In this document: piece after piece, positions 1-64,000 of the stretch | How the letters are laid out: each line of letters starts with the position of its first letter | Position numbering within the stretch: position 1 is the stretch's first letter | Notes under the pieces: model-generated | What the model was told of the DNA's origin: nothing | Database searches by the model: none | The model's input: only the letters and a program-made list of their open reading frames with translations | Assembly: GCA_964187785.1 (NCBI GenBank) | Contig: OZ076417.1 | Span: forward strand, 55,552,001 to 55,616,000 | Source of the DNA: Amphiscolops sp. MND2022 | Lineage: Eukaryota | DNA: 64,000 bases | Direction of reading: 5' to 3' | Program-made: the position numbers and the translations under genes

Positions 1-1307
1 TCCTGATCTAAAAGACTAATCAAACAATTGAGAATCAAATGATGTTTTTGTTAGTAAATACCAGACTACTGTTCTGCTTTATTAAATATCAATTGATCTA
101 GAACCAGATATAGAAAAGATCGTTCATTGTTAGATTGGATATTAAAGAAAAGAGTTTCGATTCAAAAACCTGTTTTATTATTTCAACCAAGATATAGAAC
201 ATGGCGCAGTCAGCGTTTTAATTACCCACTTAATTTTACCGGAACAAAGAATATGACAACAGAAACGAAACAAAGTGAAGTACCGAACTTCGAAGCCACA
301 TCAGACGGGAAACGAATTTTTACACCGAATCAGTGGGTCGAAAGATTCCGGCAAAATACGAAAAGAAAATACAGAATCGACATTACCGAATTGATACAGG
401 GAGCTGAAATGACACAAAACGGTTGCACCGAAAGAGAAACGGAAATACAAGAAGAAATCTTTTGGGGCATAGGCCCCGAAACAATGTACCAAATGACACG
501 GGCAGAATACAAGAATACAAAACTGAACCGGACAAAATAGCGGTGAAAGATCTAATCCGAACAATTAACAAATACTTCCTACAAAAACGAAATTCATATC
601 ACAACCGCGGAGAATTCTTTTGGACAAAACACACTGAAACAGAAACACCCGAAGACTTCTGGCGGAGGCGGATAAAAACTGGAAAACAATGTGCTTTAAA
701 AGGAATTACAGCCGAAAATTTACTCATTCCGAAGTTTATGACCGCAATTACGGATACAAAACTCCGAGACAAACTAATGAGAGATAAGAAACTTGAATTG
801 AAGAAAACAATTGAGATGATCAAACAGAACAAATACGAAAGGAAGAACCGGAAAAACACAAAACCGGAAGCTTTAATTACAAGTCGAGAAAAAAATTAAA
901 AGGAGAATCAGTAGAAAAAATGGAACAATTCGGAACTAGACCACAAAACAGAATGACAAACGACAAACCTTTCGAATTTTGTAACGCACCAAAATGGAAC
1001 CCAACCCACAAATGTCCGTCATTGGATAAACTCTGCAACAATTGCTAAAAAAACACACTTTGCCAGAGTATGTAGACAAAAAGAAACTTACAAACGCAAA
1101 GTACAAAATGTAACCGAAAAGGAACAACAGCAATTGGCGGAGAATTCGACGAATCAAAATCGAGTTTCTAGACATTTGAAAAGATGAATAGAATTACCGA
1201 CAGCAAAAAATACCTGATAGTAAGGTGAAAGTGAACGGAATCGAAAAGGCATTCATAGTAGACACCGGATCACCCATCTCAATAATGCCGGAAGACGAAA
1301 ATATACT
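1..1307 (+). mobile_element. gag: Truncated, degenerate Gypsy element related to element A (presumed 5' LTR end, PBS, gag, zinc knuckles, start of protease)
   Basis: ...gaaca ends at 201, followed by PBS TGGCGCAGTCAG as in A. ORFs 127-540 and 423-899 match A gag (FTPxQWxERFRQ, YHNRGEFFW, FMTAITDTKLRDKLM). Protease FIVDTGSPISIMP at ~1250-1290, then homology ends abruptly. Confidence 0.9.
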
Positions 1308-1320
1308 CATTACGATACAC

Positions 1321-1620
1321 GTACCGGTAAGCTGCCTTTAGTCAAGCAGCGTAATCTGAGTAAAATGGTAAAATGGTCATTCAGCGTAAGTTAGTCAAGA
1401 CGGTCTATGCTTCAACGGTGTAGCAAAATCAACGCGCGTAATGGAAAATTGTGTAAGTTAGTCAAAACACGTAATTAGAAAAAAGCGGAAGTTAGTCCAA
1501 AAATACTCTTTTTCGTAAGTCAGTCAAAACGTTGACTAACTTCCACTTTTTGCAAATTGAGGGACTCCTATACTTCCGAAAAGTGGAATGTGGTCAAAGT
1601 TTTGACTAACTTACACCATG
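1321..1620. repeat. MITE-like segment with clustered subterminal repeats
   Basis: GTAAGTTAGTCAA-like motif about 5x forward (1337-1527) and 2x reverse (TTGACTAACTT ~1532, ~1602). No clear TIR/TSD pair. Confidence 0.4.
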
Positions 1621-2397
1621 TTTATATGCATTCAAAACTCAGTGTTCATTTTAATTCTAATTCATACCACAGCATCATAAACCAGTCAAAGTAAACAATG
1701 ATTCAATAAATAATTAGTTATCATTACTGAGCTCTACCGTGCATAGTACGTATAAACTGCATTCAATGCAAGTTGCACACGTGAACACGTGTGTTTCATC
1801 CACGCATTTACGTGCAAATAAAATACCTTGTAGCTTCTAATTAGTACAATTGATTGATCTGTCAACAGGTTTCCTATTTTAACAAAACAATTTTAAAGCA
1901 GCCCTCATTAATAGTTGCCTAACTAATTTTAATTTTGGTCCCTGTCGTGAGCACAGTCACCGGAATGATTGGTTAACTTGTTATTTTGGTCTGGGTCTTT
2001 TGAGCCAGGGTATTGGCAAGGATCTATTTTGATCCCTGTCGTGAGCAACATCAAGAAAAGTTGTAACAAATAATCTATACGAAGTTGAAACTTTATCAAA
2101 CCGAAAACAGTAGTTTATGGAATACCGATCTTGAATTATTGAACTAAAAACGAAGTTTGGACCATGTGCCTTATCCTCCCTCAGATAAATACTGTTTCTT
2201 ATCCAACAACACCCCCCCATCCTTCAATTGGTCAAATGGAAAAGAGAATGAGAGAATTGATTTCAAAATTGAATTACTTTGTATCATGGTTAAGCATTAA
2301 AAGCATTGAATAAAGCCACGTGACATATACGTCACGTTACATATACGGTACATGTATGTTTTAAAAGTTTATGAATGTGTGCAAAGCAGCGGCAAGT

Positions 2398-2691
2398 GGG
2401 GATGTTGGCGCGGTGGATAAGTCCATCGGATGTGACTGTTAGTCACTGAGTACCACAGGATCGATCCCAGCCATTAGCACACTGGCGAATCGATACATAC
2501 AACTCTTACAAAGATACCCTTCATATTTGGCAGCTCATGTCTCTCGGGCCGAATATTCCACATTGAAGGAATCAGCACCGCTGCAACATCCTTTTTGATG
2601 AGAGGAACTCCAAGGTGTGACCTTGTTCTGTGCCGCAACTTTGTGTGCCCCACAAATGATGCAATGATGATTGCTAATGATTGCAATGATT
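2398..2691 (+). mobile_element. tRNA-derived SINE
   Basis: Pol III A-box-like TGGCGCGGTGG (2406-2416), B-box-like GGATCGATCCC (2458-2468), a body reused nearby, and a short-repeat tail (AATGATTGC-like) ending ~2691. Confidence 0.6.
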
Positions 2692-2710
2692 AGAGATGGC
2701 GAGATACTAG

Positions 2711-3135
2711 CAGGGATGTTAAAATATTTATTTATCGTTTCGATAACCGCGATAAAATATCGGAATACATTATTGTTGCCTAGAAAATATTCAGATTTTT
2801 TATTGTCCAATAAAAATGAATTCCAATAATCGTGTGAAGCGTGCCTCGATTATCGACCAGTCTAAAAGCGAAACACATTTTGTCGCCAGAAAGAAAGCGA
2901 TTATACCCAATGCATGTTGAAGCCCTCATGTTTCTCAAAGCAAACGAAAAATTATGGGATGCAATATTGGTTTCGAAACTTTAGCAGCTAGAACTGTGAA
3001 CAACGATAATCGAAAATACTTCGATAATTTATTGTTGAGTTTGTAAAAATCCGATAATTTATCGCTGTGTTTGAAAAATATAAATAATTTATTGTTGTTC
3101 ACAATATTATTGCGATAAAATAATTAACATCCCTG
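2711..3135. mobile_element. hAT-type MITE (425 bp)
   Basis: TIR CAGGGATGTTAA / TTAACATCCCTG with perfect 8-bp TSD GATACTAG (2703-2710, 3136-3143). CAG termini plus 8-bp TSD are hAT hallmarks. Confidence 0.85.
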
Positions 3136-3189
3136 GATACTAGTATCCAAATTCTGGCCCCCATTCCTGGCTGCCAATGATATTCATAA

Positions 3190-3898
3190 AACTCTGACAA
3201 AGACACCCTTCCTATTCGGCGTCTCATGTCGCCGAATATTCCACATTGATGGTATTAACACCGCCGAAATATCCTTTTTGATGAGAGGAACTTTGATGGT
3301 GAATTCCCAAATAACATAAGAGCAAATAACATAAAAACGAAATTAGTTTCAAATAACATAAAAATGAAATGAGTTTGACTAAACATAAAAATAAAATTGT
3401 TTACGAGAAGGTTTTAGCTGTCAAAAGCATTCACAATTCAAAAGATTCACTCAAAAAAGTATGAAAATTACAAATAAACTATCGTGAGTTCGATTACCTA
3501 ACCGGGTATTCGGTTTTATTTTTATGNNNNNNNNNNNNNNNNNNNNNNNNNNNNNNNNNNNNNNNNNNNNNNNNNNNNNNNNNNNNNNNNNNNNNNNNNN
3601 NNNNNNNNNNNNNNNNNNNNNNNNNNNNNNNNNNNNNNNNNNNNNNNNNNNNNNNNNNNNNNNNNNNNNNNNNNNNNNNNNNNNNNNNNNNNNNNNNNNN
3701 NNNNNNNNNNNNNNNNNNNNNNNNNNNNNNNNNNNNNNNNNNNNNNNNNNNNNNNNNNNNNNNCACATTGAAGGTATCAACACCACTGTAACATCCTTGT
3801 AGTAGTAGTAGTAGCCTACTCAGTAGGCTACCTTCTGAGAAAATCCCACATTGAAGGAATCAACACCGCTGTAACATCCTTGTTGATGAGAGGAACTC
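3190..3898 (+). repeat. Three further partial copies of the SINE body
   Basis: CCACATTGA(A/T)GG(A/T)AT..ACACCGC..AA(C/T)ATCCT core at ~3241, ~3764 and ~3846, as at ~2559. Confidence 0.7.
3527..3763. other. Assembly gap (237 N)
   Basis: Run of n. Confidence 1.
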
Positions 3899-3992
3899 TT
3901 GAATGTAAACTTCCTTAAAAAGTTTAGACTGGTCCGATTAACTGTTTAAACTGATTGATTACGCAAAAATAGTGTGAAGAATTGAGATTCTA

Positions 3993-4107
3993 AATTCCAA
4001 ACTCTCAATTTGAAAAAAATTAAATTGATGGTTTCTAGTTTGTATTCAACTTGAATACAAACTAGAAACCATCAATTTAATTTTTTTCAAAGTGAGAGTT
4101 TGGAATT
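3993..4107. repeat. Near-perfect palindrome (57-bp arms, 1-nt centre)
   Basis: AATTCCAAACTCTC...TATTCAA-C-TTGAATA...GAGAGTTTGGAATT, 1 mismatch. Confidence 0.95.
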
Positions 4108-4805
4108 GAGATACAAACATTCTTTTTTTGAAATCTTCTGATCTTTTTTGATACCTGTCGTGAGCTTCAGCAAAAACTGTTCCGAAAAATTGTTTTTTCG
4201 ATTAACTGTACTCTTTTGTACGAAAGAAAGGAAAGTAAAGACAAGATTAAAAAGCCATTATTTTAAAAGTAACCCGCTTTTGAGTTTTGTAAACGAACGA
4301 TTTTCATAAATCAGGGAAGTTTACAAAAGTGTAGTTCCAAACTGAACGAACTGTTTCATTCTTTTGTTTACCATTCATCAATCAAATTTTAAGTTGTTAC
4401 AGCTACTCATGGTTTTCTTTAAGGATGCGAATAAGTCCTACCTTATAAGGTAACGAAAGTTTCACTCATCATGAGTGATGATCAGCTCTCATTTCCTTAT
4501 AAGGTACGCGCTGTCCCATTTCTATGAAAAAGCTACCTTATTACCTTATTTGGTCAATACGGTGATTCATCGTTGACGAACAAGCGTGCGCGTATTACCT
4601 TATTTGGTCAGTAAGCGCCTGCTTTAAAATATTTCAAGTTTGATCGCGGTAAAATTCCAATTAAATTGGCGGTTATCAGATCTTCTCGAAGAGACCAATT
4701 TCCCTTATGAGTAGGCATTGGATTTATTTGGAAATTACAGTAGTAGCAGAAGCATACAATAAATTATGGATACCATTTGGTTGATGGCTAGACAATACGG
4801 AAAAA

Positions 4806-4910
4806 AATACGGAAGAAGCGTTGAATATGTGAAAGTAAAAACAGTCTTTACTTCTGAGTCAGAAATAAATACTGTTTTTATTTTCACATATTCAACGCTT
4901 CTTCCGTATT
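4806..4910. repeat. Near-perfect palindrome (52-bp arms, 1-nt centre)
   Basis: AATACGGAAGAAGCG...TTCTGA-G-TCAGAA...CGCTTCTTCCGTATT, 3 mismatches. Confidence 0.95.
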
Positions 4911-5610
4911 CTGAGAAGTACTGAGATTAGTGATTGTTAATCGTGTCGCTTCTCAGAAACGTCAATTTAGCTAAGTATTGAATAATTTCTATCAAAATAG
5001 ATATAAACTTATGTAAGGCGAAATATGGAGAAACATGACATTTGGATACAAATAAATCCTAAGCCTACTCATGATTGTTCGCTATGGATGAATCAAATGA
5101 AGATGTTTGGAATTTGGCAGTCAGAATTTGTAACAGACAGCAATATCATTGTTTTGTTGGTAAATATGAACGCCAATGCGAATTCTAAAATTGATGATTG
5201 ACACTTCAATAGTGATTCTTTCTCACCACTGTTACAATACGCTTCTGACAGCAGAAAGTGGTTCGCAATACTAGCCCCGAGAAGAAAAGTTTAGCTCCGA
5301 AATTTATCATTACTAGAAAAGCAAAACGGTTGACCGTTGAATCCTCTCCCTTTACAGAAGTTTCAACAGTGTTAGTAGGTAAGATATTGATAGTTTTGTT
5401 TCCTTTCCGTAGTATTCAGCTATCTAAAAATTTATTCTCTTCACTAAAAGCTTTAAATATAGTATATCTTCAAACAAACTCCTGTTTCACCTCCTTTGGA
5501 AAAACGAATAATTCTTCTTTATTGAATCTGAATCAGTTACTAAGGAACTGGATATAAGTTGAGTCGGACACTTTTCAATGTCCCTCATATTATCGTCACG
5601 GCTGTGATTA

Positions 5611-5724
5611 CGCTCACGGCAGGGACCAAAGTTCAGAAATTTGATTGAGAGTAAAAACATTTATGGTAAACAAGGTAACTCAGTAAACAAACAAAATCCT
5701 GAAATTTGGTCCCTGTCGTGAGCG
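5611..5724. mobile_element. Miniature inverted-repeat element (~114 bp)
   Basis: 20-bp TIR CGCTCACG(G/A)CAGGGACCAAA / TTTGGTCCCTGTCGTGAGCG. Orphan copies of the right end at 1933, 2027, 4146, 6292. Confidence 0.65.
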
Positions 5725-5788
5725 CAATGTTATTAAACAATTCATTAACTTGTCAGCATAACAACAAACACTGTCTGCCAGGCAACAG

Positions 5789-5875
5789 TGGCCGACAATA
5801 ATTGATAAATTGTTTAATGCGTAAATTTAATGATTAAATTTACGCAATAAACAATTTATCAATTATTGTCGGCCA
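5789..5875. repeat. Near-perfect palindrome (43-bp arms, 1-nt centre)
   Basis: TGGCCGACAATAATTG...AATTTAAT-G-ATTAAATT...CAATTATTGTCGGCCA, 1 mismatch. Confidence 0.95.
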
Positions 5876-5928
5876 GACCGTGATGATGAATTGTTTAATG
5901 ATAAATTGTTTAAACTGAGTTGCAGCTA

Positions 5929-6288
5929 CTAGGTGAACCAAAAAAAACGGAACGTACAAAAAATTCTTGAGCTCTCAAAGATCCAAATATTTGACAACTG
6001 AAGTTTCAAAGCAACGTTCAACGCTCCTGTCAATCATTCAAATTTGGTATATTTCTTAGAAGCGAAAATGCTTTCGCACATTGAAAGTAAGAACGAAATG
6101 ACTGGTATAGACGTCTAGACTATTTTTGATGGTTCAAACCATCATTCGTTGGAGATGTGATTACGTAATATGAGCTTCAATCAAAATATTTGATAGATAA
6201 AATTGAAAGATTCTCAGTGCCTTGTTTACAAACAATACGATTTTGAAGACACAAAAATTTGCACGTTCCGTTTTTTTGGTTCACCTAG
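5929..6288. mobile_element. Tc1/mariner-type MITE (360 bp)
   Basis: TIR CTAGGTGAACCAAAAAAA(A)CGGAACGT / ACGTTCCGTTTTTTTGGTTCACCTAG flanked by TA (5927-5928, 6289-6290). Confidence 0.85.
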
Positions 6289-6514
6289 TAATTTTGGTCC
6301 CTGGTGTAAGCGCCTGATGTAATAAAACGTTCCTATGACTAAAATGACTCCGATGACTTCTGATCAAGGAAAACGCTAATTTGAAAATTCCATTTTGTAA
6401 TTTTTGTATTTATGATACTTTTATTTAAAAAATGCAATAATCATGATCGTAATCATTTGAGGATCACACCATTTGAATATCATATGAAAAGTTACATGAC
6501 AAATGAAGTTGAAA

Positions 6515-7471
6515 TTAGGAGCAATGTTCCTTTACGTGCATCCTATAATTTTCCATTGTCTTGAAATTAACATTGGATACGAGTGTCGCGTGAACATTAA
6601 TGTTGCTGTTGAAGTTTAGAGTTGATGTTTTGTCAACTTTGAATTTCAGGGACGTAATGACAGCTGTTCCATCCGCAACTTTGTCCCATTCGTTGCCCAA
6701 TATGTGGTCCCATGCTGATGTTGAAAAAGGGCCGTCGTCTTCTTTGATGGAGAATGTCACTGGGCCATTTGTGACACCGAACGCGTGAATCGTCGCATCA
6801 GTGCAAGGGGCAAAATCTTGCTTGATGTCTTTGACTCTGCTGCGTCCACTGAGGGAATTCATCAGCAAGTTTTTCAGGTTAGAATATGCCCAATACACTA
6901 ACGCATGGTCGTCGTATAACGGCGCGCCAGGTGCGTTTTCAACTGCTCCCAGTCTTTTTTTCCGGAGATAACTTACAGGGACTGTTGCGGTAAAGGAAGG
7001 ATCGTCCTGTTTTTCGACTTCTACGAGAAGTTTCGTCTTTAAATAGTAAATAGAATTAATCTTCCAATCGCAGCCCAAAATTTCAACAATGTCTCCCTTG
7101 ATGACGACTCCGGTGCTGATGGGGACACAAACTAGTTCTTTTCGTTCAAGTGGGGTACTTTTGAAACTCTGGGAAGGNNNNNNNNNNNNNNNNNNNNNNN
7201 NNNNNNNNNNNNNNNNNNNNNNNNNNNNNNNNNNNNNNNNNNNNNNNNNNNNNNNNNNNNNNNNNNNNNNNNNNNNNNNNNNNNNNNNNNNNNNNNNNNN
7301 NNNNNNNNNNNNNNNNNNNNNNNNNNNNNNNNNNNNNNNNNNNNNNNNNNNNNNNNNNNNNNNNNNNNNNNNNNNNNTTTTAAAAGGGTAATTGAGCAGA
7401 AGTTTCGAGAAAAAAGCAGCGTAATTCACGCTACCGATAGCAATTAAAAACTGGACCAGGTCGACGAGCAC
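6515..7471 (-). CDS. Unassigned ORF spanning a gap; ~220 open codons after the gap
   Basis: No stop over 6515-7177 in an AT-rich region, and protein-like composition. True start unknown because of the gap. No recognised family. Confidence 0.45.
   Translation of the reverse strand: MLVDLVQFLIAIGSVNYAAFFSKLLLNYPFKXXXXXXXXXXXXXXXXXXXXXXXXXXXXXXXXXXXXXXXXXXXXXXXXXXXXXXXXXXXXXXXXXXXPSQSFKSTPLERKELVCVPISTGVVIKGDIVEILGCDWKINSIYYLKTKLLVEVEKQDDPSFTATVPVSYLRKKRLGAVENAPGAPLYDDHALVYWAYSNLKNLLMNSLSGRSRVKDIKQDFAPCTDATIHAFGVTNGPVTFSIKEDDGPFSTSAWDHILGNEWDKVADGTAVITSLKFKVDKTSTLNFNSNINVHATLVSNVNFKTMENYRMHVKEHCS
7178..7377. other. Assembly gap (200 N)
   Basis: Run of n. Confidence 1.
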
Positions 7472-9639
7472 TCCACTTGACGCAACATTTTCCTCTAACT
7501 TGACACGTAGCAGATCCTTTTTTCACTTCGCAGACACATTCTTCACTTCGCAGATCCCTTCTCATCTTCGCAGACTCGCTCTTCGTTTTACCCACGCCCT
7601 TCGTCACTAGTCTTCTAGCTGAACCAGAGCTCCATTTCAAACTGTATTTCAAACTTTAAACTGTAACTTTAGCATGATTTATGTTAATCTTTAGTTTAGA
7701 TCCTATATATCTTGTATCCATTATATTATTGTATAATCACAATCTCATAGTGCTAACATGATAATCTCAATAAATTGTAGTCTCTTTTAATTTCCGTGCT
7801 CACATTTATATTCATATTAATTTGTAGTATATAGTGCAAAATTATGGAAACAAATACCAAACTCGTCAATTATATCAAAAAAATTGTTGTCTATTTTACG
7901 TTTTGTACTACACGGATGATTCCTCCTAAGTTTCCAAAAACCAAACCAATTGAGACGTTTTGGAGTTTGAAACACGTTTCGACGTTCACTCTTGTTCTTC
8001 ACTTCTGTCGAATAAGAATAAGAACCTTGCTCCAAATGAATTCTTCTTTGTTCACTACCCGCCAATTCAAACTACCCGCTGTTCAAATTTCATTGACAAG
8101 TCAATCTTAATATTCTTCTTCAGCTCCAACAAATTTTCAGTTTGAATTTTCGTGTTGAAGAACATAAGCTTTTGTCAATGCCAACGAATAAATATTAAAA
8201 TCGAAAGCAAGTTGTCAACCGATATCTTGAACTACACTTTCGGTCAAACATTCATACTGACCTTTCAAAAAACGTTGCACCAATGTGAACCGTTCTAACA
8301 TTGGACGTTAAAAACGCCTTCGGCTGTTCCCACTCCTCAAGTATAGTTTGGAACAAATGCAAACTTTTCAAATTCCTGTTTGATTGTGATGCATGACCTC
8401 AAGTCTTTTCATATTCTTGAGTTATATCTAGACTCCATGACCGAATAACTTGACAGATGTCACTTCATTTAGAAGTTAGTACTTTGGTTTTAAGATACTG
8501 ATACTTTGCAATGAATTCTTTGTAGATCTAATCTTATCGTCTTCACGTTGTAATGAGTTGAATGTTATTCAATCTTTGTAATCACTTGTAATCACTGTAA
8601 CTGTAATCTTTAATAAAGAGTCACTAGAATCTTGTAATTCGACTGGACTCCCATCTTGCAGAGATGGAAGAAAAGAACTGAGAACTCAGAGTAAAAGATA
8701 GCTAGCTAAGTAAACGGTTTTGTTTAGGGCTCATAAACTTCTTTTGTACTCTTTAAATGAAATAAACTTTAACTTCTACCCAGCCTTAAGCATCTCAGAT
8801 GACAATGGCAACAACCCCATTTGTTAGTGGGTTGTGAGTAACCCATTTTCTGTTGTACCTTGCATGAGTTTTCTTCTTGTGGAAATTTGAGTTCCTGATT
8901 TCAAAAGCGCATAGACTTTGTCCACAGTGCGCTTACAAATAAAAATACCGACAAAAAATTCGTGAAAAACTGGTAGTTTGGAAATAGAAGAAACATGTGC
9001 TTTTTCATGCATGGATTTCAACATAAAATTGACTGAAGACCAATGAACACAACAGCTCAGGTTTCTTTGCTGTTGAAGTCTGTGGAAAACTCCGTCTTAA
9101 CTCTATAAAAAAGTTTTGGCGAAAAATAAATATTTCACTGCTGAGAGTTTTTTGCCAATCGATTTGCTCGTTCGGCATGGAAAATAAACAAGACGGGAAC
9201 GTGTAAAGTCGGTGCTCTATCCAAAGCTCACAGAGTGCAGTTTTCAAAATATGCGTAAGACGTTCTCTTTAAAAACTCCTGTTTTCGAACCTCCGTTCCT
9301 CCTCATCAAAACTCAATGTAGTTCGAACATAACGTCAAAGTTCGGGTTTAGCGCTTTACACCGGATATCACGTCAAAATTTCGGATAATCATTGGTGGAT
9401 ATATATTGAGAATGTCAGACGAAAAATGACAGTTGAAAAAAAGTGAAAATTGAGAGTTTTGAGCAGTCTCATTGTGCCGAAAAATCTAAAAGAGGGATCA
9501 TTTGAGAAGCTGTGTCAACTAGTGTAATGACTTGTCAATGCGTGTAATGTGTGACAAGTGTAAATCTTGCTAGATCCAGCTAGTCCGTTACAGAGATGTG
9601 TCTCGTAATGTCTGAATATCACTGGGGATCTTCAATAAA

Positions 9640-9725
9640 ATCGAAGGGTGGACCCTTTGGAGACAAAAAGATTTCAAAAAAAGTGCCGAAAAAATCAAAA
9701 GGGGTGACCCTTCAGTCTAGTCCGG
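9640..9725 (+). repeat. Dispersed repeat unit also present at ~45380-45565
   Basis: AAAATCGAAGGG(T)GGACCCTTTGG...AAAAAAGTGCCGAAAAAA resembles AAATTGAAGGGGGGACCCTTTGG...CAGTACCGAAAAAAA at 45.4-45.6 kb. Confidence 0.55.
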
Positions 9726-11779
9726 GTTTGTAGGTTACGTTTAAAACGTGAAAAATGAAAGCGGACCCTTTGCAATAACTTAATTGCGTTTCCCGGGTAT
9801 TCGTTTAGGTGAGCAAACTGAACAAAAATTTCGTCGCATTCGAGTGTGTCTTAATGAAAAAAACGAGTGACTGGAATATTCGGGTTTTTTTCTTAAGAAA
9901 AGCGCCGACTAAAAACATCTTGGTTATCAACCATCAAAACAAAATGGTGCCACTTTGTTAAAGTTCTGTAAGGGAAACCAAAAATGAAAAAAAATCTCGA
10001 AATTGCCCTCGAGGCTTCTCGCCAAAGTTTTGTTTTGAAGTTGATATCGTTTCGACTAATGAAGTTGAAATCTTATTGCAAATTAAACATAACACAACAT
10101 TTTTGCCTCTCTGCAAATAATGTATTCAAAAATGACAGTTGAAAAACACTTTTGCATTTTGGAAAAATGCCCGGAGTAGTTATCAGTTGAAGAACTCTCC
10201 AAAGTTGGAAGATAGTTACTTGAAAAACGAAAGCACGATTAGGTATATCAATGCTGTCGAAAACAGATTCTGAAAAGACTCAGATTTCAAAATGTTGTCA
10301 GCTTCTGTCAGCACTTCTGCGTACGAAGTTTATTCATTCAAGATTCCTGCTGTCAATCCTACTGCTGAGACACAGTTGAAAACTGCTTTCAGTAAAATTT
10401 ATAGAACCCCCATCAAATAACTTCGTGAGATTCTTTCACACTGAATTTGCGCAAACACCCTTCACCATCGAGAGAATACCCGAACCTGACTTTGAAAATG
10501 TTTCTTTTTTCAGGACTTTGCTCTCAGATAACACTTCCAACAAGCCCAACTCAGCCCCCCAATTTCGTGTACCTCAGAGTCCCTTGGTTGGTTAGCCAGT
10601 TTGAGTTTGTGTACGTCTGTGATCTTTCGTTTACAGTTACTTGAATCTGAAGTGAACGAAACGATGGTAACTAAAACTATTTGAAGTGGCAAACATTTTC
10701 CATGATTTTCCAAGACTTGCAGACATGAACGAGTAATTCAAAAAACATTATATTCAAATATATTAACAATAAATAAATAAATAAGTTTCGTGCTTTGCAC
10801 TCTCTTTGTTTTTCGTTTTTGTTCCAGTGTATCTGTGTTTTAGGTCAATATGTTTTCATTTTCATTTCAACCCTAGTCGAGATTGCTTGAACTTTTTACA
10901 TGCTGCATGGAAACATGCAGGCTAATTTTTTATAAAACATGGAAAATTGCGGGACCATGCATGGAAACATTTTGTAGGGTTACTATGTAGCTTTCACTGT
11001 TTGAATTAAAACTGAAAACAATTCCACTTCTTCGCCGCAGAGATCACTTTGTTTTCACGCGTAAGTTTCTCATGTAAGTACCTTATGTAATCACCGTTAG
11101 TCAAATAGCTCGCTGAATATTACACTACTTTGAAACTTATAATGTGACTGAAGTTTATTTGCATTGAAAGCAAAATTGATAAGTAAAATTGAATGAAAGT
11201 CTCAGCTGCTTTTAAAATTAGAGCCGCTGCTTGATGAAACCTGCAAAACGTCGCGGCTGGCAATTGCCTCCAAATTTAAGATGCATTTTACAGGCAGCTT
11301 GATAAAAATTAAATCGAACCAGTGAAGTTTTAATGCATGGACATTTCTTTGAGAATTTTATAAAATCATGGAAAATCAGCTTTGTAACCTACAAAAACAT
11401 GTGAAAAGTTCAAGCAGTTCCAACCAGGAATACTTCAACGAATTAACACGAGTTTTTGATTTTAATCGTCTATGCAAATTCCACGAAACTCAATTACCAG
11501 AAAACAATTCAGGAAAAGTTAAAATATGTTACCTGCGAAGTTTGGTATAGTTACTAATGGATGTAAATACCGTCCTAGAAATGTGCAAATGGAGACTTTG
11601 TTCGATTCGTATATTTTTCCTAACACACTATAGGAAAGTGTGATAAATATGGTCATTGATTGTTGACCAGGAACAAAGTAATTCGTTTTAATTTTGAAAG
11701 AATGTCGTTTCAAGTTATTTCGACATCCCTGAGTCTGGTAACATTAGCAAGGGAAAAACGTTAAAAAGAAATACAGCGA

Positions 11780-12594
11780 CCCGGGTTGACCCTCTTACTA
11801 GCATCTTGGCTGTCTTGGCAAGATCTTGCCAAATTCTTACTACATCTTGGCAACCATGGATCCCATGGCAAGATTCTTATGAAGATCTTACTAAGATAAT
11901 ACTTTTTCCAAGATCGTATCTTATCACGATGGACAAATTTTAAGATTATAAAAAAACACTATACCTTCGGTACAAGCAGCCGAGACTCAATCTAAAGGCT
12001 CATTTCACCCAACAACGACTAATTCTACTCGTTTTCATAATCAAAATGCTTAAACCTGCTGAAAAAATTTTTGCATGCAAAAATGTGTGAAAAATTACGA
12101 TAACGTAGTCTGGCTTCCAAAATTTTGACGAAAATCCTAATAATTCCTCACTTGTTTAAGACTGAAAAATGCCGAATGTACCAAATGAAAGGTAATTTCA
12201 AGGGCTTTTCAAAACTTGTAATTTATCATTCCTCTCGATTCCAGAGACGGAGAAATATGCTCTCAAACGTCCAGACCCACTATCGGAAAGTTACAAAGGA
12301 AAGACCTTAAAATCCTGAAATTTTTGTAAAAATCATATTTCCAGCTTTCTTTGAGCCTGTGTCAGCAGCCTTATTATTGCTAGAAACGGCGGTCATTGCT
12401 CTAATTTGGGTAATGATTCAGCTCAAGGCTTTTCTGACGCCGTTCTTGGAAACATGGCTCTCTTAATAAGATCTTACCATGGCATCTTGCAATTCTTGGC
12501 AATATCTTGTCACGATCTTAGCTAAGATTTTTCCAAGATCTTGGCAAGATCTTGCCAAGATCTTACTAAGATATCCATGGAAGGTCGACCCGGG
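11780..12594. mobile_element. Nested CACTA-like MITE (815 bp)
   Basis: TIR CCCGGGTTGACC / GGTCGACCCGGG, 2-bp TSD GA, many AAGATCTT subterminal repeats at both ends. Confidence 0.75.
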
Positions 12595-13800
12595 GAAGCA
12601 GACAAAGTGGAAAAAACAGTTTACAAGAACCATGGAGCAGCTTCAGAAAATTAATCAGGAATGGAGTCTAGAAAATTGCCACGTTTTTAATTCACCGCAG
12701 CCCTATAAGTTTCTGGAAGGCGAAGCACGGAACACAATCCACAACTGATTTTCAAAAAATTGCTGGAAATCGGCTTTATCTAGGTTGGTCTGCCTAAACT
12801 TTTTGAAATAGGGTCTGACAAAATCGGCATACCTCTAAGTTCAAGTTTTCTACACAACATCAATTGGTTCTAATCAAGTTTCCAGCGAACCTGAAATTAA
12901 CTTTTCAAAGTTTAGAAGTGGGTTCCTTGACTCCGTAAAAATGATGGCATGTGATGGACGTAAAGCTATCAATCAATAATTTACCTAATACTACGCAAAA
13001 AAAAATAAACTATTTCCCTAACTTTTTGAAAAAAAATAAATAATGGAAACAGTGGTAAATTTTTAAAACAATTTGAATAGCAAAACTCAAAGTACATTAT
13101 GCAGGGTGTCAATTTGGCATCCCGGAATTTTTTATTTATTGATAAAAGCAGTTCAGCTTCCAGGTGCATTGGTGTGATGTTGTGTCTTGAGTGTGTTATT
13201 TGCCTGACAAATGAGGAATTTTAATCACGCGTTTTGTTTGCTTTCCATTGCTGTTGGTGCCAAAATTGTCTCAAATTATTTTAAGTACGTGAAATAAATT
13301 ATTTCCTAAATTCTATCTGAGAATAAACAAGTTTTATTATCGTCATGAAAATTAACTTATTTATGGCCATTATTTCCATAAAAATTATTTTTTCTGAGTA
13401 GGTTAATGGTAAAGAGATACCATTGGAGTGTGTACAAAGTCTATGTTACACGTACATTATCAGCTTTCCAAGCATCATTCCCATTGGTTGTTACTTCGAT
13501 GTACTCGAAAACTTCACCTTCCGCCAAACAAACTCTTCCTCTGCACTGAGGATGCTCGATCCCTCCTGATCCAGATGAGAAGTAGTTGTCAGTCCTGGGA
13601 AAATGTTTTTGTTTGAGGATTGAGAAAAGAGTTTACAGTGAAAGCCGCACTTTGAAAGCTGCGCAGCAATTATTGTTATTAGTTTTCAATAACCGAAGTT
13701 TGAAAAATGTGCGGGACTGTTACAGTGACTAATTTTTGCTCGACGCGGTTTGAACCGACAGTGTCAGATTGCTACAGTCGTGCATCAAAAAGTGGGTCGA

Positions 13801-14196
13801 TCAGTATGGGGCTTTCATGTTGTCGAACAGACCTTGCACTGAAATATCCCCATTTGATAGGCTAGGATCTGAAGTGATTAAATCAAATGGTTGATCAATA
13901 TGATAAAGTACTATTACACAAATTAGAGTATTACGGAATAGTAAGGTTTCCACGATTCGTGAAATAGTACGAGTCCATTGTTTTTGAGCGGGCAAAATGG
14001 GAAGGTAGGACTCTGAAGAAAAAACATTTTCGAACCGCCAGCACACAAAACAATCACCGATCATCCGGAGTACACCATTAAGAAGTGACTGAGAAAAGAA
14101 GGTTGTAGCTAAAGCGTTCAAAACTTGCATCAGGCTGCCGACTTCAGAAGTAATTGTCATGTTACAAAAATGTTTTGTTGAAATTTTTTTCTGCAT
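13801..14196 (-). pseudogene. Possible relic of a CACTA (Transposase_21-like) transposase
   Basis: ESYLPIL...VIVLYHIDQP...SNGDISV loosely resembles the yL.Pl...v.l....D.PA...NG.ysC pattern of CACTA transposases. It lies inside the CCC-ended element. Motif resemblance only. Confidence 0.35.
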
Positions 14197-15273
14197 GTGA
14201 TATTGTCGTCATGTTTGAGCAAGTGTAAAGGTTTTACCTAAAAACCAAACGTTTGAATGCAGTTACAAAATCAATCGCTCGCCAGAATCCATTTTAGGAT
14301 CCTCTCCAACTAATTACAAGTAACGGGTGCATCTTGTAATTATGAACTTTTTATTTTTAAAAAGTTGAATGAGAACACCAGACGAAAAGCTAGATTTCAC
14401 TGATTGGAGGACATTTTCAGTTTTTAGGTCAGGATGTTTGCTCATTACCAACAAGCGCTTGGTTAGCTGCGTAAAATGACGTCATGAACTTACTGCGAAC
14501 TTTGTTTTCTCTCAAGCCCACTCTTAGTTCCGATAACTCCCAGCTCACATGATTCACCTTTGGCAGTGACCGCTCTGTAAGTGAGGACATCATTAGTCGC
14601 CGACCCTGGGTCGACAGAAGTCCTTTCACTTATGGTTTTCACAACTGAAAAAGAAAAAATTAAGGACGTCTTCTCATCAGAATCTTCAGTTCATAATTGA
14701 AAAACTCAAAAAACTTTAACTCATTTGGCTCTGAGATAAATCTCCAATGGAACGGCAGTTACCTCTGTAATCGTATGAAAAAGGCAACAACCCTTGTTGA
14801 AACTGCTTGAACTTTTTGCATGTACTTTAAAGTTACCAGCAACTTTCATTATGATTTTCTGAAACTCTTACGGAAACTTTCATGCGTCCTATATGAGAAG
14901 CGGTGATTAAATCAGATGAGTAGTTGAGAAAACAAAGTGTGAATACAAAGTGATTATGTCGGTAATGTAGCGGAATTTATTTTCAAATTTAATAACAGGA
15001 GTGGAAAATGCAGTGTAATGAAGTACATGATTTACTATCCGAAGTTCTCTGAATTTTCTAGGTTTTTTAAAAAATTACCCTGCATGCAGGCCTGCAGCAT
15101 GTAAAAAGTTCCTGTAGTTTCAACTAGGGAAAGAAACTGTGACTGAAAAATTCCACCAATGCTTCTCACTGTTCCATTAGTTCAATTGAATTTGCAAAAA
15201 TCAAAGTAAGTTGTTCTGTGAATTTGTCAATTTTTTTCTGGGAATTAGTCTCGAAAAGTTTTGAAAATGTTAC

Positions 15274-15468
15274 CACAATCCCCGTTGTTGCATCTAATAG
15301 TATATTTTCGAGAGCCTCCTCGGGGGCAGTTCTCAGTTAGGGTGCTGACTTGCTCGCACTTATCGTTTTTCTGCTCGTAAGCAACACATTTCTTCTCTTT
15401 CCACTGTGTCCCTATTCCGCAGGAGCATGAACACTTTCCTGTAAGCTCGTATATGATTTCATATTTGG
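15274..15468 (-). CDS. Host-gene exon, thrombospondin type-1-like repeat (195 nt, phase 1-1)
   Basis: Acceptor tttgttatag|CC at 15469 and donor TGTG|gtaaca at 15273. Encodes KYEIIYELTGKCSCSCGIGTQWKEKKCV...KC...ENC (CSxSCGxG motif). Confidence 0.65.
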
Positions 15469-15730
15469 CTATAACAAATGAACAAAACTCACTCATCAAA
15501 TCAATCCAGTGACTTTTCCGCAGTTCCAAAGAAGGCGCAATGGCATTGCTATTTTTTTCGGTGAAACAACCGAATAAAAAAGAAAAATTAAATTTATTGA
15601 AAGTCATTTATTTAGTTAACACATTTGTGTATAAGAAAATCAATGAGTCAAACAACCCGTCGTGTCTCGCCCATAGCACATGAAACTATTTACAGTCATT
15701 AATCAACAATGAAATAGCAGAGGTTGCGGG

Positions 15731-15933
15731 TGTTATACGGTGTTGATTCCGAATGACCTCTACTAACCCCAAGAACTCTAGACTACCGTACAAGTTGTTT
15801 ACAAACAAACTTGAAACTATAGAATTATATTTTGTATACATTGATCGAACAATTTTGGTACAAACTAGATATACAAAATACAGTCTACCTTTTAACGCCT
15901 TCTCATATCTTAACCTAGCTTAGAAATACAACA
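15731..15933 (+). repeat. Element A 5' LTR (203 bp)
   Basis: TGTTATACGG...ATACAACA. One mismatch to the 3' LTR (15826 vs 21446). Confidence 0.97.
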
Positions 15934-16860
15934 TGGCGCAGTCAGTCAATTTTTAACAAAATTACAACGGACTTGTATTAACATGGCTGAACGAAACATA
16001 GTACCAAACCTAGAAGCAAAAGCTACGGACGGAAACCCAGTCTTTACACCGAGACAATGGTTAGAAAGATTCCGGCAATTTTGCAAACGGGAACACAAAA
16101 TAGACATTACTCCACTAATGAAAGGAGAACAAATAACCGAATGGTCCGGAAAAGAACAAACCGTACAAGAAGATTTCATATGGGGTGTGGGACCGGAAGC
16201 ACTCTATCGAATAACGAGGGCCGAATACAAAACGGAACCCGACAGCATCAAAATATTGGTATCGATTCGGTTATTCACCGAGTTCTACATGCCGAAACGG
16301 AACACTTACCACAACCGAGGAGACTTCTTCTGGGCAAAACAGACCGAAGAGGAGACACCGGAAGAATTCTGGAGACGGTTAATTGAGATTGAAAAAGAAT
16401 GTAACTTCAACACCATCTCAGCCGAAGAACTGCTAATATCGAAGTACATGACGGCAATCACCGATAAAAAACTACGGGACAAAATAATGAAAGAAAAACA
16501 CTGGAAATGAAGAAGGTAATCGAACTGATAAAGCAAAACACAAACGAAAAGAAAAACAAAAAGAACACAATTCCTGAAGCTCTGATATCGACGAAAGAAA
16601 AACACATAATAAAACAAGAACCAATACAGAGAATGGAAACATACGGAACGAAACCGAAGAACAAAAATTTCGGCAACCGACCGTGCAGATACTGTAGTAC
16701 TCCGAACTGGACACCAATGCACAAATGTCCCGCAACCGAAGTGAACTGTAACAAATGCGGTAAGAAAGGACATTACGCGAAAGCATGCAGACAGAAATTC
16801 AACAACAGCCGAACAGTGAAAAGACTAACCGAAGACGAAACAACGAATGAATTGAACGAA
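15933..16860 (+). pseudogene. gag: Element A gag (frameshifted) with zinc knuckles
   Basis: ORFs 15983-16510 and 16507-17133; CRYCSTPNWTPMHKC and CNKCGKKGHYAKAC (CCHC). Confidence 0.9.
15934..15946 (+). promoter_or_regulatory. Element A primer-binding site (tRNA-Ser-like, inferred)
   Basis: TGGCGCAGTCAGT directly after the LTR. Resembles the complement of tRNA-Ser 3' ends (TGGCGTAGTCGG). Confidence 0.7.
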
Positions 16861-16929
16861 TCATCACGTGAATCAGAAGAAGATATACAACACATAAAAG
16901 AACTCAAGCAAATCGAAGAAACAAACAAA

Positions 16930-19900
16930 CACTATACCGCGACAGTGAAAATCAACGGAATAACAAAGGAATTCATAATTGATACCGGATCCCCAATATC
17001 GATAATGCCACCGGACCAACGAATAATGAAACTAACCGAAATCCAAAAAGTGACAAACCGATACCAAGACGTAAATAAAAAACGAAGTAAAATTTCGGGG
17101 AAAGATCCCGGTGAATATCGAGTACGAAAATAACAAACAAAAGATGGAAATTCTGATAACCGAAAGAACAGACATTACACCCTTACTGGGTATGGATTGG
17201 ATGAAAGCATTTAAACTCACAATCGGGAAAATACAACTAGCCGAGAACAGCCAATCAGAGAAAGAGAGAATATTCGGAAAATTCCGAGACTTGTTTGAAA
17301 ACAACGAAACAATAAAAGATACCGAAATAAAAATCCAACTCAAACCGGGACACCACCCAGTTAAACAAAAGGCAAGACCAGTGCCGCTACATCTACAGGA
17401 AGATGTCGGAAAAGAATTAGAAAAACTAATTCGCACCCGACACCTAGAAACAATCAACGATGTGGATGAAGACTGTTTCGTGTCGCCGGTAGTAATCACA
17501 ATAAAAAGCGATAAATCAGTGAAAATCGCACTCGACTCTCGGAAACTTAACGATAGTTGCATCAAAATGAGACCTCGCCGAATATGGAAGACTTACTACA
17601 CCAAATTTCGGTAGAAATTACACGCGATCGAACAACACAACTATTTCTATCAAAGATCGATTTGGATTATGCATACGGACAAATGAAATTGTCAGAAGAA
17701 ACAAGCCGACAGTGCGTTTTCGCACTAACCGGAGGGAATTTCAGCGGATATTACAGATTCAAAAAAGGGTTTTACGGACTCGCCGATATACCCACCATAT
17801 TCCAGGGAAAAATAGACCGAACACTTGAATATTGCACACCGGCATGGTTGGATGACATAATCGTAGTAACACGGGGGAGTAAACAAGATCACGAGAAAAA
17901 ACTCTTCGACGTTCTAGATAAACTAGAGAAAGCCGGATACAGAGCAAGTAAAAAGAAATCCGAATTCTTCATGAAAGAAACAAAATGGCTCGGACACGAG
18001 ATAAACGAAAATGGAATAAAAGCAAATGAAGAAAAAATGGAAGCCATACTAAAATTGAAAGCATCGGAAAATACAAAAAACTTAAAATCATTTCTCGGTG
18101 CAATCCAATATATGGCAAAAATCTTACCGAAACTTTCGGAACGAACAGACCGATTGAGAAAACTATTGAAAAAGAACGAACCATGGAAATGGGGGCCGGA
18201 ACAAGAAACGGATTTCAACCGGATAAAACAAATGCTAACCGAAGGCCCATGTCTAGCACACTACGCAAAAGACAAAGACAATATGGTAACAACCGACGCC
18301 AGCAAAACCGGACTCGGAATTACACTATGGCAAAAACAAAATGATGGGAACATAAAACCGATCGCGTACGGTAGTAGATATCTGAACGATACCAAAAAAA
18401 AATTATTCAAGAGGTGAATAAGATCTACTCGCAGTAGTTTGGGGACTAGAAAAATTCCGATTCTATCTTTACGGAAAGAAAATATATCTATATACGGATC
18501 ACCAAGCACTGGAACCTCTAATAAAACGAAACCGATGCAACAAACAATATAGTGCAAGAATAACTCGGTGGTTAGACCGGCTTGCACATTTTGACATTGC
18601 AATACAGCATATCGCAGGAAGTAATTTGAAATTCACAGACTATCTGAGTAGAAATCCGGTAGGGGGAGCTACACCGGAAGATAATTACGATGAGGAATAC
18701 GTAATTAACATATTATCCGAACAAGCAAAATTGAACATAAAATACGGACCAATAATCGCCGATCAATCAAAATGCGAGAAAACAACAACCGAGACAACGA
18801 ACGAGACATCCGAAGAACGAAATGAGAATTGCACGCACCAATCACAATCGAATAGAACATTCCAGAACAAAAGCGGCGTGAACAAAAAAACCGAAGTGTG
18901 AAAGTTACATCCGGGCAGTCCGAAATTAGCGCGTCACAATCAAGTTGCAAATTAAATCAACAACCGAACAACATTCAAAAGAAGAAATTATCCATTTCAA
19001 ATCCGGAAATTACCGAAATGGACAGAGAAAATTTTTATCACTGGGGCGCGACACGGGAAATCATGGAGATTATACGGAAAAGAAATAAAAGCCCGGAAAC
19101 CCGCAGACTGGTCGAACTGAGAAACGCCCTATCAAAGCCGGGGACACTGAGAAGAAGATACGACCCACACACACAGCGGACGATTTTCGCACCCACCCGC
19201 CCAAACAAACGTAGCCGAGAGGAGATTGCGGAGATAGATGCGGAGCTGCTGCAGAGGTCGAACAGGTTGGGGGAGGCTACCAACCAATAACCGAAGAAGT
19301 TGAGGAGACCGGAAATCCGGAAGAAGGCGAAATCGAACCCGATCAACCTGAAACTGAAGAAGACAGTGTCATCATGAGAGGAGACAACCTACCAATAGTT
19401 GATATCAGCAAGTTTAATACAGACGGCAAGGAAACTCACTACATCCAGATAAACCATATTGTGGGAAAGTTATCCGGAAACAGAAAGATAACCAAAGACA
19501 CAAGAAAGAAAGCCGAATTTGAATTCATGCTGGATTTAAAAACCTTAATCTCAAAGACCGCGATCGATCCCGAACTCACACGAGTCAGAGCAAGTATGAG
19601 ACGGGAAGACAGAGACACAACCCCGGACGGATACAGACCGGCATTCGATAAACTCTCTATCCGGTGGGGACTAGTGTTCATGGACGATCAAATTGTAGTT
19701 CCGGTAGACCTCCGAAGACGACTACTAGATATCTTGCACTTCGGTCATGCCGATATGACAAAGATGACGGCGGAAGCAAAAATCTTTTGGTGGCCGGACA
19801 TCAACCGGGATATTGAAAACAAAGTGAAAGACTGCATCGCCTGCCTTGCATCAGGTAAAAATTTAAAATATCAATTACCAAATAGTCACTACGGAAAATT

Positions 19901-21188
19901 GAAAAAATTAACCGAACCGGGCCAAGAAATACAAATTGATTTCACCGGAAAATTACATAATAAACGAATAAACGGAGACGTCCAAATTTTAATAGCGGTA
20001 GACCGTTTTAGCAAATGGCCTACAGCAAAAATATGCAAAACCGCCGAAACGAAGGAAGTCTTGAAATTCCTAACGAATAACTTCAACCTGTACGGAATAC
20101 CGGAAAAGATCAAATCAGATAAAGGAGGAGCCTTTATATCAAAAGAGTACGAAGAATTTTGTAAAACTCGAAATATAGAAATCGAATATTGCACACCCCG
20201 ACTACATACGGGAAACGGAGTAGTCGAAAGGGCGATACAAACTCTAAAAAACATAATGCTAGCAAACATAGAAGAAGGGACGGATTTAACCGAAAGTGTA
20301 AACTGAGCACTCCGGGTAATGCGTTCCACAATACATACCGGAAAAGAACACCCTTTGAATTACATCACGGTAGAAAACCGAGAACCGAATTAACCAAAAT
20401 AATTAAAGACGGAAAAACATATTTATCGGATTGGTCACAAATATCTATTTCAGCACCAAACAAACCGAAGATCCCGATATATGTGGGCCGCGATGCGCAT
20501 GGCGAGATCACCAATCATATGATCATGGCAAAGACCAAGGTTGAAGAAAAACAAGCCAATGAAGGCCCAAAGTTGCCGAAAAAAAAATTCGGTTAGCTAT
20601 CCTTTTTCCTTTGTAGAAAAAAACCACAACAAAAAATCACTAGAAGGAAAATTTCAAAACAAAATACAAACCGCAATTGACGGAACCGAAAATACCGTAA
20701 AAACAAATACGGGAAAAATAATACACCGAAAATTTATTTCGGGACCATTGTTTCAGCCCGAGAAGAAAAAACGAAAAGACGCGCGGCATTAGTAAATGCC
20801 GAAATAACACCGAAAAATCGACACTGCCTGAGAGGGCTGGACGGAAAGTACGGCCGATGGGATGAGATACTGCGCGACATCCTAAACGGCAAGCTGAGAA
20901 TCGTAAAAAAACCGGAAGACGAGTATCTCGGAATCCGAAGACGAGGATGATGATGACGATGAAGAAATGCCGGAAGAAACCGGCAACCGAAGCTACGACA
21001 CATCAGAACGGGGAGGTCGGCATGAGCCGATACAAACCAACCCAGAAGAAGATGTGATTCAAATCCACACCGACGGCGAAATCTCACACGGCGAGAACAT
21101 TGAAAATAAAATACGGCGATCCAACCGAAACATAAACAAACCGAATAGATACGGTTGCATACCATATACTGGAAATTTTTGGGGATAA
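16930..21188 (+). pseudogene. pol: Element A pol (PR, RT, RNase H, integrase), several frameshifts and stops
   Basis: FIIDTGSP protease; LSKIDLDYAYGQ and WLDD RT; TTDASKTGLG RNase H; H..H/C..C plus QIDF/VDRFSKW/SDKG/VERAIQTLK integrase. Confidence 0.93.
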
Positions 21189-21330
21189 ACATTATTTAAT
21201 TTGTTACAGGTTCAAACTGGAACTCTCGCAAAGAAGCCCCACAACCCGTGACCACACACAAGCCTGCTGACTTTATGCCCGACGGAACAACCTCCCCCGG
21301 AACGTCGGTATTCAACTAAAGCAAGCCCAG

Positions 21331-21350
21331 AAGGGAGAGAGAGGAGGGAA
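21331..21350 (+). promoter_or_regulatory. Element A polypurine tract
   Basis: AAGGGAGAGAGAGGAGGGAA immediately before the 3' LTR. Confidence 0.9.
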
Positions 21351-21553
21351 TGTTATACGGTGTTGATTCCGAATGACCTCTACTAACCCCAAGAACTCTA
21401 GACTACCGTACAAGTTGTTTACAAACAAACTTGAAACTATAGAATAATATTTTGTATACATTGATCGAACAATTTTGGTACAAACTAGATATACAAAATA
21501 CAGTCTACCTTTTAACGCCTTCTCATATCTTAACCTAGCTTAGAAATACAACA
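21351..21553 (+). repeat. Element A 3' LTR (203 bp)
   Basis: Direct repeat of 15731-15933. Confidence 0.97.
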
Positions 21554-21971
21554 GCGGGATCATCACCCAACAAATCAAATCAAACACTTCACTAAGGCCA
21601 GCGTGAAATCACGCTCGTGAATTAGCGTGATTTTCTAGCCAATTAGAATGCTCCGTGACATGGCGTGATTTTACAGCGGAATATGATGGTTTTGAAGTAA
21701 CTATTCTAGATTTCAAATATTGTCACTTCATATCACCAAAGTTCCGACACAGAAATCATCAATAATGTTTTTCGTGCCAAAAAAACCGGAAAGTTGAACC
21801 GAATTCTGTGATTGTTTCGATATTTTGTGCGTGAATTTAGCGTGATTTTCGATTCAGAATAGCGTGAATAAGTGCGTAATTCTATGCTGCCCTATTCACT
21901 ACTGTCAGTCACATATAAATGGCAAGTCATTCACATATGAAGTTATATTATTGTTATCCAAGTCATGAGAT

Positions 21972-22723
21972 CAGAAAGCAATTAAACAGAGAAATTACAA
22001 CCATTTGTATGCTTGGATCTCTTTCACTATATCCCCCTACAGCAAAAAGGGGGGACATAGTGAAACGCTATTAAATACATGTATTGCACATTCTAATTGC
22101 GCAGATCTGCTCTTATCTAACAACGCTTCTGATTGGCTGAGTGGGGATTTTGATAATAAGAACCAATAAAAAGTGTCGTTAGTTATGAGGAGATCAATTG
22201 ATTGACAGAATAGCATGAGAGATTAGCCAATAGGAGATAGATATAAATGAGCCACAAACATTCGTTTTGTCTAGGGGGACATAGTGTAACGAGTGATATA
22301 GGGGGGGGGCATAGTGAAAGAGATCTCAGAAAGCAATTAAACAGAGAAATTACAACCATTTGTATGCTTGGATCTCTTTCACTATATCCCCCTACAGCAA
22401 AAAGGGGGGACATAGTGAAACGCTATTAAATACATGTATTGCACATTCTAATTGCGCAGATCTGCTCTTATCTAACAACGCTTCTGATTGGCTGAGTGGG
22501 GATTTTGATAATAAGAACCAATAAAAAGTGTCGTTAGTTATGAGGAGATCAATTGATTGACAGAATAGCATGAGAGATTAGCCAATAGGAGATAGATATA
22601 AATGAGCCACAAACATTCGTTTTGTCTAGGGGGACATAGTGTAACGAGTGATATAGGGGGGGGCATAGTGAAAGAGATCTCAGAAAGCAATTAAACAGAG
22701 AAATTACAACCATTTGTATGCTT
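21972..22723. repeat. Tandem array S-M-S-M-S (period 355/354 bp); M is a ~312-bp TIR element
   Basis: 43-bp S at 21972, 22327, 22681. M (22015-22326, 22370-22680) is bounded by GATCTCTTTCACTAT / ATAGTGAAAGAGATC. Confidence 0.9.
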
Positions 22724-23799
22724 TTTTGCTGGTGTTTTCAACCGTTTTCAATTGAGTAGTAGACCACAGTGCCAAGTAACACCGCCTGGTGTTGTAATAA
22801 TATGCATGTCAGTTTAGTGGAACGGCTCCAGAGGTAATGTGTTTTCATTTTTTTCGGTTATGACTTCCTTCAAAAAATTCAGAAACTGTGAACAATCCAT
22901 AAACCTTGGATTGCATAAACGTTGGAGATAGCTTCAACGTCAATATGTTTCTTCTCAGTAAAAATACCGTATTTCTGAGCTTTCGCGAAAAGAGATCTCA
23001 TTTCTGTCCGATGTGGTACATAAATCAAGAGAAGTGGCTCATGAGATGTTTTAACAGAAAGCGCTACAAACATCAGATTTGTCCAGTGGGGAGCAAAGAT
23101 AAGAGCTGATTGTGAAATACAATTGCCGATTAAACATGGAAATTAGTGATCGAGGAATGGGTAGTTCTTACATTAGGACTTGTCAAGTTGACTACGTAAA
23201 TTCTGTGAAAAGGTTATCTAAGCATCAGTAGCGCTCAAGCTGGCAAATTGTCAACACGTATGACCACATGATATTTTTTTTTCAAAATTATGCTCAATTA
23301 TCAAAAGAACAAGATACTGATTTTGATGATCAGTTTCAAACAACACCTTATGCACATAGCTATTTTACACCGAGAACAAAAGTGTTTCCTCATGAGATCT
23401 AAGCTTCAGCTACAACAGCTAAGTTTTCCGGCCGAGTCTGCAGAAGCCATTTTCACCGTATTGACTGACCATTCCTATCCAGCAAAGGGCTCTTTCTGTT
23501 AAGTAAGTAAAAGGACACTGAATTGCATAATTTTATGAATAAAATTATCATGAAAGATGGCAGTGTACAAAAACTAATTAAATTGAACTCTGTGCTAGGT
23601 AATGCAGACTTCTTCCTATATGGAGACTGGATTCTAAAATCAACCCAATTCAAAACGTAATTAAGTGCTGGCTCAATCCTCATTTTGAAGTGATACACCT
23701 CTTTTAAATTTGATTTGAATCACTGTGGTTTAGATTCAAGATTGCTTTGATGCTTGGGTAGTGAGATCCAAACGGACACGATGCGCTTGAAAATGTAAA

Positions 23800-24149
23800 C
23801 TTCTATAATTTTTGAAACAGCAAAGAAGTTGAAAGACAAAAAGGATTGATCTGGTACACTTTTTAAATGAATTTCATCGGAGCGAAAATGGGATTGTCAC
23901 CTAGAACAGGCAACTCATTCATTTTACATTTTTGTAGATGGTTACATTAATAATGTCAAGAAAATGAGAACAGTGATTCGTGCTACCTAAAATTCGTGCT
24001 ATCCGTAACCATCTACAAAAATGTAAAATGAATGAGTTGCCTGTTCTATTTACAATCCCATTTTCGCTCCAATGAAATTCATTTAAAAAGTGTACCAGAT
24101 CGAACCTTTTTGTCTTTCAACTTCTTTGCCGTTTCAAAAATTATAGAAG
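23800..24149. mobile_element. Foldback-type MITE (~146-bp arms, ~59-bp spacer)
   Basis: 23800-23945 is the reverse complement of 24005-24149 with a few mismatches. No TSD seen. Confidence 0.85.
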
Positions 24150-25747
24150 CTCAATTGGTTGAAGTGGATGAACTTAATCCCTGAAAATATTGAGTGTTTC
24201 AGTAAGGTTCAACTTCGTAAACATACAAAAAAATTCACTGATCTTTATATTGTTGATAACAAACACCTCTACTCAATTTTTTTCTAAGCATCAAAGTAAA
24301 ACTATTCAATACGTCATAATTGGTTCTCGGGGCAAGGACTCGAAGAGCTTGTATGCTCATTCCTTGTCCTTTTTTGGATGTTCTAGATTGATAACTAATT
24401 GAATGCTATGTATCAATATGTATCATTTCATCCGAATAAATTAACTTACTTACTTACTTAAGGGATTATTTTGTGAAGCGCGACGATTCCGGCATTTTCA
24501 TCGTTTTTTGCTTAGGAACCTTTTGTTCCAGACATAATGGTTTGTGGATGGTATCCCAACCTTCCGAGGAGAATATGTGCTTCAACAGATTTTAAAACCT
24601 CCGATGACGATTGAAACGACTATTAATGGCAAGCTCAGTGCCATACTGTAATAAATGTATTGAATCCTTGATTTTAACTTTCATTGTCTTTTTAGTCGGA
24701 GTTTTTTCAAGGATAAGAGCAGCTTTTAACAGTAACTATTTTCTATTAAATTTTCGTTGAAATTGTCAACTTCATCAATGGTTTCATATCATCGTGGAGT
24801 AGTTTAAAACTTATCAGACAATGTAACGAGTATGAAAGGTAGCAAAATGTCCTCTTTCGGTGTTTTTGACATTCTGCGTATTTCAGACTTTCTTTTATTT
24901 CACCTAAGAGTTTCACTCTTCCACTTTCTTGTTGTTTGTAGTTAAAAAATCAACAAGTACAACGCAAATGTTTCAAACAACGATGCTTTGTGCTTTTTGA
25001 ACCATTAACAGGGCGGGCGCTCACCGGCTTGTTGAAACAGAGCAAATCATCAGTCGACGAAGTCATTTCTTGTTTTGATTGAGGAAAATCTCTCAACTTT
25101 TCACATCTGAGAACTGAATTTAATGTAATGCAACTTACGCGAGCAAGTTTTTTGACCATCCTCAAGTTCTACTTCCTTTTCGGTACACGGGTTGCACTTC
25201 ACTGAAACAATTTTAAGCAGCGGTGATACATCATTTTAAAAAATTCGGGAACATTTCGAAACGTTACGATTAGCTAGGGTTGATTTACATGTTTGGTTTG
25301 GCAAAATGAAAAGTTTTTTTGGTAAACAAAACGAATGAATCGTTTTTGTCGGAGAAATGCTTAAAACTGAAATGGTTCCAATGAAAATTTTCTTCTTTTC
25401 CAGTTTTTTTGGTCTTTGCCAGGACACGTTTTTGTGAATGCCATTTGTTCCCATTTTCTTCATCATCATTTACAACTCTTTCGTCTGAAGAAACGTTAAT
25501 CTCCGCAAATAGAAAATTTCAGTTTTGTTATAGGTATGTCAGGGTTTTATTTATGCAGCCTACAAAACTTATGCAGCCGGCCTGAAAACTCCTGGCTAAG
25601 TGTAGTCCCTAGAAAAGGTTAGCATGTTTGTTGTATGGCTCGGTCGCTTCGCTCCTTTCGCCAGGTAGCAACAATGCGGTATGACCATATGGCACGTCGC
25701 TTCGCTCCTGCATTTAGGGCACTAAGGGTATGTGAACATGGTATGCG

Positions 25748-26011
25748 GAAAACTCGTCTAAAACAACTCGCTGAATGCAACTCGTCGAAAACAACTCGTC
25801 GAAAATAAAGGGCGGAAAACTGGTGGAAAATTAACTCGTCGAATAATAATTGAGTGCAAACTCGTCGAATAATTGCTTATTACAAACAAGGATTATCCAG
25901 TGCTAATTGTGCTAATCATAGATTTATTTTCTTTAATTGATTTCCAGTTTCGCGCATAATATAGCTTTTCTAGTTATAAAATTGCTTGAAGTATTTCACT
26001 TTTATAGTTAT
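25748..26011. repeat. Left half of a subterminal-repeat DNA element split by element B (right half ~41480-41685)
   Basis: AACTCGTCGAA repeats left of B and the reverse complement TTCGACGAGTT repeats right of B. Confidence 0.65.
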
Positions 26012-26651
26012 TGTCGCGATTTTGTTCGCTACACACAGAGTCCTCTGAACTCTGACGAGACATTTGTCTACTATTTTCTTGGGTAAAACACGTTTTAGGG
26101 TGATTTTCCCATGTTTTCTGGCTATTTTCAGATTCGGGGTTCCGTTGTTGCCCACTGGACCTTTGGTCTGCTACGGTGTAATTTGTCATTTTCGGGCCCA
26201 GGTGAGGCCCGTCGGACCCTCGGTCCATTACGGTGAAATTAGCTCTCCCCTGCATATTTAGCGTATTTTGGATAGAAGGAAGCACAGTACTTGTTATTAC
26301 AGCTGTAATTGCGTCTTGAATCTGAGAATTCAAGCCAGTTTTGATCTCATTGAGTTTTCTTGCCATTTGGTTAGAAATTTCCTCATTAATCAACCTAGTT
26401 GTTTCAATAGTTATTTCACTATTTTCTCTACTATTCGTTAGTAGTGACCTAAAGTCCTCTCCAGTTATATTGGAATTTCGTTGAGGCCTGCTAGACTCTG
26501 AGTCTAAGTTTAGCTCATTTTCACTTTGAACATCTCCTTCTTCATTTCTTGAGTAACTTCCTAACATTACATCTACGTTTTCTACGTCAGACATTATGTC
26601 TAATTGCCTTGAGCGCCTTTCCTTATTCTTTTGTTTTCTCGTTGAAGGCAT
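25974..26651 (-). CDS. LTR-encoded ORF in the 3' LTR of B (open; runs 38 nt into the flank)
   Basis: MPSTRKQK...EQNRD; homologous to 39962-40639 and to 60310-60867. Confidence 0.6.
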   Translation of the reverse strand: MPSTRKQKNKERRSRQLDIMSDVENVDVMLGSYSRNEEGDVQSENELNLDSESSRPQRNSNITGEDFRSLLTNSRENSEITIETTRLINEEISNQMARKLNEIKTGLNSQIQDAITAVITSTVLPSIQNTLNMQGRANFTVMDRGSDGPHLGPKMTNYTVADQRSSGQQRNPESENSQKTWENHPKTCFTQENSRQMSRQSSEDSVCSEQNRDNNYKSEILQAIL

Positions 26652-27491
26652 CGAAGATTCAAATCAATTCAACAATAAATTGGTCGAACGAACAGGTATA
26701 TCAACTGTATCTGGTCAGACTAATGGTACAGAATGATCGTGTGTCAATTAGCAATGCGTGGAATGTTGTCAGTTATTCAGGTAATCAGATGAATGAATCT
26801 CTGGTCCGTCCGTCCGTCCCTCCTATATATAGTTTGGGAGGGATGACGGCCAAAATACTGCGCGTCATGTTACTAATAATAGCACTCAGTAGGGTTGCGT
26901 CATAGTGACGTTATTACATCAAAGGAATTTTGTCAGTTAAGCCGACAAGGTGTTATGTAGCGACTTTATATATTCATAACTAATAATTTACAGGTTTTTA
27001 TGATCACTTATTGTAAAAATACAAGTCAACTCCAAAATTAACCGTAGTGGACTTTACGTCCATATGGCTACAGACTAATACTACGCTGGCAGCGTATTGT
27101 ACAATTTCCACCGCGGTGGACATTCAGTCCGCGGAGCTACAATAATTAACTGCAATGTGATTGGATAGCTTGTCCAGTGATGCATGTATAATTGATTAAA
27201 TGATGAGTTCATTCGAACTCGTTTCCTTCCGTGTTGTGTACACGTACTTATTGTCTCTAACAATTTACTGCAAATTTACATTGAATGAGAATACCACAGC
27301 AATTTCCTGATATAACAGGCACGGATTGTTTATTAATTATAACAAATTGTAATAAGGTTAATGTTTGTTGTGGCTCGGTGGTTTGAAGGTCCTATAAGTT
27401 CAGATTGGAAGAACTCCTGGTGGTGGATTTGTGTTGTCTCCTTCCACTAAAAGCTGATAATAGTTGCCGTCACAGGCGGCCGCCTGCGACA
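26012..27491 (-). repeat. Element B 3' LTR (1480 bp)
   Basis: Direct repeat of 40000-41479, about 44 substitutions by eye, no indels. Confidence 0.97.
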
Positions 27492-28209
27492 CTCCCCTAG
27501 GGACAAAGAGCACTATCCTTTGGTCCATTCCTGCAAGGTATGCCTCGCGTCTTCGCATTCTCTCGCCATACGACTCGCCACGATAAGTCGTAGCCTCTAA
27601 GTAGCCCAGTACTGCAGTCTCTTTTATCTGTTCTTAATTTCGTCCACAGACGATACAATCTCCATATTGCGCTGTGTTGGGCTGTCCGCAATGGGCTGCC
27701 ATTCTTACACTTATACCTTGAATATGGGAATTCAGAGGAAGAGGGTGATTGGTCTGTTGTTGTTGTTGTTCCTTGAAGGAAAGGCCATAATACTGTCCTC
27801 GCTCATGCGCTGGTGGCGACAGGGGGTGTCGATCTGTGGCCGTAGTTGTCCGCACTGGCTAATCACTGGACTCCCGGTCCTTTGGGCCTGCCCCCATGAC
27901 CAATGGGTCTGCTTGATCGTCACTTGACTGCAACAAGCTCTCATAGTCATCCCAAGGAAAGTCTGGGAAGGCACTGTCTGAGCAGCCTGAAAGGTCAGTG
28001 GTCATTTGCAGTCCACCAACAGTCGGTTGTGTTTGAGCGGGCAATTGGCGGTAACATGCGATCACCTCAATGTCACTGTCGTCCGACGTGCTGATTGTCG
28101 CATCTACAGATTGTATATCCACATTCTTTTCTTCTCCTGACGAAAAGTAGCTGGGGCTAACAGGAGGGTTGACTAGGTCGTCCATTGGGAATTGTATGTT
28201 CATCTCCAT
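27400..28209 (-). pseudogene. Element B ORF3 (sense, 270 codons, 2 in-frame stops), overlaps PPT and 3' LTR
   Basis: Single frame 28209 to 27400 with stops at 27859-61 and 27634-36. DSDIEVIACY, CGQPN..GDCIVCG and VPRGVSQAAACDGNYYQ..PGVLPI are conserved in C ORF3. Confidence 0.8.
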
Positions 28210-29359
28210 TCGGTATCGTTTTAGGAGTAATTTCTTAGCTATTCTGAATAGAAGATAGGAGAACTGATTTTCACATTTAAGTTTGGCAGAATGATCTCTT
28301 CTTGTCCTTCAGACCTTTGGTCTTTCCCCGTTTCGCGGGAAAATTTAGGCGGGAGACCTTCTTCAGAAGTTTTAAGAATATTTCCCGTAAATGTTTCATT
28401 TTAGTAATATTTGTCATTCCGTAATTTTGTTGATGAACGTTAGACTAAGTTAATAGCCTCTCGAGTCCTTTTGATCTATTTAATTAACAACTAACGAGGT
28501 GTTAACCACTGCTATCAGTGTTTATCATCGCTCATTGTCGGTAAATAGTAACGCCATCAAAGACCATCGGTCTACCCGGCCACATCAACTAAATTGACCA
28601 ATGGGATAATGATGATGAATTAAGGTAAAAAAGTTGATGAAATGAGTAAAATGACGATTTCATCCAAGTGAAAACTAATCTATGAAACTAACTATTTGAT
28701 GAAAGGAAATCAAAGCATGAACTTCTCGACTTCTCTGGCAGGTTGCATCCACGATAAAAGGATTGCAATTATGTAATAGTACAAATGATGCATGAAATAA
28801 TAGTAGGTAACTTCAAAAGAAATGTTTTACTTTTAGGCCACGACATCCGGTACAGCTTCAGGTATTTAACCGTCTTGGGCTTTCCTATATCTAGTGAATT
28901 GTTTTACTTTGATTCCAGTCTTGTTGACAGTGAGTAGTACTAATGATAATACCAACAATCTATGTATCTGTGTCTGTCCTCAGCGTCCCACCAACCACTT
29001 GATTAACTATTTGAATTCTCCATTATACTTTCCTCCTGAACAATCCTTCTTCCAATTTACTTCATTGCCGACTTTGTGTCCCTACAGCCACAAGAGAGTG
29101 TATTGTATGGCGAAATTTCATTGTGGAAAAAGAGCGCTGAGAGGATCGGTATTATCACAGTGTAACTGGTAACCTTGGACGAGAAATTTCTGCTTTTCCG
29201 TCATGGAAATAACATCAGGTTGGTTCTTTAATTTTGTTCAGTCCAAACATGATCAGGGTTCAAACTAAACTATGTTTTACTTCCTCCATCGTGAAATATT
29301 TTCAATCAAACTTTGAATGAAACAAATTTTACTTCCGGAAGTTTTGAAAAAGCGGCAAG

Positions 29360-32300
29360 ATGGATTTGTTTGCTGGAAGTGAACCGCGTAAGTTTACTTC
29401 TTTCCATTTAGGCAAAGAATCAAGTGTCCAACCACCCCAAACGTCCCCTGAGACTGATAATACCACTGAAATTCCGCATGTGGCCCAATCCACCACTGCA
29501 ACTGTACCTCTTGGGACAGAAGATAGTGACACAGACCGTGCTAATGCACAGCAGTTAGCTGAAGAGATTGCGCTACCCAATCTACTGCTTTCTGCCATCG
29601 AAATCATTGAAGAAAGTTCCTCTCAAGCTTCAATGGAGTTAAACTCAGGCGGCCAGTCTCCGGCAGTTTTCGTCACCGAGCCGGACCCAATGTCCCAAAG
29701 GCCTCAATCACCCACTATTCACCTTCGCTATTGAGGCTCCTTGTGACCGGAAACAGCAGCTCTAGAGAAAGTCTCCAAGCATACGTCGCCCGCAAACTGG
29801 TGGATTGTGAAGAAGAGGAAGAAACAAAGGCGATCGGCGAACCTGGACCTTCTACTAGACATGTCTGCGGAATCGGAGGGCCTACAGGCACAGAAATGTG
29901 TCTGTAGCGATTTAGCTTGCAGATGCACTGTAATGTAGCACACAAAACATTCAGTCCAAAACAAGTGTGAGCGATGCAATCACCATTACTCCTGCTGCGA
30001 ATTTGTCAATTGGTACTCCTGGTCTCTCTGCTGCTACTCCGGTTGTCATCTTCATCGGGCCACCAGGACTCAACGCAAGTCAGACTGAAAGTGACCGCTC
30101 ACGTAGCTCAGCGAAAAGGCCTCGGGTAGGTAGCAGTTCAACTTCCGTGAATCAACCTCCCCCTAAGTTTGGGCTGATGTCCTCATACCTTATTCAACAA
30201 GCTCCCTCTAGACAAGAAATCGATTCGACTAAAAGCTGCAATACCAGGAGTCAAGATGAAATCCCCAGTACTTCTGCAGTTGAGCCAGGGTCTGATTTTG
30301 AAACCGTTTCTGATCCTGTTGGTTCCAACATTGCTCAAGCTTTGGACCCCAGGCCTGAGCGCATTTGCCCCATACAGGTTTCAAGGAACCCCCCGAAATA
30401 CCACTCTGAAGCCCAGTAGAAGAGCATTGATAAAGGAGTATTTTGCTGAGGCTGATCCGTCTTTCTTCCCCACGGGACATCCCGTCATTGCTTTTACTGA
30501 GGATCAGGTCAGCACAGTCTTGAAGGTTGTGGCCGAAGCGACTGTCAGATCCACTCAATCCATGCTTGAGAAAATCATCAAGCAGGCCAGTAAACTAAAC
30601 TTGGGACCTGGAGGCGATAGATCGTCACCGCTGAAAACCATGGGTACTAGCAAGTCCAAGCGCGGGAGTACAGGCTCCGTACAATACAATGACACTAGCG
30701 GAGCTCTCCGAAGCGACGATGAGTTCTCAAGCATTGGGTACTCTTTTGAAGGGCGAGAGCACCAGGAGGTAGCTGCACCACCAGTTTCGACTGACAGGCC
30801 TAGTTGTAGCCGTGCCGACCCAACGTCCTTCCAGTCTTCCTTTTTTGCCGGCAGTCCTGGTGAACAGACCTTGGCTTCGCTGAAAGCTGAAGCAATAGAA
30901 GACCGCTCCAAACTATCGCGTAACAAGCGAGGTCGTTTCTCTCAGGCCAACACTACTCGTGGTACTCGAAGAGAAATAACTCGGTCATGCAAGATCATGA
31001 AGGTGGCCTACTTCAAAGGCATGGAGTGGACCAGAACTTTCGTCTCCGGACCTGTCGACACGAAGTGGAATCGTTACAAATTTTATTGTCAAATTGTAAA
31101 GCCAACATTCCCATTTACAGGAAGGGAGCGAGAGAGATTTTGCGTCACCACTCGACAGGGAAACACCTCCGAAAGGACCAAAGGTGGAGGTACGAGTACC
31201 TGTACAAGACTGACCCCGTGACCAAAACTCGTATCCATCAAGTCAGAGGAAAAGACGGTAAGGTACTGAGCCCTTACCAGCTGGAACTAGAGCTCCCCAA
31301 ATTCATCGATAAAGAGTTAGTTGAGATTGGTCCAAAACTCCCCTTTTACGACGATTACCTCTCTGGCATGGACTATATGGCTTCATCATCCGACAATAGA
31401 GCCAGAGTTCAACTTTCCATGCTGGGTCGATTTCTCCCAACTTACGGCGACATTGAGGTACTGAAGCGATTCTGGAGCAACGTTGGGGTCATCGTTAACC
31501 ATCAAGCCTTATTCACTGACTTTGACTGGAGCAAAGAAAGGTTGACTGTAAGTATCCTTCAATATTCAGTCCATCATATTAGGATTTAGTATAGAACTTT
31601 CGGTCCTCGTTATACAATTTCTGTCTTTCTTTTTAGGTCTTGTTCCACCATCTGTTCCAAGAAGTCTTGAATGACATTGTCACTTCCATCAATGCCAATG
31701 GCGAATACTCCCTTGAGTTTGCAAGCGATGGAATCTTTCTGTTGGTCTTTTTGCGGTGTTGGAGAGGAGACAAATTGTGCCGAGTCTTTGTCAAACGGAC
31801 TGGGAGACTGCAAGGCCAGAGCGACGCTGAGATCTGCCTAATCTCTTTCATTATGGGAGCAATCTCAACTAGATCTAAACTGATCAGTTGTACTGGTAGC
31901 AGCGCCCGCACAGTCCAACTTTTGGACCACAGCCCTTACTGTTCTTTCAGTGTGCAAAGCCCTCCCCGCTTCGAAGAACTGACCCTTTCTCAGCTTATGC
32001 ATCGGAAAAGTCAGAGTGTTTTTGGACGAGTCGACTTCGTCTCCACACTGCGCTATCTAGTTGTGTCGCTCGGAGGCAGTCTTGAGCTGGGATGGGTTTT
32101 GCTTTCTCCCGAACTTTCGAAGGAATGTATTATCTTGTAATCACCTACTTCAGACAATTTGGACCTTTGGTGTAAACTGCGGCAGATAGATTGATCCCCT
32201 TTTGCTTTACTAGGCCATTCGCACTTGTCAATTGGATGCCAGTGGACTTCCTGCATTGTGTCGCGAACAATTGGACCAAGGTTCACACGTATCTGAGCAA

Positions 32301-33664
32301 AACTGTTCCTTTTCAAGATATGCAAGGTGTCCGCAAACAGGTATTAATCTTATTTCTCTTTAGGTCCTAGAGACTACAGGTCCTTATCGGTTCTAATCTT
32401 GGTTGTTGTAGGCACAGAACCTAGAGTGGTCAATCGTGTATGACAGTCTTTTCCCCAGTCGGCTCGGGTTATTCTACCGTCTAATACAGGACTGTGAGTG
32501 GACGTTTTTGTAAATCGTTTTCTGTTACATTCTCATTTTCATTGTTTTTTCTTTCCAGATACCAGCAGCTTTACCCTCAACCTTAAGTCTCGGCGCGATA
32601 GAGGATTTCATGTCTACACGGAATTGTGTCAATTCCTATTCAAACTCGCCCGCAGGTGTATTCAATCTGGTAGTCTCCCCGCTGAGCACTACAACCCAGG
32701 GATTCTTAAGTGTTCCTTTCCCGAAGCCACAGCTCTTATCGTTGGAGACTTCATCACTAGGTCCGAGCTAGGGGCTAGACTCGAGGTCGGTTGCAAGCAG
32801 AAGGCTGAGAAGGAGCTTGACGAAGACAAGAACCAGGGCCTTCGTCTTGAAGAAGTGACAGCAAACAATGTAGAAGAATGTGGTCGATCAGCCCGAGGGT
32901 ACGTCGCTTACTTACTTGGAGCAACACAAAAATTCAGCCGATTCACGTCTGACATAGTAAAGGGTCTCGACTCTTTTGACTTGGAAATTTTACTGGTGGA
33001 CCCTATGGAACAGGCCCCTTACTGCTGCAAGCAGCTGTTTACCAGCTTCAGGCTTCGTGGAGTTGTTGATTCATCAGAGGAAACTGTGTACGCTGAGGAA
33101 TACCTTTCTTTTGTTGACGAGCTGCGACGACTTCATCCAGATATGCAACAACCTAAGCTTCTGATAGCCGATGCTGTTGATTTCATTTCTGGCCAAGAGG
33201 CCTTGAAGACCAGACGTCACCTAAACAGGATCTTCTCTCTCAGTTGCATCTGCCTTGACGAGCTAAGATTCAGCTTCCCTGGTGTCAAATTTGGCTCAGT
33301 GAAAACAGACGAACCAACCTGCAGTATGTTTGACGTTGTGGCACCTATTCAGTCGTTCCTTGATCACGGCCTCCGCGGAATAGATATTTTGACTTCTGAT
33401 TCCTCCATAGCCGGTTTCCTCACTCTTGAACGGTCTTTTGGAACCACAGGACTCGAAAGCACATACAGTCCCTGGGACTAAATTGATAACTTTGGGCGCC
33501 AACAAATTAGGGATGTCTCCAATGTCTGTCGACGCACAACCACAGGGGCAGAATCAAGTCGGACAAGTCCTGCCAAATCACCAAAAAGAGTCCGCATATC
33601 CCCTAGCAAATCTACATCCCGACGTGATGTTCCTGAGACCGAAGAGGCATTAATGTCTACTTAG
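29360..33664 (+). pseudogene. Element B antisense, intron-containing gene (BED-like zinc finger, hAT-like region)
   Basis: Start MDLFAGSEPRKFTSFHLGKE; C-x2-C-x16-H-x5-H at 31087-31166 after correcting one frameshift; GT-AG introns 31548-31636, 32341-32411, 32494-32558; homologous to C 57191-52922. Confidence 0.85.
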
Positions 33665-33862
33665 TAAGCCTAGTACTTCAAGTGGTGGATCCGCTAAGCA
33701 ATAATTTTACTTTGTATACGTTTATGTATTAGCCTTTCTTTTATGTATATATTTTGTTGCATTTATTTATACCAGTTATTCACGTCATGCTTGTTGTCCT
33801 CTAGTTAGTCTGGTCCCTGCTATAGTATTTATTTGAAGAGGGGCAGTAATTTACATATCTGT

Positions 33863-36800
33863 CTAGTATGTATTCATCAGTAAAGTTGGGTGTGGGGTTA
33901 GGATGCAGGTTATATTTTCCTCCCCTAGGGTTTTCATTTTGTACAATCACATCATCATTTTCATCATCTAATACTTCGGGCACGATAGTATTGCTCCCCC
34001 CTGATGATAGTTGGTCATCAAGTTCGTCATTTGTGCGTTCTGAATCACTTTCGTCAGGCGATTTAAAATTTTCATTTTCTTGTGGCTCGGTGGACCGAAG
34101 GTCCACATCGGTGAAAATTTCGTCCGGCATGCTGACGTCATCCACAACACCATTTGAAGTGTCTGTGGTATCAAGACGCGTAGGATTTGAGGTGTTTTCA
34201 GTTGAATCGGGAAATTCTCCAAAATTGGTTTCCCAAGTGATAACGTATAGGTCATCTTGTGGAATAATGATTTCGTCGTCCGGTTGCAAATTGCCTTCTG
34301 GTCTGAAATCCTGTAGGACGGTGTTCGGTTCGTATTTGCGCAGTCTGATACGGTGTAGAATTTGCGTTTCGTTGGAATTTAGTTTTCTAACTATATGATT
34401 TTTGTTCGGCAAAACCTTTTCCACAATGTAGGGTCCTGTCCATCGGTATTCGCGGAATGGAATTTTCAATCCTTGGTGATCAGCGATGGGTTGTATTATA
34501 AAACAATAGTCGTTCTGTTTCAAAGGAGCCGCTTTGGCCTTTCGGTCGTAGTATTCTTTGTACTTCAAGTACGATTGCATGATGTTTTTCTTTGTAGAAT
34601 CTAGAAGTATCTTCGTGCAGGGCTGAACTTCGTCTGCAAAATCAGTAGTCGGTAGGACCGTTGGGTTTGGATTAAGGCCCAATTTAAGATCCAATATATT
34701 ATATGGGATTTTTCCGTGGAAACTTCTGGATGGTTCACATGCCAGGGTGGCGTGATGTGTCGTATTGTAATTCAGTACAGCAAACCGCAAGTAATTGTGC
34801 CACTGTCGCCTGTAGTCCCCTCAGGTCATCTTGAGATTCGTTTTGAGACTAGCATGAGTTCGTTCTAGTTTACCAATTGTCTGCGGATGTTTTGTAGTTG
34901 CGCATTTTATTTAGATTCCCAGAATTTGAGGTACTTCGGCAACTAATTTGGACGTAAAGGCTGTCCCCTTGTCTGTAATCAAGGTAGTAGGCAAGTATGT
35001 ATGTTTGGTCATTATGTCTATAATGACCTTTGCCGTGTTTGTGGCCGGAGCGTCGGTGACTGGATTTGCAAAAAGATATCGTGGAAACACGTCCATTGCG
35101 GTTATGATATTTTCGTACCCTCCACTGGGAGGCAGGTTCGGTAACAAATCAATTTGCATTGCATCCTCCGGACCTAAGTCCCATTCGGGCAAATTTAGCA
35201 ATTCGGGCGTTATGGATGAATTTGGAATTCTCTTATCTTTGATGCAAGTCTCGCAGCCTTGAACCCATTTTTTTAACAATTTTTGCGATGCCAGGATAGT
35301 AAAATTTATGGCGCATTTCTATGAGCATCTTGGATATTCCAGGATGTTTATTAGCTTTGCCATGTAGGGATTTAAGTATTTCTTGGACCAGATGTTTTGG
35401 TAATAGGACTTGATTGTATTTGACTGCTGCTGTTTCGTCGAAGTACTGTCTGGTAATAATATCATCCGTGACGGACAGTCGGTCTATTCGGGGTCAGTAA
35501 TGTTGGTAGCGGTTGTCTTGTAATAAGATGGTCTCTGAGGAGCTTTCTTTCAGTATTTTTAAGCGCAATTGTTGCAGAATGACGTCATTGTTTTGTTCGA
35601 CTTCTAGAGTTCATGTATGATAGTTTTTGAAGTGTGGATAGTTTTTGAAGATAGTTTGTGGTAATCACTGTTGTGTGTAGAAAAATTTTCAAATGAAATG
35701 TCAGGTAATTGATTTGCTGGATTATCCCTAGCGTCTTTTTTACGTGGTAAAATTTGTTCTTCCGTCTCGTCATCATCCTCTGTACAGAAGATTTGCTCCT
35801 CTTCCGAAACTCCGGCCGATTGGACGTTTAGTTCAATCGGTGTTGTGGGGATATCTTCTCTAAATCTGAGGATTAATTTCTCTTTTGGAGAGATCTCTAG
35901 ACGTGACAGGTAGTCAGCTGCTGTGTTGTTTTTGCCTGGGATATGCGCTATGGTGAAATTGAACTGAATGACATAATCGCAAGCGTTCCATAGTGTTGGC
36001 GGAACAATTTTTGTCCGAAAGAATCTTGTGACGGACTTGTTGTCCGTTGGTATAATCACCGGTTTTGGGGTTCCCCAAAAGATGTGTTCGAATTCCTTAA
36101 AGGCAAAGAAAATTGCCAAGCATTCTTTCTCATCGATGGACATTTTCAATTGGGTAGGACTAAAGCTCTTGGATCCATAAGGTACTGGTGCGAAAGCTTT
36201 CCTCGAAGAAGTGTACTTCTCGAGTGGATCGTCCTCGATGAGAACTGCGTACCCTGCAGCCGAAAAGCTAGCATGTGTCATAAGGGCTATTTGCTTGTTC
36301 GGTAGGGGCTGTTTGAGTGCCAGTTCGCAACATCGGTCGAGAGCTTTGTTTATTTCGGTGAATTGTTCCAAGATGTCCAGTGTTACCAGGACTTTTTCAT
36401 CTTTGGTGAGCAGTTTGAAAAACGGTGTTAGTTTTTCTGATAGTCTCAGGATGTAGTTTCGATATTAGTTCAGAAATCCTAAGTAGCGCTGTAGTGCTTT
36501 CTTAGATTTCGGGAATTTCGTATTTTCTAGGATGTTTTGGACCCGTGGTCTCTGTGGTGGTCCGCAGGAGTGATAGTACGTCCCAGAAAATCAATTTCCG
36601 TGGCACCAAAGTGACATTTATGCATGGTAAGCTTTAGACCAGCTTTCTGAATGCATTTGAAAGTGGCCCTGAGGTTGTTGATAAGTTGTTCGGCGTCATT
36701 GGCGGCAATACCAATGTCATCAACTTACTGGGCACATTGGTTTGCTTTGATGACTTTGTCCAAATATTCGCGCATAAAGCTGGAAAACGCCAATAGGGCT

Positions 36801-47982: not shown

Positions 47983-50900
47983 ATTTGCTACGACTCCAAT
48001 ATCAGGAAAAACTGCGTGTCAGACAGTTTATAATTCTGACCCTTCTACCATATTCTATACCGAATTTGTTTCTTCACTTAAAACAACCTCATCTGCTGAC
48101 TGGCTGACAACCTCATCTGCTGAGAACTAACCCTACACAACTTCGCAATCCGGACCACTGTTCCGACGAACTTGACTCGACTGCAAACTCTACCCGACCT
48201 CTTCCTTTAAAACCTGATTACAACCCATACTACATAGATCCCGATTACGGTGGTGACCCCTATTGAGACATTCAAATCTACAACCAACGTGAGTTACAAT
48301 TCCATGAACATTTCAACAAGCCAGAAGCTGAAATTGAACCAGACTGTCCCGTGTCTGACATAGTTTTAAACGATCTGTTGACCAAAGCGCTAGTCGACCC
48401 GTGGCAAACGAGAACCGATACTTGTGCCTCACAGACACAACATGAGACGGAACTCGAATCATGCAAATCCGGACAGCAAGTCTCTTTGACTACAGCCGTC
48501 GAAGCACGATTCGTGAACACGCTGGGTGACCAGAAATGGCGAACCAGATTACGTACCGCTGACAACCAATCTTGGACTCAAATATAAACGACGAATGCAC
48601 TATTTTCCCATCGATTTTGGCGAACTTGCATTAGATGGCCTTGTAGACACGGGAGCCTTATCTAGCGCAATCCCAGAAACTGATCTACGTAAAATCCAAC
48701 TGTTAGCCCCTCAGTCAATTGTCAAAGAGGGCCCAGCACCCAATTTGCAAATTATGGTAGCAAATGGGCAGTTGGAAACCCCGAAGAGCACTGTCGAACT
48801 AAAGTTTGAGGTCGGCGATATAGAATTCCATGAAATTTTTTTTGTAAAGGAGAAATTAACGAGTCCATTGATTGGCCTTTCGTTCTTACAACGAAAGAAT
48901 ACCATACTGGACATGCGACAGGGAGTCTTAAATTTCCCGTTTTTCTTCATGCAATTGCAAACAGCGGATCACAAGTACACCAACGTCATGGAGCCTATCT
49001 GTACACAGGAGGATATCACAATTCCCCCAATGATAGACAACTAGGCACGTTGAGTTCAAAACCGTACGACGATACCACTGTTACTGGCATCCTCCAACCG
49101 AATATTGCACTCACCGAGGACGGAGACATTGCCTTTTGCGCGGCATTGGTCACATTGACCTCCGGTCAAATACAAATTCATTTGAATAACTTCACTGACC
49201 ATCCTCAAGAGAGGTTCGCATGTTGCCAATTTCTCTGTCATGACCCCAGGACAGATGAAATATGTTAAACCTATAGACCCGGTTACAACTTGACACCTAT
49301 TGCAAAATAACCCTGAAAACACTGCATCTTTTGTTAGCAGCTTGATCAAATCTTCCGAACCAGAAAATTTCAAAGAAAACTATTGGTTCCCTACTCTGGA
49401 AGACCCTGGTTATTAGCAACAACATACGCCTATTCAAAAACGCATTCTTCAAGAACTATTGAATCTCCAAGAACTGGAAAAACTCGATCCTCAGGATGAC
49501 CCTGAGTCTGGGCGACAATTCCTGACCAACTTTGATTGGACAGACTCTATGCTGCAACCACAGGAAATTGCAAGCATTGAAGATCTACTAGTCGAATTCC
49601 ACGACATATTTGCCGGACACTGATTTGACATAGGCATGAATGAGAAATTTAAAGTCAAACTGACACCAAAAGACGATTCCCCAGCCTACAGTTAAAGTTT
49701 ACTAACGCCTATCAACCTCAAGGAAGACATTCGTGTCAAATTAGCACACTTACAACGCTATGGAATAATAACTACTCTCCCATTTTCCAAATACGCTAGC
49801 CCAATCTTTGCACAAAAGAATTCTAATGGCAAATTAAGACTACTAGTTGACCTTAGAAAGATCAGCAATCTTATATCAGATGACTACATCAACAACAAGC
49901 ATCCCGTCAGTACACTCACTGACGCTGCTGAACATATTGCAGGCAAAAAGCTGTTTTGCAAATTGGATTGCTGGCAAGCATACCATTACCTACAGATGGC
50001 TGATCAAAAGTCCATTGAAATGCTGGCGTTTAATTTTGCCATCCAAACCTTCGCATATCGCTTTATGCGTGAATACTTTGATAAAGTCATCAAAGCTGAT
50101 CAATGCGCACAATACGTCGATGATATCGGCATTGCCGCAAATGATGCTGAACACCTAATCCAGAACCTCCGAGCTACTTGCCAATGCATCGGAATAGCAG
50201 GCTTGAAACCTACAATGCACAAATGCTATTTTGGCCCGACGGAAATTGACTTCCTAGGCCGAACAATTTTTCTGGTTGGAGTACGTCCACAACGACCATG
50301 AGTCCAAAATTTTCTAGCAAACACAAAAGTCCCAAAATCTAAAAAAGCATTACAACGATACCTGGGCTTTCTCAACTATTACCGCAACTACATTCCCAGA
50401 CTCTCCAAAAAACTGACGCCCCTTTTCAAATTATTAAAAAACGATGAAAAAGTCCTGGTAAACCAGACCTGTTGGAAAAATTTACCGAAATAAACAAGGC
50501 TCTTGACCGTTGTTGCGAATTGGCACTCAAGCAACCGCTACCGAATAAGCAAATAGCTCTCATGACTGATGCCAGCTTTACGGCAGCCGGATATGCAATT
50601 CTGATTGAGGATGACCCCCACGAAAAACACATCTCAACGAAAGAAGATTTAACCACGGTGGCCTACGGATCAAACACCTTCAGTCCCGCACAGCTTAAAA
50701 TGTCCATTTACGCTGAGGAATTCCTTGCAAAATTCTTTGCCTTCAAGGACTTTCGACACATATTCTGGGGGATGCCTAAACTGGTAATAATAATGACCGA
50801 TAACAAATCGGTCACGCGTTTCTTTCAAACAAAGTTCAATCCACCTACCCTTTGGAACGCGTGCGATTACGTCACCCAATTTAACTTCACTATTGCACAC

Positions 50901-52670
50901 ATTCCCGGCAAAACAACGCGGCAGCCGATTACTTATCCCGTTTAAAAGTTTCACCAACAGAAAAATTGATCTTTCGCCTTAGGGAGGACATCCCCACTAC
51001 GCCAATTGAACTTCACGTCCAATCAGCGGGGGTCACAGAAGAAGAACAAATTTTCTACACTGAAGATGACGACGAAACCGAGGTGCAGATCTGGCAACGC
51101 AAAAAACAAGCCCGAGAGACCCCTCTCAACCAATTGCCGGATATTTCTTTTGATAAATTTACAATTATTTATAGTAAATATCAAACACTCTCTAATTCCA
51201 AAAATCTCGCCAATATAAATACTGTGGTCATAGAGCAAAACAACGAGGTTATTTTACATCAACTCAAACTCAAAACACAGAAAGAAGAGTATTCCGAAAC
51301 AATTCTGACACAAGACACAAGATATCAACACTACCTACGCCAATTGGACCGGAAGGTCCAGAAGAAGCAATGCAAATAAACCTTTTACCCAACCTCACGC
51401 CAAGCGGAGGATACAAAAATATTATTACGGCCATGGATGTTTTTTCGCGTTACCTTTTTGCTTACCCAGTTACAGATGTATCAGCGACCAATACGGCTAA
51501 GGTCATTATTGACATCATGACCAAACATACATATTTGCCAACAACTTTAATTACCGATAAAGGATCAGCCTTTACTTCAAAATTGGTTGCTGAAATTGCG
51601 CAAATATTGGGAATCCAAATCAGATGGGCGACCACAAAATACTCCCAGACAATAAATAAGCTTGAAAGGACTCATGCAAGTCCTAAAACGAATCTCAAGA
51701 TGGCCTCGGGGGATTATAGACGTCAGTGGCACAAATGTTTACCTTTGGCAGTCCTAAATTACAACACGTCATACCGCTCGACGTTTCGCTGTGAGCCCTC
51801 AAGGATTTTTCATGGACGAATACACTACGCTATTGTAGACCACAAATTGGGATTCAATCCCAATCCTACAGTTTTACCAACAACTGATTTTGCTGAAGAA
51901 TTTCAACGCAGAACGCAAATTTTGATAGATACAACAAAAAAAAATTTCATGCAATCTTAATTGAAGTACAAGGAATTTTACGACCGAAAGGCAAAAGCTA
52001 CACCTTTGAAACCAAACGATTATTTTTTATTTTACAACCCATAGCAGATCATCAGGGATCAAAAATCCCATTCCGAGAGTTTCGATGGATTGGTCCTTAT
52101 ATCATTGAAAAGGTTTTACCCAATGACAACTACATAGTCCGAAAACTCAACGCGAACAAGACGCAGATTTTGCATAAAATCCGTCTTCGAAAATATGAAC
52201 CAAATAGCGAATTGCAAGACGTACGTCCGGAAGGGAATTTACAACCTAATGACGAAATTGTTATTCCGCTTTATGATTTATACGTAATCACGTGGGAAAC
52301 GAACTTTGGCGACTTCGAGTCTGGCCGACGTAATACGCCCTACGAGCTACCGAATGAACGAGCAGGAAATACGAGCGACGTTGCTGACTATGCTGACCAA
52401 CCAGATCAAATTCTGAACGACGTGGACGTTCGGTCTGTCCACCAAACGACATTCGACTGAAAGAAGCTTCCTTGATGAACTAATGCACGAACGTGATGCC
52501 GAAACAATTCCTGATGATGAGACATCCTCAGGGGGGAGCGATACTGTCGAGCCCGAAGTATTAGAAAGTGAAAATGATGAAATGATTGTAGAAAATGTAA
52601 TTCCTAGAGGAGTAAAATACAACTTCGTCCTAACCCCACCCCTAACTACACTGAAGAATACAGATACTAG
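47973..52670 (+). pseudogene. pol: Element C pol, degenerate; integrase HHCC region deleted
   Basis: LVDTGALSSA, AQYVDDIG, ALMTDASF, ITDKGSAF, ends EYRY*. At ~51350 RQLDR joins GPEEAMQI, skipping ~0.3 kb present in B. Confidence 0.94.
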
Positions 52671-52921
52671 CGAGAACAATATATTGCAAAGTCACTGTCT
52701 TGCTAACTGCCCTCAAGGACGTGTATTTTAATTGGGACAATTCTGACTTTTTGAAATGAATAACTGTCGACAAAGCGACTTGGTTGCGTACAATACAAAA
52801 ACCACTGTAAACAATTGCGAAATAAATGATTAACAACAAGAAATAAATACAACAAACAAATACAACTAGTCTACAGAATACAAAGATACAACTATACGAC
52901 CAAAATGTACACTATGTATAA

Positions 52922-55900
52922 TTAGTTTTTACTACTACTCTGGCGAAGACTCTTGGCGCTTTGACTAATTTCATCTCCTGATAACAGACTCGTGGGACGC
53001 GTGTGCTCTTTCGAAGAGCGAAGAGTAGTGGGGGAATGCTGGACTTCAGATTCGCTTGCAGGTTTTCCTTTCTTAGGCTTTGTCTGAAACTTTCCTTCTG
53101 GGTCAAGCTTAGACAAAATTTCTGTTCGCCCAAAGTAATCCAATCCCAACCAAGGGTCGTACGTATCACTTAGGGCACTGCGTCCGAAGGTAGACTCGAG
53201 CTCGAGGAAATCGGAAAATCGGAGGCATCACTAGTGGCAGTATCAATATAACCAACCACGTTACTGAAACACGACTGGACCGGCAGGACGACATCCACTA
53301 GCTCACTCGTAAGGTCCTCAGTATTGTCGCTGCCAAACTAGACACATGAAGGGGGTGGAATGGTTCCTCCAAACAAAGGAAAGCAAGTTTGAAACTTCGC
53401 AGCAACAACGGACGAGCATGTAACAAGGCCTCTCCTGCGATGAAGTCAATGGCATCAGGAATCACAAGGTTGGGTTAGTCAAACTCAGAATATTTGACCA
53501 GAAGTTCGTCAAGAAATGACAAGTACTCTTCTTGTGCAAGGGACTCCTGGTCCATTGAGAAGTAACCTTGCAGTCTGAAAGTAGTGAAGAGCTTGCTGTA
53601 GCACTTGGTTGCAAGAGTAAGTGGCAGTTTCAAAAGAATTTCCACATCGAAGCATCCGAGTCCTTGAGCGATAAGCGTGGTAAAGTCAAAATGACTCCTG
53701 GTCTCCTTGAAGAGATGAGTCACATAACTCCTTGCAACTCTGCCGTAGTCTTCTTTAGCTTTACTTGTCAGCTCTTCCAGGGTCACCTTCTCTCCCTTCT
53801 CATAGTGCATATCAACTTCTGCCTTCAACTTACACGCATGGTCCAGTTTCAGTCCGAATTTTAGTTGATTGAGGAAGACGGTGACACTCAATGCGGGAGC
53901 AACATATACATCTAAGTTGAGGATTGCATCAATGCCATCCTCAGAGGGATGAGACTTTGAAAGAACCACCCGTTTTGCTAACTATGCGTGGAAACCTCGT
54001 TCTCGACGTCCGCTGAGGCTAAAAGAGAAGTTGTAGTATCTAAACATAGACTGAATTTAGTATGAATGCTAATGCGAAGGAAATCCTACAATCTACAGGA
54101 CAGTAAAAGTCAACAACACCGGAAGTCACAAATGGAGCATTGTATTGGAAACTGATATTATGCCAAGGTAAACGGAATTCTCTGAGTCTAAAGGTACTGA
54201 AAGATGTCCACCATTAAAAGGCGTTGGGATACTAACAATCACGGACCAACTTGTGGAAGAGTTCCAAATGTCAAGTGAAGAAATCGTCATGGATGATAGA
54301 CCACTCAAGAGTCTGTGGCTAAAATATGGGAATGCATTGCAAAACTTAAAAGAAGGACCGAGAGTACACCGGACGGAGTATGCCCTACACGATTTCGCAC
54401 GCCTTGCATTTGTTGCTGGACTGCATGGGCCGTCAAGTAGGTGGTGACAGATTTCCAGTGTGTGATCAACTCTTGGCAGAGAGCAGGAACGGAAGAAACG
54501 TCAAGTTTGCTAGACTTTATGGCCTAAAACACGAACAGAGAGTCGCTTAGCCATGCTAATTATAGTAGGGGATGTATTACAAGTGTGCCTTTGTACAATG
54601 ATGAGATTCTTTCTACGGAGCGAGACAAACTACAACCTTTGAATTTTCTAAGCATATGGACCGAAGGTAGAGAAGTACTAACTTTGTCCAAATCTGGGGT
54701 GAATAAAGTCCACTCCATTTGGACACTCCCTCCTAAAACGATCACGAGATGCTGCAGGATTGAAAAAAGTCCAAACACGCTGTTACTGTCCTTGTGCATC
54801 AGCTTCTTGATGGCAAATTCGTCAAAACTGGCAGGTCGTTGGACACCATGCTTCGACAATAGGGAAATGTCCAATAATTGCACAATGTGGAAAGAGCCCC
54901 CTGAACAACACACTAGATCTGCTTCCGTCGATATGGCAGCCAGGAATGTTGAAAGCAATCGCAATTCGGCAGCAGTCAGTCCACCGGTACGGCCGGTCCG
55001 AAGTACATAAACTCTGCACAACTCATTTTGCTTCCAAAACCGCACGTGCAAATGGAGGAACACGCCCTGTAGTTCAAACGCGACAGAGAACTGTCTTTCG
55101 GTGAGAACATCATTTCCCAGGCTGGGGATCATCTGGTGGAACAAGTGATGGAACAACATCTGAAATACAATCATGCAATTAGTCACGAGAGGACAGACGG
55201 CTATTCGCAAGAACACAAAATATGCTCACGTTACTGGATGACTAATACCTCATGAATATATGAAAGTTGCAATTTGATTGATTTAGATATTCACACACCG
55301 TTGCAGACCTAATGTCGACCAAACTAATGAAGACTACTTACTGAGATCCGAGTAGTACTCCAATCGATGTGCCAACACAGTGCCTGATGATTGACGACGG
55401 TCCCTGTGTGCTGCCAGAGGGTACGGAGAACCATATAGTCTCCTGACAGCGGGAGATAGTGGTCCAAGATAGAAATTTGCCATGTGGTCAACCTCTGCCA
55501 TAGCTTGGTCATAGAAGAGGAATTTCTCCCCGATGTCCACTAGCTCGGCTTTGATGAAGGGGGGAGTTTGCGCTGCAGTTGGTAGTTCGTTAAAAGCTTA
55601 CCATTTTGGCACCTGACCTGGTAGCGTGGCCTCTTCGTCAATAGGTCCTCGGTGGTCAAGCATTCGTACCTCCACTTCTGATCCTTGCGGAGAAGTCTGT
55701 GGCGTAATGTCGTAAAATTTCTTTGGGACCTTTTGCCCGGATGGAGATGTTGCACTTGCAGATCTGGTAGTAGATTTTGTGCTTGTTCCACTTAGGATCT
55801 ACAGGCCCGGATACGAAAAAGCAAGTCCATGGCATTGACTCAAAATACTTTGCCTTCATAACTCTCCCAATCCGCTTGCGAGGCTTGGATGGTCTGTTTG

Positions 55901-57191
55901 ACTTGTGGGCAGAACTTGTCTTCTTTGATGATTTCCTCCTCTCCCTGCAAGTTTCCTGTCGGACATTAGCTAAACTTTGTGCTCCCGGACTGGTACACTC
56001 CATAGTTGATGGTGTAGACCCAGGGTCTCTGCTCCCGTTGGCAACCGCTGTTGGTGAAGGGGCTAAATTGACCGAAGACTGGAAGTCATGAGGCGACTCA
56101 GGATCGATAGTGAAACCTTAGCTGCTGCTCTCCTCATGTACATCAGTGGTCAAAAACGAATTTGCATCGCCCTCAGTATCTGTGTCAGTGATATAACTTC
56201 ATTGCGAACACCCCCTTGGGGGGGGGGGTCTTGGAACGATCAAGCAAACTCAATTGACTGGCTTTCTGGACCACACTATTGACCAAAAAAAGCTCGGGCA
56301 CTCTCGTTTGCCACGATCTGATGGATACTTGTAATTTGCTCTTGGTTCAATGCAACCGTCGGATGTCCAGGGGGCAATTCAATAGGATTGGTCTCTGCGA
56401 AACATTGTTTTTTAAAAGCACGGCTAGTACTGGACAAAGGAGTTGGTTGGCTGGCAATTGGGGCTTGTGTTATTTCAGACTCATTACTGGAATCTTGGGG
56501 ACAGAGGATGTCAGTTCCGCGTGTAGGGCAGTAGAGAGCCTGAGCAAGAGAAGAGCGTGTTTGCAATGCAGTTTCTATATCCATCTCAATAAAGGATTCA
56601 TCTTCTGTATTGGACCGATAGTCTATTCTCTCAACTCCTACGTTCGATTCTTCTGTATTAACTTTTCCATCTTCTGTGTCCTTTCCCCAATATCTATTTT
56701 GCCCAAGTTGTCTTCTGATCTACAAGTCGTTTCTTTGGACGCTTGTTCGGAGCGAGCTAGGCCCGACGACTAAATGAGCAGGAGTGGGCGCTTCCAAGAA
56801 AGTAACCTCTGGCAGGTTATCGTTGGGGAATTCAGTGAGTGCTAGAAAGTTGGCACCAGGGGTGACGGATACCGAATCACTCACACTTGCCTTATCACGG
56901 TCTGAAGACTGTTCCTCTGTTATGGCTGGTGTCGGCTCCTCAGCTGCCAAAGACTCCATTTTTCTGGTAGAATAAGCTCAGCAGCTTTTTGTCTCACTGG
57001 CTGAAATTAATTCATTTATAGAACTTAAGTCTGCTGGTCGTTCGACGACTTCGACTTCAGGAGCTTGCTCGTCTTGTTGAGACTTGTTTTCCGTGTATTC
57101 TGCTATTGTTTGACTCGGTTGGTCACTCATTTCTTTGCCTAAGTGGAAAGAAAGAAATTTACGCGATCCACTTTCGCTAAAAAAAATCCAT
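52922..57191 (-). pseudogene. Element C antisense, intron-containing gene (homolog of B 29360-33664)
   Basis: Start MDFF-SESGSRKFLSFHLGKE; QICKCNISI...LRHYATD..HLRKDQKWRYE; introns 55341-55160, 54388-54319, 54236-54040; LESTFG..TYDPW..DYFGR near the end. Confidence 0.85.
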
Positions 57192-58546
57192 CCGCTAAAG
57201 AAAACTTTCAAAAGCAAGCTCATTATCTGTTCTTACCCATGGTTAATTATTTCATGATGGAGGAGGTGAAAATTAGTCAATGGGAAGCCCTGATCAAGCT
57301 CAATTTTGGCAGAACAATTTAAAAGAACCAACCTGATATTTGTCTATATTGGCAAAGAGAATCTGTGGGTTCAGCTACCGCTATTGGGCTGGAATACTGG
57401 GATCTGCAAATTGGAGATTGCTGTTGGGAACTTTGCCGCTCTGAACTCAGAAACAGGATGGACTTGAACTTAGGTCGCAATAGGTTGGACAGACTAACAA
57501 TCCGGACGATGCAAATCTGCGGGCGATGCTGCTACTACGACAAAAGCTGAAGATGTAGTTCTCTTTTGAACCAGACGGATAATTTGCTACAGGGGAATTG
57601 TAACAGGAATTGAGAATGTGAAATTTTTCATAATAGTTAAAACAATACAACTGTTGTGCTTCTGGCTGTAATAGTTAGTAAACTGGCTTACGTCGCTATA
57701 TATCATATTCGACCAGAAGTCCCACTTTCCCGAATCTACTACTTACCACTACTGTTGACTCTCAAGACGAACAATTCTTTGTTTACTAAACCCTTTCAAT
57801 TCATTACACATCAAAGGACGTCGTGGCTACATGCAAGTAAACTAATTGTTATAAAGTTTTTATTTCTTTGCATACTCCTTTATTGCGTTTTCAGTGTTAC
57901 GGAACCTGCCAGTAATGTACACTAATCCGATATTCCTTTTATTACACTTTTGTTTCATGTTTCTATGCTGATATAACCAGCACTTTTTATCAACATTTCA
58001 TATAATTATGCCATTCCATTACTCCATTCAGGATTTACTTGAATTTTCATTCTTTTAGTGAACCACTCTGATTGGACAGTTGGTCGAGGCTAGACGTAGA
58101 GACCGACGGTCTTTGAAGATACTTCACTGTTAAGAATGAGTGATGATAAGCAATCTCATCACTCATTGTCACCTCTTTATTAGTTATTATAACCACTTGA
58201 AGCGATCTCAAGGACTTAACAACTTTACGGGCGGCTTATCATCAAAACCTATTTGGTGAAGGAGTTTGCTTAATACGGAAAGTCGAAGAATTCGATGGAG
58301 GAAGCGGGTAAAAATTTCCCGAACTCATATTCCCGCGAATTTTGGGAGTCTCGACCTGAAGTCGATTGGACCAAGACTGCCATTCTTCTCAAAAGTCACT
58401 CTACGAATCAGTCGACTACTCTAAACCTTCAAAATTGCCAAGAAAGTTATCTCGAAAAGACTTCAAGTAGAAATGTCTCTACAGTTTGCGGTCGAAGACC
58501 TAATCGATCCCTTAGTTAACTGTCGTACCTCTCCTCAAAAAAGGAT

Positions 58547-59292
58547 ATGGAAGTAGACGACCCACCGACGGTTAACGAGATCGAGAATTCTGACAGCGAT
58601 ATAGAAATAATAGCTTGTTTCAAAGAAGTGCCAGTCACAAGACCGATGGGTATAGCAGGTCGTTGCATGACAACTGAAATCCCAGGCGACATTGACACTC
58701 TCTTCATCCTAGAAGGACTATACGGCCAGTCGACGAAGGACGACTCAGTGCCTTCTAGTGAACTAGTTGAATTAGTTCTGGGGAATCACCCACCTACCGA
58801 GTCTATGAAGCCAGAGTATCAACAGCCAATTGCAGCGTGTAGCCAATTGGAACCTATAATCGACTCACAGCTGTCTTCGCCTATAAAAGATCAGGGCCTA
58901 ATTTTACGTATTGGTCTAACCCGTGGGAAGACGACCAACCGTCCTAACAACCCGAAAACCCTCATATCTGGATAGTAGCTGTTAGCGCCAGTGGGATTTG
59001 CGGAAACCCGAACCAAGTTACCCAAGGAGACTGTATAGTGTGCGGATTAACAGCGGAAACAAACAGGGAAGGAATTACATTCGACTATCTTGAAAGAACA
59101 CATATTGCAGGAGAGACCTATGTAGCCCGCCTCAGGAGGAGAAATGCATTCCAAGCAGGGAAGCATGCTGGGTTTTTTATATTAGTCCCGGGGGGAGTGT
59201 CGCAGGCTACCTCCTGCAATGGTAACAGGTACCAAGCCGCAGTCAACGATGTTAACAACATGCCTCTACTTCCCGGAGTTTTGCCACTGTAA
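58547..59292 (+). pseudogene. Element C ORF3 (one frameshift), overlaps PPT and 3' LTR
   Basis: DSDIEIIACF; CGNPNQVTQGDCIVCG; VPGGVSQATSCNGNRYQ..PGVLPL*. Stops 95 nt inside the LTR. Confidence 0.8.
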
Positions 59293-60867
59293 GTCGCATC
59301 GACCACCAGTCTTTGTTTCAAAACTTTTACAAACTATTAGCTCTTACAAACTGAAATGTTACAATTTTGTAATACTACGGACCGTAAGTCCACTTGCCTA
59401 TTCAAGACATATTATCACAATTGAATTTTGTCAGCTAATATGCCTGATCTAAAAATTTGTATTTGTAATAAATTTCGCAATGAAAACGTACATTTACACA
59501 CTTGTCATGTACATATACATATATATGCTTACGCAATGTAAATCAGAATTAGTTGGTGGTTAGATTATGAAGCAATATGTAAAATTATTGCATGAAAGCA
59601 ACTACAGAGATCAAAGGAAACGCGTTCAAACTGTCTACCGCGCTGGTCGACTTGAACGCGTAGTCCGCCATTCAATTAACCAATCAGCATTGAGCTTTTC
59701 TAATCTCAATCATTCATTTGCTAGCCTTCATGGTCGCGTCTAGTTTTAGAGACCACTAGTCCACATTGTCTATTTACTTACTTTAACAGGCTTACATGTA
59801 AATAGACATAACTGAAGTGTTCTTGTGTTAATATCAGGACTTGAAAGGCGTGCCGCCTCGACTTTCCCCTTTTCCATTTTCCATCACCTGACCTTATGGA
59901 AGGTGCTATTTATAGCATGATATCACCATGACGTAAAGATAATATTAGTTCTCAGGGTTAAATTACCCAAATCTAGTGCTATTTTTAGCCTTGAAAACTT
60001 AACGTCACAATGAAGTTAAGTCCTTGATGCTATATTTATACAATGATTGTCGATATTTTGAGTGTCATGGCCTCAAGAGTTTATATATGGGGACCGTGAG
60101 GCGACAGGGACGATAATCGTCAACCTTGCTATAATCTATTCAGCTGCTAGAACACGATCCTTGAATTGTCATTGCTGCTTTGACTTGTAGTCCCGAATAC
60201 CATTAACATCATTCTGAAGTGGATTACTGTTTTCTTGTTCTGAAACTAGTCAAACTTGTTGTTGTATTAAATAGGCCCATTCATTCTTGTTCAAACACAA
60301 TTTTCTCCAATGCCTTCTACTAGAAAGCAAAAGGCGAAAGAAAGACGCTCTCGACAAGTAGACTTGATGTCTGACGTAGAAAATTTGGATGTGATGTTAG
60401 GAGCTTACTCAAGAGACGAGCTGGGAAGTAATTCAAGAGATGGAAATGATGAAGTTTACTTAGAGCAGACGTAGCACAAAATAGTGAAGATTTCAGGTCA
60501 CTTTTGAACTCTAATAGTAGAGAAATTAGTGAATCTACCGTTGAAACCATGAGGTTGGTGAACTCAAAAGTTTCTAAGAAAATGGATGAATTGAAAAGAG
60601 ACTTGAATTTCCAGATAATATACACTATAAATTCCGTAATTGATGAGAGGATTCTCCCGAGCATTCAGAATATTACAAACAGTCACAATTCAGCATTTCG
60701 GGAAGAAACGGACCGTATGTGCAGTGGATTAGGCAGGACCACCGAAGAGAAAAGAGCTAAAAATGCTTGGACAGATAACCCAAAACCCATTCGGGTAGGG
60801 ACCAACCAAAATGAGTACTGTAGAAGAAATTCTAAAGCTTCTCATTCTAGTGACGAAGAACGCGACA
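59198..60867 (+). repeat. Element C 3' LTR (1670 bp)
   Basis: TGTCGCAGG...CGCGACA, TATA-like TATATAT at 60082, LTR ORF MPSTRKQKAKERRSRQ at 60310 (frameshifted). Confidence 0.95.
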
Positions 60868-61374
60868 GTTTACATTTCCCAAGATGAGCAATACTGTGAC
60901 ACAGTTTGTAAACAAATATCTGTACATTGCTCAAACCTCAAACTAAACTGAGAATCATTCGCGAAAGCCTTTACAAAATAGATAGTACGAAAATAGCTCA
61001 ATTCATCATCAATTCACAATTATCCTACAACTTGCTTTCAATTAGATTCTTGAGCTCCACGTTAGCAAGCTACATGTTTAGTCATCCCTCGAAGATATCT
61101 CAAAAGTAGTAAAAACAACTTAAGTAGAACTTTTTCTGCAGTATCACAACGTTTCCATCTCTTGCTTTACAGTTTTTTGCAACAGTTTTTTCTTGAAGAA
61201 AATGTTTGCAGTCTTGTATGGATTTTTTTTCAAAAATGCTTTAAGCTTCTCGGACATTCTTTAAAGCACAGGGAAATGCTGCCAGAATTTTACAAGCTGA
61301 AGGGAAGTTTTACAAACATTATCCATGCAGGGTCCCTGAAGTTTCTATGTTTTCTAAAAAAAAATAGCCTGCTT

Positions 61375-61414
61375 TAATGCTGCATGTGAAAAGTTCCTGT
61401 AGTTTCGACTAGGG
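61375..61414. repeat. Orphan right end of the CACTA-like family at 10871-15129
   Basis: GCATGTGAAAAGTTCCTGTAGTTTCGACTAGGG vs GCATGTAAAAAGTTCCTGTAGTTTCAACTAGGG (ends 15129). Confidence 0.7.
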
Positions 61415-64000
61415 TTGTTATCTCTATTCTGTTTACCCATAAATTAAATCATCAGATTTTGAATACATGATGAACATCAGGTTTTTCAAGAAAACTGAAT
61501 TATACGCTCCATTAATTAAACCTTCCGATTGTGTCGTAACAGCAAAACGTTCACAAATAGAATGAATGTTCCAGCTAGTTTTTAAGAGCAATTGGAGTCG
61601 TATGTAATTTTGCACCTTTGGATAAAGTGTTTTGAAATGTTCCATTATATGCAGTGTTCAAGTTGAAATCCTAATTTGGTGATGACCCAGTGGTGAGTGA
61701 AAAAAAGGAAACGCCAAAATAGGGATTATCCACTTTTCCAATGCGCTCGAAGTTTCTTCGTATGAACAAAAGTTCAAAACTAATAATAATGAAAAATTAG
61801 CTGAAAAATATCAACAAAAAACTGTTTTGCCTGCAATCTTTCGAATTACATTCTAGCTGAGTTGGTGGAACTTTCATGTTGATCTGAAGAATCTTGGTCG
61901 CCAAAATGGCAAACTTCAAAACAACAACATCAAAAGGATTTCATTGTTTTATGCGATCCAACAAAAAGCCCTCGTTGAAATACCAAACAAATTGGCTACA
62001 AAGCAACTTTGAGATGCAACATCTTTAGGCACAATTGTTTGAGTACTTTTCTTGAAGTGGACGAATTGTGAGTTGAACAAATCTTTGTTCAAATCTAAGC
62101 AGGAAAATGCTAACATATCAACGCTTTCAACTTGAACGAACGTGGCAATGTAACTTCTCCATTTTCACCATCAAAGACTCCGAGAAAACATGGATAATAT
62201 ATTTTAGTAATACTGTTATATGTGTAAAAACAATGTAACTTCAATGCCTCTTACAAGTGCTTTGATGTACAAGGTATGTTTAGAATACTGGTGATGTTTA
62301 GATACTGAGCAAATTGATGGTTTACATCCAGTTTTGGCAGTACTTATTCAAACAAAGGAGTTTAGCCAAAAAAGCTGCTATATTTGATGTCCTTAGACAA
62401 GTACCCTTTTTGGTAGCAACCGATGCTTGCACAATTTCGCGAATGGCACCATATTTGCATATATCCGAAGTGCAATCTAGCAATCTTTTCAAAATTGAAT
62501 TCAAATTCAACCATTAGATTAGGATCCATAAAAACTAGAAGGTAATAAACGCCTCAAAAGGAACAATTACCAATTTATACTGAAAATGGGCGTGACACGG
62601 TGAAGGATACGAATTTTTTGGGAAAGAGAACGTTTTTTGATAGTTTTGTTCGAACACATCAATGTTTCATTCCGTATAAGTTTAATTAGAACGAATATAT
62701 TGTTTTTAGTGGTTTCTAAAAGTTAACTAGATAGTGGAAACCTCACCAAGTTTTTCGACTTATTTGTACGCGCGGGATTTACTCACAAAATAGAATTTCA
62801 AGTTGTTTTTTAAATTTTTTTATTATAATGTGTCGGCATAAAAGGTAGGGACGAATAGTTGTTCCAACCATTCTTTAATTTCTGTGATTGTGTGACTCAT
62901 TGAAAGTAATAAAGTTACGCACCTCGGAAAGATGTAGGACATTTTTTCTTTCATTTTTCACGTTTAAAAAGGATTCTACTTTACTACGCATTAGAAGACC
63001 ATCGCAAACTAAAAACGAAGGTTTAACAAGATAAGTGGTATTGGATAACTGCTTCAGTGCAAAATCCGCCGCATGTCAAAGTATTTTCAAAAAAGTTTCT
63101 TTTTTGCTGTAACGTTCTGCACCGAAAACACCCTAAGTGAAAATTCAAGGATCTTCTGACCACAGGATTTTTCAAATTTCAATTTGTCTACGAACTTGCA
63201 TTTTTAATCTGTGAAAAGTGCTGACCTGTAGTGATTAGATTTCTATTCAGATCATCGAAAAACTTTTCCACGATTTTTCCATAGCGTGACAGCAATTAAA
63301 TTAAAGTCGATTTGAATTAGCTGAAGTTTACCAGTATCAATTATGAAGATTTTAGACATGCTAACATATGCCCAGAAAGACATATTTTTGATGAGATGAA
63401 CTTTGAAGTTTTGGCATGCTTTATATGAGAGAATTATAAGTTTCACATATAAGAGTACAGTCGCAGCCACAAAAAAACATGCGAAGTAGGATTCCTCAAA
63501 GTCTAGAAATTCCTCAATAGACTAGAAAGAAAGTGGGGTTGTGATGTTCATCATCTAACCAATTGGATGATTGCGGAAAAGCCTGAAATTATTGACAGGC
63601 GAAAGCTTAGAATTATCAATAGTAATGGAATTTAGTTCACTTGTTATGTCCACGTTAATATAAATCGTTCACAGGGGTGCACGTTTTCAAGAGTCGAACT
63701 TCATTTTTTATCAGACACGAATTGCGGGTGTAAACATCGCTAAAATATGAGAATTAGTTTGAAAATAAATTTTCCATCTTATTGAAAGAGCCTAAAAAAC
63801 TTAAAAACCTGAACGCAATCACTGCATTTTTCAGATTACGACAGTGAGTTCTGAATGCAGTATTCCTCGGGTTGCCAGAAAACTGACAGATGGGGAATTT
63901 AGACACCTTCGCGAAAATCTGGTGGCTGGTAATCTGAGTATCTTGTGAGGGCAGCACGGGCGAATGAAAGGTGCGGGCGATCTGCAAGTAATACGGAACT

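What the first reader, a model, noticed from the sequence alone, without database searches (positions are those of the whole stretch)
26012..60867. A ~15-kb Gypsy family with a four-ORF, overlapping-function architecture
Seen: B and C share the layout LTR(with Gag N-extension)-gag-(-1 frameshift)-pol, then the antisense spliced gene tail-to-tail with pol, an AT-rich spacer, then ORF3 running into the 3' LTR. Pol peptides are closely similar by eye, the accessory proteins share only motif blocks, and the non-coding parts of the LTRs do not align well. Inference: these are two old sister families that both retained the ~6-kb accessory cassette, resembling a complex retrovirus with accessory genes but no env.
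Basis: partly seen in the sequence, partly recalled or inferred. Interest (0 to 1): 0.8.

Follow-up and report, generated by a model that had tools for sequence, protein, structure and literature searches.

The report
Retrotransposon carrying a disarmed transposase gene
Two old sister retrotransposons each carry, on the opposite strand, a five-exon gene that looks like a DNA-transposon enzyme with its cutting residues replaced, suggesting that one kind of jumping gene has tamed another and keeps it as a DNA-binding helper.

Summary
The layout is confirmed. B (26012-41479, minus) and C (46161-60867, plus) are complete but decayed Gypsy elements with 5-bp target duplications. About 213 Gag residues are encoded inside the LTR, pol follows a -1 slippery site, and ORF3 ends ~30 codons into the 3' LTR.

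It has five exons with matching introns in B and C, and three of four junctions occur joined in database relatives. In order it holds a disordered arm, a BED-like zinc finger, an RNase H-fold exon whose six best Foldseek hits are Hermes (hAT transposase; best E 8.7e-4), and a helical exon weakly matching Hermes 370-609 (Z 5.0). The inferred D, D, E and CxxH positions are replaced throughout the alignments. No shared inverted repeats flank it, and it is under purifying selection, with 329 relative clusters.

Best reading: a catalytically dead hAT-type transposase domesticated by a retrotransposon lineage as a nuclear DNA-binding accessory factor. Its function is inferred, and whether all relatives sit inside Gypsy elements is unchecked. 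The closest parallel is plant Retand/Grande antisense ORFs, of unknown origin. Ten paper searches found no transposase-derived case.

The parts
26012..27491 (-). Element B 3' LTR (1,480 bp); holds the last ~30 codons of ORF3 and a second copy of the Gag N-extension
27492..27500 (-). B polypurine tract, inside the ORF3 reading frame
27400..28535 (-). B ORF3 (sense, ~380 codons, interrupted); C-terminal part has two Cys-x2-type motifs; start at 28535 inferred from a Met shared with C
28536..29359 (.). B spacer between the divergent ORF3 and antisense gene, 63% AT; two short blocks conserved with C; candidate bidirectional promoter (inferred)
29360..31547 (+). B antisense exon 1: S/T/P/E-rich disordered arm, basic stretch, BED-like finger (~31030-31180), helical region; several frameshifts in this copy
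31637..32122 (+). B antisense exon 2: RNase H-like core matching Hermes 153-264; the donor after it is non-canonical in this copy
32214..32340 (+). B antisense exon 3 (frameshifted in this copy)
32412..32493 (+). B antisense exon 4
32559..33664 (+). B antisense exon 5: all-helical, weakly matching Hermes 370-609; premature stop near 33480
33801..38910 (-). B pol: PR, weak dUTPase-like region, RT, RNase H, integrase (broken in several places)
38877..38883 (-). B -1 slippery heptamer before the gag stop
38874..40639 (-). B gag, beginning 640 nt inside the 5' LTR and running across the PBS; DUF1759 and two zinc knuckles; frameshift just past the PBS
39988..39999 (-). B primer-binding site (TGG start), inside gag; primer tRNA not identified
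40000..41479 (-). Element B 5' LTR
46161..46887 (+). Element C 5' LTR with a ~950 bp internal deletion that removes the Gag start
46888..47982 (+). C PBS and gag body (broken); slippery heptamer 47973-47979
47973..52670 (+). C pol: PR, RT, RNase H, integrase (broken)
52922..54018 (-). C antisense exon 5
54237..54318 (-). C antisense exon 4
54389..54523 (-). C antisense exon 3
54683..55159 (-). C antisense exon 2 (RNase H-like)
55342..57191 (-). C antisense exon 1 (arm plus finger; broken)
57192..58135 (.). C spacer, 62% AT
58136..59292 (+). C ORF3 (interrupted), ending 95 nt inside the 3' LTR
59198..60867 (+). Element C 3' LTR (1,670 bp); Gag N-extension ATG at 60310

Best explanation
B and C are decayed members of a Gypsy lineage that replicates normally: Gag starts inside the LTR and reads through the PBS, Pol is made by -1 frameshift, and the element's own integrase makes 5-bp TSDs (shown at sequence level).

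An ancestor received a hAT-type DNA transposon between pol and the 3' LTR, in reverse orientation (inferred). Its introns survive reverse transcription because they lie on the strand opposite the genomic RNA (follows from the orientation). The inserted element lost its terminal repeats and its DDE/CxxH catalytic residues but kept the BED-like finger and the transposase fold, behind a ~480-aa acidic, disordered arm and a basic NLS-like stretch.

The ~1,200-1,300-aa product is made from a spliced antisense mRNA (splice sites shown; transcription from the spacer, divergent from ORF3, inferred). Most likely it is a nuclear, sequence-specific DNA-binding protein that binds the element's own LTR or spacer and keeps it transcribed, by trans-activation or protection from silencing, as domesticated ZBED proteins regulate host genes.

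Odds by step: Gypsy layout 0.97; spliced gene under selection 0.95; hAT-type origin 0.8; catalytically dead given that origin 0.8; self-promoting transcriptional or anti-silencing role 0.45.
For: The hAT idea was noted by eye before any fold search. Three non-overlapping pieces then pointed to hAT, in the right order.
(1) A W...CxxC...H...H finger in 109 of 120 exon-1 relatives.
(2) The exon-2 model (pLDDT 70.6, RNase H topology) has Hermes as Foldseek rows 1-6, best E 8.7e-4, the only match at E<=0.001 among at least 500. VIA-align pairs model 1-110 with Hermes 153-264 (Z 6.0, rmsd 2.9, 101 aligned).
(3) The exon-5 model (pLDDT 89.9) has Hermes at rank 3 of 48,161 chains (Z 5.0, rmsd 6.3, 161 aligned, the longest of 50 rows; model 1-277 vs 370-609).
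The Atlas search on finger plus exon 2 gave 9 of 10 listed rows carrying ZBED/zf-BED/DUF659/DUF4371 families (that the two DUFs are hAT-linked is recalled).

Catalytic sites: no Asp at inferred D1 in 63 rows (Ala 53, Glu 4), Gly at D2 in 63 of 63, no Cys or His at CxxH in 63, and no Glu at the E site in 96 rows (15 gaps). No shared inverted repeat flanks the gene in B and C (5 longest of 60 and 66 pairs seen). Integrase motifs are kept.

Selection; 329 clusters at 50% identity for exon 5; 83 of 120 listed exon-1 relatives are open for at least 560 aa, in clusters of up to 77 members.

Splicing: junctions 1-2, 3-4 and 4-5 occur joined in P0223, P0042 and six others, while seven proteins carry 22-46 aa read-through at those sites. 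ZBED precedent: PMC3606216.
Against: Each structural match is modest. For exon 2, VIA-align ranks sugar kinases (Z 7.0) and the MULE-type ISCth4 transposase (Z 6.6) level with or above Hermes (Z 6.0-6.2). For exon 5, Z 5.0 is in the range of chance helical matches, and Foldseek found nothing at E<=0.001. Atlas scores of 0.78-0.82 are lead level only, and the Atlas search on exon 5 gave nothing.

Pfam gave no zf-BED or hAT hit for 25 exon-1 relatives or 96 exon-5 rows, and profile searches of PDB sequences missed Hermes. Catalytic registers rest on recalled hAT motifs plus structural offsets; two other acidic residues on strand 1 are kept in 55 of 63 rows, though not in C. Host ZBEDs mostly keep DDE (PMC3606216), unlike this protein.

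No binding site was found: B and C LTRs share no clear non-coding motif. No function or expression data. Genomic context is known for 2 copies only.
Confidence: 0.55

Rival explanations
1. Same dead-transposase origin, but the protein acts at integration or nuclear import: it binds cDNA ends or chromatin and tethers the Gypsy integrase to preferred sites.
For: The transposase fold evolved to bind element ends and target DNA (established). B sits inside a small element with inverted repeat arms. PMC7264820 raises nuclear import as a role for antisense ORFs.
Against: The long acidic disordered arm (composition) fits a transcription or chromatin factor better (inference). The two TSDs are ordinary 5-bp Gypsy type. 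No contact with integrase was tested.
Confidence: 0.18
2. The gene derives from a related alpha-insertion DDE superfamily (MULE/IS256, P, Kolobok) rather than hAT; the rest of the model is unchanged.
For: ISCth4 transposase Z 6.6 versus Hermes Z 6.2 for exon 2, a tie. Only one hAT protein (Hermes) turned up in the solved-structure hits, so family resolution is poor.
Against: Foldseek rows 1-6 are Hermes. Exon 5 matches Hermes, and no MULE-type chain is among its 50 rows. The finger lies N-terminal with BED-like spacing. Atlas families are ZBED-type.
Confidence: 0.1
3. The Hermes matches are generic (RNase H fold plus helices), and the gene is a captured host or viral C2H2-finger nucleic-acid-binding protein of other origin.
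For: All Z scores are below 8. No Pfam or PDB sequence hit to hAT. The best Pfam hit is a generic C2H2 finger below its cut-off.
Against: Two separately folded exons map to successive, non-overlapping parts of the same protein (153-264, 370-609) with a finger upstream. Exons 3-4 plus the rest of exon 2 (~125 aa) roughly fill the 105-residue gap. Viral folds gave nothing for exon 5.
Confidence: 0.1
4. It is an independent DNA transposon with an unusual active site, nested in B and C as a passenger.
For: The family is large and diverse, and its context outside this window is unknown. Contig sharing between Gag and exon-1 hits (5 shared among 63 and 119 contigs) has no chance baseline.
Against: Same position, orientation and intron sites in two elements whose synonymous sites are saturated. 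No shared TIRs. Inferred catalytic sites are replaced in every aligned row.
Confidence: 0.07

Closest known systems
Plant Retand/Tat Gypsy elements (Retand, Grande, RIRE2) with antisense ORFs (PMC11963269, PMC7264820)
   Same: Gypsy with a 3-6.5 kb pol-to-3'LTR region holding conserved antisense ORFs, proposed DNA-binding regulators; Grande gene23 has its own internal promoter.
   Different: Plant-only lineage; its ORFs carry TRP28 or SMC-like domains and both papers state that no source in other TEs was found. Here the ORF has four introns, resembles a hAT transposase, and comes with a sense ORF3 and an LTR-encoded Gag arm.
hAT transposases (Hermes; Kat1, PMC4763223)
   Same: Order of finger, RNase H core, helical insertion and C-terminal region; structural matches to Hermes 153-264 and 370-609.
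   Different: Inferred DDE and CxxH positions replaced; no TIRs or 8-bp TSD seen; ~480-aa disordered arm; carried inside an LTR element.
Domesticated ZBED genes (PMC3606216)
   Same: hAT-derived proteins re-used as DNA-binding regulators.
   Different: ZBEDs were domesticated by the host at fixed loci and mostly keep DDE; this gene travels with a retrotransposon and appears to have lost DDE.
Invertebrate Gypsy elements with extra ORFs: bdelloid Juno/Vesta/TelKA (PMC5408684), planarian Burro (PMC6431247)
   Same: Extra ORFs, and a dUTPase-like region between PR and RT (weak here, E 0.0025).
   Different: Their extras are env, GDSL, DEDDy or apoptosis domains. 'Transposase' and 'intron' have 0 occurrences in PMC5408684; 'antisense' and 'hAT' have 0 in PMC6431247.
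Complex retroviruses (HTLV antisense gene; HIV nef overlapping U3; yeast Ty1 gag starting in U5) - nef and Ty1 recalled
   Same: Antisense gene near the 3' end, ORF overlapping U3, gag start inside the LTR.
   Different: Layout analogy only. No env; RT and RNase H are Gypsy-type; 213 LTR-encoded codons is far more than I recall for Ty1.

Membership tests
Ty3/Gypsy LTR retrotransposon | LTRs with TG..CA ends, PBS, PPT, short TSD | tested here: met
Ty3/Gypsy LTR retrotransposon | pol order PR-RT-RH-IN | tested here: met
Ty3/Gypsy LTR retrotransposon | Gypsy-type RT/RH rather than BEL/Pao | tested here: met
   RVT_1 and RT_RNaseH above cut-off, no Pao-type peptidase hit; best PDB hit 4ol8, E 2.7e-4 (that 4ol8 is Ty3 RT is recalled). 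Gag has DUF1759, which I recall also in BEL/Pao.
Named Gypsy clade (Mag, CsRn1, errantivirus etc.) | RT phylogeny with reference clades; primer tRNA | not testable with these tools
   no reference RT set or host tRNA set was available; no tree was built
Errantivirus / env-bearing retrovirus-like | env ORF with transmembrane anchor | tested here: not met
   no Pfam hit; best 19-aa hydropathy 0.31-0.92 in four ORF3 pieces; the short interrupted N-terminal part of ORF3 was not scanned
hAT transposase (ancestry) | N-terminal BED finger | tested here: inconclusive
   BED-like spacing in 109 of 120; Atlas zf-BED leads; no Pfam zf-BED hit in 25 proteins
hAT transposase (ancestry) | RNase H-like catalytic core | tested here: met
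   (fold met; best Foldseek match Hermes)
hAT transposase (ancestry) | Helical insertion and C-terminal hAT region | tested here: inconclusive
   Hermes 370-609 Z 5.0, rmsd 6.3, 161 aligned; nothing in Foldseek
Active hAT transposon | DDE triad and CxxH | tested here: not met
   registers inferred from recalled motifs and structural offsets
Active hAT transposon | Terminal inverted repeats with 8-bp TSD | tested here: not met
   no inverted pair shared by B and C among the 5 longest of 60 and 66 pairs shown; short or decayed TIRs could be missed
Retand/Tat | TRP28 (PF04195) antisense ORF | tested here: not met
   no such hit
Retand/Tat | RT lineage, flowering-plant host | not tested
   no tree; host not identified by any search
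ZBED-type regulator (works-like) | sequence-specific DNA binding and gene regulation | not testable with these tools
   needs experiment

The most novel reading that the evidence does not exclude
A whole radiation of Gypsy retrotransposons has domesticated a class II (hAT) transposase as a fixed, intron-containing antisense accessory gene, and uses the disarmed protein as its own DNA-binding trans-activator or anti-silencing factor. This would be element-by-element domestication, a traceable origin for a retrotransposon antisense gene, and a possible cause of the lineage's large expansion.
Probability: 0.45. Interest if true: 0.86.

Novelty: new variant of a known kind. Interest (0 to 1): 0.74.

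Why it matters
Two reviews read here call the origin and function of antisense ORFs in LTR retrotransposons unknown, and reject nested-TE origin for lack of similarity (PMC7264820, PMC11963269). This case gives a concrete example of that route. Divergence is deep enough that Pfam and PDB sequence searches miss it and only fold comparison shows it, so other 'orphan' accessory ORFs may have similar origins. Transposase domestication is documented for host genomes; domestication by another mobile element would extend it. The family is large, with many open copies, so the question is directly testable by RNA-seq, knock-down and DNA-binding assays. The 213-residue LTR-encoded Gag arm and ORF3 in U3 make about half of the LTR coding.

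Tried and rejected
No hit or no support:
- Pfam on 35 window ORF pieces gave nothing useful for accessory ORFs; also for 96 exon-5 rows and 25 exon-1 relatives (only a sub-cut-off C2H2 finger).
- PDB sequence searches with A1, A2, A3 and ORF3 gave only chance rows.
- Atlas on exon 5: best 0.76, unrelated.
- Foldseek for exon 5: no match at E<=0.001 in PDB or viral folds.
- Complex prediction of exon 2 with exon 5 returned 'no answer'.
- Frameshift-stimulating hairpin not above shuffles; pseudoknots not tested.
- No conserved LTR binding motif. Rfam 0 hits; tRNA scan 0.

Set aside:
- Alignment A2 mis-aligned the first half of exon 2, so it was not folded.
- Contig co-occurrence of Gag and accessory hits (5 shared, the same number as exon 1 with exon 2) has no chance baseline and is inconclusive.
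- Cluster look-up could not be made.

Rejected: env (no TM segment); recent nested transposon (saturated dS, no shared TIR); spurious antisense ORFs (position-2 over position-3 identity, joined junctions, hundreds of relatives). The pN values come from local alignments that favour similar codons, so they are somewhat optimistic.

Unchecked: DNA context of relatives (no eukaryote DNA collection was open; metagenome and viral contigs closed; the prokaryote genome scan was not run), RT phylogeny, host identity, ORF3 relatives and fold (search and fold caps spent), exon 2-3 junction (never seen joined). Supplements of the cited papers were not read, except one small file of PMC9911081.
Full report
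Observation. Self-comparison shows two LTR elements, B (26012-41479, minus) and C (46161-60867, plus), 71-72% identical over pol. Both have TG..CA ends, a TGG-starting PBS, a PPT and perfect 5-bp TSDs. B's 1,480-bp LTRs differ at 44 sites. C's 5' LTR has lost ~950 bp and the rest is ~93% identical to its 3' LTR, so C is the older insertion. Pfam gives PR, RT, RNase H and integrase in Gypsy order. Both copies are broken by stops and frameshifts. No call identifies the host: a eukaryote follows from the introns, and an animal is my recall.

Gag in the LTR. The ORF starting at LTR position 841 (B) or 1,113 (C) is the start of Gag. 66 database proteins of 397-2000 aa match it, most 587-588 aa with DUF1759. 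62 of 66 contain the LTR/PBS junction peptide and 51 of 66 a zinc knuckle. P0338 residues 1-213 map onto the LTR. Gag ends at A AAA AAC plus stop in both elements, with pol in the -1 frame; no stimulating hairpin rose above shuffles.

ORF3. It is in sense, runs through the PPT and ends 92-95 nt inside U3; its C-terminal part is 46% identical between B and C. It has no Pfam, PDB or transmembrane signal. A shared upstream Met (28535; 58136) suggests ~380 codons. It faces away from the antisense gene across an 824-944-nt spacer with two short conserved blocks, consistent with an inferred bidirectional promoter. Its function is open; a zinc-binding accessory protein is my guess from its Cys pairs.

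The antisense gene is real and spliced. It has five exons with introns of 65-218 nt at matching sites in B and C. Among 337 fetched accessory relatives, junction 1-2 is joined without insert in P0223, junction 3-4 in P0042, and junction 4-5 in six proteins (P0093, P0055, P0098, P0046, P0063, P0041). Seven proteins carry 22-46 aa read-through at these sites, and junction 2-3 was never seen joined. Joined forms may be transcripts or exact intron losses; either implies splicing. B versus C: pS 0.70-0.94, pN 0.29-0.43 in accessory ORFs versus 0.06-0.12 in pol and capsid. Exon 5 has 329 relatives at the 50% cluster level, exon 2 has 67, and the exon-1 end has 124. 83 of the 120 listed exon-1 relatives are open for at least 560 aa. 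Hits with a listed source are all unnamed and come without context.

What it is. I noted a hAT-like look by eye first. Exon 1 ends in a finger with BED-like spacing in 109 of 120 relatives, after an S/E/T/P-rich arm and a basic stretch; Pfam does not call it BED. Exon 2 folds with RNase H topology. Foldseek rows 1-6 are Hermes, best E 8.7e-4. VIA-align aligns residues 1-110 to Hermes 153-264 (Z 6.0, rmsd 2.9) but ranks sugar kinases (Z 7.0) and ISCth4 (Z 6.6) level or above. Exon 5 folds confidently (pLDDT 89.9) and aligns to Hermes 370-609 at rank 3 of 48,161 (Z 5.0, rmsd 6.3, 161 residues, the longest of 50 rows); Foldseek finds nothing. The Atlas gives ZBED/hAT-type families in 9 of 10 rows at lead-level scores for finger plus exon 2 and nothing for exon 5. 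No single match is strong. The case rests on separate pieces mapping in order to one protein family that had been named beforehand.

It looks disarmed. Using recalled hAT motifs and the structural offsets, the first Asp site is Ala in 53 and Glu in 4 of 63 rows and never Asp. The second is Gly in 63 of 63, the CxxH site has no Cys or His, and the Glu site is never Glu in 96 rows, 15 of them gaps. Such residues are essential in Kat1 and Hermes (PMC4763223, passages). The register is inferred, and two neighbouring acidic residues are kept in 55 of 63 rows but not in C. No inverted repeat shared by B and C flanks the gene, while integrase motifs are kept.

Mechanism. Shown at sequence level: normal Gypsy machinery, a spliced antisense gene, purifying selection. 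Inferred: a hAT element inserted backwards behind pol, kept its introns because they lie opposite the genomic RNA, lost ends and catalysis, and was retained for DNA binding. I favour a nuclear factor that binds the element's own LTR or spacer and sustains transcription or resists silencing (0.45 for this step), by analogy with ZBED regulators (PMC3606216, passages). An integration tether is the main rival. No binding site was found.

Literature. Antisense ORFs between pol and the 3' LTR are standard in plant Retand elements (PMC11963269: abstract and discussion; PMC7264820: parts 1-2 of 3); both papers call their origin unknown. Extra ORFs in rotifer and planarian Gypsy elements are of other kinds (PMC5408684, PMC6431247: passages). 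Two acoel genome papers, checked on a recalled lead, give only repeat totals in the passages and the one supplement seen (PMC9911081, PMC6451197). Ten searches listed no LTR element with a hAT-derived accessory gene and no comparable LTR-encoded Gag arm. I saw most hits as listings only, and subscription journals and Repbase are not covered.

Verdict. A real feature: a Gypsy element by membership, not an active hAT, and like Retand in layout. It is a new variant of a known kind, with a probable transposase-derived accessory gene. Main gaps: genomic context of relatives, RT phylogeny and function. Interest 0.74.

Noticed in passing
window 15731-21553 (+): Element A: a plain 5.8-kb Gypsy of another lineage, 203-bp LTRs 99.5% identical, TSD GCGGG, different PBS, no accessory cassette, frameshifted. 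An older relative lies at 279-1289.
   Followed up: partly
window 25742-25843 and 41578-41687: Inverted arms (78% over 87 nt) built of 14-bp repeats flank B, suggesting B inserted into a small non-autonomous DNA element.
   Followed up: partly
window 37369-38061 (-): Weak dUTPase-like region between PR and RT (Herpes_ORF11, E 0.0025, below cut-off), in the position reported for rotifer, fungal and planarian elements.
   Followed up: no
window 38065-38350 (-) and ~47980-48520 (+): About 190 aa of poorly conserved sequence lie between the frameshift site and the protease in both elements.
   Followed up: no
P0223, P0042, P0136: Divergent relatives; P0223 lies on a 2,588-bp record with junction 1-2 joined and intron 2 apparently retained, and P0042 has 3-4 joined but intron 4 retained: partly spliced RNA or selective intron loss.
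   Followed up: partly
window 21971-22723: 355-bp tandem duplication, 99% identical.
   Followed up: no
window 10868-11117, 14879-15129, 61311-61417: Three copies of a short dispersed repeat, 70-79% alike.
   Followed up: no
window 6518-7171 (-): A 218-aa open frame next to an N gap, no Pfam hit.
   Followed up: partly
window 44000-45800: AT-rich stretch upstream of C with short direct repeats (45334-45563), possibly decayed DNA-transposon remains.
   Followed up: no

Follow-up and report, generated by a model that had tools for sequence, protein, structure and literature searches.

A putative SUMO-binding accessory protein encoded across the polypurine tract and U3 of an abundant Ty3/gypsy family in a probable acoel genome

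The window (the whole stretch of 64,000 nucleotides analyzed here) contains two LTR retrotransposons, B and C, with a third sense ORF (ORF3) that runs from the region behind pol through the polypurine tract (PPT) into the 3' LTR. That ORF3 is a protein-coding gene is nearly certain. Its sequence features suggest that the product may be a nuclear SUMO-binding accessory factor, expressed from an internal promoter and likely relieving the silencing of its own family, a reading that we hold to be about evenly poised between right and wrong. The window is part of contig C9 of the host assembly (G000), which has a size of 1.07 Gb. The two carriers and their parts are the following.

41479-26012, minus strand: element B, with LTRs of 1480 bp that are 97% identical and a 5-bp target duplication
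40000..41479, minus strand: 5' LTR of B, in which gag starts; 97% identity to the 3' LTR
33801..40651, minus strand: decayed gag and pol of B, with zinc knuckles, protease, a dUTPase-like stretch, reverse transcriptase (RT), RNase H and integrase
27501-27492, minus strand: PPT of B, translated as P-R-G in ORF3
27491-26012, minus strand: 3' LTR of B, 1480 bp, TG..CA, with the final codons and stop of ORF3 in its first 92 nt
46161-60867, plus strand: element C, with LTRs that are 93% identical and a 5-bp target duplication
46161..46887, plus strand: 5' LTR of C, ~940 bp shorter than the 3' LTR, with 93% identity between the two
59187-59197, plus strand: PPT of C, directly before the 3' LTR
59198-60867, plus strand: 3' LTR of C, with the PPT immediately 5'

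Both elements have a PBS starting with TGG and a PPT, as is characteristic of Ty3/gypsy LTR elements, and Pfam matches in the window pieces and in one open genomic copy show gag followed by pol in the protease-RT-RNase H-integrase order of the Ty3/gypsy type. No env-like ORF was present in the open genomic copies examined. A search with pol listed only records without a name, none of which would place the element in a gypsy clade. The carrier family is very abundant and recently active, with LTR pairs that are 99.4% and 99.9% identical in two genomic copies. The dUTPase-like stretch is located between protease and RT (37366-38061 in the window; residues ~335 to 447 of the L108 pol), and its Pfam match is weak (E value of 0.016 to 0.027). 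The 5' LTR of C is missing ~940 bp that include the TATA region (46493-46499 compared to 59527-60475 of the 3' LTR). The gag gene starts inside the LTR, ~140 nt past the predicted start site, and continues across the PBS (40651-39962 in the window; 1669-3447 in L108), and coding sequence is found at both LTR ends, namely the ORF3 tail and ~215 gag codons. Since the TATA box and Inr-like motif of the B LTR appear only ~660 to 710 nt into it, the ORF3 overlap falls within U3, taking the start site from these motifs.

27400..28242, minus strand: ORF3 of B, from the conserved ATA (IAKK) to the U3 stop; first ATG at 28209
58434..59292, plus strand: ORF3 of C, from ATT (IAKK); first ATG at 58473

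A sequence-only reading of the window had described an ORF that passes through the PPT and ends inside the 3' LTR in both elements, and we found the stop 92 nt (27400, B) and 95 nt (59292, C) inside the LTR. The alignment that it reported at the protein level was recovered (45% over 102 amino acids, E value of 1e-25), the DNA of the two ORF3s sharing no more than a single 35-nt match where the PPT borders the LTR, and the motifs that it listed are present; one of these residues, the Cys of CG(Q/N)PN (C177), is kept in the window copies but lost in distant relatives. Two of its statements had to be amended. The window frames had been taken as ORFs, but both are interrupted. In B, in-frame stops occur at 27861-27859, within a short stretch read in a different frame from its relatives, and at 27636-27634; in C, the frame shifts near 58520-58540 and again near 58840-58900, and it is also closed by a stop at 58945-58947. 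The starts had been placed too far downstream (28209 and 58547), as homology begins at 28242 in B and at 58434 in C. The SIM-type motif, the likely non-AUG start, the predicted promoter and the antisense partner gene described below had gone unnoticed in that reading. The ORF3 of B is 80% identical over 283 amino acids to an open genomic relative.

An intact ORF3 of ~285 codons is found in many genomic copies. In a DNA search of G000 with B, 19 of 30 loci were open from IAKK to the LTR stop, and in three protein searches of G000, each with at least 141 to 150 matches, a stop-free match was found in 130/150, 144/150 and 140/141 among the matches listed. Open copies are thus common, and the accessory gene that had been proposed is real. 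To quantify selection, a codon model was applied to 14 open copies, hand-picked as one per apparent subfamily and chosen for an open frame and the IAKK anchor (copies without the anchor were dropped). The resulting ω was 0.119 for the whole ORF3, 0.096 for the N-terminal extension, 0.064 for the N-terminal motifs, 0.186 for the linker, 0.057 for the C-terminal domain and 0.129 for the part inside the LTR, all of them rough values because synonymous sites are near saturation. For comparison, ω was 0.024 in the integrase and 0.049 in the last exon of an antisense gene (see below). A value of ω = 1 was rejected with a 2ΔlnL of 51 for the extension, 126 for the LTR part and 661 for the C-terminal domain. 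More than one codon was used at 53 of the 57 invariant columns other than Met and Trp, with codons at the LTR edge among the fixed ones. Conservation by cis-signals alone, which had been named as the competing explanation, holds only for the PPT and the opening codons of the LTR, positions at which a single codon is fixed; the synonymous excess is large even inside the LTR, and the purifying selection on the frame, LTR part included, indicates that cis-signals are not the explanation. The sequence P0079, from short contigs, had no more than 46% identity to any sequence scored in G000, so that the ORF3 family probably reaches beyond this assembly. With 534 clusters at 50% identity in a full HMMER scan, many of them fragments, this family is a sizeable one; it was unannotated wherever checked, with no annotated name among the members read from 14 clusters.

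29360..33511, plus strand: antisense gene of B, decayed, intron-containing, head-to-head with ORF3, with a C2H2-type zinc finger (weak match)
53117..57190, minus strand: antisense gene of C, decayed, with an approximate upstream end

Throughout the clade, including L109, L128 and L135, a conserved antisense gene separates pol from ORF3. In open copies, it has at least three exons with GT-AG introns and stands head-to-head with ORF3 at a distance of ~1 kb; its introns survive because the gene is antisense to the genomic RNA. At least the last exon was found beside ORF3 in 17/17 subfamily representatives as well as in B and C, and the integrase in 16 of the 17 representatives, within the stretch fetched. 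Searches against Pfam, PDB profiles and the ESM Atlas gave no family match for this gene. Its motifs give us the impression of a presumably hAT-like gene; a hAT-transposase origin was unsupported by the same three resources.

The two genes of this cassette evolve differently from pol. Compared to L024, most subfamilies have an ORF3 protein that is 35 to 71% identical, against 82 to 99% for the integrase, and the antisense gene, like ORF3, diverges much faster than the integrase. Trees of ORF3, the antisense gene and the integrase had 2 to 4 of 10 splits in common between pairs (4/10 for ORF3 and integrase). At fourfold sites, L024 and L091 differ at 16 of 103 positions in the integrase versus 47 of 79 in ORF3. 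Several subfamilies (L108, L143, L141, L142 and L149) combine 98 to 99% identical integrases with ORF3 proteins that are only 61 to 71% identical and a different synonymous divergence. In several pairs, the integrase is less diverged at synonymous sites than ORF3, which indicates that pol and the cassette recombine. Host-facing accessory proteins often diverge fast; here, the fast divergence of ORF3 is partly due to recombination rather than adaptation.

28261..28602, minus strand: predicted internal ORF3 promoter of B, from motif matches
28602-28596, minus strand: CCAAT-like motif of B
28562-28555, minus strand: CTTTGA (TCF-like) of B
28342-28331, minus strand: E2F-like site of B
28294-28289, minus strand: Inr-like TCATTC of B
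28265-28261, minus strand: DPE-like AGTTC of B
58330..58414, plus strand: E2F-like, Inr-like and DPE-like motifs of C, upstream of ORF3

The region upstream of ORF3 was compared in 16 sequences, the 14 representatives plus B and C. ATTGG and CTTTGA are kept there, an E2F-like site is found near -100 in 13/16, an Inr-like YCATT stands 50 to 56 nt before the start codon in all 16, and RGWY follows at +28 or +29 in 14. We take YCATT with RGWY at +28/+29 to be the Inr/DPE arrangement of TATA-less promoters. The TATA box of the LTR is also followed by TCATTC (B and L109). ORF3 is thus likely expressed from an internal promoter rather than by splicing of the nef type, as far as motif conservation can tell. 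The other way to read these motifs, YCAT plus CAG as a branch point and splice acceptor that would yield ORF3 from a spliced LTR transcript as for nef and env, concerns expression only and seems unlikely to us. A CAG does occur 24 to 31 nt upstream of the start in 16/16 sequences, and the ORF3s of LTR elements are described as usually spliced (PMC5408684), but RGWY keeps a constant distance of +28/+29 from the Inr-like motif, the 12 bases preceding the CAG are mostly purine-rich (8 to 67% pyrimidine) while most apparent acceptors of the antisense gene are pyrimidine-rich by eye, another AG intervenes in 9/16 and the phase from CAG to start varies, so that no upstream coding exon fits.

Coding-type conservation of ORF3 starts 10 to 13 codons ahead of the first ATG. 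The codon at its onset is ATT or ATA in 16/16 open copies and has a strong start context, position -3 being a purine in all 16 and position +4 a G in 15; the leader contains no ATG, codon periodicity begins at the ATT/ATA codon and in-frame stops are found upstream of it in 8/16. The extension begins I-A/S-K/R. Judging from these features, a non-AUG (ATT/ATA) start is likely and would be the simplest reading. The extension was also considered as an antisense or shifted-frame exon and this was rejected, as the five other frames have stops in 2 to 15 of the 16 sequences and the sense frame in none. A conserved poly(A) signal was looked for directly after the ORF3 stop, and none was found.

28060..28150, minus strand: acidic N-terminal patch of B with two SIM-type motifs; antiparallel D-D-S-D-I-E-V-I at 28083-28060
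27403..27860, minus strand: conserved C-terminal region of B, with candidate zinc ligands, a helical hairpin and the PPT/LTR-encoded tail

The N-terminal two thirds of the ORF3 protein are acidic, have low prediction confidence and are likely disordered according to the models. What distant relatives retain best of the N terminus is a SIM-type motif rather than the acidic linker. A SIM-type motif was found in 49 of 65 proteins against 2.2 expected from shuffles, and in 13/13 divergent relatives (25 to 37% identical) that keep the N terminus against 0.02 expected; the copies are related, so that these counts are not independent, and for the divergent relatives the pattern was widened after inspection to allow P and four N-truncated matches were left out. 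In these relatives, the motif consists of two hydrophobic residues, any residue and another hydrophobic one, followed by S-S/D and an acidic run, the third position being freely variable, as in SIMs. It has the hydrophobic core with serine and acidic flank of phospho-SIMs, examples of which are given in PMC5646861. Of the two motifs in the B subfamily, only the antiparallel one (D-S-D-I-E-V-I) fits, the parallel one being degenerate. We consider it probable from this pattern that the ORF3 protein binds SUMO. The host has a SUMO gene, whose first coding exon (L161, 690-881) is 98% identical to P0252 and 83% and 80% identical to SUMO of two acoel worms, so that the host is likely an acoel. In animals, SUMO is required for piRNA-guided transcriptional silencing.

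The C-terminal part had been read as a Cys-rich, possibly Zn-binding domain. Its conserved Cys and His residues agree with this: C123, H165, C188, C191 and C249 (P0001 numbering) are kept in 94 to 100% of 63 proteins, and all five in 9 of 17 divergent relatives. The five residues are candidate zinc ligands; the models, which are of low confidence, gave a best Z of 4.0 in fold comparison. The structure model is weak (mean pLDDT of 55 for the C-terminal region and 42 for the full length), the only well-modeled part being a helical hairpin near residues 195 to 228. The C-terminal domain has 9 K/R versus 13 D/E, and a basic DNA-binding surface is not evident. Sequence comparison gave no Pfam family at an E value of 10, no PDB match below 0.39 and no informative match in the ESM Atlas, and neither viral nor metagenome contigs yielded relatives. 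Foldseek (PDB, BFVD) and VIA-align gave nothing above background, and with models of such low confidence a new fold is neither shown nor excluded. An E7/E1A-type Rb binder was rejected, as LxCxE was found in 0/65 proteins. The earlier view that ORF3 is not env was supported, since hydropathy exceeds 1.6 over 19 residues in only 2 of 63 proteins (median maximum of 0.96).

The SUMO-binding accessory factor could work as follows. A short mRNA would start at the Inr-like motif ~50 nt before the ATT/ATA codon, with the E2F-like sites favoring dividing cells. Initiation at AUU/AUA would add a basic extension of 10 to 13 residues, and leaky scanning to the AUG would give a second form. The acidic, serine-rich SIM, probably phosphorylated by CK2, would dock on SUMO, while the C-terminal region may fold around zinc and provide a second contact. 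The outcome would be an element whose transcription is higher or unsilenced. Against this, the SIM is silent on direction, and ORF3 could instead recruit silencing or tether integration.

It is rather unlikely, in our view, that ORF3 is a Tas-like transactivator whose zinc domain binds the LTR or internal promoter and whose acidic N terminus activates, the SIM being modulatory as in HCMV IE2. Its predicted internal-promoter layout does resemble that of foamy viruses (PMC6950176), the linker has acidic stretches with bulky residues and conserved arginines lie on the second helix, but the C-terminal domain is net acidic, distant relatives retain the SIM better than the acidic linker and the zinc finger of the antisense gene, a weak match itself, is the more obvious DNA binder. 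We regard as quite improbable an adaptor for integration or nuclear targeting that anchors the pre-integration complex at nuclear bodies or at chromatin rich in SUMO. A SIM next to a small folded domain would suit such a tether, E2F-like sites would give S-phase timing and the Pfam matches of pol include no chromodomain family, but the partly different histories of ORF3 and integrase fit poorly with a tight partnership between them. ORF3 might also bring SUMO-dependent repression onto its own family and so cap its copy number. Repressive chromatin proteins, PML among them, typically have SIMs, and self-control strategies of transposable elements have been discussed (PMC6719617), but the abundance of the family, with at least 141 to 150 matches per search, and its LTR pairs of 99.4% and 99.9% identity make this self-limitation very improbable.

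In HIV/SIV and MMTV, the nef and sag ORFs overlap the PPT and U3. The term nef-like, used in the sequence-only reading, stands for the position of ORF3 over PPT and U3 but not for its protein, and the ORF3 transcript is probably unspliced. A membrane-associated immune modulator of the nef or sag type can be dismissed as extremely improbable, since the shared position, an acidic cluster and a proline-rich stretch are outweighed by an MG (myristoylation) start in 1/63 proteins, a hydrophobic segment in 2/63, the lack of a Pfam match and a host that is likely an acoel and would lack the adaptive-immunity targets.

Extra ORFs near the 3' LTR, accessory genes that reach U3 and anti-silencing proteins are known; the ORF3 protein family is unclassified. 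Foamy viruses have accessory ORFs between pol/env and the 3' LTR, an internal promoter and a bel2 that extends into U3 (PMC6950176). Compared to their tas/bel2 (bet), ORF3 belongs to an env-less Ty3/gypsy element with one sense ORF and an antisense spliced gene, its promoter is only predicted and neither sequence nor fold comparison gave a match. The plant Ty3/gypsy elements Grande (gene23), Retand and RIRE2 also harbor extra ORFs that are conserved in the interval from pol to the 3' LTR, with gene23 being antisense, nuclear and driven by its own promoter (PMC7264820). The present case differs by its animal host, the divergent gene pair, the introns of the antisense gene and a sense ORF3 that enters U3 and carries SIM-type motifs. 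LTR elements of bdelloid rotifers have a dUTPase in pol and family-specific ORF3s other than env (PMC5408684), a combination also seen here, if with a weak dUTPase match (E value of 0.016 to 0.027); the rotifer ORF3s described there are GDSL esterases, DEDDy exonucleases or membrane proteins, none of which our ORF3 matches. Troyka was excluded by its termini as given in PMC12440569. Resemblance to the SIM peptides of HCMV IE2 and PML (hydrophobic core, S-S/D and acidic run; PMC5646861) is confined to the motif, with no homology.

Plant VANDAL elements are known to encode anti-silencing proteins (PMC6719617, PMC13547354, PMC12859917); their accessory protein VANC is proposed to lift silencing from the transposon family that encodes it (PMC6719617, PMC13547354). 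VANC comes from plant DNA transposons, has a MAIN-related fold, targets DNA methylation and shows no similarity to ORF3, for which such a role is conjectural. Along these lines, we tentatively suggest, as a possibility that we would rather doubt than expect, that a retrovirus-like cassette of two genes with a divergent internal promoter includes, in its non-AUG, U3-locked ORF3, a SUMO-targeting anti-silencing factor that helps the family flood the genome, which would be an animal counterpart of VANC that interferes with transposon silencing at its SUMO step. Since the ORF3 protein is small, abundant and under selection and its SIM is well conserved, it is a directly testable candidate in an animal. 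A layout of the complex-retrovirus kind (predicted internal promoter, ORF into U3 and antisense regulatory gene) has been reached here by an env-less gypsy lineage. Titles and abstract openings contained no literature on this element, protein or cassette, subscription journals and repeat databases being outside the scope of that search; gypsy abundance is reported in an acoel genome paper, the accessible part of which gives no ORF detail (PMC6451197).

Other repeats were observed as well. A further element at 15731-21553, with direct repeats of 203 bp (99.5% identical) and strongly A-rich ORF pieces, lacks both ORF3 and the antisense gene; a fragment related to this element is present at 279-1289. 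A near-perfect tandem repeat of ~355 bp, with just over two copies, is located at 21971-22723. Elsewhere in the genome, ORF3/LTR fragments are arranged in tandem with a period of ~2.3 kb (L034-L038, C6 4.895-4.908 Mb).
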